Part shown: piece after piece, positions 1 through 64,000 of the stretch
Layout of the letters: the number at the start of each line of letters is the position of its first letter
Position numbering within the stretch: the stretch's first letter is position 1
Source of the DNA: Rhizaria sp. SCN 62-66
Lineage: Eukaryota
Length of the DNA stretch: 64,000 nucleotides
Direction of reading: 5' to 3'
Assembly: GCA_001724265.1 (NCBI GenBank)
Contig: MEDY01000030.1
Coordinates: forward strand, 1-64,000
Position numbers and translations under genes: made by a program
The notes under the pieces: model-generated
Databases searched by the model: none
What the model was told of the DNA's origin: nothing
Seen by the model: the letters and a program-made list of their open reading frames with translations, nothing else

Positions 1-399
1 ATCCTTTTAGTTTAAGGTATGAACCTGGACATTTGTTCGGTTATATCTGCTCAACTCACGTGAGATGAGCATCCGCCAGCTTGTTGCTGGTGTTTCAAGT
101 AAAGTAGTCAACAATCCGGTTTCGGCATATCAGGGTAAAGGAAGGAGCCAGGGGGATAAGAGTATGACTGTAGTATCATCCAAAAGTATCAATAAGCAAC
201 AAGAACGCGAGATTTATTTTCAAAGAATCGCATTTGTATCTCGGAAAGACACGTTTCTCATATCACAACACAGGCGGCTTAACTTCAAATGCCAGATCGC
301 GAACAGTCGGCTGAGCGCGGTGCGAGCGGTTGGGTTGTGACCTCAAACAGAGACCAACTTTTCCCTTTCGTTTGCGAACCAATCGCTCGTTATATCATC

Positions 400-1216
400 A
401 TGGCTGACCCCAAGACGATCGCGCAGGCGTTCATTCAGCAGTACTACACTTGCTTCGATGCTGGCAAGGAGGGTATCGCCCAGCTTCAGGGTCTTTACGT
501 ACGTTCAAAACTTCCGCTCTCACCCGGCCCTCGACGTTGCTTTGCGAAGCGTTGCACAGCTCACTATCAATGCATCAGCTCACCTCGTTTGCATGTTAAC
601 CACTGTTTTTTTCCTTCTCTTCTTTAGCGTGCCGAGTCGATGCTCTCCTTCGAGGAGACCGACGTTATGGGCGCCGAGAACATCATCAAGCACCTCACGG
701 TCCGTCATCCCCCCCTCTAGTCTGCCCTTTTCTGTCAATCTTCCCTTCATAGTCTTGCTTCTAACGATGCATGCTCATCTTTTCTTCTTTCACTATCTCT
801 TGTTTACCCATTGGTACTATTTTAGGAGCTTAACTTCACCCAGGTCGTCCACAAGGTTAAGTCCTTCAACGCCCAGCCCTCTGGTGTCCCCAACGCTCTC
901 CTTATCTTCGTCCAGGGCGACATGACCGTACGTTTTCTATTCCCTCACAATCATACCAGCTCAGTCCATCCCTGTACAATTCATCCCTGTACATCATCTG
1001 CGAACACTCTTTGCCTTGTGTTCCACCCTACCGTTCCCCCCATCGCTCACACTTTGTTCTCTGTTCTCTTCCCCCACTTTTCGCGCGCTCTTTTTCTAAC
1101 CACAGATCCAGGGCAACGAGAACCCCGTCAACTTCTCCCAGGTCTGGCACATCATCTCCGATGATGCCGGCTCCTTCTGGGTCCACAACGACATGTTCCG
1201 CCTTAACTACGGCTAA
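400..1216 (+). CDS. NTF2: Nuclear transport factor 2 (4 exons: 400-498, 628-699, 826-927, 1106-1216; ~127 aa)
   Basis: Splicing three phase-0 GT-AG introns by hand gives MADPKTIAQAFIQQYYTCFD...LY|RAESMLSFEE...GAENIIKHLT|ELNFTQVVHKVKSFNAQP...LIFVQGDMT|IQGNENPVNFSQVWHI...FWVHNDMFRLNYG*. This matches the NTF2 family along its whole length and ends in TAA. Confidence 0.93.
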
Positions 1217-1916
1217 GCACGTCGTCCGTCACAAATAACAAGACGCTGCTGCTCCCGAGTTGTTCGCGACTTACTACTCCGCACTAATACATAATCTCCA
1301 ACAAGACTCACGTCTCAGAACGTGTGCGCGTTCCATCTCATACTCTCTTTTCGTTGACACGGTAATTTTGAAATGACTTTTATCATTGTATTTTATGGTG
1401 GAAAGCTCGAAACTCGGATGACTATTCTAGTTGTTTTGTGTAGAGTTCAAGGGGCTTGCTGACTAACAGTGAGGTATTTTCAGGTGATACGTACTAAAAA
1501 ACAAGGTGAATGTTATTGCAACAACAAAATGTTGCCTCTGGCGATGTGTTATCATGTTTGTTTTCTTTCTTCTTCGCACTTATGAGGAAGAGAACGGTCA
1601 CAGTCATAAGCAGTCCACTCACAATTACTCTCAGCCGCGGCTTGTGCCTGTCGTCGCCGCCCCGCACACTCACTGCAGTTGCCCCGCGTTGCTGGAGTCT
1701 CGCAGTACAGACGTGCAAGACGTGGCAACTGCGGCAGTGACAGTTACGGTGACAACAATCATCAACGTGTGCAACGGGCAAAGCCAACAGAGCGTGACAA
1801 CATGACAACAAGTGGTTGGGAGAGGGTCAATAAGCGAAGACATAGAGCAGAGAGGACGACGCAGAGTCGCCTCCAGATTTTACAGTTAAACAAAGAGAAT
1901 TTTGATAAGAAATGAA

Positions 1917-1951
1917 GAACAAACGAAACAAACGAAACAAACAAACAACAA
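1917..1951. repeat. Imperfect (ACAA/ACGAA)n microsatellite in the 3' region of RRM1
   Basis: gaacaaacgaaacaaacgaaacaaacaaacaacaa. Confidence 0.6.
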
Positions 1952-2082
1952 GTGAGCCGCGCTGCAGAGCACTTGACGCATCTCTGTCACTCAACAGAGA
2001 TACTCACGTTCACAAGCACTCGCAGTCACAGGCTGACTTGATTTTGACGGAGACTAGCAGACTCAGCGGATATTGCTTGCGC

Positions 2083-4923
2083 TTATGAGCCGCAGGAGAG
2101 GCACTCCTCCTTGTTGTCAAGGGAGCACATGACCTCGGCGCGCGCGCGCTCGCGCTCGGCGCGCCACGCGGCGAGGTTCGCGGCCTCCTCCTCCTCGCGG
2201 TCCGTCTTCTTGGTCGGCGTCTTGGGGGGCAGCTTCTCAGAGCGCACGGGCGACTGCGCGGCGCGCACCGCGGCGGGGCTTGCGGCCGCGGCCTCGGGGC
2301 CGGCGGCGGCGGCCGCGGCAGGCTCGGGGCCGGCGGCGGCGCCCGCGCCCGCGGCGTTGCCGGCGGCCTGCTTTGCCACTGCGGGGTCGAGCGTGAACTT
2401 GATGGCGTCGACGGCGGCGCGCGTGCGGAGGTAGTACATGCCCGTCTTGAGGCCCTTCTTCCACGCGTAAAAGTGCATCGAGGTCAGCTTGGCGTAGTTG
2501 ACGTTGGGCATGTGGACGTTGAACGACTGCGACTGGTCGATGTACGCGCCGCGGTCGGCGGCCATGTTGATGAGCGTCTTGCCCTTCATCTCCCACACCG
2601 TCTTGTAGATCTCGCGCAAGTCCTCGGGGATCTCGGTCAGCCCCTGCACAGAGCCGTTGTTGGCGATGAGCTTGTTCTTGAGCGTCTGGTTCCACAGTCC
2701 CTGGCGGATGAGGTCGCGCAGCAGGTGCGAGTTGACGCACACGAACTCGCCGGCCAGCGTGCGCCGCACGTAGAGGTTCGACGTGTAGGCCTCGAACGAC
2801 TCGTTGTTGCCCAGGATCTGCGACGTGCTGGCCGTGGGCATGGGCGCCACAAGAAGCGAGTTGCGCAGCCCGACGCGCTTGATGCGCTCCTTGAGCGCGG
2901 CCCAGTCCCAGCGCCCGCCCACCGTCGCGGGCTCCACGCCCCACATGTCGAACTGCAGCTCGCCGCGCGAGGCCGGCGAGCCCGGGAAGGACTCGTACGC
3001 GCCGTCGCGCTCGGCCATGTCGCACGACGCCGTCAGCGCGGCGAAGTAGATGGTCGCAAAGATGTCGCGGTTCAGCGCCTGCGCCTCCTCGGACTCGTAC
3101 GGCAGCCGCATAAGGATGAGCGCGTCGGCCAGGCCCTGGACACCGAGCCCGATGGGGCGGTGGCGCATGTTGCTCGTGCGCGCCTCCTTGACCGGGTACA
3201 GGTTGATGTCGATGACGCGGTTGAGGTTGCGCGTGGCGACTTGCGTCACCTCAAACAGGCGCTGGAAGTCGTAGGTGCCCGTGCGTTCGTCGACGAAGCG
3301 GTTGAGCGCGATCGAGGCGAGGTTGCACACGGCCACCTCGTCGGGCGACGTGTACTCGACGATCTCCGTGCACAGGTTCGAGCAGCGGATCGTGCCCAGG
3401 TTCTGCTGGTTCGACTTGCGGTTGCACGCGTCCTTGTAGAGGATGTAGGGCGTGCCCGTCTCCTGCTGCGCTTCGAGCACGGCCGTCCACAGCGCGCGCG
3501 CCTTGATCGTCTGCCGCGCGCGGCCCTGGTTCTCGTACTGCGTGTACAGCCGCTCGAAGTCGGCGCCCCACGAGTCGGCCAGCCCCGGCGCCTCGTGCGG
3601 GCAAAAGAGCGACCAGAGCTCGTTCTTCTCCACGCGCTCCATGAAGAGGTCGCACACCCAGAGGCCGTAGAAAAGGTCGCGCGCGCGCGCCTCCTCGGAG
3701 CCGTGGTTCTTGCGCAGGTCCAGGAAGGACATGATGTCGGCGTGCCACGGCTCCAGGTAGACGGCGAATGCGCCCTTGCGGCGGCCTCCACCCTGGTCGA
3801 CGTAGCGCGCCGTGTTGTTGAACACGCGCAGCATCGGGACCAGGCCGTTCGAGGTGCCGTTGGTGCCGCGGATGTAGGAGCCGGTGGCGCGGACGTCGTG
3901 AACCGCGAGGCCAATGCCGCCGGCCTGCTTCGAGATCATCGCGCACGTCTTAAGCGTGTCGTAGATGCCCTCGATCGAGTCCTCCTTCATGGTGACGAGG
4001 AAGCACGACGACAGCTGCGGCATGCACGTGCCGGCGTTGAAGAGCGTGGGGGAGGCGTGGGTGAACCACTTCTGCGACATGAGGTCGTACGTCTCGATCG
4101 CAGCGGCCAGGTTGTTGAAGTGGATGCCGCAGGCGACGCGCATGAGCATGTGCTGTGGGCGCTCGACGATCTGGCCGTGGAGCTTGAGCAGGTACGAGCG
4201 CTCGAGCGTCTTGAAGCCGAAGTAGTCGTAGCCGAAGTCGCGGTTGTAGACGATGGCCGCGTTGAGCGTGTCGGCGTTGGCAGAGATGAAGGCGAACACT
4301 TCGTCGTTGAGCAGCGGCGCAGGCAGCCCGGTCTTGGGCTCAACGTACGAGTGCAGGTCCGTCATGACGTCGGCGAAGTTCTTCTTGGTGTTCTTGTGCA
4401 GGTTGGATACGGCGATGCGGGCGGCCAGGATCGCGTAGTCGGGGTGCGTCGAAGACAGGTTCGCCGCGGTCTCAGCCGCGAGCTCGTCAAGTTCGGACGT
4501 GGTCACGCCCTTGTATACACCCATGCAGACCTGAGGTGGCGTGGGAGGTCAGATTGTGGTCGATTGTGGTGACATTTGATGAGGTCGGAAGAGCGCGCGC
4601 GCCAAAAGGGTGAGCGGGAGTAAAGGAGGCAAAAGATGATATAACACAAACAAGACAGGAAAACAGTGAGAGAATATCAAGGTATCCTTATGCAGCACAA
4701 TGTATGACATATCGGGATGATATGTTATTTTCAAACAAAGGAGGGGAAGTACGAGATATGCGTGTTGGAAGTGAGATAGGTACTGGGGTATACGAACCTT
4801 CTGGCTGACGAGGATAGGCTCGACAAACTCCTCATTGAGGCCGTAGCAGAGCTTGGAGATGCGGCTGGTAACCTTGTCAAAGTGGACAGGCTCCTTATGT
4901 CCGTCGCGCTTGACAACGTACAT
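2083..4923 (-). CDS. RRM1: Ribonucleoside-diphosphate reductase large subunit, class Ia (exons 4923-4798 and 4530-2083)
   Basis: ATP-cone start [22 protein letters not shown]. The intron at 4797-4531 (GTTCGT...CTCAG) joins [11 protein letters not shown]. Motifs include [44 protein letters not shown] and the C-terminal redox pair CLSCGS followed by TAA. Confidence 0.98.
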
Positions 4924-5133
4924 TGCTATAGACAGGAAACGAAAGGAAAGCAAGAGGTGCCAAGGGAATGCATCGTGAGCTGACTGGTTTTTACAATGTG
5001 AAATGCGCGATAAAATAAGGCACAAAACGCACATATAATATTAAGATAGCGTGTAAAACTCAAATTACTGCCACTATATATCAATATTAACGCAAATCAC
5101 ACACATAAGTAGGAAGAAACTCTGCAATCTCTG

Positions 5134-5145
5134 TTTGGCGCCAAA
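5134..5145. promoter_or_regulatory. Palindromic E2F-type site TTTGGCGCCAAA in the divergent RRM1/PPCDC promoter
   Basis: Exact match to TTTSSCGC on both strands, ~210 nt upstream of the RRM1 ATG. RNR genes are established E2F targets in animals and plants. Confidence 0.55.
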
Positions 5146-5357
5146 ATTCAAGATGGCGTTATACCGAGCTGGTCCTGCCGACGCCCACAGTCGCTGCCCC
5201 AAAACGCATTGGTGGTTGAAATTTCTTGAAGGTATATCTACGTGATCTGATCGTCAAATAGGTTTGATTTTGCGCTCTAGTCTTGTAGATTTAAGCAAGT
5301 TGCATTAAACTAAAGCGCCACCTCTTCAGAGGGTGTCTTCGTAGTGAGCCGGGTCCC

Positions 5358-6278
5358 ATGAGCGAAGCGAACAAGAGGCCCAGGGTCTTGCTCATGCTGA
5401 CAGGCAGTGTTGCCTCGATCAAGGCAGTTGAGGTCGTCCAGGAGCTCATCAAGGCTGGCTGCGAGGTTCGCGTCATCGCGTCCCGCGCGTCGACGCACTT
5501 CTTCCCGCTCCGCGAGCTGGAGGATGTACTGGCGACGCAGACCGACTGCACCCCCGTGGTGCCTGACTTGTCCGTGCTGCGCTCGCGCCCCGCCGCCACC
5601 GCGCTCGACGGCGCGACCCCCTACGAGTTCTACTACAGCGCGGCGCACGCGCTGGCGCCGTTTGTGCACTTCGACGCGGACGAGTGGCTGCTGTGGCGGT
5701 CGCTGGCGGCGCGCGACCCCGTGCTGCACATCGCTCTGCGCGACTGGGCTGACGTGCTGCTCGTCGCGCCCGCCTCGGCCTCGTTCCTCGCGCGCGCCGC
5801 GCAGGGCGCGTGCTCCGACCTCGCGTCCTGCGTGCTGCGCGCCTGGCGCGCGCCGCGGCCGCTAGTGCTCGCGCCGGCGATGAACACGGCAATGTGGGAG
5901 CACCCCGCCACGCAGCGCCACCTCGCGCAGCTCGCCGCCGACTTCTTCCCCGCCGCGCCCGCCGCCGTGCTCGTGCCGCCGCAGGCCAAGCTGCTTGCGT
6001 GCGGCGACGTCGGCGTTGGCGCCATGGCCGCGCCCGCGCTAATCGCCGCCGCCGCTGCAGCCGCAGCCGCGCGCGCCCCGCTCCCCGCCGGCGTCTCGCT
6101 CATCATCACAAACACACCGACTTGCCACGACTGTCACGCTGACTCCGCGTCGGCTACGGCGGCGGGGCTGGGCTCGTCGGCGGTGCGCAGGGCCACGGAC
6201 GTGCTGTTTGGCGCCGTGCTTGCCTTCGCCGCCGCGATGCTCATCATGCGCCGGCCAAACCTCAGCGGCGCTGAGTGA
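5358..6278 (+). CDS. PPCDC: Phosphopantothenoylcysteine decarboxylase (HAL3/CoaC flavoprotein) with a C-terminal extension
   Basis: RVLLMLTGSVASIKA, VLHIALRDWAD (catalytic His), APAMNTAMWEHP and KLLACGDVGVGAMA (catalytic Cys clamp). Ends in TGA. Confidence 0.92.
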   Translation: MSEANKRPRVLLMLTGSVASIKAVEVVQELIKAGCEVRVIASRASTHFFPLRELEDVLATQTDCTPVVPDLSVLRSRPAATALDGATPYEFYYSAAHALAPFVHFDADEWLLWRSLAARDPVLHIALRDWADVLLVAPASASFLARAAQGACSDLASCVLRAWRAPRPLVLAPAMNTAMWEHPATQRHLAQLAADFFPAAPAAVLVPPQAKLLACGDVGVGAMAAPALIAAAAAAAAARAPLPAGVSLIITNTPTCHDCHADSASATAAGLGSSAVRRATDVLFGAVLAFAAAMLIMRRPNLSGAE

Positions 6279-6522
6279 CGAGTCAAGCTTCACTGTCGAT
6301 TGGCACAACTTGTATATTACATTTGTACTTATTAACCACTTGCACATCTGAGCGGTGGTAAATAATTTTATTTAGATTGTTAGCAAAACTATATAGATTT
6401 TATTCTCCGCAACATACGAACACGCGTATTCTTTCAATTCAAACAATAAAACACCGACTTAACATGAGACTCAACAACGTTATCAACGTTATCAAACTAA
6501 CTCAATCTGTTCAAACAACATC

Positions 6523-6835
6523 TCAGTCGACCTTGCATTCCGAACGTTCCTCGTGCTGCGAGCGCGTGAGCAGCTCATGTAGCTCGCTCCAGTCGCGGCC
6601 CGGCAGCCCCGCCTCGCCGCGGCGTGCCGCGTTGCCGCGCGCGAAGTGGTTCCAGCAGAGCTCGAACTCGCCGCTCTCGACGGCGCCGTCACGGTCCGCG
6701 TCCAGCCCCAGCAGCAGGTCCTGCGCCGCCGCCTCGGTGCACATCAGCACCGCGCGCGCCACCGTCAGCGCGCCGCCCACAGCGGCGCCGCTGTCGCTAT
6801 CGGCACCCGCGAGCCCCGCGGCCCCAGCAGCAGTA

Positions 6836-6901
<66 letters not shown>

Positions 6902-9900
6902 AGCGTCGTCCTCGCGCTCAAAGCCGCCGAGTAACGGGCCCTCGCCAATCTCACCCTCCTCCGCATCGCCCCCCTCCGCGTCGTCCTCTGCGCCGGTGCG
7001 CGCGTTGACGCGCGTGTTGGAGAGCCAGCGCTCGAGCGCGGGGGAGAGCGAGCCGCGCGTGGGCAGCGCTGCGAGCGCGGGCATGCGCGTGCGCCGCTGC
7101 AGGATCGCCGCTGCCGCCGCGCCCGCGCCGCCCGCGGCCACGTGCAGTCGCGCCATCGCGAGCACCACGCCCTCCGCCAGCGCCTGCTCAGCAGCAGCTG
7201 CCGCGGCGGCGGCGGCCTCGGCCGCGGGGTCGCTCCGCGCGATCTCAGCGTCCGCGTCAGTGTCAGTGTCATTATCTGCGCCAGCGTCAGCATCAGGGGC
7301 GCCATGGGCGCGCACAGACGCAGACGCAGACGCAGGCGCAGACACGGACAGAAACAGAGGCAGGACTGCGGGACCGAGCGCGGCGACCTCGGGCCCGTGC
7401 GCGGCGCACCGCAGCGCGGCGGCGCGCACAACGGCCTCGAACAGCGCGGCCAGCCGCGGTGCGGGCGCGGGCTGCGCTGGGTCAAACGCGTTGACGAACC
7501 GGTCGTAGTACGCCGCGGCGCCCGGCAGCGAGGCGCGCTGCGCTGCGTCGGTCCATCCCAAGCAGCCGTCGCGGCGGGCGCGCAGTGCGGCGGCGCTCTC
7601 CGCGGCCGTGGCGCCCAGCAGCACGGCCTCAGCAAGCGCGGCGGCGTCATCTGACCCGTCGGCCGCGATCTCGCCCTCGGCCTCGTCCTCGCCCGCGCGC
7701 GCCCACAACAAACCCGCTGCTGCGGCGCCTGTTGTAGCTGTAGAGCCCGGTGTGGTCGTGGCGCAGCCGGACCAGACGCCGCGCACCGCGGGGAACGCCA
7801 GCGCACTGCCGGCGTCCTCACTGGCACTGTTGCCGTCGTCGTTGGCGTTGTCGGCGTCGTAGTCAGCGCCGCTGCTGTCGTCGTGGTCGCAGAGGGGGTC
7901 GAGGCCGCGGGCGAGGAGCGCGAGCGTACGGCCCGGGCGGGCTGCGCGCGCGGCGCGGCGGCGGGCCAGCCACTCGACGGCGGCGCGCGCGTCGCGGCGG
8001 TACAGCGTGCGCAGACCGCACGGCTCGCCGGCGGGCGACGCGCTGGCCGCGCTCTCTCCAGCGCGTTCTAGCTCGGCGGCCGCAGAGGGCGGCGCCGCCA
8101 CGCCCGCGGCCACGCTCAGCACCGGTAGCACCACGCGCACGCGCGCGCGCGCACTCGCACTCTCACTCGCTGCCCCAGGGGCGGTGTCAGCGCCAGAGCT
8201 CGCGGCCCGCGCATTAATAGCGGCGGAGCGCGGCAGACGCAGCAGCCCGCGGGCGTGCGCGCGCGCGGCCTCGCGCGGGCCCAGCGTCGCCACGTACAGC
8301 GTCACGCCCGCGCTCTCCGGCTGCGGCTGCAGCTGCAGCTGCGCAGTCGTCGCCTTGGTGCCCGCTGCAGTCTGACCGTTCCTGTTGCTGCCGCGGGCTG
8401 CACTGGCTGCGGTGGCTGCGACGTTGCGGCGCGCGAGACGGAGCCCCGCGCGGACGCCCAGCTCGCGCGCCTGCGCGACGACGGTCCACGCCGTGTGCGC
8501 GACGAGCGCGTGCGCCAGCGCCAGCAGCGCGCTGGCGCCCAGCGCCGCGCCCTGCGCGACCCGCAGCGCGTGCGTGCGGGCGCGCGCGGCGTCAGCGTCG
8601 TCGCGGCGCCGCAGCGCGGCCGCGAGAGCCGCGGCACTCGGCCCGCGCAGCGGCGACGCGAACTGCGGCATCACCACCATCGGCACGCCAGCGGGGCCTG
8701 TCGCGGCCGCCTGCGGCACCGGCTCCGCCTCGGCCAGGGCCGCCGCGGCCGCTGCGGCGGCGTCTTCGGCGGAGATGCGGTGACCCGTCTCAGCCTCCGC
8801 GGCGGCGCGGCCAAGCCCGAGCTGCGAGAGCGCGGAACGCTTGATGAGCGGCGCGCGCAGCTGAGCCAGTGCGGCCTCGGCGACGGCGGCGCCCAGCGGC
8901 GGCGGGCTGTGGAGCGCCTCGCCTGCCGCCCATGCCGCCACTGCGGCCGTCGGCACGCCCGTCCCCGGCACGGCCACAGCAGCAGCAGCAGAGCTGGCAG
9001 TGACTGCGCCGTCGCTGTCGTGGTGTTTTAGCTTCAACGTCCGTTTCCCTCGCTTTGTTGCTGTTGCTTCATTCGCGCCGGTCGCGACGACCTGACCGAG
9101 CGCGCGGACGGCGTCGAAGACGGCGCCCGCGGTGGGGGCCAGCGCCAGCGCGGCGTGACTCGCGGGCGCCCAGGCAAGCCGCGGGACGGCGGCGTGGACG
9201 CGGGAGAAAAGCCAGTTGGGCCGCGCCGCGAGGGACGCGCGCGCGGCCGTGGCGCCGCGGAGCCCCGCCGCGGGTGCCGCGAAAAGGAACGACACGATGC
9301 ACGCGCGCACGGAGCCCGGAAGCGCGGCGAGGTACGCGTCGACGGTGAGGCGGTACGCGGCGTGCGCGGCGTCGAGCGCGCGTGCGGCCTCGACCGTACC
9401 CAGCAGTTCGCCGGCCGTCTGCCCGTAGTGGTTGCTGGCGGGCCGCGCGTGCACCGTGGGGTCCGCACCGTGGTGCAGCAGTAGGCACGCCACGTCCGTC
9501 GAGCGGCGCGCGCAGGCCAGTAACAGCGGTGAGTAGCCGTGTAGGAAGAGGTTGACGTCGGCGCGCACGTCAAACACCCCTGCGGCCTATTCCGCCGCGG
9601 CCTCCGGCGACAGGTCGGGCTCCTCGCCGCAGAGCCCCGAGAGCGTGTCGTACACGGCGTCGACGTCGGCGTGCACGGCGCGCGCAATGTGCCAGACCTT
9701 GTCGCGCGCGCGCTTGAGACGGCGGCCCTGGACGTCGAAGTCCCAGTCGGCGTCGAGCGACGCGCACGCGCGCCACAGCGACAACGACGCCACCTGCACC
9801 GCGCTCGCGGGCGCGCGCGCCGACAGCGCCACGGCCGACGCGATCTCGCGGTCCACGGCGGCCTCCTCCGCGTACTCAGCCGCCGCAACGCGCAGCAGCG

Positions 9901-9988
9901 CACAGGCACTTGTCGTCGCCGTCGGCCAGACGTGGGGCTTGGCCTGAGGCGGAGCAGTCGCAGGGCCGAAGGAGCCTCCGCTTTGCAT
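6523..9988 (-). CDS. Ala-rich protein with an ankyrin repeat and a C-terminal EF-hand-like motif. Contains an in-frame TAG at 9587-9589 and an apparent frameshift at ~6900.
   Basis: ORFs 10024-9587 and 9577-6797 share a frame, joined by GAA TAG GCC GCA GGG GTG. Ankyrin repeat ADVNL..GYSPLLLACARRSTDVACLLLHHGADP. After the poly-GCT tract the plausible protein continues in another frame (LDADRDGAVESGEF...KVD TGA). Confidence 0.6.
6825..6904. repeat. (CAG/CTG)n trinucleotide tract, poly-Ala on the coding strand
   Basis: About 25 near-perfect agc units, with a phase break at 6900/6901. Confidence 0.9.
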
Positions 9989-10420
9989 TGTCTTAGTGGT
10001 CGGAAGAAATGCATAATAAAGCAATCATTAGATACTATTGAAAAAAAAACATTCAGATACACAATAAAATTAGAAATTCATGTCGCAATTTGGCGATGAC
10101 GGACTTTCTAAAGAGATATGCTGTATTTTAGCAACTGGTAATTGGAGGCTTGGCCAGCTTCCCGAACAGTAAATTGACATGAGCGGCGCGAGAAGGCGCA
10201 ATATGAAGCATTGGCGGAATAACCGCATTATTTCAGCGATATTACCACCGTTAAATGCTGCAAATCTACGTGTAACATCCAGATTCTACACAGATAATGC
10301 CAGTATTGCTGGAATATCGCTAGAGTGATAGCAATTCGCAATGCTGTAACCATCACACAGTGCCGCAAGTGTTGCTTGTGTGAGGTTGCAGCGGCGTCAG
10401 GCGTCATAGCTGACGCACGC

Positions 10421-10972
10421 TCACTGCTGCTTGGGCGCGGCGGGGCGCGCGTGCTCCCTGGCGGCCTTCTTTGCGGCCTCCTTAGCGGCCTCCTTGGCGG
10501 CCTCTTGGATGAGCCCCTCGTGGTCGCCGGTCTCGGTCACGTTGTGCATCACGCGCGCGGCGCGGGACTCGGCCGTGCTGCCGAACACGCCGCGCAGGTC
10601 TGCGCGCCAATGAAAGCAAAAAGAGGTCGATAATACAGGGAGAGGGAAGTCAGAGAGAGAACAAGAGGAAACAACGGGGAAACGTGGCAGTACGGAATAG
10701 AGCAAGAGAATGAAGTGAAATGAAGTTGAGCGGGGGTGTTGGGATTGTAGAGTAGACGGACCTTCGCAGTCGTGCAACTTGGCCTCAACGGCGGGCGGGT
10801 AGCGGCAGTGCATGTACTTGATGTTCGAGTAGACCATAGAGAGCGTCTCAGCCTCGTCGGCGCCGTGTAGCGGCACGAACTTGGCGTAGACGGCCTCGCG
10901 CGCAGCGAACTGGTCATCCGTCTCGTGCCGCATGCGGCGCAGGGCGCCCGCGCTGGGGGCGGCGGAGGACAT
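10421..10972 (-). CDS. Small XRN2-binding domain (XTBD)-like protein, probable intron 10761-10600 (~129 aa spliced)
   Basis: RRMRHETDDQFAAREAVY...LSMVYSNIKYMHCRYPPAV resembles the XTBD pattern (E.d..W..R..F...L+.v..N....gC.YP). A pyrimidine-rich 162-nt GTCCGT...GCAG segment looks like an intron. Ends in TGA. Confidence 0.7.
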   Translation of the reverse strand: MSSAAPSAGALRRMRHETDDQFAAREAVYAKFVPLHGADEAETLSMVYSNIKYMHCRYPPAVEAKLHDCEGPSTLQSQHPRSTSFHFILLLYSVLPRFPVVSSCSLSDFPLPVLSTSFCFHWRADLRGVFGSTAESRAARVMHNVTETGDHEGLIQEAAKEAAKEAAKKAAREHARPAAPKQQ

Positions 10973-11616
10973 CGAGGAAGTAAAGCGGGGAAGGCGGAGT
11001 GCTGGGTGTCAAGGAGCGGGCTGGGATGCGCTGGGGGGTCGAGCTGGATTTGAAAGAGAGCGACGAGGAGCGGGGCGAAAGTGACTGAGAAGTGGGTGAG
11101 CGCACAATGCTACGGGGAGAACAAGAACTCACATTTAACGTATAAACAAAACGTGATTAGATTAAAACCCTCTATTACAATACAAAAACGCCATCTATAC
11201 CCCTATTGTCGGATCATACATGTCGTTTAGCCAATAACTTTTCATAGTGCTGCTGCACCGCCCAGCAGCGGCTAGGCTACAGAGTCATCTAAGTTGAGCT
11301 TTTGACAAAAAGAGTTGAAAATCGTCATATACAAGGTCGAATCAGTGAAAATGTGGATATTTGTTAATTAAGAGCATTAAGTGTGTATGAGAAACGAGTT
11401 CAATATGCCACAACTCTCTGAGAATATACCGAGAGTTCCAATCTTAACGAACCACACGAAGTAGTTCAAAGCAGCATGACCCACACAACGCGTCGCTAAA
11501 CGAGACTGTTGCCGAAAACATATCATCACAGCCAGTCCCGAGCTGAATAAAACACAGTTCGCATGCGTTATGAAACCAAGTTACAATTACATAATAATAA
11601 AGAAAAGAAAAGAGAG

Positions 11617-11655
11617 AAACAGACAAACAGACAAACAGACAAACAAACAAAACAG
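11617..11655. repeat. (ACAG/ACAA)n microsatellite in the 3' region of the Na+/H+ exchanger
   Basis: aaacagacaaacagacaaacagacaaacaaacaaaacag. Confidence 0.6.
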
Positions 11656-11918
11656 ACACTCACAAAGAACACATACACACATCACAACAAAACTACTTGT
11701 AGGGCAGGTGAAAGACAAACACAGAAGGGCGCGATAAGATCCGGCCGCGCGCGAGTGCCTTGGTCGTGTCGTCCAGACATTGCCTGGCTTGACTCTATTG
11801 TGGTTGTTGCAGTTGTTGTTTCATTGTTGTTGCTGATGCTGCTGCTGTGGATGCGGGTGCATGTGTGCGAGCCCAACTTCGCTTACGCTTAGCTTAACAC
11901 TTCACTTCGCTTGGTTTT

Positions 11919-14027
11919 TCACCGCGAATCGTGCGAGGGCACAGTGTCGTCGCCGACGAGGTGGTTGCGGCCGACGCCGTCAGCGCCGTCCCCGGCGTCG
12001 CCGCCGCTGCCGCTGACGTGATGCGAGCCGTCGGGCAGCGAGATGTGCGCGTTGTACCCGGCCTCGGCGGCGAGTCCTGCGTCATAGACGCCGCTGCCGT
12101 CGCCCTCGGGGCCCAGCGCGCCCAGGTCGGCGAGGTTGCTGCCGTCGGAGCGCTGCACGTTGACGCCGATCTGCCCGTCAGCGAGGTACGCGTTCTCCTC
12201 CTGCTCGTCGCGCTGGCGCGACTCGTGCATGGCCTGCGGCATGTAGAGGTTGTTCATCGTCGTGTTGTCGCCGCCGTCGTCGCCGTGGCCCGCCGAGTAG
12301 TCGACCATGCGCGGTGCGTGCCGGCCGCCGAACCAGGGCTGCATGTATGCCGCGTCGAACCGTGTCCATATGCGGTGGAAGTTCAGCCGCTTAAGACAGT
12401 TGGTCTCGCGCGCCTCTGCCGTGCCGGCGCCCTCGCGCGTGATGGTCGACAGCGTGCGTGGGCGCTCGCCGGCCTGGTTGACGTACGTGAAGCGCGGATG
12501 CTCGGCGTTGGCCATGTCGGTGCCGTCGGCGCCCGCGAAGACGAAGGCGGCGCCCTGGGCCGGGCGCGTCGGATCGGGCCCTTCTTCGACGTCCTCGATG
12601 CCCAGCATGCCCATGCGGCCGAGCAGCCAGGTGGAGGAGCCGCCGAGGCCGAGCGTGGTGATGACGACGATGACCATGGTCGTGGTGATGAACCGCGCAG
12701 CGCCAGGGATCGGCGACTCCATGCCCAGTGCCAGCGCAAAGGAGATGGCGCCGCGGAGGCCGGCGAACCACATGACGATCTGCATCTTAAACGAGATCTT
12801 CTTGTGGCGGCCCAGGTTGGCGAGCGCAGAGAGCGGGAAGATGTTGAGCGCGCGGCCGATGACGCAGAGCACGACGGACCAGAAGATGAGCGAGAAGGAC
12901 CACTCGTAGTTGAACTTGCTCTGGGTGGCAAAGAAGGACGAGATGCCAAAGTAGACGAAGAGGAACGACTCGGCCATGTGTGCGAACGAGTGGAACGTGT
13001 GGCGCGACGTGGTACGCGTGATCGACGAGACGTTATACCACGCGTAATGGGCCATCATAACGCCGCAGACGAAGAGCGCCATGATACCGGACATGTGAAG
13101 CAGTTCGGCGACGGCGTAGCACGAGTAGGCGGAGAAGAGCAGCAGGATGAGCTCGTTTGAGGGCTTCTTGGAGAAGTTGACGCGGCGCAGCACGAAGGCC
13201 ACGACGAGCGCGAAGGCGGCGCCCAGCAGCAGCGACACGATCGACACGACGACGAACTCGCCCATGGCGCCGAAGTAGTCCGACGCGGTGAAGCCCGTGG
13301 TGACGGAGCGGAAGCCGCGGAACGTGTTGTAGAGCGTAATGGCAACAGCGTCGTTGAGCACCGACTCGCCGAAGACGAGCGAGTAGAGAAGCTGGTCGCA
13401 CTTCAGCTGCTTGTTGCCCAAAATGGCCAGCGTGGCAATGGGGTCGATGGAGGAGATGAGGGCGCCGAAGGTGAGGGGGTCCAGCACGTCGCCGGCGTCA
13501 ATGTTAACGGCACCAAGGTTGGCCAGCCAGTAGAGCCCGAAGCCGACGACAAAGGTGGAGATAATCGTGCCGAAGATGGCGTAGAGCAGAATGGAAGAGA
13601 TGTTCTTGAAAAAGTTCGTGCGCTTCATATTGTAACCGGCATCGAAGATAATGGGGGGCAGCAGCGCGTAGAAGAAGATGCTCGTCTTGAACTGAAGGAA
13701 GTCCGTCTCTGAGGCGCTCACGAAGTGCACAAAGACACCGACAAAGAAGCCGAAAATCATTGCTGCACCAGAGGCAGGCATCCATGTAATGTGAAACTGT
13801 CGGGGGCAAATAATAGTGAAGCAAATATGCATAATGAGCTCATGTGGGGTGCACTAAACCAGGAAATTGCGAGCCACTCGAATGGTCAGTTAGAGCCGGT
13901 TTTAAGGTGCACAGTGTAGCTTCCGCGGACGTACTTTGTCGATGAGAGACGCAAGGACGATGGTCATGACCAGCAACAGCGAGAACAAAATAATGTTCCC
14001 GCCGATGAAATCATGGTCGCCAGACAT
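11919..14027 (-). CDS. CPA1-family Na+/H+ exchanger (NHX/NHE8-like; exons 14027-13935 and 13796-11919)
   Basis: FFYALLPPIIFDAGY (amiloride-site motif), FGALISSIDPIA, LVFGESVLNDAV and WFAGLRGAISFALA. The intron GTACGT...GACAG joins IDK|FHITW. Ends in TGA. An additional upstream exon is possible. Confidence 0.93.
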
Positions 14028-14588
14028 GATTGCCTATACGGAGGAGGAGCCGAAGAGCCGAGATAACGTGAGCCGCAGGCGAGGGTAAGAAGAGAGAGCT
14101 GAGAATCTGAATTGCGAATTCGCAATGGTACTACCGCAATTGAACAGCACATAAATTGTCATTATACGCGAGCAAATACAAAATACATTCCAGTCACATG
14201 TACATAAGAAGAGAGGCAAGTTGCTCGTGAGAAAGCATCCCGAGCTCTTTTGCCACAACGGCATATCGCTCGATCGACCTTCTCGACGTGGTGGTGGGCG
14301 TCGACGGTAGTTCCTAAAAATTCGGGCCGACATCACATCGCTTCAAAGCTCATTTTCAAGTGCTACTGTCAAATTGAGAGTAATGATTTTTTTTTGGAAT
14401 ATATTTTTGAGGACTGATGATTATATTGATATTTACCTTATTTATTCGACAACTCGATCTATGCCGATTGGATTTCGAACACAAAGTGTGAACACTTCAA
14501 GTTGAGCTTTCGAACTGAAAGGAAAGGGTCATTACAAATCGGGTCAGACACGACCGTAGCTCGGCTTAAGTCAAAACAAACTTCATAA

Positions 14589-16368
14589 ATGTCACAGAAT
14601 AGCCGCCCCGAAGCCATTGACCTTGCGCTCAGTCCGACCCTGCCTCATGCAGTGACGGTAGTTGTCCGCAATGGGACGGCGCTTCCTCCTCGCAACAGCA
14701 GCAGCAATAGCGGCAGCGGCAGCAGCAGTAGCAGTAGCGACGCAGTCGCCATAAACGCTGACGCACAGGAGGCGCCCGCAGAGCCGTCACACGCGCGTAG
14801 TTCTGCACTCACAATAACCTACGGGGTTGTTCTCGCGACGCTCTTCGTGATTTGGTCCGTAACTCCACTCTCTGAAACCCCTTGCATTGACACACACAAC
14901 ATCATCACGCTAACTTAGCAACCGCCTCGTTTTCATTATCCGTGCACGCATCCACATACAGGGGAGTCCTGACGACCTTCACAACGGCGCTGGCAATGCC
15001 GATCCTCCTGTTGCCGCAGGCGCTGGTGCTCGCGTGGTGGGCCCGCAACCGCACGTTGCTGCCGCTGGACGCTGTCGTGGCCTGCTTCGCGCGCGGCCTC
15101 GCGCCGTACGCCGCGCTCACCTTCTTGTTCGAAGCAGTGTTCGTGCTTCTCGTCGCCATGCTCATGCTCGGCCTCGAAAATGCCACGGGCGCGTCTCGCG
15201 CCGCCACCGCAGGCGTCCTCTGCGTATGGTCACTGCTTGCTGTTGTCGAGGAAGCAGTCAAGTACCGGTACGTTAACCAGTCATTTTTGTCACTTAAACG
15301 CATAATAAGAGCAAAAACAAGGAAGAAACAAGGCAACAGAATAAAAGAGAGCAAAGTCACGAACTAACAACATCATATCCCTATGGTTTATCGACAGACT
15401 TGTCTTGCTTACTGAGCGCTCACCAGCGCTGCGCACTCCACCGGGCAAGGAAAAACTGTTGCTATCGACGGCGCAGACAACGGGGTTTGCGTGCGCACTG
15501 GCGTTGCTGCAGTGCTTGTTCTACTCCGCGGCGCGCACCGGCATCGGCGCCGCTTCGAGCCCCTCAGTGCGCGGGGTGGAGCGCGCCACGCACGCGCGCG
15601 CCGTGCTGACTGCCGCGGCGGCGCTGACAGCGCTGGTGCTGCCCGCGCAGTGCCTGGCCGGCTATCTGGTGTCGCTGCGCGTCGTGCTGCGCGACCAGTA
15701 CGGCTGCGCAGACTGGGGCGCGGACTCGGCGGCGCGGGTGGTGGCGCTGCCCGCGGCGCTGCGCACGGCGCTGACGCTGCACGTGCTGCTCGCGCTCGCG
15801 GGATTCTACGACGGCGCCGGCGCGGCGCTGTTCTGGGTCGTGCTCGCCGTGCCCGCGCTCGTCGTCGCGGGCGTCCTCGCCGCGGTCGCGCACGCCACGG
15901 AGCGCAGGCTGCCGCCGGAGTACCTGCAGCGCGTGGGCTCACTCATGGTATGCCGAAACACCGCGAGATGAAATTAAAACGACATGTTCTGATATTCGGA
16001 AACCTTTTGTGAACTGGCAATAACGGTCCAATAATCTTCCAAGCACGCTCACTGTCTTTGCTTTCCCACATTATCATTTCCACTTTTAGTGGGCATATGC
16101 GCGTCTGACGGGCGACGACGAAGGGGCACCGCCGTTGTCGCCAAGCGTCATGGAACTGGCACGCCACAACCGCAGCCGCGAGGCAGGGGTGGACGCCGGA
16201 GTGAGTGGCAATGTGCAGGACCCAGCGCCGATCTCCGCGGCTTCAGAGCTGCCAGCTGCCGCCACAGTCCCGTCCGCAGCGGTGTCGCCCGTGTCGCTCG
16301 CGCAGCCGCAGACCGACAAGGCCGAGACCGCCACTCAGCGCGCGCGCTCGCCAGCAACAGAGGTGTAA
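14589..16368 (+). CDS. Multi-TM protein resembling the PrsW/M82 glutamic intramembrane protease family (exons 14589-14854, 14962-15267, 15398-15947, 16090-16368)
   Basis: Three GT-AG introns restore one continuous frame. About 8 hydrophobic segments, with AVVEEAVKY (EExxK) and GFA motifs. Ends in TAA. The family call rests on motifs only. Confidence 0.6.
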
Positions 16369-16408
16369 AAAAAGATTGGGTGAACGAGTTGTCACAAGTT
16401 CCATTAGA

Positions 16409-18070
16409 TCAAGGACTGACCATGTTGCGGCTGTCAGTGTGATACTTCCGAACAGGGCTGGCAGCAAGCGCGCGCGCAATGACAGCAACCGCGATGGCGG
16501 TGACAACCAGCGTGTATCCCATGACGACTGTGAGCTGCGTCGCGTCCGCAACCGGCACCGCGAGCACTGCGCCCTCCGCGGCCTCGGTGGCCTCAGCGAC
16601 GAGTCCGATTGCGCGCGCGCGGCCGTCAACGCACGCGGCAACGAGCACGGCGGGCGGGAGCGCGACCGCGACGCTGCCGCCGCCAGCGCGCGGGGCGTGG
16701 TAGCGCGCCGACACCGCCACCTTCGCCTCAGCGGCGTCGGCAACGCCGCCAGTGACGGACAGCGCGGGCAGCAAGAGCACGTGCGCGCGCGGGGCGGCGC
16801 CCGCTGCGGCCTCGATGTCGGGCTCGTGCCGCTGCCACGTGCGCTGCGAAGCACTGAGACTCTGCAAAGCCGCGCTAGCGTTCACATCAGCGTCAGCGTC
16901 AGCGGCAGCAAGCGCGGAAAGTCGGTCGGCCTCGCGCGCAACGAAGGGGTCCGCGTAGAGGCCGCCACCAAGCGGCTGCGCCACAACCCACGCGCACTGC
17001 TGCGCATGACCGCTTCCAGTAGCAGTGGCAGTGCCAGTGGCGGCGTCAGCGCCAGCGGCCTCGGCGGCGCAGGTGCGGGCGTCCCGGTCGCAGTGAAGAG
17101 TAAACGTCAGCGGACGGTGCAGCCCCGCGCCTCGCAGCGCGCGCGTGGCGGTGCAACGGCACGGCGTGGTCGGTTGTTGCGACTGCTGTGCTGGTGCGGG
17201 CGCGAAGAGCTCGAGCTCGAGCCCGAGCGTGCGGGCACGGGCAGCGTCCAGCCGTGGGACTGCGCCTACACTGGCGGCCGCGGGGGCGGTGGCTGTAAGC
17301 GTAACCACCGGGCCGGCAGCGGTGACGGAGACGCGCACAGTGAGCGGGGCGACGGAGCCGTTTTGCGGGGCGGTGGCGCTCTCCAGAGCCGTCGCGGCGA
17401 GTTGAGTGAGACGCATCGCGGCCTGCGTGGCCGGGGACGCGGTGGAAAACACGGCTAAGGCGACAGGGAGACGCAGCGGGAAAGCACCGGAGCACACGGC
17501 GGAGCGCGTGTGCGCGCGCTTGGGCGCGGCCCGTGAGCTCGACTCTGCCAGGTCTGCCAGAGCACGCGTGGCGAGGAACTCGGCCCCGCGCAGCAGCACG
17601 TCAATGTCGGGCCGCGCCGTGGCGACAGCAGCATGCGCGGACGTGGAAGGCTACTAACTCTACGTTGACACTGCAGGTGTGGAAAGAGCGTGAGACATGA
17701 GGTCGTCTGCGGTGGTCTGGCACGGAGACTCGGAGCTGCGTGGATGACCAAGCCAATACAGAAAGTCCGTTAGGGCGTCGTGTCCTGAGCCCGCAAGCTC
17801 ACCAAATGCAAAGAAGTCATAATTTCCACTCTCACCACGGCGGATTGCAAGGTCAAAAGCGTCCGAATACGCAGTTATACTCTCGCTGCTGTTTATGGAG
17901 CCTGAGTTGAGGTAGACTTTGGCGGATGTGAAGCTACCGTCGTATGACAGGCTTAAGAGAGGCAAGGACGGCGCACTAACAGCACCCTCCAAAGAACCGG
18001 AGCACGCCACAGCCGCAAATACCATCAAAAAGAGCGTGGTGTTCCCCCACTTGCAGCGTAGAGAACGCAT
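16409..18070 (-). CDS. PIGX: PIG-X/PBN1-like GPI mannosyltransferase-I subunit, with three in-frame TAG codons (17660, 17654, 17651)
   Basis: N-terminal signal-like segment LFLMVFAAVACSG, then GLYADPF, PDIEA, ARYHAP, LPPA, VPVAD and a C-terminal TM helix, consistent with PIG-X. The two ORF-track pieces are in frame across ACG TAG AGT TAG TAG CCT. Ends in TGA. Confidence 0.72.
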
Positions 18071-18789
18071 TGTGACCTGGACCACAACAAGATTTCGGCA
18101 ACGTTCGAGCAGACCTAGTCAAGGAAGAATATACAGAAAAAACAAAGACACAAAAAGTATAATTAAAATATTAGCATATATCCTCTATGTTGAAACATAT
18201 ACTTGCGTACAAGTTGCATTTGACGATCAATATGAAGCATACAACATTGGATTAAACAAGGAGCGATCATCATGTCATAAGGTTACGCACAAGCGCATCA
18301 TAAGAGATTGAACAAGTGTGTTATTAAAATGAATTATTTATTAAGCTATCCTTTGAAGAAACACAGTATCACTCTAGCAACTACGAATACTGTGTTTGGG
18401 AGGGAAAAGAGGGCGAGCGCACACTAAACGGAACACAAACAGAAACAAAAAGATAGAACAGAGAGAACAGAAAAGAGAGGCTTCAAGCCCTCTTTATACA
18501 TATCGGAGATGTACAACAGAGGGAAGATGAGGATGATGAAGAAAAGGTAAAACCAAAAGGAAGCATAAACCAAAATCAGAGAAGGAAATAAGACATATCA
18601 ACTATTAATATCATGACTGTAGAAATACATCAAAAACCGTACACAACAAAAAAGAATCGACAAAGAGATGGAATCGACATATGAGTCCACACACTACACA
18701 CAGCACGCGCGTATGGATTTTTTTTAGTGTAGCAGCGCATTGTGTGTGTACGCAGGAACATTCTCATGTGTTATAATACAAATTTCACT

Positions 18790-21700
18790 TTAAAAGTAGC
18801 CATTCTGGCCGTTCTGCACCGATTGAGCCCATACATCGTTGTCCTCGAGCTCATTCTCGTCGTGCTCGTCCTCGCGGTAGAACAGGTTGTCCTCAGCAGC
18901 GACGTCCGCAGCCGTGACGGCCTGGCCGCCGAACGAGACCTTGCCCTCAGCGACGTCGACAGCGCCGAAGCGGTTGTCGACGGCGCGCTGCTTGATGCGG
19001 TCCGCGACGTCCTTCTGCGCCTGCGCGATCGACTGCGCAAGGAAGTCGGTGTTGTGGTCGGCGTCCTGCTCGTCGTCGTCGTCGTCGTCGTCGTGGAACG
19101 TGATCGCCTTGACCGTCGTCGTCGCCGCGACGGCCTTCTCCAGGTCCGCCACGAGGTCCGCGTCCTCGGCCTTGTGCGCAGCCACAGCGGGCGTGCCCGG
19201 CGCGGTGTTATTGGAGGCGGACGAGGCGGACGACTTGGGCGCGGGCTTCTTCTTGAGGATGCGCTTCTTCTTGTCCGAGGAGCGTACCAACGCCGCAGTC
19301 GTCGCCGCCGTCTCGGTCGACACAACGCTGGCAGCGGCGTGACTGCTCGCGGCGTGGCTGCTCCCGGCGTGGCTGCTCGCAGCAACCGAGGGTGCGGCCT
19401 CGCCGCCAGAGTGCACGACGATAACGTCGTCAGTGTTGACGGCGCGGTCCTCCGGCGCACGTGTGCCACTGGTCGAATGCTCAGTCGACGAGCCCGCGGC
19501 CTTAGCGGTCGTGTTGGCATCGCGCGAGTGCGAGGTCGAGTGGTCACGCTTGTCCTCAGAAGTGTCCTCGACAGACTCGGCGTTCGTCTCACCAGGCGCC
19601 GCAGCCGCCACAGCAGCAGCAGCAGTGTCACCAGACGCGGGCGCAGTGGCAGCCTTGGCAGCGTCAGGAGTGGGCTTGGAGCCCGAAGTGGAGCCGGAGC
19701 CGGTGCTGACGACAGAGGTCTCGCGCGAGTTGGACGTGGACTCGCTGCCGTCGAGGTACTGGTCGAGCTCGTTGCGCGCGTCCTGCTCCACAGACTGCAC
19801 GAAGATGTCGCGCAGGTTCTCGTCCATCGACGCCTTGCCCATGCGGGCCTCGCGGCGCTTGCGCTCCTCGCGGCGCCACGTCTGCAGCAGCGGGGACGGG
19901 TCGAGGTTGCGGCGCAGCGCGACGCGGACAGCGTTGCGGATCTGCTCCGTGCGGCGGTTCTGCTTCGTAAGCAGGACGAGGACGATAACGGCGACGACGA
20001 AGAAGAGCATGAAGGCGGCGAAGATACCAGCAGTGATGGCGTCCTTACTCGACTCGGTGATCTCATTCTCAATCATGTAGAAGTTGGCCAGGAAGAAGAG
20101 GTTGAAGGTCGCCAACAGAGCGGCAAACTCAAAGTGCTCCAGCAGCGACTGCTCGAACGGGCGCACGGCCGTCTGCGCTGAGATGGCAGAGAAGGCAACG
20201 AAAGAGGCCATGAGGAGCTGCACGTGCATCTGCCCGGGGAAGAAGATCGACACGGCGACGTACAGGACCTTGCGCGCCATCTCGACGATGAACCAGTAGT
20301 ACCAGCGAGGCTGGAAACCAAGGAACAGGAACGAGAAGCCGTACTCAACGCGGTGGCGCTGGCGCAGCTCCGCAACAGCGAGCTGGTTAGGCTGAGCGCG
20401 CATGAGACGAGCGTTGCGACGAAGGTACAGGAAGAAACCAAGAGGCACACCGATGATCCAAAGCACAAAGAGCGCGAGACCAAGGGTGAACATCCACGCA
20501 AAGTGCTCGCCACTAAAGCATACCAGGGACATGTCCGCGAGAACGAACATACGCGAGTTGTGCGGCAGGTCAAACACCTCTCCATCGGCCAGGTTGTCCG
20601 CCGCGGTGGCCTGGATGAGGACGTCAGAGCCACCACCGACAGTCTTGCAGGCAATGAGACGGAAGAAGGCGCGCGAGATGTTGGGGTGGAGCAGGTAAAG
20701 CGCAGTGGCGATGCAGCAGATGTAGATGTACTGGTACGTCTGCAGCAGCTCAGCCAGGCGGTCAATCGTGTAGCGGAAGATACGGCGGTCACGCTGCAGC
20801 TGCAGGTACTCGGTACCCTGCTGCGAGGCCACGTGGTCCATCAGCACAGACGCCGAGGGCATGCGCTTGAGACCACTGCGGGCCATCTGCGAGCGCGACA
20901 TCGAGCGCGAGGGCTCGGCGCCGTTGGGATCAGCATCAGTCTCGCCACCAGCCTGCACAGTGCTGTTCTCACGCTTGAGGAGACCACGCGCCGTGAGACG
21001 GGGGCCGATGAGACTCTCACGGAAAGACTTGTTGCGGTGGGTGCGCACGCGGCGGCTCGAAGCAGTGCTCGAGGCCATGGACGTGCGGGACACATCGGAG
21101 CCGGACAACGACGGGCGGCGCGAGCGCGTGGTCTCGCCCTCCTCCATCTCGTCCTCGTTGTTGATCGTAGGCTCCTCAGTAATCGCACTCATGGGGTCCG
21201 CAGACTCAGCAGCGGAGGCGCCAAACGTCTTGGACGAGGTAGCCGTCGAACTCATCGACTGCCGCTGCTCGCCGAAGCGGCGGCGCGGCGCGGGGCTGCG
21301 CGCGGCGGCGGCGTAGCCGTCATCAGCGCCATCCTCAACGAAGTCGTCCACGTGGAACTCAACCTGCGAGAGAGCATTGTTGTTCGAAGGCGCGCTCATG
21401 CGCATCGACACACCGAGCGCCGAAGTCGCACGCGACACACTGGCACGGCTCGCGCCAGGGCGCTGCATCGACACCGACGGGCGGTTGTTACGCGAAACAG
21501 TCGGGGAAGTGCGGCCAGCCTCGGAGCCGGGGCGACTGGCGTTGGCCTGGTTAAGGTCGATGTTGAACTCCGTGAAGAGCTCATCAGCGCCCTCGCCGTC
21601 CTCATCATCGCTGCCGTAGTGAATATTGGGCATGTTGGGAACGGGAGGGGGCGCGAGCGGGCCGCTGTTGCGACTGCCGCCCATCGACTGCATCTCAACC

Positions 21701-24700
21701 GAGCTGCCACCACGCTTGCCGAGCTCGGCAGAGTCAGCGTTAAGCGCATGCGCCGCAGACGCCTTGACCATTGCCGTGCGCAGAGCCATGCCACTGCCGT
21801 AGAGCTCCGCCCGCTTCTTGTCAACCGTAGCCTGCGCAGCTACGCTCTTGGCACTGACCTGAGCGTTGTTGCGCGAGGCCTCATCCGCGAGCATCGCCGC
21901 GTTGCGCTCATTGCGGGCCGACGCCTCGAGAGAGGCCTGCTCTGCAGCAGAGTCAAGCTTGGCGACGTACGAGACCGCAGCAAGCTCGCGCGTGTAGCGG
22001 TGGCGGTGGATGAGGTATCCAGGAACAAGGATAAGCAGAGGGAAGATAAGCGCAAACATCGGCAGCACGAAGGCACCAATGGTCGTCAAGAACAGCGGGC
22101 GAATCAGCATCGAGTTCGAGATACCATACTCGACAGCGTTCGAACTGAAACAGTCGAGCGAGATAGCATCAATACCAATGTTACCGGCAACACTCATAAT
22201 TTCCATGAAGGTACCAACGACACCGGGCCAAACCATGTCGAACTGGCCAGCGATGGCCCAGACCTGGATGGCGCACACGATGATCTTGAAGAACGCGACG
22301 TGGCTCACAGAGCGGATGATACGCGGTAAGTCAAGGTTCTTCGTCGTGTCACGAACGGAGAAGAAGACGAGAATACCACTGATGAGGATGGCAATCGTGA
22401 GCGAAACCATGATATCACCAACGCGTTCACTGAGGGTACCACAGCGCTCGCACAGGTACGTCGTCTTCTTGGAATAACCCGTCTCGCAGACCGTACAGAG
22501 AGGACCAGAGTAGCCCGTCGCGCAGAGCTCAAGACCACCAACGCATGAGTCGGAGAGACAGGACTCGAAGTTGATGTAGGCCGAGCGTGAGTATTCGGTA
22601 TCAGCACGGATGGCCGTCACGTTGGTACCAAAGTTGGTGTAGAAAGTCGAAACAGCGAGGGTCTTCATGCCCTGCGCCTCGAACAGAGGAGCACTATCGG
22701 CCTTCATCTCACCAGAGACCTGCATGAGATTCAGGAAGCGCTTGTAGATGACGTCAGTGTTCTCACCGATGTTGGTCATGGGCGGAGTCACATCAAGCAC
22801 AACCGTCACACCGGGCAAGAAGGTCTCGGTTGCGCCAGATGAGGAGCCGTCGCCAGTCGAGGAGCCAGGAGTGCCCTCCTCATCCCCGGACAAAGTGCGC
22901 GCACGGGCCGCCATCGCAAGCTCAGTGGCGTTCAGCTCCAGCGCCGGCGCCGCGGCCGCGTCAGCGGGCGTGGGTAGCACAGCCTGTGTCGAGAAGGCAG
23001 TAAAGGCGGCAGGCAGATTGAGCTTGGCAAGGGACGAAATGGTCGTGGCAGTGACGGAGTAGACGTTGATACGGTCACGGGTAATACCAGTGTCATCGTA
23101 GATGGAACGCATGAGAAGAGCCAGGAAAGACTGATACTCGAACGCCTGACTCATGTTGTACGTCGTCACGACATCGAGCTCGAAACGGCGCACGCGGGGA
23201 GCGCCGTCATCAGTCGCCTTGGCGGTGGGGTAGTAGCCAGGCAGGGGAACAACGTTAAAATACGTCGTGCCCGTGACGGTGCAGTTACCACCAGTCATGC
23301 ACGCCTCGCACTCCTTGCGGTGATTGAGGAAGAAACCAGATAGGCAGTGGCAGCCGGCATAGTCAGCATCACTAGTACCACCGTACGAGCACGGGAGACA
23401 AGTGTTGGCACTGGTGTCGGGCGAGTAGGTACCGACGGAGCACGTCGTGCACGAACCGGCGTTACCGGTCGAGAACGTGCCCTTAGGGCAGTTGGAGCAC
23501 GTGGATGAGCCGACCAGCGAATACGTACCAGAGCGGCAGGCCGAGCACGAACTCAGGCCGGCCTCTGTGTTGTACGAGCCGGGTGCGCAATCCTTGCACT
23601 CTGACTGGCCTTCAGTGTCGGTGTAAGTACCGGCCTTACATGGCATGCACTGGTAGTTGATGTCCTGCATACCGGGCTGGCACTGCGTGTACGAGATGTA
23701 GGCCTGCTCTGCAGACAGCTCACCGTAACGCTGGAACACGACGACGGAACGCTGCGTACGACTACCCTGCGGGAGAACACAGTAGATGATGTTGTGCGCA
23801 AGCGACGTGTCGTTGTAGTGCTGAACGTTGGTACACGACACACCGCCGATGTAGACGGTAGCGCCCTGTGCACCAAAGTTCTCACCCTCGAGCGTAAGCG
23901 ACACACCACCCTGGCGGGGGCAGTTGACGAGGTTAATGCTGTCGATGTTGGTACACTGCTCACTGGTCATGCGGAAGATGCGCGGCGCAGCGTACGAGAG
24001 CATCGACGGCACTTCGAAGTACTGCGAGCCAGACGTGACAATGACAGAGAGCGAGATACCAGTACCGGACGGGAGCGTGCAGAACACGTAGTCGTTGGTA
24101 CGCATCGTCAAGAAGCACTCATCACCGTTGACATACACGGCCGTGGGCTCAAGGAAACCATCGCCGTACACGGTCATGTTGACGTTACCGGCGGTGGGGC
24201 AGCCAATGGTGGTGTAGTTCAGTGCCGCCTCCGACGGCACAGTGCAACCGTCGATGCTGAAGACACGCAGGGTGATGGGGAAGGAGAACGTGTCGCTCGT
24301 GATGGAGCGCTGGCCCAAGACGTCGACGAGGAAGTGAAGGTCGAGACCGGACTCGAAGTCCATCTCGCAATAGATCGTCGTCACAGTCGTGCGCTCGGAG
24401 TCCTCGGCATCGATGATGCACTTGAAACCGTTGGTCAGCGGGTCGGGGCCATTGAGCGTCTCCAGAGTGCCGAACACAACCTGCATCACGCCGTCGTGGG
24501 GGTTGGCGAAGAAGTTGGTACCAGACAGAATGACAGTCTCTTTCTGGCCATTGGTCGTGCGGCCGACGAGGTTGGGACTACCGGTACGATCGTTGAACGT
24601 GGCAGAACGGAGAGTCGACGGCGTTGTCGTGGGCGGCGGGTAGTTGACGTGGTACACGTGCGACAGCTTCTTGAGCGGGTCAGCCGTTTGGGCTGTGCGC

Positions 24701-27700
24701 GTCCACATGCAACTAATGCCTTCTTCCTCAGTTGCTGTCTCGTCACCATCAACGCCACTAAGAGCAGAAGTGAAGCGGCGCGTAGCGCAGAAGTAGAGAG
24801 ACACGGGCAGGTAATAGCCACCACCGGCCGAGGTCGAGCACGTAATACGCTGGAACGCGGGCAGGTTGGGCACCGTCGCGACATCCTGAAGCGTGCACGG
24901 CAGCTTGAGGTAAGGCGAAGACAGAAGCTCGTAGCGGACGGCGCGAACACGCGCAATCGAATAGCGGGAAATGAGAGCGTTGGTCCACGGGGCGACATTC
25001 TCACCGGTAAACACACGGAAGGACAGAGTATCACTGCCGGAGGTGTCGACAAGATCAATCGAGCGCACAGTCTCGTTGATGGGGCCAGCCTCGGCGTACT
25101 GCACGGGCATGGGGAGCTTGTCCTCACCGGAGATGCGCATCGTGTAGTTCGCAATGTACGGCGTGCAGACATAGCCACCGACAGTGTTCACGCATTCGGA
25201 ACCAGGGCCGAACATGTCGTCGCAGTGCAGCGTCGCGCACTCATCGATATCAACGCAGTACGGCACAGGGTCCTCCGTCAGAGTGTCAGTCATCGCGTTA
25301 GAGGGCTTCCAGCCGTCGTCCGTGCAGATGAGCGCGGACTCGCGTCCGGGCTGAATCTGGTAGCCGGCCGCGCAGCTCAACACAGCAAGAGAGTTCTTGA
25401 ACGTTGCACCGTAACCACGGTCGATGTACGTCACAGTGCTGTGGCGTTTAGGAGTAACAGCCTTGCAGTTGTTGCGCGTGCACTGCGGGTTGGTGATCGC
25501 GAGATTCGTTTCGGGGTGCACCCAGGTGCCAGAAGGACTGCAAGTCAGTTTGCTGGTGTAGTCTTGGACGACAAATCCGGACTCACACTTGAACTCTGCC
25601 TCAGATCCAAGACGACGCGGGCCATACGTGCCCACAGAGTAGACAATGCGGTCCGTGTTAGCACCGAGACGGAGAGTGGGGCAGGTGACGGCCACGCAGA
25701 GCGGGTCCACGGCGGGCGTCCATTCGACACCCTTCTCGTGGCACGTGCGGATAGCAGCAGACTTGGGCGACACCTCAAAGCCAGGCGAGCAGTAGTAATG
25801 GGCTTCGGAGAGATACGAGCGCTCTTCATTATCGCCGTTGTTGGCGTAGGTAACACTGGCGTTGGTGCGAGTGACCTCACCACAGAGGTGAATCATACAC
25901 ACGGTCTCGTTACCACCCCAAGAGCCGGCAGAGCTACTACCAGGGTCGACGCACGTCTTAGGCGTCGCAGCAACAGTGCGATCAGGGGTCTTGTTGTTAT
26001 TCGAATCAACGCGCTCGCCCTGTGCGTTGTAACCGGTGGGGCAGACCACAGTACCGGAAGTAAGGTACGGCACGCTCGTCGCATTGGCGGCCGCGGCAGG
26101 GATGTACGAAATAGTGGCGTTAGCTGAGGGCGGGAACAGAGCATTGCACTGCAGCACGACGCAGCGAGGCATATCAGTGGCCCAACCATTGGTATCAGTA
26201 CAAGTCTTCGTGGTCGCGCGCGAGCCGAGGTCGCGGATGCGGTAACCTTCCTTACAAGTGAAGGTGGCAGTCGTTCCAGCCGAGAAGGCGCCGTTATCCA
26301 ACTGGTCGCCGGAGTACTCGATCGAAGCCATATTAGCATCGCCTTCATCAGGGTACTCGTCGTACGTAGGGAATGCAAAACAGTCAAGCGACAAGCATGT
26401 GGGACCTGTGCCATTCGTCCACTCCCAGTAACCCGTGGGCGCGCAGTAGGCAGTGTTAGAGTCAGACGTGATCTGGTAGCCCATGTTACATGTGAAGGTC
26501 TGGATCGAGTTGAGCACAGTCAAACCAGACGTCTTACTGTTAGAAACGTAGATCAGCTGTTTAGACTCGCTCTGCGTGTTAGAGTCGATGGGATAGCAAT
26601 CAACAGGTTGGCAGACACCGGGCGGGTCACCATCGCCGCGCAGCCACGTGCCTGTCACAGAGGTAGCAGGGGCACTGGTCGCCAGAGCGCATGACACGGT
26701 CTCAAACACATTGAGCGCACCGTCTTTGACAGGAACCCTCTGCCCAACAACATAACCAGTGATACAGTTAATCTGCACCGCCGCGCCAAAGCGGTTAGTC
26801 TGGTTGCGGTTGTTAGGAGTGATCACGGCACTCGTTGTCGTGGCGGCATCACGCTCATAGGTAGGACAGAGCACGGGCTCGCACGTAAACGACGGGCCCA
26901 CCCACTTCTTTGCCTCGCAGCGCATCGTATCTGAGATAATCGAGACACTCGAGTTGGTACGCTTCGCGTCGTCGGCGAGGTAGTAGCCACGCGCGCACGA
27001 GAAGGTGGCCGTGGTGTAGTGCGAGTACTCAACGCCCGCCCACGATTCGGGGTACCACGACGCGTTGTAGTAGTTGCTCGGGGTGTAAACGATGGTGCTG
27101 CTGTCGAGCGCGCCAATGCTGTGGCAGACGCCGGCACGGAGACGCATGCGCGGGCCTTCAACGTTGTCGTACACAACGCCTTGAATACGAGTGACGACGA
27201 AGTAAGGAATAACGTTGGTACCGGCCTGGTGCGGCGTGTTGGTGTAGAAGTAGAACTCCATCTCTGTCTCGAGGTTCGAGAAGGTAAGGTTGATCGACGT
27301 CGCAGTCGTAGAAGTCATCAGAAGGAAAGGAGCATCGTAGTTGTTGGTGTAGGCCTCAACGACCGCCTTGGACAGGAAGTGACCCTCAATGCCCTGGTAA
27401 GTCGACCCAGAGTCGAGAGCAACACTAAACACAACGGAGCTGTTAGTGCCAGGAGCAACGGGAAGCTGAAGCTTGATGATGGTCGCCGTGTGCGTGGTGA
27501 TCACAGTACGGAGCTCACCGGTGGAGTCAGCCGGCAGCATCTTGACGTAGGGCGCGGGCGTGGTCGCCGAGTCAACTTCGCGATACATCAAAGTACTGAT
27601 GGCCTTTACAGTGAACTCGGTGGAGACGTAGCGCGCGTACACTTCACCGGAGTTGTGCGTGAGCACGATAGCGTTCTTCGTGGGGTTCGACACACGGTTG

Positions 27701-30700
27701 CAGCGCACGGAGAAGACAGCCTGAGCCTCGTTCACAGTGAAAGTGATAACGAAGGTGTTGGCATAAGGGCTGCCTTTGTACGAGAGAAGGCAGGAGCCGT
27801 GGGCAATGTCGTCGTTCTGAATCGTCACACTCAGGTTCGTCATCAAAGCGGGCACAGGGGAGAGCGTGAGGCGGATCGCCGTCTCCTCCACAGCGTTGAG
27901 CACCGTGGGGAACGTGCCGCTGACGAGGTCCGTCATGGTGACGCCACCGGCGACGACGATGCGGCTGCGCGTCGTCGTCGTGGCGTACATCAGGGACGGG
28001 GAAGCAGTCAGCACGCGCACGCTGAGGTAGGGCATCAGCTGGCTACCGGGCAGGGTGCGGCAGCGCAGGATGATAGCACGACGGATCGTGTTGACCGACG
28101 CAGAGGGCGAAGTCACACCACGAGCGATCGTGAGGTCGACGTGGGTCGAGAAGAGTGACTCCAGGTTGGACGGCTCAAGCAGCGAGCCGATCTCATACAG
28201 ACGCAGACCGCAGTTACCAGGATTGGCACCAATGTCGGTGAGCTCGACACGGAAGTCGGTGGCGTCGGGCATCGAAGGCTGAACGAGAAGCGTGAACATC
28301 GTTTGAGCGTCCTTCCGCACGTAACCGTCGAACTGCTGGGTCGGAATGGGGTCGCCGGCGGTCGTAACCTGGATAAAGGTAACAACACCGTTAATCGCCA
28401 TGACGGCCGACTGCTGCTGTGAGAACCAGACTGCAGTGGAGTTGGGCGAGAAGATGAACGAGGGGCCCGTCACGGCAGAGTTGAAGCAGTAAATACCGAC
28501 GCGCAGGACACTCTTCTCGTCCTTGAAGGTAACGGAGGTTGTCTCGGGCACATGCTCCGCGTTGTCACCGACCTCGAGATCGGAATCAGTGTAGTAGCGC
28601 CACATGCGGCACTGACCAGCGGCCGAGGAGAAAGAAATGGTAAACTCGTAGAGAACAGTCGCAACATTTTGCGGGTAGAGCACAACCTGAACCATGTAGG
28701 CGCTCGTGAGCGGGATGGTATCGCCCAGGGGGTCGCCGTAGTTGTTCTGGAACGTACCGTAACCACGAGGGTTGAGGGCAGAGCCGTAGAACTCACTGTA
28801 ACCAATGGCGCCGTTGGCGGGCAGAATGACAATGGACGGACCGACGGCGGCGAGCGACTTGCACTCGTAGCCGAAGGACGCCGAGTACGCCATGGCCTTT
28901 TCAATACTCATCTGGAGCGACTGCACAGCGGTGTTGGAGGAGCCCTCGTAGAGAGCGCAGTTGGCCCAAGCGGCGGGATTGTTACCCGGGTTAACAAGCT
29001 TGACGTCGAACGTGAAGGTCTCGGGCGCGTTGGGGTCCACGTAGAGCCACAGCACGAGACGCTTATCCTGCTGCACGGCAGTCGGCAGCGGCGCGGTGTG
29101 CGACTCACTCGAGGGAGTCAAAAACACGGTACCAGTTGCCTTGATGCCCAGCAGCTGCCAGGTATTGACAATGTGGCGGGCCGGGATGGCGTTCTCAACG
29201 AGAATGTACGTGCTCTCATCGATCGTGGGCTGACTGCACTTGATGTAAACAGAGCGTCCGTTGTCAGCATCGGGGATGTACCCAAGCGTGAGCGGGCCAG
29301 CAGAGTACGCAGTGTTGTCATCGCGCTGCGACGAGACCTTGCAGGTACCGCTACCTCCATCGAAGATCGAGATCTTGACGCTGACCGCCTCCATAAGCGG
29401 CGAAGTCAGGCGGGCGTGGAGCGGAGAGTTGACAGCCAGTGTCTCGGGGATACTGGAGCCATCAAGCAGGGTCATCTCGACCTCGCCCTCGAGCACGAAC
29501 GGCAGCATTACAGTCGGGTAGCTAAAAGTCGAGTCAACGAGCTTGATGAGACTGAACGTGTACGCCGCAGAGGTGTCACGGGTGATACCAGGGCACTCAA
29601 GCTGGATAACATGGCCTGTGTACGAGTTATTGAAAGTCAGCATCATCGTCTTGACATTCGTCTTTGGAACAACTGCGGCGTCATAGAAGTCGCACGCGAA
29701 CACACTAGTGACGGAGACGTTGACGTAAATTTTCTCGCCGATGGGCGGCGCGGGGATGACCTGGATACGAAGTGGCACAATAGACGAGCCATCAAAACGC
29801 GTCGCAGTAGTGTCGTTGACGTCGGGGATGTAGCTGGTGTTGCCGCCCGAGTGGATGAAGTACGTGTGGTGCACAATCTCGGGAACGGACAGTTGCGTGA
29901 TACGGATTTCACCGGTCGCGGAGAACTTCAGAGTGAAAACCTCCTCGTAGAGGTCGCCGACGAGGCGCTGGAGCGTCACGTCGAGGTACTGACCAGCAGT
30001 CGAACCCTCACAGTTGACGTAAAAGGGGTCAGAGATCGGGTCCGCATCGTATGCGACAAAGTCAACAGTATCTAGAGTCAGGTTGAGCGTGCCAGTCGCC
30101 GTGGCGATGATGGAGCACTGACCGGAAGTGGGGCGACTGGTCACCTTGGCCTGGAACATGGTGCCGCGGGACGGGGGCGGCGTGGTCTGGAGACGGAAGC
30201 CCTCCGCGTTGGTGGCAATGAGCAGGAAGCTACCGGTGTAGGACGGGGTCGAAACGATCTCCGTGCCACGAATAACCACCAGCGTACCACGAGTGATGAT
30301 TTGCACGGACTTGGTGGAGTTGTACTCGTGAAGCGGATCAGAGAAGGTCAGATAGAGCTCGTCTTGACTACTCACCATGTTGTCACACTTGATCGAGAGT
30401 GACAGAGTGGTATAGCTCGTGGCCACGTCCAGAACCTGATACAGACCACCAGGACCAGTGGGCAGTGCAACACCACCACGGAAAACCTTGCAGTAGTGCG
30501 TCACACCATCGGGCATCACGGCCGTCGGCGTGATCTCGAAGCTCGTCGAGTTGCGGTACGTCGCAACACCAAGAGTGGCTTGGAATGGGATATCAGTCAG
30601 GGCGTTGAAGACGCGGGTCGAGTTAGCAACAAAGGGCACGAGCGTGATCGTACTGGTCACCTTGGCGAAATTCGTCGTCAGAGTAGCAAACTGAAGGCCA

Positions 30701-33700
30701 GTGGGGTCGCCAGACGAGATCACAAGAGGAGCCTTGTCGCCAGTGTACCTGCAGCGGTACTTGAGAGTTCCCGTCTGCGCGGCGTTGGCCGCCATCGTGA
30801 CCTGACGAGTCGAATCGAGAGACTGGAAGATCGTCCCATCAGTGCTAATGTCACAGCTCGGGTCACCAGTGATATTGAGCAGAAGAGGCGAGGACGACGT
30901 CGTCGTGGAGTCAGGGTGACGAATAATGAAGGACTTGGCAACCATGGCAGTAAGGATATGCTTGCCCGTGTCACCGTTAACAACAGCGTCCGACCAGACC
31001 ATCTCGAGGTCAGCGTGAACCGCGAGCTCGACCAACGTGTTCACATAGAAGCGCTGGACAGGGTACGGGTTGGAGGCCGAGGGCGAGAGCGAAATTTGCG
31101 CACGGGTCGTCGACGTCGCGCAACGCACCCACATGTCGGCCACACCGTGGCTATCCTGCGTGGGGATGACGACGTCGACGGACGGGCTAAAGTTGCCGTC
31201 GGGCGTCGTCGCGAAAGCGCAGCAACCAGGCGACGTGGTAAGAGGAATGCCGGTGCTCGGAGCGTACTGCGCCGCCGTGCACGCACCCGACGGGTAACGC
31301 GGGTCCTTAACCACAACGGCATAGGGAACGAACGAGTTGTCCGAGTGGTAGATGGCTGGCGAGAAAACGACATGCATGTGCTGCTTGCCAGCCTTGATGA
31401 CGGAGAACGTGCCGTCGAGCGTGGGATCAACAATGTTGACCACACCCTCGAGGCCGACAACGGGAACACCGGGCGACAGGGCGACGTCACCGTCAGCGCA
31501 GGTAAGAGCGACGTTGGCGACAAGGTCCATAATGATGTAGTTGGGAACGACAATGTTCGCAAAAACAAGAGAATCAGTTCCGTTAGACGCCAAACTGGGG
31601 ATGGAACACAGCAGCTCAGTCCCGGCCGTATCGAGAGTGCATGCAACAGCGCCACCAAGAGCCTGGCTCGAGACAGAGATGTTACCGACGGCAGTGAACT
31701 GCTTGACACCATTGGGAGGAGGGAAGTCAAGGTCAGCACTGTCGATGTCGAACGTGACGCGGAGACGGCACGACGTCGGGTCGGCCTGAGAAGTAATCGC
31801 ATTGGCAAGAGTTGTCACAGAACCACCCTCAAAGGTCATAGAGAAAAGCTCCGTGCGCTGGAGCTGGCCAGGAACCGTGATCACAGTAGCGGGCTTGCCG
31901 ATCTGCACGACCTTGAGAGATGGGCGCACGTCGAAGAAGCTGACAGTGCCATTCTGGAGCACAGTCATCGTCTGACCGCTCGAGTCGAAGCTCACGCCGA
32001 CGATCGGCTGGACGGGGAGCGAGCTGGCAGGGCTGGACATGGACGTGATCGAGACCTTGGAGCCAACGCAGCTGTAGGCGAAACGGTGCAGAATGCCGCG
32101 AGAGGTACCAACAACGACACCACGGCCACTCGGCAGAACGTCGAACGAGGTAGCACGGTCAGTCTGATAAGTCGAGATGGGCTTGGAGAAAGCAATGACC
32201 GGGCTCGTCGAAACACGCTTCACAATCGCGACGCGTCCATCACCAGTGAGGACCCAGAAGTAGTCACCAGCGACTTGGCTGGCGAGACACGTGTCGAAGG
32301 CGGGGTAGGCAGTGAGGACACGTGAGACTGCCTTGATGCTTGACGGGAGCGAACGTCCCTCCCACGGGTTCAGGACATCAACAGTCCCTTGTGTCGTATT
32401 GCCATTATTAGCGGTGGACGATGTGACTTGCAGCAGGCCATTGTCGTTCTCACGAAACAGACTCCACCAAGGAGAGCTTAAACCGCCCGTCAAAGTGGCA
32501 GAAGACCGCACGAACGAAAAGAGCTGACCACCATCCACGCTGGTAATGCGGCTCGTCGGGAGGATAACCGCACCTGACCGTAAGAAAATTACAGGAACCG
32601 TGCAGGTCGAGGCATAGACACCGGAGAGAATGGAATAACACGGAATAGGACCAACACCAAGCAGCTCGCAAGACCCACGGTCGCGGCTCGTCGCACACGC
32701 TGACATGCGCGTCTTCTCAAAATTCTCAACAGAAATGTCGGTAAGAAAGAGCTTGCCATTGTGGAGAGAAGGCATGCGCTGAAGCATGGCCGCGGTGTTG
32801 GCAGAATTAGAAACAGCGAGAATAAAGCGGCCATTTTCTGCGTTTGTAATGTGCGTGATTGGGGTTGACAAAACTGGTGTTTCCTCGAGCATAGACCAGA
32901 CACCCCCGGAGAAAACGTACGTCAAAATAGAACCTGCCTGTGTACCCACATAGACATTATTTCCATCGTCCGAGGCAGTGAACACCGTAAGAGTGCTCCC
33001 AGCCACGGCGGCCAAGCTCTTTTTGTGGACCCAGCTGGGAGCAGCGTCGAGCAAAACGGCAGGTAGATAAAAGCTAAAACCAGCACACGCAGAAGGAGAA
33101 ATACGTGTTGCGTCAATGCGGACAGTATTCAGCGGAGAAGAAGGGTTGATCACGCTAAATGTGAAGTCCAAGACTGAGCCAACGCCAGTACTAGCCGGGA
33201 AGGTAATCTGGATCTCAATCGGTGACGATGCGTTGAGCCGGCGCGCCGTCACCGTCGCCGTGCCAGCAGAGGACGCAAAGCCGGTGGCAGCGGCATAGGA
33301 CGCCGTCAGAGCGGCAGAAGTCGTGTACGCAACAGGAAGAGCGATGGAGTAGACGAATGCTGCGGATGCCATCTTAGAGAGGATCGAGAGAGTCAAGACA
33401 GTCGCAGTCCCAGGAATCCTTGACGAGGACTGAATACCAACCACATCGTAGCAGAATAAGTTCGTCCTATGGTATTGCAAAGGAGGGCTAGACCTCCATG
33501 CGTTCGGACCAGTCATGATTGGGAACATTGCGCCAGAGGGAGTGATCTCGATGACGGGAACAGTGTTGACACGCATCAACGCCATGCGAGCGTTTTCAGG
33601 CATGAGGTTCAGTGCACCAACAGGATAATACGGCTTGTCTGTCATTGTTGCGGTGTACATAATTTCAAGCACAGCGGAGCTGACGGTAGAAGCGAGTGTG

Positions 33701-36700
33701 AACGAGAACGAGGGCGAATCTGTGTACTTGCGATAGTCGGTGTACTGTGTGGGGAGCGCTGCTGTCAGGCCAAGTGGAGTAGAGCTTGAGTCCAGCACAC
33801 CGTTGGTGATAATGCGCGTAAAGAGAGTAATAGCAGACGCAGTGTCTAAGACTGCGCCAGGGGGCAGAGTAAACTTCACAATAGAGCCCGCAAGAAGAGA
33901 CGAGATGATAGGGAAAGAGTAGACAAAGGTTGCAGGTGACCCCACAAGAAGGGCTGAGGTGCCGAGTGGAGAAGAACTTGCAAATTGAGTCACAAACGAA
34001 CCCGAGACCGACTCTGTGTCAATGTCTAGCTTAACAGGAACAGGCACAATAACACCGCTCGAAAGGCACACATACATGGTGACACCATCAAGCGCGTACT
34101 GCATCGCAGTCACCTCGACAGTGGCCGCGGTTGACGTGAAAATAGATGTCGCCGTCGCGGCAAACTTTTGAGTGGCGACCTCATTGAGCTCCATGTACCA
34201 TGAAGTCAAAATCCTTTCCGCGGAGACAATCCAGAAGGCACGGTTGGCGCCCGCGACCACAAGGTGGACCTGCTGGTTGGCCTTAACAAGAGGGGAAAGT
34301 GCGATCGACACAAAGGGCTGCGTGGTGTCGAGGCGCAGGTGGGCCAGGATCTGAACACTACTCGTAGACAGACTCAGAAGCCAGATATCGCCAGTGGCCG
34401 AAGTGGCAAAGACAATGTCAGGATACACAACACCGCCGGAAGGGAAGGACAAGACACGATCAATCGCAGTCGAGCCGATCATCGAAGGATACCGAGTAAA
34501 GCCAGTCGTAGTTGTCCACACGGCCGACACCAGCGCCGACGAAGTAGAGACAGTACCGACGAGGAGGATGCCCGACTGGGACAGGCCAGTGATGATGGTC
34601 GGAGTCACGACAAGCGTAGCCGAAGGGGCGAGCGAGTGAGCCACAGACACAGCAGTATTGAGAGAGAGCCGGCCCGTCTGCCAGTCATAGACGACCTTAA
34701 GAGTGCGGCCATCGCGCATTGCAATGTAAACATAATGGCCATTAGAAGTGAGCGCGGTGGTGCGGTCAGACGCAAAGGCAATGGATAAGATACCCACGGC
34801 GCGGCTAGCGGGGCTGGTGGGGTCGACGGGAGCCGACAAGGCAGCGAAGTCGCGGTTCAGATCAATAGTCGTCGCGGTCTTGGTGATAAATGAGTAGGAC
34901 GAGATAACACTGCTCTCGTCAGCGGCCACAAGCAGGAAGCGCGAGTCAGGCGATACAGCAGACGCGGTGATAACCTTGGTAAGAGTCACGGAGCCCGACG
35001 CTGCGAGCTGACCATAGTTGCTTGCGTAGGTCGACGGACTCGTACGCGCGAAAAAGTACGCGATGTTAGCGCGGCATGCGACGACGTAATCACCACGGGG
35101 AGTGACATGGAAGCAAGTCATCGAGCCCGTTGAGCCAGCAGTGAAAGATCCTAGAGTGGAGCCAAAGTACGGACTGTTGGAGTAGATCGATGGGCCGGCG
35201 AACAAAAGCGCCGGGGCGAACGGCTCCACCGCACCGGGCATTGCCGCAGTGTGCACCACCACTGCGTGCCGGCCGTAGATGTAAGGTGTGGCAGGCACAG
35301 GGAACTGAACAGTTGCGGTTGTGCCAACAACACACGCAGAATCAGCTGTCACGCGGACGCGTGCGCGGGCCGGGAAGTCAAAGGCGCCAGAGCCCACACC
35401 CAGGTCAGTCTTGATCAGACTGGTGGTTAAATTGCCATGCATAACAGCGCCGGAGGCAACATAGAGGAAGGGAGGAATATCAACTTGGTACTCACACTTC
35501 GAAAACGTGAACGAAATCGGGGTTAAATACGACGTCGAGGACACCTCTTTGGCAATAGAAGAGGTTGAGAGCGGGAGAATAGGAATCTTGTAAGACGACT
35601 CACTCGTCGTACGGACAATGGTGACATCAAACTTGAAATTCGCAATCCAGCCAGTCATGTCATTGGACGCAAAGTCACCAGAAAAGTAGTTCAAATAATC
35701 TCCGGTGAACGTGACATTAGGAATGGCAATGGAGAAAGCGCCTGTGATTGCACTCGGGGTGGTCATGCTGATCGTGTAGATACCTCCGCTTACTGTAGCC
35801 GAGCTGACAGTGAACCCCGTTACAGTAGGAAGTGGGGGAGAATTGAGGAACGTCAATTCGGAGGGCACGGTGATCTTGATTGAGGCGGTTAGGTAGTAGG
35901 GAGACGAGTCATACGCACTCGGCGGCATGGTAGCTGACGGAAGATCATTGACAATGTTGATCGTCAGATCATATGCCTTAGCTGTGGTAGCGGTACTACT
36001 TTTAACAAGCTGTGCATAATTCTTTGACGTCGTGTAGTCGATCTTAGGCACAATTGTAGATAAGGCAGAGTCAATATTAATCGTGGTGGACTGGAGACGC
36101 TTACTAACGGCGAACGAAGTTGCGTTGACATCAACACTGAACCCGAGTTGCAGACCATTGCCGAACTTAATGTGCGTGTACGCCGGGATAGGTAGCCGAG
36201 CAATGTCGACAATGATCGGGGCGCCAGCCTCAAGCATTGAAACACCATTGGCAGCCGTGAGCGACACATAGTAGTAGGTGCGTGCAGCAGTGGTCGATTC
36301 ACGAGTCATAGTCAGGCGAAGGCCAGCAACAATCACCGAAACCTCCGGGAAGTTCGTCACAGACGCATACTCTGGCTGCATCGGCAGGACAAGCTGGACG
36401 CGGCCGTTATCACTCGGCACAATACTTGTGCGGAGGTAAAACTGGGCACGAACATCGTAGCAGTTGGTGGGGGTCGTGTAGGTCTCTAAGCACGGCACAG
36501 CGACGTGCGTCGCAGTGAAACTCTCCGTGACGGCATTGTACGTCGACGAGATGGTCGGGGCAGCCGCAGTGGCGGTACGCCAAATGACAGCCGGATTCGA
36601 CTTATCCACCACTTCAAAGGTCACGGTATCAGAGAGGCCGGTCGGCAGTGCGGCCACCTGCACGTTCTCCCACGTAAAACGCATCACAGCGTTGTAGGCA

Positions 36701-39673
36701 CCAGCAAAGGGAGTGAACTCGAAGTAACGCGAGTTGGCACCGCGCGACGTGACACCATAGCGGGTGATAGTGCACGCCACGCCACCAAAGGTCACAGTAG
36801 GAACACCGAGGTAGACGTACGGCGACGGCAAGGTCAAGATGATACCCTGATTAGCGTTCATCACACTGGTTGCAAGCGTGCCCGCAGTGTTGTCAATACT
36901 GTGGACCAGCTCCACCGTAAGATTGGTCACGGCACCGTAGGTGTGGACCGCAGGTGCGGTAACCGTCAGACTCGACTTAGTCGAGGCAAGGGCGACGACA
37001 TTGACAGTAACGACGAAGCGGTGGACCGTAACCCAGCTATTGGTGCCCGCGTCAATCATAAACTCGACGATAAGCTCACTCGCCTGGGGTTGGTAGTGGC
37101 CCGGCATCTGCGCGAAGCCCATGATGTTGATGTTAGGCTGCGTCGAGGTAGGCGAGCACGAAACTAACTGCATCTCGACGTGCCGCAGTGCAGCGCTGGT
37201 GGTCGTCACAGTGCCGACACACGTGTTCCAGCCGCCAGTAGCACTCAAGCTGAACGTCATGTTTGCCTCGGCAGTCGTGCGCGAGGGAAGCATGAAGAGA
37301 ATCTTGCGCGCACCAGAAAAGGTGGCATAATTGGCCGGGAGAGTGGTGGGCGTGATGGTGAGGTCCTTAGCGAACTGCATCGTCACACTCACGGACGTCG
37401 CGTCAGACGCAGGCTGCAGCGAGAAGGACGACGGCGGCGCGCGGCCGATCTCGACGAGAGTGCCGGCGGTGTTCTTCACGGATAAGATGGGGATGGTAAG
37501 CATGTTGACGAGCAGTGGACGGATGTCGAGAGGGCACTCAATATAGTAGATGTACGCGTTGCCGGCGTTAAACGCCGCAGGGACGTCGGAAGTGGTGGGG
37601 GTGATAGTGCAACCCGTCGAGTCGCCACCATCAATCGTCACCGCCATTGTCGCGCTGCCGGCTGGAAAGAATGACCCTGAACCGAGTCCCGTGGAGACAC
37701 TGATAGACTCAGAGCGCCACTTGCTGCCAGTCACGGAGATCAGCGGGCGCGCGGGCGTGGGCGCGGGGAAAGTGAAGGGCGACAGCTGGGGGAAGCTGAC
37801 GACACCACTGGCGAAACCGCGGCTGAAGAGTTCGGCAGCCGTACCAGTGCGGAGCAGCTGAACCTGGATGTCGTACGGGTTGAACTGAACCAGGACCTTG
37901 GGCATCGTGATAGCAAGGGTCAGAGGCAACTTGCAGTTCGCAGCAACGTTGGCAGTTGACCCAGTACAACCTGTGAGACCATATGTGTAGTCCGCGACGA
38001 TGTAGCCGTTGTAAGTACCAGAAGCAGTCGCTGTGAGGGCTGTTCCGTTGACGGAGACAGTACCCATGTTATTCGGGATGATAATCGCGATACGTGCAGT
38101 CGTGTCGCTCATGTGAAACTTTGTAACATCGATCGTGAGAGTGAACGTAAAAACTCCACTGGTCGCCAAGAAATTGTACGTCAGACTCGTGGCCGCGGTA
38201 GGTGCGAGCGACACAGGCAGCTCGCCGTGGCGCGCAATGAAAGGGACAATACCCGCACCAATGGTGGCACCGAGGTCATCCAGGAGGGAGACGGTGACTT
38301 CGTACGTGTCGGCAGAGGACGGACACATGAAGAGGCCAGTAAGTGTCAGGGTCAGAGTGGACACAGTAAGGGAGGTCGGAGCAGTATACTTTAGGATCGC
38401 ATTGCTCACGAAAGATCCGGTAACACCCTTAGTAAGTGATCCGGTTACACCTGTGACTGCAATATTTGAAGTGATACTGGAGACCACGCGCATCGTTGGC
38501 GGAATATCAATGCGAATTGACGAGTGTGTCCGAGAGGTCGGAACAGTGAATATCACTGTAACCGCTGATTCAAGGCGTGCGCCGGAGATACAGTCGATAG
38601 CCGTGGTGGGCGTCGGCAGATCAACCGGGTCAAGCACCATGGGCAGCTCTGCCACCGCACTGGCGCCCGTGACGCCGATGATCGAAAGCGAACCGGGGTG
38701 GTATTGGTACGGGTTGGACGTGGCGCGGACGGCGACGTTGGCGACGCGGATCACGCACGGGTCGCATGTGAAGCTCGAGCTCGTTTTGAGTTTGAAGTTA
38801 AGCCGGATCATCGAAGATGACGTGTCGACCACGGCCAACGACGAGTGCCATTCAGTGAAGGTAGCCGAAGCGTCATTAGGGTACGTCAGTCCGAGCGCGG
38901 GCGTGCCCGAGGCTGTGAGAAGCTCCGGCAGCATCAGCGAGTAGCGGTTCTGATCAGTCGTGTTCTGCGAGGTAAAGAACGTAAAGAACGTGACCATGAC
39001 GCTGGTAGTCGTATCAGCGACAATCTTAGCGCCCGGGAAGATCTGAGGCACAACGAAGCCGTTCACCGTGTAGACGGTGTTACACGACTCATTCTCAAAG
39101 TACACGTTGAAGGCAACAGTCGTTCCAGGCGGAGGGTGCGAAAAGGCAATCGCCATTGTCACAGTCACGGTCGAACTGGGCACGGTACAGCTCAGGCCAT
39201 CGGTCATGAGGCCGGCGGCTTCGAGAGTACCGACTGGGCATGCAGTCGGAATCTTGAAGTAGTCGGTGACGATGAGCGGGAAAACACCCTCAACGCGGGC
39301 AACTTTTGATGCTGCACATGGTAAAGAAATTGATGCTAGAGAGACGTTCATATCGTACTTGACGTTAGTCGGAAGCGTCGGCGCTGTTGTAGGAGTTACA
39401 TACTAAACAAAATAAATATGAAGAGGAAGAAGCAAGATCATCCGAAAGAGGTCGTCAAAGGACAGGAGAGATGAGAATGAGACGTGAGTCGAGAAGCAGT
39501 TGTCAATATGGGACACAAGACCACATATAGATAACGTGTACGCGTGGTGCATGTATGCTTTTGTGCCAACGTACATTCGCTGTAGCGGCTGTAAAAGCAG
39601 CTTGGGCTGTCTGTGCTACCACCACGAGCCAGAGGCTCAGGGCGAGCAGAATTGGATAGAACTGCCGCCCCAT
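18790..39673 (-). CDS. Giant (~6,900 aa) cell-surface multi-pass membrane protein (exons 39673-39575 and 39402-18790)
   Basis: Signal-peptide exon MGRQFYPILLALSLWLVVVAQTAQA is spliced via GTACGT...TTTAG. Then S/T-rich beta repeats, two beta-propeller-like segments, 8 Sushi/CCP repeats, a Ca-EGF (DIDEC), IPT/TIG domains, CxxGxY Cys-rich repeats, a multi-TM region and an acidic tail. Ends in TAA. Confidence 0.88.
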
Positions 39674-41655
39674 TGTGAGGTTGAAAATCGCGTCTGTGCG
39701 AAACGGTGTGTGGCAAGAGCCAATCAATTACACGGTGCAGGACGCCTTCGAAGTCTGTTTGGTTGTCGCTTCTATCGGGGGGAAAGCGGGGCGGGGAGAG
39801 AACGAAAGAGCAAGTAGGGTGGGGAAGGTGTCTTGTGAGCGTCAAAAGCGGGAAGTTAAGACAGAGATGGAGGGAGTCGCTTGCATGGGGGGTAGACTGA
39901 GAGACGTTTAAGCGCTTGGCACTATGGCAAATATGCTTGCGTGGTTCGTGAGGCCGCAGAGGGGACCAGCAGCACGTTGGAAGGGCATGCCTACCCTCCT
40001 TTTGCTTGCCCCCTCGCCCCCGACATCCAGGCGAACAGCGTACGTCTAGTACGAGCATGAATTGCACTAGAAGACAAAACAGCATAAAACGTGCACCATC
40101 ACTTGATAGCACCAACTCTAGGGGTCGACAATGCCTCGATAACGCTTTTTTTTTAGAGGGGGCAGTCTGCTCTCGATCGCCAACCTGTGGAGGAAAGTTA
40201 AGCCGCTTGCCGGCGGGTTTTGAGCTTCTCAAGATATCCTTGTCTGTAAACTCAAGAGATCAAAATTTAAATACGCTTCCTTAAAGACCGTGTGTACGGT
40301 CCACGTTTTTTAACAGCATTCCGCTCATGGAACGCACGAATGCACGTGCTGTGAACATCTTTAGATTCTCCTCTAAACGACCGTCGGCCCCATCAAAATC
40401 ACGTTTCGGGACCCCGTGAGACATCAACGCTTTGAGAAAAGCTGTCTTATCCATAAAATATTGTCCAGCACTAAAAGCACAAATTGTATTCTTGTATAGT
40501 TGACAACAGTCGGGTTTACCGACTATACGGCTCTTTGTTTACACCCCTCCCCTCCTTTGCCCGGTCATTTCAGCCCTCGACAAAGTTGTCACCTTGAATG
40601 AGTTTAGTGTCGAGGCAAACTTTGCATTAAGAGTCATCTCAAAGATCAAGACTAACAGAAATATGACATAATATAACCGTAGACTCTTGTTAAATTGTCT
40701 TGCTATTTATGCAACGCAGTTTTTCTTTTGAAATTATATCCGTTTCATATGGGAAAAAGGGATCTCGATAAACTACGGTAAACAAGTGTGGCTACTATGT
40801 ATTGGCTTAGAGAGCCAAGAAGCGGAATTATTGAATCAACAGGAGATAATAATATTTTTCGTTAGGGGTTAAAACAGGTATTAAACATCAGGAACGCTGC
40901 TATGACAACATAAGATATTGTCAAAATCACACTTAAGCAAGCGGCGAGATGGAGAGGGAGGGGAGGAAGAGACATCACCGAGCACAAGCAGGGACGTTGA
41001 CTGGACGTTGTTTTGGCGTGCCTGTAAAACAATGAGACAAAGCGCGAACAGAAAAACAGCAGTCACAGCATCCCAGTTCGCAAGTTCGCATGCGTGTACA
41101 GTAATAACCTCACCTAATGCAGCAGGGTAGAGTCACAACGAACACATGAGCGCGCACAGATACATACGGTAATACAGCGGCAATTGAAGTAAATCAGCGA
41201 CAAGAAAAAGACGCATAAGCATTCAATCACCGCAATTTCCCCATTGAATAACAAATCAAATGAGCGCAAGAGTACTCAAAACGTCACACAGAGTAACATA
41301 ATAATCATGATTGCAGAAGAACGGGATGAGCTGGGGGAGGCGGACGAAATAGATAGATCACACACCAGTGTGCAATCAAAGATTGAGACAATAAAGCAAA
41401 CCATAAAACAAAAACTATCAAATCAACAAAATAACAAAATAACAAAAAAAAGCTCTTCTGCAACAAAGCATGCAGAGCAAGACACAGAGAAAAATGGCAC
41501 AAACAAAAACAGCACAACACACACCGAGCCAGCAGGCAGAGAAATACACACACAAGGAGTATCACTGACAACAGGCCACACAATACGTGTCTTCAATCAA
41601 TCTTACGAATACACAGCACACAACAGAGCAGAGGACAGCTTCGCGGTGTTTCAAT

Positions 41656-44600
41656 TTACCAGACGACGTCTTCCTGCGTACTGCCGACAGGCGGCCATTG
41701 CACGGTGTCGTCGGATGGGAACCACATCTTAACGGGAATCGCAAAAGAGCCCTTGACCATGAAAAGCCCGATGGGTTCCTGCTCTTCCTCGTCTTCGCCA
41801 GTGGAGCTTTTGACAGCTTTGGTCACCGTGTCGAGCGTCGTCGAGACCTGCTGCTGGTCGACGCGCCGCGGCGGTGGCGCGGGCTCAGGCGACATTATCA
41901 TCACGGTAGCCGGAACCTCACCGGGCTGCAAGAACAGCGCCGCAGTGTCATCGTCAATCTTTGGACTGCCCACGGCCCCGCTAACTGCCACTGCATCACA
42001 TGTGGCGTTACCAGAAGCAGCGCCCGTGGCTGCGCCAGAAGCTTCGCCGTCGTAGGCGTAATTGGGCGCCATCGGCTGCTCGCGGCTCTGGTCGCGCTGC
42101 ACGGCCGTCTTAAGCGCGGCTGCGGCGTTGGCAGCGCGGGCACCAAGTTCCTTGCCAACCATAACGTGACCGCGCTCCTCGAACACAAAGTCTTTTTCAA
42201 TCAACGACTTGGTGGCCTCAGACACGTGAAGGCGGTTCTTGACGCCGTGGCTTTCCATCTTTTGCGCCACGGTCACCGAGCGGCCGAAGAGGTGATAACG
42301 CGGCATCGTGCGTCCAACCACACCGGCCGTTACATATCCGGTGTGGATGCCCACGCGCAGGCCCATCGGTGGGATCGGCGGCAGCTCCGACTCAACGTCC
42401 ACTTTCTTGGTCTTTGCGCGCACACGGAAGAAGCCCGTTTTAGCGAGCTCACGGTCACGCTCACGCTCGGCCTTGCGCTCGCGCGCAGCGCGCTTGGCCG
42501 CGAGACGCATCTGCTTCGCGCGCTTCGATGCAAGCGGGTGTGGCAGCAGCGAGAGGAAAAAGACGATGTCCATGCCGAAGTGGACGAGATTGCGCGCGTG
42601 CTCACGCGCGGGCAGTGCTTCGAAGTTGGTAAGCGAGTGCACGATGCCTGCGCAGGCAAAGTAGCAGTCACCAATGGTCTCGACCTTGTAGATACTGCGG
42701 ATCGTGGCGCACTGATCAAAGACGGAAAACATGACGTTGAGAAACATGACAAGCTCCTCTGGCAACAGCTGCGCCGACATCGCAGTGAACGACACGACAT
42801 CAGCGAACAAGATCGACGCCGTCTCAAAGTGCTGCGCGAAGTTAGAGTTGTCCGTGTGCACAATCGTGAGCAGTACCTCGGGCGGCAGCATCTGCGACAG
42901 CAGGTACAGCGCGCGTCCCTCCTCGTGCACCGCACGGTGCGTGTTGATGTAGTTCGACCGGATGCCGCGCTCCGCCAAGTGCGCTGTGCGCAGCAGCAGG
43001 ATACAGGCCACCGCGACGAGCGCGATGTAGACGTACGTCGCATCGGTGGCGTGCATGCCGCCGTGGACGAGCATCGCGACGGTGAAGTGCACAAAGATAG
43101 TGACGGTGACAATAAGAATGCCGGGGAACAGTAACGTCGACTGCATCGACACGCAGACGAGCAAACTCAAGAGCAGCACAGCGCCGAGTCCGGTGTGCAG
43201 AATGTGTGAGAAGACCATAGCGACGATCAGAATGTGCGCGAAAACAAAGACGCCCAGTCCGACCAAAAACTGCAGGTGGTTCAGCATCCACGACCGCAGC
43301 AGGTTCATGCTAGTGGCTGCCGGCTCAGCCGGCTTGCTCTTGTTCAGATCCGCCGTGTTGAGCGTGATATTGCTTGTGCTAACAGTGTGGCCACCGGACT
43401 GCTGACTGGACGAGTTGTTGTTGTAGTTGCGCGACACGTTCATGTTAGTCACGGCTGAGTGCAGCGTGTACCCACGCAGATCCTGATTCTGCAGCTCGTT
43501 GCCCTGATTCATGATCCGGTGGTGCAACGACAGCGCATCGTTGTGATTCTGCAGCTTGCGCGCCGTCACCGTCAACACCACCACAGTGATGACGCCGAAC
43601 AGCAGCACGCCGCCCGACAGCGCAAAGGCGACGTCGTCGTCGGCCGTCGCGCTGATGACATAAATGCTCGTCGTGCCGAGCCCGATGTCGCGGGCGTACA
43701 GCGCGCAGAAGAGCGTGGCAAGCAGCGTGAAGCAGAGGACGAACACGCGCATCTGATCCGCGAATACTTCATGATACAGCAGTCCGAAACCAGCCTCCAG
43801 GTCCGAGACAAGGTCGTCGTCCATGTAGAACGCAGCGGCCGACTCTTTCTCAGCCTTCAGACGCGCCTCCTCGGCCGCACTCTGCGCCTGCGCCTGCCGC
43901 GCTTCTTCTTCGACGTCGCGCGCGGGCGGCGGCGGCGGCGGCTGCTCTTCGGGCTGCACAGTCTCATCCGCGTCATTCTGCGCACGCGCGCGCTCGAAGG
44001 CCTCCTGGATCATCTTGCGGAACTGCTGGTCATCGTCACCGTCGTCGCGGTACACGTTGCCTTGGTCGTCGACCTTGTCGCCCGCCTTGAGCTCTTGCTT
44101 CTTGGGCGCCGACTTGGCAGCGCGCTTAGACGTGTCTTCGTCGTCCTCCTCGTCTGCCTCGCCTGGTGCGACACCGCGCGCCGTGAGACGTTGGCGCTGG
44201 CGCTCGCGGATGCTGGCCTTGGAGCGGAAGCAGTCGAAAAACCAGCCCCAGAGCCCTTCGCCGTTGTGGTAGCGCAACAGCAGCGAGTCCGTCATTGCCT
44301 TCGGGTTGCTAGGGTACAGAAAGAAGTTCACCGGGTTAGTGTTGGCGTAGAACATGTGCGTTGCGCTGTCGGTCAGGGACGCCAGCGACGACGTCGAGCC
44401 GACAGAACCCGCAGAGGATACGGACTGCTCATCGTCATACCGCCTGCGCGGCGGCAGCGGCGAGGCATGAACAGTTGTCGCAGCGGCGGCCGCGGCAACA
44501 GCAGCAGCAGCAGCAGCAGCCGCGTCCGCGGGGTCGTCCTCGCTCACTATGAGCGGGGGCGCGTCCTTGTTCAACGGCGCCATCTCCACCGCGCCGCTCT

Positions 44601-47600
44601 TGCCAGCACTACCTTGACCAGCTGAACTGTGGCTGTGCGAGGCTGCGCGCGCGGTGGCGTTAGAGGCCACAGCCGCCTCTCTCGCGGTGACCGTGTCGCC
44701 GCCATTGATCGCCTCGATCAGCGCGCTGCCGCCGCCCAGGCGCTGTGCGGCGAAGATTTTGGCGTCCCACTCGAGGCCCTGTTCGTGCGTCAGCGGCTCG
44801 ATCACTGGCAGCGCGTCGGGCTCCTCAGGCGCGTCCACCAGCACAGCCGGCGTGTCCCCGCCCGCGATGCCACCGCGCGCCGACAGAGGCGTGGGCAGCG
44901 GCACGGGCTGCGTGCCGTCGGTGTTGAGCTCACTTTGGTCCGACGAGTGCACCTCGTTCAGCGCGGCCACAGCGCTGTCGCCGTCGGGCGCAAACGTCAC
45001 CACGTTGGTCGCGAACGTGAGCACGCGCGCGACCTGATGCGGCGTGTTCGGCGTGCCGGCAACCTGGCCAGGCAGCACCTCATCGGGCGTCAACGGCGAC
45101 TGCGCGGGCGTCGCGTCCGCAGATCCCGGCCCCTGACCGGGCACCGAGAGCAGGTTCGGCGTGCGGCGCATCGACTTGGGCGCGCCGCCCTTAAGCGAGT
45201 TGCCACCCGGTGTACCACCGGCGCCGCCAGCGCCACCGCCAGAGACGAAGCTCACCATGGGCGCGGGCGCAGAGCCCAGGCGGAGGTGCGCCATATCAAT
45301 CTGCGGCGGCGCAAAGGCGCCCTCGTGGCGCGCCATCATCGAGGCCGCGTGCCAGCGTGCAGACATGCCCGGCGTGCGCGTGCGCGCGGACATGTCGCCC
45401 GCGGAGTCGCGCGCGTAGTCGCCGACAGTGAGGGGGCCGCCAAGCATGCGTGTGCCGGTGTAGGGCGACGCGCCGACTCGGGCAAATTCTCCGCCGGCAC
45501 GGCGCTGGTGCTGGCGCAGCTGTGCCGACGCGTTGACAACGGCGTCGATGTCAATCGTGTTGTCATCGTTCATCAGACGCACGACTTGTTGTGGGACCTG
45601 TGAGCCGGCGGATGACTGCCGGTTCGTCGACAACGGCGTATAATTGACCGTGGGTTGTGGGAACGCGAGCAGCGACGACGGCGGGCGCGAGTTTGGAGAG
45701 TTCATGGCGGCCGGGTCAGTGGGTGGCAGCATCAGATTCTGCGGCCCCGTGATCTGGCCCAAAGCAGCAGTGCGCGGCGTGGCGCGGACAATAGGTGACG
45801 GCACGTAACCGTGCATCATGTTCGACTGCGAGCTCGCGACTGAGCCCGCGCCTGCGCCACTGGGCGGCATCGGCGCGACACGGTGGCGCGACGCCGACGG
45901 CGGTGGGTGCGGCGGAGAACTTGGCAGCAGCTTCGACGGATGCGGTGTTATGCCCGCGGCGGTCAGAGCGCTGCGCGCCGAGGGCTGGAACACGGGCGAA
46001 GCGCGGTCCGCGTCCGAGTTCGGCGGCGGCACCGTGCCGCCGCTTCCAGACTGGGAGTTGTCGAACATGATCACAGCGTCGGGGCCCGACGCGGCAGGGA
46101 CGCCGCGGCCGAGCCCGCTGATGGACGGCGATGCGTCGCGCGACATTCCCGGCACTAGCGAGCCCGTGGGCGCGAAAGAGGCCGGGAGCACGATCGTCGC
46201 GCCGCCAATAATGGCGCTATTGAGCTCCATGATCGCGCCCTGCGCCCCCGCGCCGCGGGCCGAGGCGAGGCCAGTGCTGCGCATACTGGAGCGCGGGGTC
46301 GGGAGCACACCGTGCCGCTGCGTCGCAGCCATACGCGCCGCGCTCAGCAGTGCACCAGTGCCGCGCGCAGACGCCGGGGGCTCCGCAGCGCTGCGCTGTT
46401 GCTCCATCCCAGTCCCCGTAGCCGCAGGGTTGACCGTGCGCACGTACGCGGGCGTGGAGAAGTGCGCCGACGCCGGCATCAGCGCCGAGTGCACAGCGGC
46501 AGCGCGGTTGCGTGCGGCAACACCAGCGCCGGCGAGCATGGCTTGCGTCATGCGCGCGCCGCCGGTGCGGATAACCGCGGGCGCGGTGGGCAGCACACGC
46601 TGGCCGTTGGCAGGCGTGCCGCTCGTGGCGCGCGAGGACATCGCGCCGCCGGCGAGGGCGTCGTTGAGCACCGAGTTAAGGTTGCCGATGACCCCCGCGT
46701 CGAGTATGCTGACAGGACTGCGAATGGCGTTGTGAGCTCCGGCGTCGAGGACGTTGCCGACAAGCGAGTCGCGGCGCCGCGCCATGCGGCCGAGGCGCAC
46801 AAAGGGCCGGAGCTCCTCGGTCGCGCCCGCGCCCATGGGGGAGTTCATGATGTTGGGCGAGCTCAGCATCGGCGAGCTGAGCATCGGCGACCCCATGGCG
46901 TTGAGCAGCGTGTTTGACGCGCGCGAAGACGTCGCGTGGCCCGACAGGCGACCCGCGTTGAGCATTGCGCCAGGCGGGGACTGCAGTTGGCCCTGCGCGA
47001 GGTTGCGGCCCTGCGACAGCGGCGTGCCCGACACACGGCGCGACCCCGACAGCGAAGTCGTCGACGTTGACGACTGGTGCCGCAGTCCTGGGATCGTAGG
47101 CGACGGCGCCCCCGCGCGCGAGCCCGTGATGGCAACCTGGTTCGCGGCCGCGGGCGACGGGTTCTGTAGCAACCGCGTGGTGCCCGTCACTGGGGTCGCC
47201 GACGCCGCGGGAGAGCCCAGGCGTGAGCTTACCGCGGGCGCGACGCCCACGCCGGTGCTGCTCGCAGTGCGCTGTGCGGGCGTCGGGGACAGCGGCGCGC
47301 CGGAGCCCGAGGGCAAGCCGCCGCGGCCGGGCGTCTGCCAGCGGCTCAGCGTGTGAGCTGACGCCAGCGATCCCGTCTCGACGTGGCCGTAGGCGTGAAA
47401 GGAGGTGCGCTGCCCGCCGGGGCTGCCCAGACCGGCGTTATGGGGGGGCGCCGAGATGGCCGCCTGGTGCGGGTGCGAGTACGCGGTGGGCAGCGGCATG
47501 CTCGCGGTTGTCATAACCGACTGGTTGAACCGCGGGTCTAGCGGGGGCATGTCCGTGGGAAGGCTGTTGCGCGCGGCGTTGCGCGGCGGTGAGAGGCCGC

Positions 47601-50600
47601 CACGGGCGGTGGTGAACTGCGTCACTGTGTGGTTCGGGATTGGGGCCGTGAGCTGCAGTGTGCCGGGTGCAAAGTGAACTTCCTTCATTGTGTTGGAGTT
47701 GGCTTCGACCGCGGAAGCAGAGGGTGCCACGGCGGGCTCCGTCGTCGCCGTCGCTGTGATGCCCAGAGACTCGTCCACGGCCGCCGAGCCGCCCATCGCA
47801 GATCCGCTCATTGCGGAGGCGCCGCCATCGTGCCCGTGGCTGGTATTGTTGGGGTTGTTGCTGTTGTTGTTGTTGTAGCGCATGTGCGCGTACTCTGGGT
47901 CGTCTTCCCTGACATGGTGGTCATCGTGATGATGATGTTCATCATCATCGTGGTGGTGACCGTGATCGTCCTCGCACTCGCCCTCGGCGACCGCGTCCGT
48001 GAACGTGTTGCCGTTGCCCTGTCCGTCGCCGTGGCTGTGAGTGCGGCGGTAGTGGTCCTCGCGCTCAAACCGCGCGCGGTCGTGATCGGGCCCTGCACTC
48101 GCGCCGCCGGAGCCGACGACGTTGATCATAAGCTGGCCGTACTCGGCCGCGGCGGGGATCTCGTTCGCCGCGGCCGCGATCTCGTTGAGCAAGTGCACGT
48201 GGTCAGCCAGCACGAACTGCTGTTGTGGCGGGCCGGGGATGGGGTTGGGCACCATTGCGCCCGACGCCATAGACGACGTATCATCGACTTCCTAGTAGTA
48301 TTCCGAGTACCGTGGCGTACGGATGGGCTCGTCGTAGGCCGCCGTGTACGGGTTCACCGTTTCCGTCTCCACGGCTTCGTCGACAGGCGTGGGGCCGTAG
48401 AAGTCGCGGCCGACGCGGATCGGCGCCACTTCGTCGTCGTCGTGGATGATCGGCAGCGGGGGACCACCAGACTGCTGCTGCTGTTGTTGATACAGCTGTT
48501 GTTGTCGCTCAGGTCCGCCAAACTCTAGCGGCGCCTCGCCATCGATGCCCTGCTCCTGCATCATCATCATCATCATCATGGCCTCGTCGCCCTCAAAGCC
48601 CTCCATCATCACCGCGCCCTCGTCACCGCCCTCGCCCATGTGTGCGGCGGCAAACGGCGGCAGCGGTGCATGGCCTGCAGCCGCTGCGAGGTGCATATCG
48701 AGCACTTGTTGGTCCATCTCGCCGAAGTATTCGACGTCAGCGCCTGCGCCACCGACGCCGCCGCCGGCCCCGCCCGCGCCGCCGCCGCCACCGAGCCCGC
48801 CCAGCCCGCCGCCGCCGCGCCCGCCGCCGCGGCCGATGCCGCGACTGAGCCCCGACCCCGTGGCGAGGTACTGGAACCCGTCATCGTCCTCGATAACTTC
48901 CTCCGCGGCGCCCGCGGAGGGCGAGAAAGTGTAGCGCGCGTCGACACCCTTGCGGCGGCCTTCGAGGCGCCAAGTGCGCATCTCACCTTTGCCTTTGACG
49001 GGCATCGTGCCCAGGTCGGCGAGCGCGTAGCAGATGGACTCGGATGGGTGCAGCGCAGTGCCAACGGGGTCAGACCGGATGTCTTGGCCGGCCTCAATTT
49101 CGTTATCCGGAGTCATGACGAGACGCGCCGTGTCGGACGAAAGCTGGATCGTGTCGGGCTTGCACGTGGAGCCCATGCGTGACGAGGTGTTGATTGTGTC
49201 GCCGATGATGCGGTAGCGCGGGTAATGCACGCCGATCACACCGGCGACGACGGCGCCAGAGTGCAGACCCATCTTCATGCGCAGCTGTGGGAAAAGCTGT
49301 CGGATGCTCGCCAGAGCACGCAGCGCCAAGTCGCACATAACGTCGGCGTGTAGCACTTGCTCGAACGGGCAGCCGCACGAGACGAGGTAAACCTCACCGA
49401 TCGTCTCAACCTTGTACACACCGTACGCCTTAAATTCGGCGAGCTTGGCGTCTAAGTCAAGGAAGATCGCGTTGAGCAGCATGACGAGGTGTGGCGCTTC
49501 GATGCGGGAGGCGATCTTGTCAAAGTCGCAGATGGAGGTAAACATGATGGTGACGGATGGGAAACGCTCCCACGCCTGCTGCATCGCAGTGCTCTTCATG
49601 CGGTCAACAATGGGCTTCGGCAGCATGCGCAGCAGCACCATGTTCATGTTGCGCTCGTACGTCTTAATCTGCGTGTTGAGCAAAAACGACTGGCGGTCGA
49701 AGAGTTCTAAGTTATAACCTGCGCGCGCACGGAGCGCGATAGCACACAGCATCACAGCGGCCACAATGGCCCAGCTGGCGTATGTCGACAGCGTATAACG
49801 GCCGACAAGCGGCAGCGCAACGAGCGGGAACGCGCTCACTTCACCGGCCTCGAGCAGCGCAAAAACGACCCACACGAGGAAGCTGAAGATGTTTAGTACA
49901 GAGGCGACAACCCACTTGCGCTGGACGTCTGAGTGGCCCCACAGCATGACGGCCAACAATGGCGTCAGATACAGCGGGTTCAGCGTCATCCACAGAAGGA
50001 ACGCGCAGAGAATGTGAATCAGCACGAGGAGCAGCAGCGCAGCAGAGCGGACGACCTCAGCCGCTGGCATGAACGACGTCAAATGTGAGTAGAACGTGTA
50101 CGGCATCGCCGCGCGCACTGTGTGCCACTGCTCCGGCGTAGAGCAAAACGCCGTGCGGTCGTCCACAGCCGCACCCGCGCCGCCGGCGTCGCCGCTGTCG
50201 GTCGGGCCGCCGCCACCGTCACCACCACGGCCGCCGTTAACGTCATCGTCGCCGTCGACAGCGTAGTCGTCGTCGAAGTCGCCCGGTGACCGCACGTTAC
50301 CGCGTCCAGCGGCGAGGGGTGACTCAGCGCCGTCGGGCAGCATACGCTCAACCGCCTCTGGCAGCTCCGCCGTGGGCAGGTCTTCGTCCTGCGCCGCGGT
50401 CGCCGCGGCAGTACGGTTTGTGTCGGCCACGAGCTCTGCGCCGTCGCTCAGCACCACGCCGTCGTGGTTCACTTCGAGCACCACGGAACCCATGGGCACG
50501 TGGGCGCCGTCGTCTGCGCGCGCGGCGTTAGCGCTAGCGGCCGCGGCGGCGCTGGCGGCGGCGTTGGCGGCGGTTTGGGCCTTGCGTGCGGCGACGACAC

Positions 50601-51195
50601 GCTCGCATAGACTGTGTGTGATGTACCAGGCGACGCCGATAACGACAAAGCCCAGCACGCGGAGGCCAAGCACGACGTACAGCAGCGTCTGTTTGTCGCC
50701 CCACGCCGCGCCAGAGTCAGGGGCGAAGTCGAAGTCTTGCACAACGAAGTCTGCGAGAGCGAGCAAGGCCCACAGGGGCAGCATAAGAAGAAACGGGCTT
50801 GTGGTCGAAGCGCCAATCTTCTGCGCATAGTTCGCGTACGCGGCTTCGAGGTAGGCACTGAAAAAGCCTAGGGTGTGGGAGTCGACCATCTGCTCCATCA
50901 GAGTAGGGAGCTCGACGTCTATTTCGTCGCCTTCAGAGACCTGACCGAAACCGGAGTCGCCGTTGGACATAGCGTCCTCTTCGTCGTCGTAGTTGTGATT
51001 GTACAGACTTGGGCGCAACGTGCGGGGTTGCCCGGACGGCACCGTCGACGGCGCGGCTCGCGATGGAAGACGCGCAGGTTCGGCGGCCGTCTCAGGCCCG
51101 ACGTAGTAGGAAGAGCCCGGACCGCGTCGCGGCGGGGGCTCCGACAGGCCGTGCTGCGGCCCGGGGCTAGCTTGCGGCGGGGACTCGTACTCCAT
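41656..51195 (-). CDS. Membrane class III nucleotide cyclase, TM-C1-linker-TM-C2, probably guanylyl cyclase (~3,180 aa), with an in-frame TAG at 48292-48294
   Basis: ORFs 51255-48292 and 48270-41656 share a frame (TAC TAC TAG GAA GTC GAT GAT ACG TCG TCT ATG). C1: YKVETIGEVY...PRYRIIGDTINTSSRM. C2: LFADVVSFT...YKVETIGDCY...PRYHLFG. Ends in TAA. The start codon is uncertain and an upstream exon is possible. Confidence 0.85.
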
Positions 51196-52277
51196 GCTGG
51201 AGAGGCGTCCCTCGGACCGGCGGGGTGTGGAGTCGCTGCTCAGAGGCAGGAACAATTAACGGGGAGTGCCAGAGGACAGTAAGCTGCAGTTGCAGAAGTT
51301 TTGACGTGAGTGTGATACTCTCACAGTTACAGGGGCAGATCGCACCTAGCGAAAACCCAGCTACGGTTTGGCATAGCGGCGCGAATTCAAGCACAAATAG
51401 AAAGAAGTGTAACGTTAGTATATCATAGTCGAGCCCTGAAAAATAGCTGAGCGGCCTCACCGCACTAGCGCAACTCTCGGAAGCAGAGGAGTGGATGGTC
51501 AAACAGTGGGGCATGTGGGTAAAAGCATGTGTAGGGACTAAGTCGCCGTAAAGGCCACGAAGTACAGGAAGAAGAGAGATAGTAGAAAATTAACCAAATA
51601 ACTCCAGGCAGTTGCACAGGCGTCATCAGATGTCAAGACGAGTGCGTAATTTGATCGGCTCGGTCGGGCGAACTTAACGCCCTTTGTGTCGGTCGCCTCC
51701 AGCCACGGTACCCCCTCGGCTCTACCACCTCGGTTTGGTAAGACTTGACAGCCTCATACAGTTCACGACGTCTTACGAGTGCGAGCGCTTTGGGGCAGAT
51801 ATAACCAGTTTGACAAAGTCGGGTGAAAGTGAAATTGGAGTATGATGCGAATATCGATGCGAATATCCAATAAATATGCGTTTTTATTCCGTGAGAAGTT
51901 ATAAAATATCACATTGGCCCGGGCCAATGTGTAAATAAGGTCAAAGGCGAGAGGTGCGCGCGGGTTTTCACACAAACAACAACAGCACTTCCACGCACAC
52001 ACAGACAATCAGAAACTTGCGAAGAAAAAACGACACTGAGAGCACACAATATTAGGGAATATGACACTTAATAAACACAAACACTCCACAGAAAAACCCA
52101 GCTTTTGCTTGCTGTGTTACTGATTATCGTCGTCGAAGCGGCGCTTCTGTGAGTAGCTCACTCACTCATTGACTCACGAGAAAAGCGCATAGATAGCAAA
52201 AACAACAGCAATGAAGACGATAGTAGCACACGCAAACACAGTCGCATGAAGTTTGCGGGGCTCACCAAATCAATCAC

Positions 52278-53678
52278 TCATCGTGTCTCAGAGCTCTCCT
52301 GCTTCTGCTCAGCCGCAGTCGCAGGAGCAGTGGGACTGGGACTCGCGGTCACGGGTGCCGGAGTACCTGCCGCGGCGCCATGGGCGTGATCATCATCGTG
52401 CGCGTGTCCCTGTCCGCGGCCGTAGAGGTAGCCGTGCCCGTGCCCGTGACTGCTGCTGCCGCGGCCGCGGCCGTGGCCGTGTTCATGGTCGTGGTCGTGG
52501 CCGTGGCCGTGGCCGTGGCCGTGATCATGCCCGTGGCCGTGATCGTGGAAGTCGCAGTCGCGCAGCAGCACGCGCTTCAGCGTCTCGTACACGCCCCAGC
52601 AGATGGCCGCCGAGGGCATGAACAGCAGAACGCGCGCGCGGGCGCCCTTGGTGAACCCGGCCCAGCCGTTCTCCGCGTAGATCTTCTTGGCCATGGCGAC
52701 AGTGCCGAGCCGGCCGAGCGCGCCCGCGGGCACGTCCTGGGTCTGGATGCGCGTGCGGAGGACGTCCAGCGGGTTCGACACCAGTCCGCCGAGCGCGCCT
52801 GCAAGCCCGCCGGCGAAGATGTCGCGCAGAGGCGTGTGGTCGGCGCCGAGGAGCTGGCGCGCCGAGGTCTGCACGCCCTCGTAGATGGTGAAGTGCGTCG
52901 CCATATATGGGATGTTGAGCAGCACGGTCGCCGGGTACGAGGCGTAGAACGCGCGGAGTCCCTCGGCGGCCCACACGCGGCGGATGCACTGCGTGACGCT
53001 GGCGTAGGCGGACCCGGCGACCTGCATGCGCTGCTTGACGACGTCAAGCGGGGTGGAGATGGCGTCGTGCAGCATCGTCGCGCCCAGCCCGGCGGTCACG
53101 TTCGCCACGGGCGTGTGCGAGTCACGCGTGGCGCCCAGCGCGCGCTTGAGCGTCTCGTAGGAGCCAAAGTAGGCGGCGTGAGCCGGGATCGCGCCCAGCG
53201 CGGCGGCCGGGAGACCGCGGTACAGGTGCGTCACGCCCTCAGTGCGCACGATCGTCTTGAGAGTGCGGTGGATGGAGGTGTACGTCGCGGCGGTGGTAGA
53301 GGAGTGGACTTGCTGCATGCGCGTCTTAATGGTGTCGACGGGGAACATGATCATGTGTTCCGTGACGCCGGCGGCGGCGCCGGCGATCATGGCCTTGGCG
53401 GTGGACATGCCAGGGATGGACATCAGGTCCATGTCTTCCGCGTGCGCGTGGAATGACAGCGACGAGTTGCGGCTGCTGCTGGGACCACTGCTACAAGTGG
53501 TGTTGTGAAAGCCGAGGATGCGCGCGAGAGAGAAAGGTGCGTTGGGGCGCTGGGCGGCAGATCCGGAAGCGGAGGCGGGATTAGGCGACGTCGGGGAAGC
53601 CGACGACGAAGTTGACGAAGAAGAGCGCATAGAGGTGTGCAAGGCCGCGGAGGCGGTCTCGCTAACAGTAAACGGCAT
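52278..53678 (-). CDS. Mitoferrin-like mitochondrial carrier (MRS3/4, SLC25A28/37 type) with a His-rich C-terminal tail
   Basis: Three carrier signatures (PVDTIKTRMQ, PLDVVKQRMQ, PLDVLRTRIQ) plus mitoferrin-type motifs AGVTEHMIMFP, GAIPAHAAYF, ATMLHDA and FYASYP..LLNIP. Ends in TGA. Confidence 0.9.
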   Translation of the reverse strand: MPFTVSETASAALHTSMRSSSSTSSSASPTSPNPASASGSAAQRPNAPFSLARILGFHNTTCSSGPSSSRNSSLSFHAHAEDMDLMSIPGMSTAKAMIAGAAAGVTEHMIMFPVDTIKTRMQQVHSSTTAATYTSIHRTLKTIVRTEGVTHLYRGLPAAALGAIPAHAAYFGSYETLKRALGATRDSHTPVANVTAGLGATMLHDAISTPLDVVKQRMQVAGSAYASVTQCIRRVWAAEGLRAFYASYPATVLLNIPYMATHFTIYEGVQTSARQLLGADHTPLRDIFAGGLAGALGGLVSNPLDVLRTRIQTQDVPAGALGRLGTVAMAKKIYAENGWAGFTKGARARVLLFMPSAAICWGVYETLKRVLLRDCDFHDHGHGHDHGHGHGHGHDHDHEHGHGRGRGSSSHGHGHGYLYGRGQGHAHDDDHAHGAAAGTPAPVTASPSPTAPATAAEQKQESSETR

Positions 53679-54369
53679 GACAACGAGTGGGTGGTGAAAG
53701 AGAAAGAGTGTGGCTGGGGGGCTACAGGAGTCGAGGATGTGTTGTCTATGTAGCAGACGAGGGGCTCTTCGCGTTGAAGAGCGGAGCTAAAGATGCGAGC
53801 GAATAAACCACAAAGGTCAAGGTATGTGAGAAAACAAAAATGCAAGCATGACCAAATACAGACGCAACCCGGTTTGAAAAGAGAACGCAGACTAAACGGC
53901 GGAGTGTACGTGGCAAGAATGCTCATCTCGGGGTTTGCTCTTCCGCACTCCTCTGCTCCGACCACAGCCCGCTTTGTGGGCTGAAGTAATCCTTCTAGTG
54001 CACAGCTTCCCGCGCGGTACCGATTAAAGCTCACCCCGACTGACCGCTCTTGAGAGGTCTGCTTCGGAAATACCTGGCCGTGTGTGGCCATCGTCAATTA
54101 TGATATTACTTCCCTTTGAACTGATGTTTTGTTGTGTTTTGTCTCTTTTTTAATTTCGACGGCGCTGTTGGGCTGGGATGGCTCGACGCAGCTTGATGGA
54201 CGTTCCCCAAATTGACTTGACTCAGACTGGTGCTCTGACCTCCCTGTCTATCACGCCACCAGGGGCTCAGGATTGCATGCTCGTCTCTGAAAACACACGG
54301 AATAACTTTATTTTCTATGTTTATCGATGCACCTCTTCTTCCCATCACAGCTCCACTTGTCTCTGAGTG

Positions 54370-57300
54370 ATGAGCCGACAAACTCGAGTTCGCGCCCAAC
54401 AAGATGGGCAGCAACCCACCTTCAGCTAGCACTCGGCTGTGTGGGTCGACGGAGCGGGGGCGTACAACGCCAACGCCTCCGGTCCGGGCTTTCTGAGTGA
54501 CAGCCTGCGTAAGCGGCTTGAGGACGCAGGCTACGCCATCAACACGGCGGACCAACTCCCTTCGCTGGATGAGCTCACGCGTCTCATCACAGTCGATCTC
54601 GCCGGTCTCTGGCTCGCCCCTAGCCGCGTCCGTGCCATGTTTCCCGCCCCGGCGGCACCACAAGCAGCGACAGCGCCCACCGCAGGGGCGACGGCTGCTG
54701 CGCAGCCGTCTATGCGCGCTCAGCGGCTGCCGCGCCGCAACAATAGCCGCGTTACCGAGGTTGTGCTCATTAGCGACTCCAGTTCGGAGGCCGGCTCCGA
54801 CAACGAAGATATTCGCGGTGGTATCAAGGCCGGCGACAACATGGCCGACGGCAGCAGTGCTGTCAAGATCGACGGCGGCGCCAGTGCTGTCCGTGCGCAG
54901 CTCGCACCGGTCGCGGACGCGGATAACGATAAGAACGCTAAGAACTCCGCCGCCGATGTCAAGCCCGTCGACATGAAGCCAACCGCGGCGGATCAGAAGC
55001 CCGCCGCCGTGGCTGGCTACATGACAGATGCCGCTGTGCCTGCTGATTTTAGGTCTGCTACCTCTGCCTCTGCGTTTGGTCCCGCTCTGCCCCCGTCCTC
55101 AGCCGCTGCCGCCTCTGCTGCAGTGACCTTGACCGCGACCGCGGCCGTTGCTGCAGCCGATGCGGACGCCGGCGACGACACCGACGCGGCGCTGCGGCCC
55201 GCACTGCTCCGCTCCGTGCTGCAGCTCACTATTGAGGCCGCCAAGACTATCTCCGCGCTCAACTGGGGCGAGCGGTCCACGCCGACGACAGAGCTACTGC
55301 AGCGCGCGATGTCATCCTCGCACAACCGCGCCGGTCCACTGCCCGCCGCCGCCCTCACTGGCACGGCCGCACTGCTGCGCGCGCTGCGTGAACGGTCCGC
55401 GCCCGGTGAGCCTCTGTATGTGGCCCTCGAATCAGCCCCCGCGGAGGCCGTTGCGCGCACGCTGTTCCTCCTGCAGCGCGCTCGCCTCGCGCGGCACGTC
55501 GTGCGCATCCTCAACGCCGCGCTGCTGGACGGCGAGTGGGCGCGTCTGGAGCCCGCCGCGACGACGCCGGCGCGCGAGGCCAAGTTCGAGCTCACGACAG
55601 ACTGCCCCGCGGAGCTGTTTCTGACTCTGTGGAGCGATGTGATGACCGTGCTGGCGCAGGCGCGGTGGCTGGATCACCCGCCGCCCGCCGCGCGCCCGCA
55701 GTCGCTGCCGCTGCCGGCCGTGGGGGACGTGCTGCCCGCGTGGATGGAGCTGCCCGCGCAGCCGAGCCCGACGCCGACGATGCTGTGGCACGAGAAAGAG
55801 CGGCAGCGCGGAGAGTTTTCCGTCCGGTTCCCGTTGCCGCCTGCCGTGCTTGCACGCATTGTGCAGACGGAGCGTGCGCTGCTCGCGGATGACGCGCGCG
55901 CTAATGCTGACGCAAACGCTCACGCACACGCCAATTCCAGCTCCAGCTTCAGAGCCAGCGTCAGTGCAAGTGCCAGTGCGAGGGCGAGTGATGACAGTGG
56001 CGCTGGCTCCGGAGCGTTGCAGCCTTCGGCGTTATCTTCAACACTGACAATGCAAGGCCAGACACCGATTTACGGCGTCGCGCCTGTGACATTCTACGAC
56101 TTATTGGGCGCTGACGGCGACGCGCCCGGCTGCTACGAATCGTGGCCTCGCGCGCTGCTGCGCCAGCTTAACGTTTCACAGCAACAGCAGGAAGACTAGC
56201 GGCAGGAGCATAATGTGCGCAGTGAAGCTGACCTGCGTGCGTTAACGCCCGATGAGTGCGCTGCACTGATCGAGAGCCAACTCCCAGCGCCAGCGATGCT
56301 CATGGTTCACTTACAGCGCACTGACAGCGACGACCGCGTCGGCAGCAGTGACGTAGACCAGGACGAGGTGGGCGGGCCTGACGAGGCGCGACTGCGGCTG
56401 CTGCGGCGAAAGCACGTGATGTCTGCTCTTTTCGCCGGGACACACGTGGCGCCCGACTTTGACCCGTATGGACTCACCCTGCGCGAACCCTGGACGCCCC
56501 GCGCGCCGCTCTCCCATCTGCTTTCACCGACGCCCACAGTCTCTCCCGAGCCGGCTACTGCATGTACTCGTGGCTCGCTTGAGGTTGTGCTCTTCCAGTT
56601 GGCGCTGGAGCGGCTGGAGACCGCCGCCGCGCTGCCGTGGCCCGTTCCGCCGCCATACCTGCGCCGGTTTTGCCACGCCGCTGGCCATGCACGGGCTCCG
56701 CCGACCGCAGCGCCGCCCGCGTTCCCGTCCCCCGGGTGGTCCTTTCGCGCGCAGCTGCTGACGCTGGCGTGCCTGGCCAGCGCGATGCCGCTGCTGCACC
56801 CGCTGTGGGCGGACCGGCTGTGGCGCAGAACGCTCTCGGGCTCGGTCAGGCTCCTGTGGCGGCTACCGGATCAGGCGCTGCGGAGCGACACGACGTGCGA
56901 TGCGTTGTTGAAGCTACTGTTGGCCACGATGAACCGCGCGAGTGTGGCGGCGCAGCGCTGGGAACCGATTCCCTGGCTCTTGTTTGGTGAGACCGTTGAC
57001 TTCGCGCTCACGCCGCCTGCGATCTGGCTCGGCCTTGCCGCAGGGGTGCGGTTTGCGCTGTCGCCGATTCTGTCGCGCCGTATTGCCGGACTGACGTTGC
57101 TGCAGGGCCATGTGTTCATGATCCGTCGCTCATTCAGCCAGATTCGCAAGAATTTTAATGAGATTGAGGGGTTCAAAGCCTTCAATGCGAGCCTCGGCAT
57201 CCCTGAAGGTCCTCTGATGCTACCAGCTTCACGCGAAACCCCCGTAAGCTTGTTGTTCCGCGTGCGACCGCGCCAAGCCTTCGAACTTTCTTCGCCGGGC

Positions 57301-59147
57301 TCGGCGCTCCGCGAGTGGGCCTTCAACGTGTCGCATCTGCTGACCGCCGCAGCCGTGTTCCACGACGCGACCGTGCCCTCTCGCATTCACGAGCGGTTTA
57401 TCCCATCTCTCGGCCCGCTGCTCACGGTCATGGCACACGCCGACGCTCTGGCGCCCAGGGACATTGACGCGCTGTTTGCCATTGCTGACGCGCAACAAGA
57501 GGGCGAGCGCGTTGCCGTCGCCAACATCGTGCAGCCCGCCGTGGTGGCGCTCTCACCGCGCGCGCGTAGTCACGCGTTCATGTATCTGACGCTGCTTGAG
57601 CCCGCGAAGTGGACGCCGACTGTTGTTATGCTGGCCTCCGCGCTTACGGCGGCGGCGCTCGCCGAGCTCTCCAGTGAGCCGCTGACAGAGTCCACTGTGG
57701 CAGAGCAGATCGCTGTCGCGTGGGCGCAGCTCAGCGCCCCGCGGTCCACAGCGACGGAGAGCGACGACGCCGTGCTGGCGCGTGTGTGGCCCGCGCTGCG
57801 GTGCCAGTCTGCGCGTGTGATGACGCAGGCCCAGGTTTTTTTTGCCGGGGACGCGGGCGCTGTTGTTGACCTGTCGAACTCCATGCTGCCGGTTTTTGTC
57901 TGCGTCGCCAGGGCTTACGCCGCCGCCCTCAAGGCCACTCCGAGCGTTCGCCTTGCCCAAAAGCTCAACTGGCATGCTCACGGACCGTGGGCGCTCACTG
58001 CGGCGTCGGACGTGGCCGCTCTCGCGCGCGGTCTCGGCCTGCGCTGCCAGTCAGAGGCCGTTTCCGCCGCCTCCGCAGCGATTATCGCGCAGTGTCGCGC
58101 CGCGCTGGCGACACAGAATGAGGGAGATGCAGCTGTCGTAGCCGCTGGGCAAACAGCACGGTCACTCCCGGTGCTGGCGCTGGGCGCTCTGCCGCTTATG
58201 TGGGAGTTGACCTTCAACGCTGGCGACTCTGTGTCGTCTGAAACAGCGGCGCACCTGGCGGGCGCGGTGGCACAACTTGCGCCGCAGCTACCGCCGCTGC
58301 TGACCGAAGCGCTGACGAAAGAAGTCGGAAAAGCACTGGGCAGCGGGAGCTCGTTCCAGGCCGCGGCGCAGGTCTTTTCGCGCCTCGTAGAGGCCTGCGC
58401 GGCGAGCTGTGTCGGTAATGGCGGCGGCGACGCGGAGGTGGGCAACGCACCCGCTTTTCAGCCTATGGACTCCCCACTAGCGCCGGGATACTTCTGCGAG
58501 ACTGCGCTGTGCTGGAAAGCCTGCAGCTTCGACCGTCAATATGACATTTTGCCTCGGGTGATGGAGGGGCTCGCGGGCTTTCTCGACGGCACAGTCGCGC
58601 GCTGCGCGCCGGGGCCCGCGCTCCAGGCCGCTGCGCGGGAGGCGGCGCTGCGGCTTGACTTCATGCGCGCGCACTTGTTGCGGTCTGCATGCGCCGTTCA
58701 GGTGCGTTTTTCTGATTACCAGCTGGTTAAGCTTTGGGCGGCCATCTGTGCTGGCACTGCGCACGTGCCTGACGCCGCTGTGCCGCAGCTCGCGCCGCTT
58801 TTGCGTGCGTTTGGCCGGCTTGTTACGTGCGTGATTAACAACGCTGAGACAGGGTCTGAGCTTGCTGAGCAGTTGCTCGATGCCATGGCCAACGCCATTG
58901 CCGAACGGCCCGCGCTGCTCCGCTCCCCCGCAGTGTACACGGCGCTCATGACACTCTTCACTGCCGCAAACAGCACTGTACTGATGCCGTACTTTTCTCT
59001 CCCCAACGGCACGGTGCCCATCCCGTATCCGCGCGCGGACACAGAAGACTTTGTCGAGATCCCGTTCGCATCAATCAGCGGTGCGGCGGGCAATTCCGCT
59101 GCCACGGACGGCAGGAGCAGCACTTTGACTGCCGGATGCGACGACGA

Positions 59148-59184
<37 letters not shown>

Positions 59185-62100
59185 AACGATCATGAGAATG
59201 CTGCAGCCGCAGGCCTCCCGCCGCCGACGCTCGAGTGCAGGAGCGCGCTTCTGGCCCGGCCGCGTGCGCTCGACACATTGGTCAGCATTGCGCTTATGGC
59301 GCCCGCAGCGCCCACCACGACCGCTCTTCTCGACTCACTTTTACGTTTTACCAACTACCTCTGGGTTCCTGCGGCTGGTGGCTGGAGCGACGCTCCTGAC
59401 ACTCAGACGAATGTCAACGCTCACACTGACGTTGGCGTGGATGCAGTTAATCCTCCTGATGCGTTCGCGGCTGCCTTTGCGGCGTCTGCGACACCTGCGC
59501 TTGCTGTAGCCCTAGCCCCAGCCCTAGCCCCAGCCCTAGCTTCCGCCCCAGTCGCGGCCACGCCGGCGCGTGTTGGCGCCTCTCCTGCACGCCCTGTTCG
59601 GGACGACGACCACGACTATGATGCTGTCGAGGGCGAAGGCAGCAGTGCACTGCCCTTCAGCTTCCCCGTTCCTGCCTCTGCTCCGGCCTCTGCGGCAGCC
59701 GCTGCTACTGGCAGTCTGCCTGCGACGCCCTCGTACCCGCAGCCCGCTATGCCCGCGCCCGCTGCCGCCAGCAGGAAGGACGAGGAAGATGAAGAGGATG
59801 AGAGAGAGTTCAACTACGACGACGCAGCCTTTAAGGCCGCGCCGATGGCAGTCAAAAACGCGGTCTCAGCGCAACAGGGCGACGTAAACATCTTTGCGGC
59901 TGCTTTCACGTCTCCTTATCCAGCCAGCGCTGTCCCGCCCGCGCCTGCGCCTGCGTTGCTGCCCCCAACCCAGCCGCACCCGCGGCCTGCACTGAGCTAC
60001 TCTGGCGTGGACGGTGATGATATTGTGGCCGCGTTTACTCGAGACCACACGTCGGACGCCAAGCCGTCCGCGGGCGACGTGGTGGGCTATGTGATGACGC
60101 TGCTGTCCGCCGGCGTACAAAATCACTGCAGCTTATTGGAAGAGCTTGCGCCGACTGACGCCGATTCGCTGGCCACCGCTGAGAGTAATTCAACGGCAAT
60201 CTTTCGCGCGCTCACCGCTTTGCGCGTCATTATCACGAATTTCCCAGATTTGCCGCAAGATATGATCTCGCCTAAGAATGTGTTAAGTATGGATTGCTCG
60301 TTCAAACTCTATGTACACGCTGCCAAAACGCTCTCAACGTTGGCATCGCGCCTTGCGCGTGCCCCACCGGGTCCCGCCGCTGGCGCCGCGCAGGCAGCGT
60401 GTTTGTCTGCTCTGACCGCCACTGATGCTATGCTGCTGGCCATCTTGCCGCACGAAGGACTTGTCACGTTTGCGCAGCGTTTAGGAACGGTCAGTGAGGG
60501 TGCCGCTATGTGCGACGGCGACGATGACGACGACAACAAGGGTGGAGATGACAGTGACGACGAGGACTGGTCCAGAATGAGTACGCAAAAAGTTGCGAGT
60601 TGCCTTCTTAGTCTTTTTTCGCTTAGGGTCCCGCGTTGCAGCGCAGATCAGAAAATCACGGAGACGATTATGGCTCTTTTGACGCAGCTACCTCCGATGC
60701 TCGCATTACGTTTTACCCAACAGCTGCTGCGCTGCGCTAGTACCAACGCCATGTCTGACACCAATACCAACGACGCTAACGCATGGACCAGGGCTGTGGC
60801 GGAGCATAGCGAGTTACCATCGATGCTTGTGCGTGTCCTGGACCAGTGGGCGGAGCGCGTGGACTCGGCTGCTCTGCCCGTCGATGGTATGATCACGACA
60901 GCATTGCACGCTGCGCGCGTACTTTGGTTCCTGCCGCTGCAGTCAACGTGCATTCAGCTTCTGACGCGCCTGCTTCCGCGCGCTACGCTGCGCCCCGTTC
61001 TCAATGCCGATGCCGCGTCAGCGCCAGTGCCTGTGCTCGCCCAAAGTTGGCTTGCAGTTGCTCGCAGCACTGGATCGATGATGCTCGAAGCCGCAGCGCG
61101 CGATGGGTGTGCAAGTAGTCCACATGTGTGGAACGACGACAAGGCTATGACAGTCGTGCAAGCCGCAGTGAGCACACTGACACTGGCGGCGCGATATCTG
61201 GCTCCGACTGAAACGTTGCCGCTGGCCGCAGTGCTCGATTCGGTTAAGCGTGTGACGACCGCGGGTGTCGTAGCTCCAGCGTGGTTGACCTCGGCGCTGT
61301 TGCCTGATCGTGTGGCCTCTGAGCTCGCAGTCGTTGGCGTTGCCGCGGAGGCGCTGCGCCTGCTTCTCCAAGTCGCGCACACACATCACGCTGCCGTGAT
61401 GCGCGCGCTCATCGCGCCGCTTTCGAGCAGCGCTGCTGCCATCTGGGTTGCGCGCGCGGGCGTGCTTCCGCCTGCACTGGCCGCGCCTGGCGCGAACTCG
61501 TACGCGGCCGCGGCGTGGGGCCCCAGCAGCGCTGTGATACCCCAGTCGCTGCTCGATCTGCTGCTCATGGGCGTCGTCGCTGCGGCGTCGTGCCCGCTGG
61601 TGCGTGCACTCGCGGGCAACACGGTGGCTCTGCTTGCGGTCGCTGATGATGCGCCCGTGTGGGGTCGCACGGCGACGGTATTACACGAACGCGTCGTTGC
61701 CGCGGTACGCAGGACGATGCCTGCGCTGGTGACGTCACTGCGGCCATGTTCGGGCCACCTGCTGCAGCTGTGGCGCACGCTCATACCCGCCGCACTGGCT
61801 GTTGCGGGGGAGAATGACGACCCGCTTGTGCTGCCGTCTTGCAGTGGCGCCATGGACGACGGCACAGAGTCTGTCATCGACTGGTTGCTTGGCCAACTCT
61901 CGTCAGCCAACGCGCTTGCTGAGGCGCCCGCTGCGACGAGCCGCGTCCGCGAGAGCAACGCCCCGCTGCTGGCCATGAATGTGGGGCCCTCGAAGTTCTT
62001 AACGGGCGTTTTTGCATGTGCGCCTGAGTGGTCACGGCCAGTTGCGTCCGACTCAGCTCACGACTCGTACGACGGACCCAACGAGACCACAGGGGGATTG

Positions 62101-64000
62101 CTGCAAGCGCTCCGGCTCTATTCGCTCTATGCCGGCGCTTACGCGCCCCACGCTCTGACCGCAGACGCCGCGGTTCCTGGCGGTGCTGCGCTTGCTGCGC
62201 GCCACAATACGATCCTGGGACCGGTGCGCAAGCGTGACAAGGCGGCTAGTGACCCCGTTAGAACTGCTATGGCAGTCGCATCCGCCTACGGCCGCCGCCT
62301 AGGGACGGTGCCTGATCATACCGCTGACGACGCAGCAGCGTCGGCTTCGGCGTCTGGGTCTGTGGTAGTGCCGATGTCGGTGGACGGCGAGGCGACACCT
62401 CTCGGTCAGATGCAGGCGACTCCTGTTGCGACGATGACGGACGCGACATCGATGGGCGAGACGGAGGGCGACCGACAGGCAGCAATGGCGTATGCCAGTG
62501 CTGCACACCAGCACAAGCGTTCTGTGTCAGCTGCATTCCAGCTCCGGGTGCGCCCCACGCTGCCCTCGTTCAGTGACGTGCTCACTGTCACTGTCATGGG
62601 CCTCGAGCTCACCCAGGACGATGACAACAAGGATAACACCGGCAATGCGCAAATCCAAGGCCGCGGGGTGTGGTCCAGTCTGACGAACGACGCGTTCACG
62701 CTTGCCGAGGCATCGCCCGACTTTGCCGCAGCTCTGCTGCTTTGCTGCCAGCTCGAGCGTGTCGCACGCGACGCCGCTGTAGCCCGGTGGGCTCAAGTTC
62801 CCGTGCTGCTGCGCAACCTCCTCACGCCCGCTGTGCCCGCGACCTGTGCGGCGCTGCCGTCGGCGCTCACGCTCGTGCAAGGCTTGCTGCTATCGGTTTC
62901 TCTCGTGGCGACGCCGGAGGATGTCCCGCGCGCGTTCGGTCCTCCATTGACGCGCGTGCACTCGCTGCCACTGTGCAGCTCGCCGGGACTGGCCGGCGCG
63001 GCGTGGTGTACGCTGCAGGCGCTGGCACAGGGCGCGCCGGCGCTGCAGCTGGCGTTGGCCCTGGCACTGTACGCCTTCTCACAGCGGCCGTGGGATCCGC
63101 TGGGTTTCCCTCGTTTTGACTGGCGCGGCACTGACACGCTGTCACTGGGACCGACCCGCTACGTGGGCCTTGTGAACGCTGGCTCGACGTGTTACATGAA
63201 CTCGCTGATGCAGCAACTCTTTATGACCCCTGCGTTCCGCGCCGCAGTGCTTGCTTGCCCCACAGGTGACATCGCCCTGGCCCAGGACGAGGATGGCAAT
63301 ACGTCTGCCCCGCCTGCTGCAGGTGAAGACGGTTGCCGTTCAACTCCCGCCGCAGCTGACGAAACGGAGTGCCTACTGTTCCAACTGCAGGCGTTGTTTG
63401 CGGCGCTGCAAGATGGAACACGGCCGCACCACGACCCTGTGTCGTTTGGTCGTGCGTACCGTGGCTTGGACCAACGGCCGATGAACGTCAACATCCAGAT
63501 GGACGCGTCCGAGTTCTTCTCGCTCATGTTTGACCAGCTTGAGGGCCGACTCAAGGCGCTCAACGCCGCGCGCGCGCCGCGGCCGCCTGTGCCGGACATG
63601 ATGCAGGCCGCGTTCCAGGGCGCGACCACAAACACCATCACGTGCTCGAACCCTGCTTGTGGGCACACGACACTGCGCGAAGACCCGTTCTTCATGCTGC
63701 CGCTTGAAGTCGTCGCTCACGCGTCCGTGCCGCAGGCACTGGACACGCTGTGCCGCGTAAGCATGGACCGCGCCGTGGTGTGCGACCGCTGCCGCGAGCA
63801 GCGGTCCACGCGGCAGCGCGTTACGCTGACGCGACTTCCCATGACGCTCGTCCTGCACTTGAAGCGCTTCCAGTTTAACGGGGAGATCATGTCCAAGGTC
63901 AACACCGCGTGCTCGTTCCCGCTTGTTTTGGATCTCGCACCCTACACGAATGTGAACCGTGAGTCTGACCAGCCGTGGCCCTGTGTCTACGTGCTGGCGG
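54370..64000 (+). CDS. Giant ubiquitin-specific protease (peptidase C19; USP9/24/34-like layout), 3'-truncated by the window, with in-frame TAGs at 54427 and 56197
   Basis: One frame runs from ATG 54370 to the window end, broken only by two TAGs. The ORF track lists no closed ORF in this frame after 56199, and spot translation is open. Cys box VGLVNAGSTCYMNS (Cys 63190-63192), QMDASEF, two Cys pairs (CSNPAC, CDRC) and LVLHLKRF...FPLVLDLAPY. Confidence 0.87.
59139..59178 (+). repeat. (GAC)n tract encoding poly-Asp inside the USP gene
   Basis: gacgacgatgacgacgacgac... in the USP reading frame. Confidence 0.8.

What the first reader, a model, noticed from the sequence alone, without database searches (positions are those of the whole stretch)
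9587..56199. Non-standard nuclear genetic code: UAG appears to be a sense codon (probably Gln) while UAA and UGA remain stops
Seen: all seven internal stops interrupting genes in this window are TAG (9587; 17651, 17654, 17660; 48292; 54427, 56197; four unrelated genes on both strands), and each time the same frame continues with coding-like sequence. None of the 11 complete genes ends in TAG (5 TAA, 6 TGA). TAA terminates NTF2 (FRLNYG*) and RRM1 (CLSCGS*) at their family-conserved ends, so UAA is still a stop. Contexts: AAE*AAG, ST*S**PST, YY*EVDD, QQDGQQPTFS*HS, QQQQED*RQEH. Known: UAA and UAG almost always share meaning in nuclear codes. Reported exceptions include the fornicate Iotanema (UAG=Gln), an uncultured rhizarian (UAG=Leu) and a few ciliates. 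Inference: Gln is favoured by the Q-rich, polar contexts and the single CAG->TAG transition, but no TAG sits at a conserved column I can verify. If this GC-rich lineage is not one of the known cases, this is a new reassignment.
Basis: partly seen in the sequence, partly recalled or inferred. Interest (0 to 1): 0.96.

Follow-up and report, generated by a model that had tools for sequence, protein, structure and literature searches.

The report
Rare in-frame UAG codons, probably translated
In this DNA from an unidentified wastewater protist, four unrelated genes carry TAG "stop" codons in the middle of sequence that is clearly still coding, which most likely means the organism reads UAG as an amino acid, a rare kind of genetic-code change.

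Summary
Six of them (9587; 17660/17654/17651; 48292; 56197) lie inside solid coding sequence of four genes. The seventh (54427) is ambiguous. There are 0 in-frame TAA and 0 in-frame TGA in 17,220 coding codons, and 0 of 11 gene ends use TAG (5 TAA, 6 TGA).

The TAGs are not assembly errors. ORF pieces ending at them recur exactly in 3-6 contigs, and two sites recur in three further studies. They do not look like introns of this genome's type or like gene boundaries.

One homologue spans both sides of TAG 9587. The adenylate cyclase needs both halves around TAG 48292. The PIG-X signal peptide lies upstream of the triple TAG and its domain downstream.

Best reading: UAG is a rare sense codon while UAA and UGA terminate (confidence about 0.65). 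Gln is not supported; the one informative column is aliphatic (I/L/V in 17 of 21 alignments), a weak hint of Leu.

No tRNA-CUA, eRF1, bridging RNA or peptide evidence was reachable, and the lineage is unidentified. If true, it is a new member of a known kind (Iotanema, rhizarian exLh, phyllopharyngean ciliates).

The parts
9587..9589 (-). In-frame TAG in the ankyrin/EF-hand gene. It is codon 134 counted from ATG 9988.
   Evidence: One search gives the context AAAE-TAG-AAG. GC3 is 0.89 upstream and 0.85 downstream. The next in-frame ATG is 303 codons downstream. Homologue P0010 aligns to residues 68-223 across the TAG. The 133-aa piece ending at the TAG is found exactly in 5 contigs.
6523..9988 (-). 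Ankyrin/EF-hand protein gene. Its frame changes near 6900 at a (TGC)n repeat, and its true stop is TGA at 6523.
   Evidence: Pfam finds an Ank repeat. The EF-hand-like loop and the TGA end are seen in the shifted frame. No intron of the genome's type repairs the shift.
17651..17662 (-). Three in-frame TAGs within four codons (TAG AGT TAG TAG) in the PIG-X/PBN1 gene.
   Evidence: Searches show the sequence. Frame 0 scores best in all 10 sliding windows upstream that contain no TAG. The upstream 318 nt score 0.44 above the other frames, beyond the 99th percentile (0.39) of non-coding pieces. The 136-aa piece ending at the first TAG is found exactly in 3 contigs.
16409..18070 (-). PIG-X/PBN1-like gene. 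The signal-peptide-like N-terminus lies upstream of the TAGs; the PIG-X domain and a C-terminal hydrophobic stretch lie downstream. Stop is TGA.
   Evidence: Pfam PIG-X matches residues 331-550 at E 3.7e-09. The first ATG after the TAGs is 79 codons on and has no hydrophobic leader.
48292..48294 (-). In-frame TAG between the two cyclase halves of a two-domain membrane adenylate/guanylate cyclase.
   Evidence: One search gives the context SEYY-TAG-EVDD. All three database members of the N-terminal piece, one of them with an amino-acid difference, end at ...SEYY. X4 contig record 11 covers the site, but its 4 differences were not among the rows shown.
41656..51255 (-). Cyclase gene of 3,199 codons. 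The N-terminal catalytic domain is C2-like and the C-terminal one is C1-like. Stop is TAA.
   Evidence: Pfam Guanylate_cyc matches two stretches. The N-domain matches mammalian AC5 C2 at 72.3 bits against 43.0 for C1, and lacks both metal-binding Asp. The C-domain aligns to C1 and carries FADV and IGD.
56197..56199 (+). In-frame TAG in the giant USP-type gene, 589 codons into a coding frame of more than 3,190 codons.
   Evidence: One search shows the context. The TAG is unchanged in X2 record 7 (0 differences), in X4 record 15 (all 10 differences listed, none at the TAG) and in X6 record 31 (0 differences). The 586-aa piece ending at it is found exactly in 5 contigs, plus 1 JGI contig.
54427..54429 (+). 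Ambiguous TAG near the start of the USP gene. It is either codon 20 after ATG 54370 or the end of a 5' intron.
   Evidence: The upstream 19 codons are not coding-like, while 54430-54640 is strongly coding. There is no in-frame ATG for 69 codons after it. It is unchanged in X2 record 6 and X4 record 14.
54370..64000 (+). USP/UCH-type giant gene, cut off by the window end.
   Evidence: Pfam UCH matches residues 2933-3203 at E 2.8e-32.
39403..39574 (-). Intron 1 of the giant Sushi/TIG/EGF gene. Its terminal TAG (39403-39405) is a splice acceptor, not a codon.
   Evidence: Splicing from GTACGT at 39574 to the TAG at 39403 (172 nt) joins a signal-peptide exon (MGRQFYPILLALSLWLVVVAQTAQA...) in frame to the 6,870-codon exon. 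The tract before the TAG is pyrimidine-rich.
6797..6799 (-). TAG that is the first stop in the upstream frame of the ankyrin gene. It is out of frame in the frame that is coding at this position.
   Evidence: The 35-codon 'extension' behind it has GC3 of 0.54 against 0.85 in the gene.

Best explanation
The organism is an unidentified, GC-rich, intron-poor eukaryote found in bioreactor and wastewater samples. [quoted passage not shown] UAG is a rare codon here: 6 in 17,220 coding codons, seen only in fast-evolving, low-complexity-rich genes. That would fit a young or poorly decoded reassignment.

Shown here: the TAGs are real DNA, they sit in continuous coding sequence of single functional genes, and no gene in the window ends in TAG.

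Inferred: a tRNA with anticodon CUA (or efficient near-cognate decoding) together with an eRF1 that no longer recognises UAG.

The amino acid is unknown. The single informative column weakly suggests an aliphatic residue such as Leu rather than Gln.
For: 1. Codon counts. There are 6 in-frame TAG, 0 TAA and 0 TGA in 17,220 coding codons of ten CDS segments. Off-frame stops in the same DNA are 75% TGA.

2. Gene ends. None of 11 uses TAG (5 TAA, 6 TGA). Sequence after true stops drops to GC 0.34-0.55, while after the TAGs it stays at 0.62-0.72.

3. Each gene is one unit across its TAG.
- Homologue P0010 (696 aa, from another organism) aligns to residues 68-223 of the ankyrin protein, with the TAG at 134.
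- 21 ankyrin-repeat alignments run through the TAG position.
- The cyclase N-half is C2-like and lacks both metal-binding Asp, while the C-half is C1-like and has them, so one active site needs both.
- PIG-X has its signal-peptide-like start upstream and its Pfam domain downstream.
- The next in-frame ATGs lie 303, 79, 8 and 33 codons after the TAGs.

4. The TAGs are not errors.
- ORF pieces ending exactly at the TAGs occur in 5 (ankyrin), 3 (PIG-X), 5 (cyclase: 1+3+1 across three members) and 5+1 (USP) contigs.
- Contigs of three other studies keep TAG 56197, and two of those studies keep TAG 54427. These include a strain about 0.5% diverged.

5. The TAGs are not introns of this genome's type.
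- Six introns worked out here start GTNCGT. The four measured are 126-266 nt, GC 0.43-0.48, with 66-75% pyrimidine.
- The 300 nt before the solid TAGs have GC of about 0.44-0.84 and no pyrimidine bias.
- The few in-phase GT sites with G at +5 would delete sequence that scores as coding.

6. Precedent. UAG-only reassignments exist, and UAG is scarce in Iotanema (PMC5304391: abstract, section 6 and passages read).
Against: UAG is very rare. It is absent from the conserved genes (RNR, NHE, carrier, flavoprotein: 0 in about 2,250 codons) and from the 6,870-codon giant exon, so no TAG sits at a strongly conserved housekeeping position.

Three of the six TAGs are clustered within four codons, which is odd for a codon this rare.

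The ankyrin gene also carries a frame change, so it could be a decaying gene or a mis-assembled one.

With this codon usage, 63% of random nonsense mutations would be TAG, so 'all TAG' is only weakly significant on its own.

The only relative found (L001, with the same GTACGT splice signal) ends one of five genes in TAG followed by AT-rich sequence.

No tRNA is present in the window. None of the 8 listed polyA-RNA contig pieces bridges a TAG.

The window was picked for this anomaly from a very large scan.
Confidence: 0.65

Rival explanations
1. Standard code. The TAGs are genuine premature stops, so these four genes are truncated, decaying, or split into independently expressed pieces.
For: Random nonsense mutations would be TAG 63% of the time here. 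The ankyrin gene also has a frame change. The TAGs occur only in fast-evolving genes. Relative L001 uses TAG as a stop. The strain differences in the USP gene are 8 non-synonymous against 5 synonymous of the 13 listed, which shows no clear constraint.
Against: Four of about ten long genes in a compact 64-kb stretch would have to be broken, with no TAA or TGA and only one indel in 17,220 codons. There is no UTR-like AT-rich sequence after any of these TAGs, and for the ankyrin and PIG-X genes no nearby start codon. The stops are kept across strains, studies and years. A triple TAG by independent mutation is very unlikely. PolyA RNA contigs lie on both sides of the cyclase TAG. A cyclase N-half alone lacks the metal-binding residues.
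Confidence: 0.12
2. The TAGs are removed before translation, as the ends of unusual in-frame introns. Candidates are a 330-nt GTTAGT...TAG intron or a 21-nt micro-intron in PIG-X, or non-canonical GC-rich introns elsewhere.
For: Introns in this genome often end in TAG: 2 of 3 in NTF2 and intron 1 of the giant gene. TAGs at 39403, 13854 and 53787 follow intron-like sequence. TAG 54427 follows a pyrimidine tract plus CAG. In PIG-X an in-phase GTTAGT lies right after the signal peptide, the same layout as exon 1 of the giant gene. A stop-free in-frame intron of about 50 codons exists in the gene at 10421-11008.
Against: The six worked-out introns start GTNCGT, and the four measured have GC 0.43-0.48 with 66-75% pyrimidine. 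None of the in-phase candidates matches both the signal and the composition. The PIG-X candidate would delete 106 codons that score as coding in the right frame in 10 of 10 windows. Around 9587, 48292 and 56197 the sequence is GC-rich with high GC3 up to the TAG. No GT..AG joint near a TAG appeared among the 15 joints listed, though 81 more were not shown.
Confidence: 0.08
3. The UAGs are recoded at the RNA or translation level without a code change. This could be A-to-I editing of UAG to UGG, as known from sexual stages of some filamentous fungi (recalled, not checked in a paper here), or programmed read-through at specific sites.
For: The tandem TAGs in PIG-X resemble the tandem edited UAGs recalled for a Fusarium kinase gene. 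The splice signals (GTACGT, CTAAC) are fungus-like. UAG is rare and gene-specific.
Against: 4 of about 10 long genes would be affected, far more than the small share of genes recalled for those fungi. No shared sequence context follows the TAGs. The gene set (12-TM two-domain cyclase, Sushi/TIG/EGF giant protein) does not look fungal. No A>G row at a TAG was among the 40 differences listed, though 169 more were not shown. The absence of TAG terminators is not explained by this reading.
Confidence: 0.07
4. Assembly or sequencing artefact.
For: One frame change at a microsatellite suggests local assembly trouble.
Against: Independent contigs from other studies are identical at 54427 and 56197. 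ORF pieces ending at every solid TAG site are found exactly in 3-6 contigs from several sources.
Confidence: 0.02

Closest known systems
Iotanema spirale (Fornicata): UAG = Gln, with UAA and UGA as stops (PMC5304391; abstract, section 6 and passages read)
   Same: Only UAG is read as sense while UAA and UGA terminate, and UAG codons are scarce.
   Different: Iotanema was inferred from a transcriptome with many conserved alignment columns. Here there is one 64-kb window and no Gln signal. The lineage is unknown, and nothing places this organism among the fornicates.
Rhizarian exLh (Sainouroidea): UAG = Leu (PMC5304391; section 6 read)
   Same: A UAG-only reassignment in which no UAG terminators were seen (56 UAA and 15 UGA there; 5 TAA and 6 TGA here). 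The one informative column here is aliphatic, which is compatible with Leu. Sainouroids such as Rosculus are common in wastewater plants (PMC8827150, passages read).
   Different: exLh has 384 UAG in 71 genes, including conserved genes. Here there are 6 in 17,220 codons and none in conserved genes. No evidence links this window to Sainouroidea.
Phyllopharyngean ciliates: UAG = Leu or Gln, arisen independently (PMC11687900; abstract read)
   Same: UAG alone is reassigned, found by mining metagenome-derived genomes, and UAA is kept as a stop.
   Different: Those cases are ciliates with suppressor tRNA genes identified and widespread UAG use. This window has about 60% GC, introns of 126-266 nt and a long contig, which does not look ciliate-like (that judgement rests on recalled knowledge). 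No tRNA was found here.
Ambiguous stop/sense codes (Condylostoma, karyorelicts, Blastocrithidia; PMC4967479, 10.1101/2022.04.12.488043 and PMC12153298, search listing and abstract starts only)
   Same: Stop codons are translated inside genes.
   Different: Those codes involve several stop codons with position-dependent termination. Here only UAG is affected, and it is not seen as a terminator in 11 genes.

Membership tests
Nuclear code with UAG as sense and UAA/UGA as stops (Iotanema / exLh / phyllopharyngean type) | In-frame UAG inside genes that are otherwise intact | tested here: met
   Six TAGs lie in four genes, with coding signal and functional parts on both sides.
Nuclear code with UAG as sense and UAA/UGA as stops (Iotanema / exLh / phyllopharyngean type) | UAG codons fall at conserved alignment columns with one consistent amino acid | tested here: inconclusive
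   Only one TAG (9587) lies in a family-conserved column, which is I/L/V in 17 of 21 alignments. Pfam scores differ by at most 0.9 bit between residues. No orthologues were found for the other three genes.
Nuclear code with UAG as sense and UAA/UGA as stops (Iotanema / exLh / phyllopharyngean type) | UAG is not used as a terminator | tested here: met
   0 of 11 gene ends use TAG. The sample is small: P is 0.02-0.17 if TAG made up 15-30% of stops.
Nuclear code with UAG as sense and UAA/UGA as stops (Iotanema / exLh / phyllopharyngean type) | UAA and UGA still terminate and are absent inside genes | tested here: met
   There are 5 TAA and 6 TGA ends, each followed by lower-GC sequence. There are 0 in-frame TAA or TGA in 17,220 codons.
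Nuclear code with UAG as sense and UAA/UGA as stops (Iotanema / exLh / phyllopharyngean type) | A tRNA with anticodon CUA | not testable with these tools
   The window has no tRNA gene and no Rfam match. No whole genome is held.
Nuclear code with UAG as sense and UAA/UGA as stops (Iotanema / exLh / phyllopharyngean type) | An altered eRF1 that spares UAG | not testable with these tools
   eRF1 is not in the window, and other contigs of the organism could not be reached.
Nuclear code with UAG as sense and UAA/UGA as stops (Iotanema / exLh / phyllopharyngean type) | UAG is kept unspliced and unedited in mature mRNA | tested here: inconclusive
   PolyA RNA contigs lie on both sides of the cyclase TAG and upstream of the USP TAG. 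None of the 8 listed pieces bridges a TAG, and most rows were not shown.
Class III membrane adenylate/guanylate cyclase with two complementary catalytic domains on one chain | Two cyclase domains, one supplying the metal-binding Asp pair and the other the Asn/Arg pair | tested here: met
   The C-terminal domain aligns to mammalian C1 and has FADV and IGD. The N-terminal domain aligns best to C2 (72.3 against 43.0 bits), has the GDTINTSSRM motif and lacks both Asp. Which motif supplies which catalytic residue is recalled knowledge.

The most novel reading that the evidence does not exclude
An undescribed GC-rich protist lineage common in wastewater systems has recently freed UAG from termination and reads it as an amino acid, possibly Leu. 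The window would then catch an early stage of codon capture: UAG is still very rare, confined to fast-evolving genes and already gone from gene ends, while the only relative found still terminates at UAG.
Probability: 0.4. Interest if true: 0.75.

Novelty: new member of a known kind. Interest (0 to 1): 0.62.

Why it matters
UAG-only reassignments in nuclear genomes are known from only a handful of lineages. They bear on how UAA and UAG can be told apart by eRF1 and on how codon capture starts. A case in which the codon is still rare, and in which a relative still uses it as a stop, would show an early stage of such a change.

There is also a practical point. Standard-code gene calling has already cut these genes into pieces in public protein collections.

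Tried and rejected
- Whole genome: none is held for this window.
- tRNA and Rfam scans of the window found nothing.
- Orthologue searches found only the window's own pieces or nothing:
  - PIG-X, own 396-aa piece only;
  - 301 aa around the cyclase TAG, own 967-aa piece only.
- The full HMMER search with the ankyrin protein gave 36 hits. One is its own piece, one is a true homologue (P0010), and the rest are generic ankyrin repeats or low-complexity matches.
- The metagenome scan with the cyclase found no locus. The scan with P0042 gave L001 (useful), L002 (a fragment of the same gene), and L003 and L004, which are near-identical copies of one bacterial stretch matched by chance.
- The genome-contig scan with RNR returned only bacterial RNRs, nearly all from Bacteroidota, at 61-70% identity, so it gave no help in placing the organism.
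- The protein atlas gave no taxonomy.
- The record behind L001 is not searchable.
- Read laying: none of the 8 listed RNA pieces bridges a TAG, and no splice joint near a TAG was among the 15 joints listed. Most rows were not shown, so neither absence counts as evidence.
- Strain differences gave no usable dN/dS.
- Intron searches around the TAGs and around the ankyrin frame change found nothing that fits the genome's splice signals.
- Literature searches found no report of a UAG reassignment in a GC-rich wastewater eukaryote. The giant-virus catalogue PMC13524828 (passages read) is not relevant.
- Supplementary files of papers were closed and not consulted. Those of PMC5304391 might give UAG frequencies and GC content that would sharpen the comparison.

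Full report
**What the window is**

The 64-kb window has about 60% GC and is eukaryotic. Ribonucleotide reductase large subunit and NTF2 are interrupted by spliceosomal introns. The genes recognised by Pfam are:
- RNR;
- a flavoprotein;
- an ankyrin protein;
- a Na/H exchanger;
- PIG-X/PBN1;
- a giant Sushi/TIG/EGF protein whose main exon has 6,870 codons;
- a two-domain adenylate/guanylate cyclase;
- a mitochondrial carrier;
- a giant USP-type protease.

Public runs holding the stretch are bioreactor, wastewater, activated-sludge and microbial-fuel-cell metagenomes from several studies and years. The source is therefore an uncultured organism.

**The observation**

I built gene models from Pfam hits, GC3 and a codon-usage score trained on the window's own genes. 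In 17,220 coding codons there are 6 in-frame TAG, 0 TAA and 0 TGA.

Off-frame stops in the same DNA are 75% TGA and only 9% TAG. An all-TAG pattern is therefore not what misread frames or non-coding stretches would give.

The eleven gene ends I could define use TAA five times and TGA six times, never TAG. Each is followed by sequence of GC 0.34-0.55. The 100 nt after the in-frame TAGs stay at 0.62-0.72.

With this GC3-rich codon usage, 63% of random nonsense mutations would create TAG. 'All TAG' alone is then worth only P=0.16 for four events or 0.06 for six.

**Which TAGs count**

Several TAGs that lengthen ORFs are not codons.
- TAG 39403 is the acceptor of a 172-nt intron (GTACGT...TTTAG). 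Removing that intron joins a textbook signal-peptide exon in frame to the giant exon.
- TAGs 13854 and 53787 lie upstream of starts, behind intron-like pyrimidine tracts.
- TAG 6797 is the first stop in the upstream frame of the ankyrin gene, but it is out of frame. The gene changes frame at a (TGC)n repeat near 6900. It continues through poly-Ala and an EF-hand-like loop to a TGA at 6523, followed by AT-rich sequence. No intron of the genome's type repairs that shift.
- TAG 54427 is ambiguous. The 19 codons between the only in-frame ATG (54370) and the TAG do not score as coding, and the TAG follows a pyrimidine tract plus CAG. On the other hand, strongly coding sequence begins right behind it and has no in-frame ATG for 69 codons.

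That leaves six solid TAG codons in four genes: 9587, 17660/17654/17651, 48292 and 56197.

**Are they real?**

Yes. Contigs of an independent study (X2) are identical over 54427 and 56197. A strain about 0.5% diverged (X4) keeps both TAGs; all of its 11 and 10 differences in the two covering contigs are listed, and none is at a TAG. A third study (X6) keeps 56197.

Database proteins that end exactly at the TAGs are found letter for letter in several assemblies:
- ankyrin N-terminal piece, 5 contigs;
- PIG-X N-terminal piece, 3 contigs;
- cyclase N-terminal piece, three members on 1+3+1 contigs, one member with an amino-acid difference, all ending ...SEYY;
- USP piece, 5 contigs plus one JGI contig.

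**Are they introns?**

Six introns worked out in the window start with GTNCGT and end in YAG, several of them in TAG. The four I measured are 126-266 nt long with GC 0.43-0.48 and 66-75% pyrimidine.

Nothing like that precedes the solid TAGs. The 300 nt upstream have GC of about 0.44-0.84 and no pyrimidine bias. The few in-phase GT sites with G at +5 would remove sequence that scores as coding.

PIG-X is the most tempting case: a GTTAGT lies right after the signal peptide, 330 nt before the last TAG. But the 318 nt in between score 0.44 above the other frames, beyond the 99th percentile of non-coding pieces (0.39). Frame 0 is also the best frame in all ten upstream sliding windows that contain no TAG.

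A 21-nt GT...TAG micro-intron there cannot be excluded by sequence alone, but it would be unlike every intron seen in this genome.

**Are they gene boundaries?**

No AT-rich UTR-like sequence follows any solid TAG. The next in-frame ATGs are 303 (ankyrin), 79 (PIG-X), 8 (cyclase) and 33 (USP) codons away. More importantly, each gene is one unit across its TAG.
- **Ankyrin protein.** The exhaustive HMMER search with this protein (36 hits) found one true homologue, P0010, from another organism. Its single chain aligns to residues 68-223 of the query, with the TAG at 134.
- **Cyclase.** The N-terminal catalytic domain matches the mammalian C2 domain best (72.3 against 43.0 bits for AC5). It lacks both metal-binding aspartates but keeps the Asn/Arg motif. 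The C-terminal domain aligns to C1 and has the aspartates. One active site therefore needs the parts on both sides of TAG 48292. The residue roles are recalled knowledge of class III cyclases.
- **PIG-X.** The signal-peptide-like start lies upstream of the three TAGs. The Pfam domain and the C-terminal hydrophobic stretch lie downstream.
- **USP gene.** For this gene there is only the coding statistics.

**Which amino acid?**

No orthologue aligns a residue to a TAG. Searches for PIG-X, the cyclase linker and the USP N-terminus returned only the window's own pieces or nothing. In the P0010 alignment the TAG falls in a gap.

TAG 9587 does, however, sit in helix 2 of a degenerate ankyrin repeat (E-TAG-A-A-G-V-F-D-V-R-A-D-V-N). 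In 21 BLAST alignments to ankyrin-repeat proteins that run through it, the aligned residue is I in 11, L in 4, V in 2, T in 2, D in 1 and A in 1. It is never Q.

Scoring the segment against Pfam with ten different readings of TAG gave the best Ank_2 score with Leu (21.2 bits against 20.3-20.6). The difference is small, and the best-scoring stretch begins after the TAG.

This is one site and the alignments are not independent. It argues against confidence in Gln and hints weakly at an aliphatic residue such as Leu.

**The relative**

P0010's cluster includes a JGI contig of 245 kb, of which 22 kb were fetched as L001. It has 53% GC and different neighbouring genes: Nup160, YL1 and RPN11. It shares the GTACGT 5' splice signal.

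Its roughly 5,200 coding codons have no internal TAG apart from a few near the ORF starts. One of its five genes ends in TAG followed by AT-rich sequence. If the two organisms are really related, the change in the window's organism would be recent. The relationship rests on one fast-evolving protein at 33% identity.

**Weighing the explanations**

A sense UAG explains all the observations at once:
- interruptions by TAG only;
- no TAG terminators;
- continuity of function across the TAGs;
- stability of the TAGs across strains and years.

Several things count against it:
- the codon is very rare and absent from the conserved genes;
- three of the six copies are clustered;
- the ankyrin gene also has a frame change;
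- no tRNA-CUA, eRF1, bridging RNA or peptide evidence is available;
- the window was selected for the anomaly.

I put a sense UAG at about 0.65, premature stops or decaying genes at 0.12, unusual introns at 0.08, RNA editing or site-specific read-through at 0.07, and artefact at 0.02.

**Comparison with what is known**

UAG-only reassignments with UAA and UGA kept as stops are documented in three groups:
- Iotanema spirale, where UAG is Gln and UAG codons are scarce;
- the sainouroid rhizarian exLh, where UAG is Leu, with 384 UAG in 71 genes and 56 UAA plus 15 UGA terminators (both from PMC5304391; abstract, section 6 and passages read);
- phyllopharyngean ciliates, where UAG is Leu or Gln (PMC11687900, abstract read).

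Sainouroids such as Rosculus are abundant in wastewater plants (PMC8827150, passages read). That makes them a lead for this organism's identity, nothing more.

I could not place the organism. The atlas, the RNR scan of prokaryote genomes and the protein searches gave no taxonomy. Four literature searches found no report of this case.

If the reading is right, this is a new member of a known kind. Its interest lies in the rarity of the codon and the possibly recent origin of the change.

Noticed in passing
window 6790-6960 (- strand): The ankyrin gene changes reading frame at the start of a (TGC)n microsatellite of about 20 units. Upstream the coding frame reads the repeat as poly-Cys. The frame that is coding downstream (poly-Ala, an EF-hand-like loop, TGA at 6523) is shifted by one base. 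This could be an assembly indel, a real frameshift or an odd intron; it is not resolved.
   Followed up: partly
window 41656-51255 (- strand): This is a 3,199-codon membrane cyclase whose two catalytic domains are in the reverse order to mammalian adenylate cyclases: the C2-like domain comes first and the C1-like domain second. They are separated by about 2,000 residues of low-complexity linker.
   Followed up: partly
window 18790-39574 (- strand): A giant secreted protein gene. It has a small signal-peptide exon, a 172-nt intron, then one exon of 6,870 codons with Sushi, TIG, EGF_CA and ephrin-receptor-like repeats near the C-terminus. The first roughly 4,200 residues match no Pfam family.
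   Followed up: partly
window 400-1216 and 4531-4797: The introns share an unusual 5' signal, GTNCGT (GTACGT, GTCCGT, GTTCGT). They are pyrimidine-rich, and several end in TTTAG. The same GTACGT signal occurs in the RPN11 gene of the relative (L001 16359).
   Followed up: partly
window 10421-11008 (- strand): A small two-exon gene of unknown family. Its intron of about 50 codons is in frame and free of stops, which shows that stop-free in-frame introns do occur in this genome.
   Followed up: no
window 14589-16368 (+ strand): A multi-exon gene for a multi-pass membrane protein with no Pfam match. It ends in TAA at 16368, only 40 nt from the PIG-X stop on the other strand.
   Followed up: no
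window 52278-52500 (- strand): The mitochondrial-carrier protein ends in a long His/Gly/Asp-rich tail (HGHGHDHGHGHGHGHDHDHEHGH...), which suggests metal binding.
   Followed up: no
L001 21400-21450: In the only relative found, a coiled-coil protein gene ends in TAG followed by AT-rich sequence, so that organism appears to use TAG as a terminator.
   Followed up: partly
L005-L084: The window's eukaryotic-type RNR large subunit is 61-70% identical to RNRs of many Bacteroidota genomes. This is a known type of eukaryote-like bacterial RNR, and it makes RNR useless for placing the organism.
   Followed up: no

Follow-up and report, generated by a model that had tools for sequence, protein, structure and literature searches.

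The window, as we call the whole stretch of 64,000 nucleotides that was analysed, corresponds to contig C30 in a eukaryotic assembly of 34.9 Mb. Its minus strand carries a gene for a PIG-X/PBN1-like protein in which three TAG codons lie close together, and the features of this gene are as follows.

16409..18070, minus strand: PIG-X/PBN1-like coding sequence, 553 codons with TAG read through, a single exon with TGA as its stop
17999..18070, minus strand: signal-peptide-like hydrophobic segment, residues 1-24, recognized by hydropathy only
17651..17662, minus strand: TAG AGT TAG TAG, with TAG as codons 137, 139 and 140, within a linker rich in Ser, Thr, Pro and Ala; the likeliest reading is E-S-E-E
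17171..17185, minus strand: QSQQP motif to which an earlier, sequence-only reading compared the TAG cluster; probably a coincidental low-complexity echo
16469..17128, minus strand: residues 315-534, which match the PIG-X/PBN1 domain and reach into a C-terminal transmembrane segment

PIG-X/PBN1 is the partner of PIG-M in GPI mannosyltransferase I. As the sequence-only reading had noted, the minus strand from 17665 to 17648 reads ACG TAG AGT TAG TAG CCT. The TAGs lie at 17660-17662, 17654-17656 and 17651-17653, and the frame from the ATG at 18070 to the TGA at 16409 is open apart from these three codons. The product has hydrophobic stretches at residues 11-24 and about 520-536 and matches the Pfam family PIG-X/PBN1 (PF08320) with an E-value of 3.4e-9 and 37.4 bits, against a gathering cut-off of 23. 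It resembles that family in its domain, its N-terminal hydrophobic segment and its C-terminal transmembrane segment, but differs in having about 300 extra N-terminal residues that match neither a family nor a solved structure. A PDB search with the protein gave no match below an E-value of 1.9, and a search for full-length homologues or orthologues returned nothing beyond the genome's own downstream piece. The sequence-only reading noted that the part downstream of the cluster lacks a signal peptide and an early ATG; the first Met of that part is residue 219, and the signal-peptide-like segment, as far as hydropathy indicates, lies upstream. Databases carry this gene and an ABCA gene of the same genome as fragments cut at TAG (P0122, P0248, P0251).

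At the pooled TAG rate of 1.4e-4 per codon, two further TAGs would fall within three codons of a first with a chance of about 6e-8 if they were independent, so the cluster is not a product of chance. The sequence-only reading saw in it a mirror of the QSQQP motif of the same protein and took TAG to mean Gln. Gln is indeed the best of the 20 residues for the internal match to that stretch (6 of 8 positions, with Ala second at 5 of 8), but the echo is weaker than it seemed: the proteome is rich in Gln, and its 109,129 residues contain QSQQP 4 times, by our estimate about 2% per 553-residue protein. The two stretches share only 12 of 24 bases and encode Ser as AGT in one and TCG in the other, so the pair is not a recent duplication. 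The cluster is more simply explained by drift at tolerant sites, with slippage giving rise to the pair of adjacent TAGs, than by a role as an attenuator.

In-frame TAG is directly observed inside genes of this genome. We scored the sequence on both sides of each TAA, TAG and TGA with a coding model trained on genome DNA, excluding the codon itself. In 462 kb, 17 TAGs, 2 TAAs and 0 TGAs had coding sequence on both sides at a threshold of 3, and 11, 0 and 0 at a threshold of 5; a further 526 kb gave 9, 3 and 3 at the lower threshold and 5, 1 and 0 at the higher. Pooled at threshold 5, there are 16 internal TAGs, 1 TAA and 0 TGAs in 113,393 codons, an excess of TAG over its non-coding share with p of 1e-10. 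TAG is the rarest sense codon of the set, at 1.4e-4 of codons (ATA occurs 22 and AGA 42 times), and even this figure errs upward, since of the 20 kinase loci 12 had been selected for a stop in their match. Gene ends give the converse picture: without a donor-like motif nearby, 22 of 44 end in TAA, 22 in TGA and none in TAG. With such a motif nearby there are 35 TAA, 17 TGA and 6 TAG ends, and five of these TAGs follow GTACGT and mark introns, while the sixth falls in non-genic sequence ahead of a CDK gene. The probability of finding none in 44 is 0.02 if TAG made up 10% of ends and 0.17 if it made up 5%, so ordinary terminal use of TAG is excluded, but not use at a few percent of ends. The internal TAGs that we inspected lie in eRF1, ABCA, a Slh1/Brr2-like helicase, five kinases, two ubiquitin-hydrolase (UCH) genes and a Rab-like gene, and GC3 near TAG sites equals background (p of 0.63). 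That TAG is a sense codon in this nuclear genome is, in our view, nearly certain, and the sequence-only reading was right to give it an amino acid. In the tests run, UAA and UGA are kept as stops, and TAG alone appears to be reassigned.

Two further TAGs with coding sequence on either side fall within the window.

48292..48294, minus strand: in-frame TAG in a gene of 3179 codons (41656-51195) that carries two cyclase domains
56197..56199, plus strand: in-frame TAG in a long UCH gene

The frame at 41656-51195 (minus strand) describes a membrane cyclase whose catalytic domains, about 2000 residues apart, are joined through this one TAG, and a standard-code gene caller would split it into two genes. 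The long UCH frame has a second TAG at its codon 21 (window position 54427, plus strand), which may precede the true start. Between 18790 and 39402 on the minus strand lies an intron-free frame of 6870 codons, rich in Thr, Ser and Val like a giant surface protein and free of TAG; an intron-free frame of about 11,200 codons on G000:C1 is likewise without TAG. Matches to ABC, AAA and cyclase domains contain no TAG. The ten dynein heavy chain loci yielded no site that could be used, their TAGs lying within the first 171 or the last 33 codons of stop-to-stop frames; the TAG of the SNF2 match falls on the first position of that match, and the TAG of a DEAD match was rejected as a sense codon because it is intronic.

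Some observations bear on the organism itself, which we detected in sequencing runs from bioreactors and wastewater belonging to several studies. The named matches to its ribonucleotide reductase (RNR) include three cercozoans (two Paulinella and Mataza), which is a hint only, and a quick RNR tree did not join the cercozoans to the query. An RNR homologue (P0004, 76% identical) has 1198 residues and an additional match to PF13403, so that this eukaryote-type RNR may contain an intein. The sole 18S rRNA match (G000:C706:4459-8903) spans 4445 nt, is AT-rich and divergent with large insertions, and may be foreign to the organism; one of its insertions resembles a group I intron with a His-Cys-box-like reading frame. 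Ubiquitin is encoded by separate tandem monomer genes (G000:C3:11200-14100 and a further locus) with RLRGG-HPQ-stop ends and MSMQIF starts instead of an assembled polyubiquitin; two copies look internally deleted, and a search for polyubiquitin junctions found none.

The genome encodes a tRNA that could read UAG, and it too is directly observed.

G000:C84:76008-76080, minus strand: tRNA gene with anticodon CUA, single copy, found by pattern search, by ARAGORN and by Rfam (58 bits, full length)

This gene lies on an 86-kb contig, with a formin gene on one side and Sld5/Vps39 genes on the other, and is intact, with paired stems, no encoded CCA and a T-run behind it. A looser pattern returned 18 matches, among them one CUA tRNA and no UUA tRNA, the rest being read as Thr, Pro, Lys or Leu tRNAs or as chance matches. 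Free-energy folding of the tRNA is not significant (z of -1.5); the covariance model is. It is identical to the genome's own tRNA-Glu(CTC) at 47 of 73 positions and to tRNA-Glu(TTC) at 40, against 33 for tRNA-Gln(CTG) and 29 for tRNA-Gln(TTG), and pairwise alignment ranks them alike (64%, 60%, 49% and 45%). In the first five acceptor pairs it agrees with both of the genome's tRNA-Glu and differs from the genome's tRNA-Gln. It further carries U11-A24, U13.G22, A46 and a four-base variable loop, all Glu determinants in E. coli as described in part of PMC9976931; the same source names C36 as a further determinant for E. coli GluRS, which counts against Glu. In a phage collection, the 19 longest matches (at least 77% of the tRNA) comprise ten annotated features, all tRNA-Glu, and nine unannotated ones, with weak E-values of 0.2-7. 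By its sequence, then, the body of this tRNA is of the tRNA-Glu type.

Bacterial-like D and T arms on a eukaryote-type acceptor stem give this tRNA a composite appearance that raises the possibility of a foreign or organellar origin: four bacterial tRNA-Glu agree with it at 50-54 of 73 positions, and their D and T arms are the same as its own or nearly so. These bacterial tRNAs were chosen as best matches, and the host's own tRNA-Glu were the only eukaryotic ones in the comparison, so foreign origin is a lead only. A pattern scan of viral contigs found no CUA tRNA.

One of the internal TAGs lies in the gene for the release factor, where a large set of homologues can be aligned.

G000:C63:103463-103465, minus strand: in-frame TAG of the sole eRF1 gene found, at human position 107, in the N-domain

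A family search found one eRF1 and one pelota-like gene. The exon with the TAG aligns without gaps to 237 residues of human eRF1, and the same TAG is present in a separately assembled contig, possibly from the same sample. A scan of metagenomes for eRF1 returned one identical contig and 31 distant loci, and no close relative. Two substitutions, T32S and G57S, are peculiar to this eRF1 (Thr and Gly stand there in 117 of 117 homologues), and a third, T58K, is common to the nearest relative (P0126, 84% identical), which retains T32 and G57. The protein keeps E55, L69, S70, Y125 and the NIKS motif. Residue T32 is in contact with the G at the third position of UAG, and Iotanema has Gly in its place (PMC5304391, in part), whereas the standard-code relatives of Iotanema retain Thr (PMC9161772, in part). 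In the portion of PMC3632111 available to us, human eRF1 with T32S releases normally at all three stops in vitro, a nearly neutral change, and E55 and Y125 matter for UAG recognition. From these residues, the eRF1 of this organism may still compete at UAG, and such competition would explain both the rarity of UAG and the single copy of the tRNA. The UAG inside eRF1 is also a possible autoregulatory site. Among the metagenome loci, L195 and L196 encode divergent eRF1 in which CIKS stands in place of NIKS and the N-domain contains in-frame stops of the TAA/TGA type; they probably come from ciliates or others with a variant code.

Which amino acid UAG specifies can be approached through the residues that homologues carry at TAG columns. 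At the eRF1 site, 117 homologues have Glu 108 times, Asp 8 times, Val once and Gln never; the nearest relative has the Val, and one distant metagenomic eRF1 has Gln. At the ABCA site, which 146 of 150 matches cover and for which the query carried Gln, the column holds Ala 43, Glu 26, Ser 20, Gly 17, Asp 12, Pro 11 and Gln 0. Elsewhere TAG aligns to Gln, in human NEK1 and in the genome's ubiquitin paralogues. The columns in CaMK (Tyr or Lys) and in Brr2/Slh1/ASCC3 (Lys, Glu or Cys), and that in USP5, beside a gap, carry no information on the residue. A first context classifier gave no discrimination. On 26 TAG sites, a calibrated context test fitted pure Glu with a log-likelihood of -50.5, pure Gln with -40.3 and, best of the three, a mixture of 40-50% Glu with -38.2; at least three of the eight neighbours are Gln at 6 of the 26 TAG sites, compared with 1.3% of Glu sites, and several TAGs lie within poly-Gln runs. 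Thus the TAG sites are not plain synonymous Glu sites, and many descend from CAG. Since CAG is nearly as common as GAG (4337 and 4927 codons), C-to-T is a transition and the change from Gln to Glu is mild, we infer that Gln-type contexts are to be expected under a Glu code too. The calibrated test rejects pure Glu, but once mutation from CAG to TAG is allowed for it does not tell a Glu code apart from a Gln one. Protein evidence alone does not settle the matter; the assignment draws mostly on the tRNA, from which we judge it probable that UAG specifies Glu.

The Gln assignment of the sequence-only reading is probably wrong, since the sole CUA tRNA found has a Glu body. It would correspond to a code of the Iotanema/Hartmannula type, produced either by GlnRS mis-charging the CUA tRNA or by a second CUA tRNA, of Gln type, that the assembly lacks. 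As a single class the contexts fit Gln better than Glu, the poly-Gln sites, the NEK1 and ubiquitin columns and the PIG-X motif agree with it, U35 is a GlnRS determinant, and bacterial amber suppressors can be charged with Gln (PMC9976931, in part). Against this stand not only the type of the tRNA but also the BLAST search with the genome's own tRNA-Gln(CTG), which found five copies and no CUA variant in an assembly that may be incomplete, the absence of Gln from all 117 and 146 homologues at the two deepest-sampled columns, and the transitions from CAG to TAG that would give Gln contexts under either code. We consider a Gln code unlikely.

A mixture of Glu and Gln, through dual charging or through competition from near-cognate tRNA-Gln(CUG), would have TAG tolerated only where either residue works. 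It gives the best context fit; TAG is very rare, with none found at invariant Glu motifs in eleven family scans, and one copy of the CUA tRNA faces eight matches to tRNA-Glu(CTC) and five to tRNA-Gln(CTG). The same blend of contexts is, though, expected from mutational origins alone. Human tRNA-Glu with a CUA anticodon, moreover, is charged by GluRS like the native tRNA, and with an engineered form of it about 95% of the residues inserted are Glu, the remainder being Lys and Met, not Gln (PMC12204705, in part). We regard such a mixture as quite unlikely.

A different objection concerns the PIG-X cluster itself. The sequence-only reading had named an intron with its acceptor at the last TAG as the case that would overturn its interpretation, and this caveat is serious because TAG is a frequent splice acceptor in the genome: lone TAGs could not be accepted as sense codons without inspection, and 4 of 9 in kinase matches, together with TAGs in kinesin, one Rab and myosin, proved to be acceptors. 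The cluster could then be spliced out (for example with a 21-nt in-frame or a 152- or 185-nt intron), or belong to a pseudogene or an assembly error, under a standard code. GT sites are present upstream, GC climbs from 0.54 to 0.72 at the cluster, and the nine strain differences in the gene are five non-synonymous and four synonymous, none creating a new stop. We aligned four runs to window positions 1800-19000, as contigs only, from which rare forms drop out, and used an intron elsewhere in the window as a control.

4531..4797, minus strand: ribonucleotide reductase intron, GT..AG, 267 nt; splicing control for run X5

Contig 23 of run X5 covers 17002-17893 with no gaps and six differing letters, none of them in 17651-17662, and includes the candidate donors at 17802 and 17835. 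The RNR contig of the same run skips the 267-nt intron, with no cover at the listed positions within it, and on account of this removal we treat X5 as RNA, though it was flagged as probably DNA. X5 comes from a different strain and a different study, and the three TAGs are retained unspliced in it, in what is one informative run; the contig speaks both against an intron at the last TAG and against an assembly error, and the sequence-only reading had argued that three clustered stops are hard to attribute to independent sequencing errors. Contig 16 of run X4 also spans the cluster, with part of its differences listed; the poly(A) run X7 has no piece over it among the matches listed. A pseudogene is opposed by the upstream 136 codons, which are open and whose coding score, from 18010 to 17710, is positive in the PIG-X frame alone. 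Splicing or error at this one site would in any case leave the TAGs of eRF1, ABCA and the kinases and the CUA tRNA unexplained. This account of the cluster is largely refuted, and we hold a standard code on these grounds to be very improbable. Most improbable of all is that the code is standard, that UAG is read leakily by near-cognate tRNAs and that the suppressor tRNA is incidental. The UAG-reading residues that eRF1 retains, the great rarity of TAG and the 5% terminal use allowed by the clean ends are compatible with this. Against it, three UAGs in four codons, an objection already raised by the sequence-only reading, and the UAG of the sole eRF1 gene found call for efficient decoding, and the CUA tRNA is intact.

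We propose that this nuclear genome has reassigned UAG alone to sense. The single-copy tRNA(CUA), with its tRNA-Glu body, would be charged by GluRS and insert Glu at UAG, and UAA and UGA would remain stops because CUA cannot pair with UAA. We infer here that the tRNA is charged with Glu, which residue the protein carries and how efficiently UAG is read through. PIG-X would be made as one type I membrane protein of 553 residues, with T-E-S-E-E-P-S-T at the cluster. UAG would enter genes mostly at tolerant positions, from GAG (a synonymous change) and from CAG (Gln to Glu), and its origin from CAG would account for the several TAGs in poly-Gln runs.

A more speculative extension, to which we give a minority chance, is that the reassignment is at an early, ambiguous stage, in which a tRNA-Glu(CUA), possibly acquired horizontally, contends with an eRF1 still able in part to read UAG and UAG acts as a tunable attenuator. 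The acquired tRNA would have been refitted with a eukaryotic acceptor stem; its D and T arms are closer to bacterial tRNA-Glu (50-54 of 73 positions overall) than to the host's own (47 and 40). UAG in eRF1 would close a negative feedback loop like that of bacterial prfB, and the triple UAG of PIG-X would throttle the synthesis of GPI anchors with the third power of read-through efficiency. Release factors are known to regulate themselves, in bacterial prfB through an internal stop with a frameshift (PMC11463598, in part) and in plants through a read-through/NMD circuit of eRF1 (PMC5397192, in part). The likeness is that a stop-type codon in a release-factor gene could tie synthesis to the factor's own level; the difference is that the putative circuit here would involve in-frame decoding of UAG by a cognate tRNA within the coding region.

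Nuclear codes that separate UAG from UAA are few, and here the tRNA and the release factor are visible in one genome, which is lacking for the rhizarian exLh and for Iotanema. Since only about one codon in several thousand is UAG and the known UAG-reading residues of eRF1 are kept, the reassignment may be near its start, the stage at which the codon-capture and ambiguous-intermediate models part. Codes this rare escape standard gene callers, as the truncated database entries for PIG-X and ABCA illustrate. The organism is possibly obtainable, given its occurrence in bioreactor and wastewater runs.

Reassignments of UAG alone are described for exLh (Leu) and Iotanema spirale (Gln) in part of PMC5304391, and for phyllopharyngean ciliates (Leu and Gln) in part of PMC11687900, which also states a reassignment to Ser; the UAG = Gln code comprises Iotanema, Hartmannula and Trochilia. 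UAG as Glu with both other stops kept is absent from the codes covered in the available parts of PMC5304391, PMC10553269, PMC11687900 and PMC9161772, and our searches of the open-licence PMC and bioRxiv literature found no case. Among codes that read UAG as Glu, that of Oligohymenophorea sp. PL0344 (UAG = Glu, UAA = Lys; PMC10553269, in part) is similar in its use of a tRNA-Sup(CUA), which is nearest to tRNA-Glu there (69-93%) as here (64%). It differs in that UAA is a stop here, at 22 of 44 clean ends, with no UUA tRNA found, and the present genome, with GC-rich exons and introns of 100-300 nt, is not ciliate-like. The UAR = Glu codes of peritrichs and Blastocrithidia (PMC11687900, PMC12153298, each in part) likewise decode UAG with tRNA-Glu(CUA), a tRNA present in both PL0344 and Blastocrithidia (PMC10553269, PMC12153298, in part), and Blastocrithidia avoids reassigned codons in highly expressed genes (PMC12153298, in part). 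In those codes UAA is also Glu, and in Blastocrithidia UGA is Trp, whereas internal codons here number 1 for TAA, 0 for TGA and 16 for TAG, and eRF1 keeps S70.

With exLh, Iotanema and the phyllopharyngeans, the present genome shares UAG as a sense codon, UAA and UGA as stops and the need for a CUA tRNA. Like that of Iotanema, its eRF1 is altered at T32 in the GTS loop, to Gly there and to Ser here; unlike exLh, which has L69A, it retains L69. UAG occurs in 78-91% of phyllopharyngean genes (PMC11687900, in part) but makes up only 1.4e-4 of codons here, and in contrast to Iotanema, Hartmannula and Trochilia no Gln-type CUA tRNA was found, in an assembly that may be incomplete. The code appears to work like those of the exLh/Iotanema class, though UAG may still terminate at a few percent of gene ends; it stands outside the UAR = Glu and PL0344 codes, and it differs from exLh, Iotanema and the phyllopharyngeans in the amino acid that UAG specifies, which here is probably Glu.

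Follow-up and report, generated by a model that had tools for sequence, protein, structure and literature searches.

A single in-frame TAG in a cyclase gene points to a nuclear code in which UAG probably encodes glutamate and UAA and UGA remain stops

In the genome studied here, UAG has probably been reassigned to glutamate in the nuclear code, with UAA and UGA kept as stop codons, and a cyclase gene with a single in-frame TAG is probably translated as one chain. That UAG is decoded and the cyclase is a single chain was proposed, with no amino acid named, in a first-pass annotation; the proposal is now supported by the behaviour of TAG genome-wide, a tRNA with anticodon CUA, the release factor eRF1, alignment columns that contain TAG and unsplit cyclase homologues. 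We suggest that the tRNA-Glu-like gene with anticodon CUA would supply the tRNA that reads UAG and would be charged with Glu, and that the ribosome would pass position 48294 to yield one membrane guanylyl-type cyclase of 3179 aa. UAG would then be a rare, disfavoured Glu codon, served by the one detected tRNA gene.

The window, the whole stretch of 64,000 nucleotides that was analysed, is GC-rich, intron-poor eukaryotic DNA. On its minus strand, the cyclase frame runs from the first ATG at 51195 to a terminal TAA (41656..41658), which is followed by AT-rich sequence; the whole frame (41656..51195) gives the 3179-aa protein P0003 if TAG is read. Its only TAG, at 48294-48292 in the context UAG GAA GUC, lies in frame at codon 968 of the read-through protein and separates open frames of 987 and 2211 codons, with no fall in GC or codon score across it. 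The adjoining segment (48268..48291, minus strand) encodes EVDDTSS up to the first downstream ATG (48270-48268) and is coding-like, which bears out the earlier count of 21 nt and the lack of an intergenic spacer.

The Pfam scan of the cyclase returned Guanylate_cyc only, one domain on either side of the TAG, and no N-terminal P4-ATPase domain. If TAG is read, the protein has two transmembrane blocks in the order TM block, C2-like domain, long linker, TM block and C1-like domain. The first hydrophobic block (49698..50796, minus strand), located approximately by a crude hydropathy profile, has peaks at residues 134, 170, 378 and 428 and continues hydrophobic to about residue 500. It is followed by the C2-like cyclase domain (49081..49569), a low-complexity linker of about 1700 residues with no Pfam match that houses the TAG (43753..48945), a second hydrophobic block with six peaks at residues 2482-2735 (42978..43752, likewise approximate) and the C1-like domain (42157..42837), all on the minus strand. 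Compared with solved cyclases, the first domain has Ser and Glu in place of the metal-binding Asp pair of AC5 C1 and NPR1 (FTSICDF, ETIGEVY), retains the N..R residues (GDTINTSSRM) and aligns best with AC5 C2. The second domain has both metal Asp residues (FADVVSF, ETIGDCY) and lacks N..R (GRSVTVAQKM), and its N-terminal part aligns best with C1 of AC8/AC5. Among the predicted purine-selecting residues, the Glu of KVE in the first domain is NPR1-like, and an Arg in the MPRY motif of the second takes the place of the NPR1 Cys (PRYRII vs PRYCLF). The frame, the Guanylate_cyc domains and the motif alignments therefore agree with the first-pass description of one TAG dividing the gene into complementary incomplete halves, the upstream one with N..R and without the Asp pair and the downstream one the reverse. 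The two domains may fold into one active site with cGMP as its output.

Single-chain guanylyl cyclases with swapped C1 and C2 motifs are described for Plasmodium (GCalpha/beta) and Paramecium in the main text of PMC5746546. The window cyclase resembles them in its two TM blocks and two domains and in having the C2-type motifs first, its purine residues being GC-type at the Glu of KVE and not at the Arg, but differs from the alveolate cyclases in the missing N-terminal P4-ATPase domain and in the 1700-aa low-complexity linker. It is an ordinary member of its kind, and its interest lies in the genetic code. The homologue search suggested by the first-pass annotation produced two proteins with both domains in one chain and in the same order, P0124 (1811 aa), in which the first domain retains its Asp residues, and the flippase-fused P0125 (2067 aa), in which the motif pattern equals that of the window cyclase. 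A close orthologue covering the TAG column was not found among seven matches (31-36% identity) or 47 metagenome loci (reaching no more than 38% over the domain), and the Atlas search gave generic cyclase clusters. Since the TAG sits in an unalignable linker, the Glu assigned to it comes from other TAG columns and not from its own.

A family search of the same genome gave ten cyclase matches, from which two more long cyclase genes emerged, each on a contig of its own. The gene on contig C106 (L159, L160, L162) has TM blocks and a C2-like domain only and ends with TAG TGA before AT-rich DNA; the gene on contig C139 (L157, L158, L161) has TM blocks, a C1-like domain only and its own start ATG. 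No second cyclase domain was found in about 34 kb around the first and about 32 kb around the second gene. The two are likely a fission pair with the architecture of the window cyclase. The complementary half-sites, put forward in the first-pass annotation as independent functional support for decoding, are thus a weak argument: as separate half-cyclase genes exist, the halves need not share a chain, and the case rests on TAG elsewhere. The C106 cyclase also has two more in-frame TAGs, both in Gln runs. Some 8 kb upstream of the C139 half-cyclase lies the end of a frame that by eye resembles a cyclic-nucleotide phosphodiesterase (L161:3-1976, plus strand); close to this end, the frame contains an in-frame TAG.

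The behaviour of TAG was analysed in 101 genome stretches (848,941 bases, 2.4% of the genome), a non-random sample in which 30 stretches are kinase loci and 10 were chosen for kinase matches with TAG. A standard stop was reached by 128 strongly coding frames with a length of 200 codons or more; it was TAA in 63, TGA in 44 and TAG in 21 cases. At least 100 open codons followed 17 of the 21 TAGs, but only 5 of the 107 TAA and TGA codons (4/63 TAA, 1/44 TGA; Fisher p=2e-13), and the downstream GC content was 0.62 after TAG versus 0.42 after TAA/TGA. The sequence after two of the remaining four TAGs is coding-like for 52 and 75 codons, one is intron-like and one (L085), where the frame ends 16 codons past the TAG, is ambiguous; clear terminators numbered none. 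The other 102 TAA and TGA codons had no long open frame behind them, some of them being intron-internal rather than gene ends. The genes for eRF1, the window cyclase and both UBA52 copies end in TAA and the carrier gene ends in TGA; UAA and UGA terminate genes here. The density of TAG was 0.34 per 1000 codons in long frames versus 5.3 in their shadow frames, and this depletion, together with the open frames after TAG, shows that the pattern is not due to chance.

Within coding sequence TAG is extremely rare. Among 154,526 interior codons we counted 33 TAG (about five of which look out of frame), 4967 GAG and 1108 GAA, so that TAG makes up about 0.5% of Glu codons and about 0.02% of all codons. 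Of 142 kinase matches, 5 contained a mid-exon TAG, whereas the matches to kinesin (54), DEAD (43) and ABC (20) and six dynein stretches contained none; outside these counts, a weak SNF2 match and a myosin match each include one TAG. Mid-exon in-frame TAGs in conserved coding sequence comprise those of eRF1, UBE2J1 and five kinases. This rarity fits a recent or inefficient reassignment, possibly with residual termination. Many intron acceptors in this genome are TAG and mimic in-frame TAGs in six-frame searches. Pfam rows with mixed stops were counted as introns, and four of the nine TAG-only kinase rows, together with the kinesin and DEAD rows, turned out to be intron acceptors and were dropped. 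The frame breaks in dynein are introns, and the apparent near-terminal TAGs of L122 and L079 are intronic. In several introns of L002, L137 and L138, a YGACT motif precedes the YAG acceptor by a few bases. In L083 and L085, several in-frame TAGs cluster within genes for repeat proteins that look SEL1-like by eye. Programmed, gene-specific readthrough is marked by a leaky stop context with C at +4 and CAR-YYA. The 21 TAGs share no such context (+4 base: C9 G8 A2 T2).

The window itself contains two more in-frame TAGs: one on the plus strand (56197..56199), in the frame of a UCH-domain deubiquitinase that it divides into 589 and 2600 codons, and one on the minus strand (9587..9589), 132 codons past an ATG in an ankyrin gene (EAAAE*AAG). 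Two other window genes were recorded along the way. After an intron, an uninterrupted frame of 6870 codons (18790-39402, minus strand) follows a signal-peptide-like first exon near 39670 and is predicted to encode a large secreted or surface protein. The mitochondrial carrier at 52278-53456 (minus strand) has a C-terminal tail rich in His-Gly and His-Asp, which is suggestive of a metal carrier.

Our tRNA pattern search covered intron-less genes only, and 63 of 506 candidates were scored. The first pattern had 11 matches (reversed control: 2), nine of them Glu genes, one not a tRNA and one a tRNA whose anticodon is CUA; eight Glu(CTC) loci stand against this one detected CUA gene. It lies on contig C84, is 73 nt long, scores 58 bits with Rfam, has a normal cloverleaf fold and is followed by a T run. 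Of its 73 positions, 47 are identical to each Glu isoacceptor, 46 to Met, 41 to Gln(CTG) and 39 to Asp. It shares the TCCC/GGGA acceptor ends with tRNA-Glu, its T-stem is identical to that of Glu(CTC), and it has U11-A24, U13-G22 and a four-base variable region, which are identity elements of bacterial tRNA-Glu. A looser pattern (16 matches, control 14), again for intron-less genes, detected neither a Gln-type CUA tRNA nor a UUA tRNA, and the CTA pattern matches on C468, C618, C127 and C404 are not CUA tRNAs.

The eRF1 gene (contig C63) carries T32S, G57S and T58K in the GTS and TASNIKS stop-recognition motifs and is unaltered at E55, NIKS, L69, S70 and YxCxxxF. Neither S32 nor S57 occurs in any of 117 homologues, and K58 is found in a single one, P0007, a relative with 84% identity in which T32 and G57 are kept. 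In the eRF1 tree the protein joins P0007 only (support 1.0), and the named homologues are scattered. T58 has a role in third-base binding. T32 forms a bond with the G of UAG, and Iotanema has a different residue at this position (PMC5304391); T32A is lethal in yeast (PMC4381064). Judged from these positions, the three substitutions probably weaken the recognition of UAG. The gene (441 aa, GC3 0.90) itself contains a mid-exon in-frame TAG at codon 107, the conserved Glu107 (L002:1593-1595, minus strand); it is the sole TAG of the gene, and the next codon is the sole AAA among 32 Lys codons, an arrangement that, as a single case, may be chance.

With a Glu tRNA and a possibly still active eRF1, UAG could also be ambiguous: both would compete, and the cyclase gene would yield the full chain plus a 967-aa C2-like half. 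We regard this as unlikely, although several observations speak for it. TAG is extremely rare and nearly absent from conserved domains, one detected CUA gene stands against the eight Glu(CTC) loci, T32S would retain a hydroxyl, the C106 cyclase ends with TAG TGA and the L085 frame closes shortly after its TAG. Against ambiguity, not one of the 21 TAGs is clearly terminal and the codon-biased eRF1 gene carries a TAG of its own; moreover, abundant proteins avoid reassigned codons in Blastocrithidia-type codes, too (main text of PMC12153298). A further, improbable version combines both ideas: in an early UAG-to-Glu reassignment, UAG would still partly terminate and be put to use, with the UAG of eRF1 forming a feedback loop on the release-factor level and the UAG of the cyclase giving, besides the full chain, a C2-like half that could pair with the C1-like cyclase of C139.

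To identify the residue encoded by UAG, we used five mid-exon TAGs in alignable columns; the kinase TAGs of L082 and L083 lie in insertions without a usable column, and a Pfam scan of 42 TAG-centred stretches added one new conserved column, UBE2J1. The eRF1 column (117 homologues) contains E108 D8 V1 Q0, the V being that of the closest relative P0007. The UBE2J1 column (82) reads D39 S12 E10 G6 N3 T2 K1 H1 Q1 with 7 gaps, and two kinase columns (40 each) have E9 A9 D8 Q1 and E8 P7 D7 Q1. The fifth TAG belongs to a NEK-like kinase; here E is found both in P0213, an orthologue with 90% identity and identical flanks, and in the next orthologue, P0215. The search query had E at the TAG and the alignment used X. 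This column is variable over 145 aligned matches (R20 E19 D14 Q13), and human NEK1 has Q. The kinase (L077:4401-7565, plus strand) is fused to a multi-pass membrane region that is conserved in P0213 and P0215. Summed over the five columns, lnL was 0 for E, -1.8 for D, -9.9 for S, -11.3 for Q and -12.9 for L; without eRF1, D was ahead of E by 0.8, and D equals E in four of the five columns. Dominance of Leu, Gln or Ser in TAG columns, as in the described UAG-only codes, was not found. The columns suggest an acidic residue, and the orthologue and the tRNA point to Glu.

A reassignment of UAG to Asp or to Gln, its meaning in Iotanema and some phyllopharyngean ciliates, appears doubtful. Poly-Gln contexts, the Q of human NEK1 and the equal standing of D in most columns would fit it, and intron-containing or atypical CUA tRNAs would evade the patterns, given the share of candidates scored. 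In contrast, Q accounts for 0/117, 1/82, 1/40 and 1/40 residues in four columns, the nearest NEK-like orthologue has E and the body of the CUA tRNA is Glu-like. Under a strict rule, 3 of the 33 TAGs lie in Gln-rich runs and none in acidic runs, and the composition of TAG neighbours gives Q an advantage of 41 ln units over E. However, codons one non-synonymous step away from CAG outnumber TAG in Gln runs (GAG 13, CCG 33 and CTG 35 vs TAG 3), so that mutation of CAG to TAG explains the poly-Gln contexts, and the neighbour composition was discarded as a test of the residue because it is confounded by this mutation.

There is a slim chance that the TAG at 48294-48292 is a true stop, be it between two genes encoding a heterodimer, as a nonsense allele or as an assembly error. 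That this genome tolerates fission in the linker is evident from the stand-alone halves on C106 and C139. Read contigs came from three runs of a single study. Among the matches listed, no RNA contig (X1) lies over the TAG. An X2 contig bridges 47973-48703 without gaps but with four differences of unlisted position, which leaves the TAG unconfirmed; this contig is DNA-like and covers intergenic DNA, so its gap-free span is no test of splicing. Against a true stop, genes here end in an AT-rich spacer, which is missing behind this TAG, and the frame continues unchanged; 16 other TAGs behave alike, and an independent contig that spans the UCH-frame TAG at 56197..56199 shows 10 differences, none of them at this TAG. 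The tRNA and eRF1 evidence also argues against it.

Removal of the TAG by splicing is scarcely credible. The first-pass annotation had named the nearest GT..TAG candidates (19 and 29 nt) as frame-shifting; both are real and do shift the frame, but the list was incomplete, missing a frame-preserving candidate of 33 nt (48320-48288), four of 66, 81, 93 and 123 nt with weak donors and three more of 228-567 nt with 64% GC. The 33-nt GT..AG candidate (48288..48320, minus strand) preserves the frame and has the donor GTACGC found in two of seven measured introns, but these seven homology-measured introns are 134-292 nt long and all end in YAG, whereas the candidate ends in AAG and skips a nearer TAG, and chance candidates of this kind occur at 187 of 2980 codons of the cyclase frame. 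As 33 of 39 GC-rich TAG candidates have no short in-frame intron candidate and the measured introns are long, a short intron is not a general answer.

Regarding the lineage, the long contigs, the introns of 130-290 nt and the unfused cyclase suggest that the organism is not a ciliate. A polyubiquitin junction was looked for and not found. A divergent, AT-rich SSU rDNA of 4.4 kb (L076:1501-5945, contig C706) with, by eye, about four group I intron-like insertions possibly stems from another organism; its first insertion maybe contains a His-Cys homing endonuclease frame (by eye).

The main texts of earlier studies allow a comparison of the preferred reading, UAG as Glu with UAA and UGA as stops, with known codes. 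UAG-only nuclear codes are described for the rhizarian exLh (Leu) and Iotanema spirale (Gln) (PMC5304391) and for phyllopharyngean ciliates (Leu, Gln), Protocruzia tuzeti (Gln) and Scotinosphaera (Ser) (PMC11687900). They share UAG as a sense codon and UAA as a stop, and Iotanema also alters eRF1 T32 (to Gly); in contrast to them, the code here appears to use Glu, combines T32S, G57S and T58K with an unchanged L69, and has extremely rare UAG. In Oligohymenophorea sp. PL0344, UAG is Glu and UAA is Lys, with ten CUA genes of 69-93% identity (PMC10553269). The tRNA(CUA) is most similar to tRNA-Glu in both, but in this genome UAA terminates genes, our pattern search detected no UUA tRNA and the one CUA gene has 64% identity. 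In peritrich ciliates and Blastocrithidia, where UAG makes up 1.4-1.7% of all codons, both UAR codons are Glu (PMC12153298). There, too, a tRNA-Glu(CUA) decodes UAG, but UAA is also Glu, whereas here UAG is about 0.02% of codons, the genome is GC-rich and TAA ends frames. In these sources, UAG=Glu is met only together with UAA=Glu or UAA=Lys (PMC5304391, PMC11687900, PMC10553269, PMC12153298), and no nuclear code that joins UAG=Glu to UAA=stop was found in the literature consulted, which consisted of main texts, few of them from subscription journals.

If true, a code that reads UAG as Glu and stops at UAA and UGA would supply the combination still missing among codes in which UAA and UAG are uncoupled, and it would be a natural step from the standard code to that of PL0344 or to the UAR=Glu codes. 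The rarity of UAG in a GC-rich genome would be at odds with the AT-pressure route proposed for Blastocrithidia and would allow codon capture to be tested directly against the ambiguous-intermediate model. The eRF1 changes T32S, G57S and T58K, with P0007 keeping T32 and G57, would be a small, testable set for third-base discrimination and may be useful for eukaryotic amber-suppression work. For the organism itself, annotation with the standard code would truncate part of the long genes in its genome.
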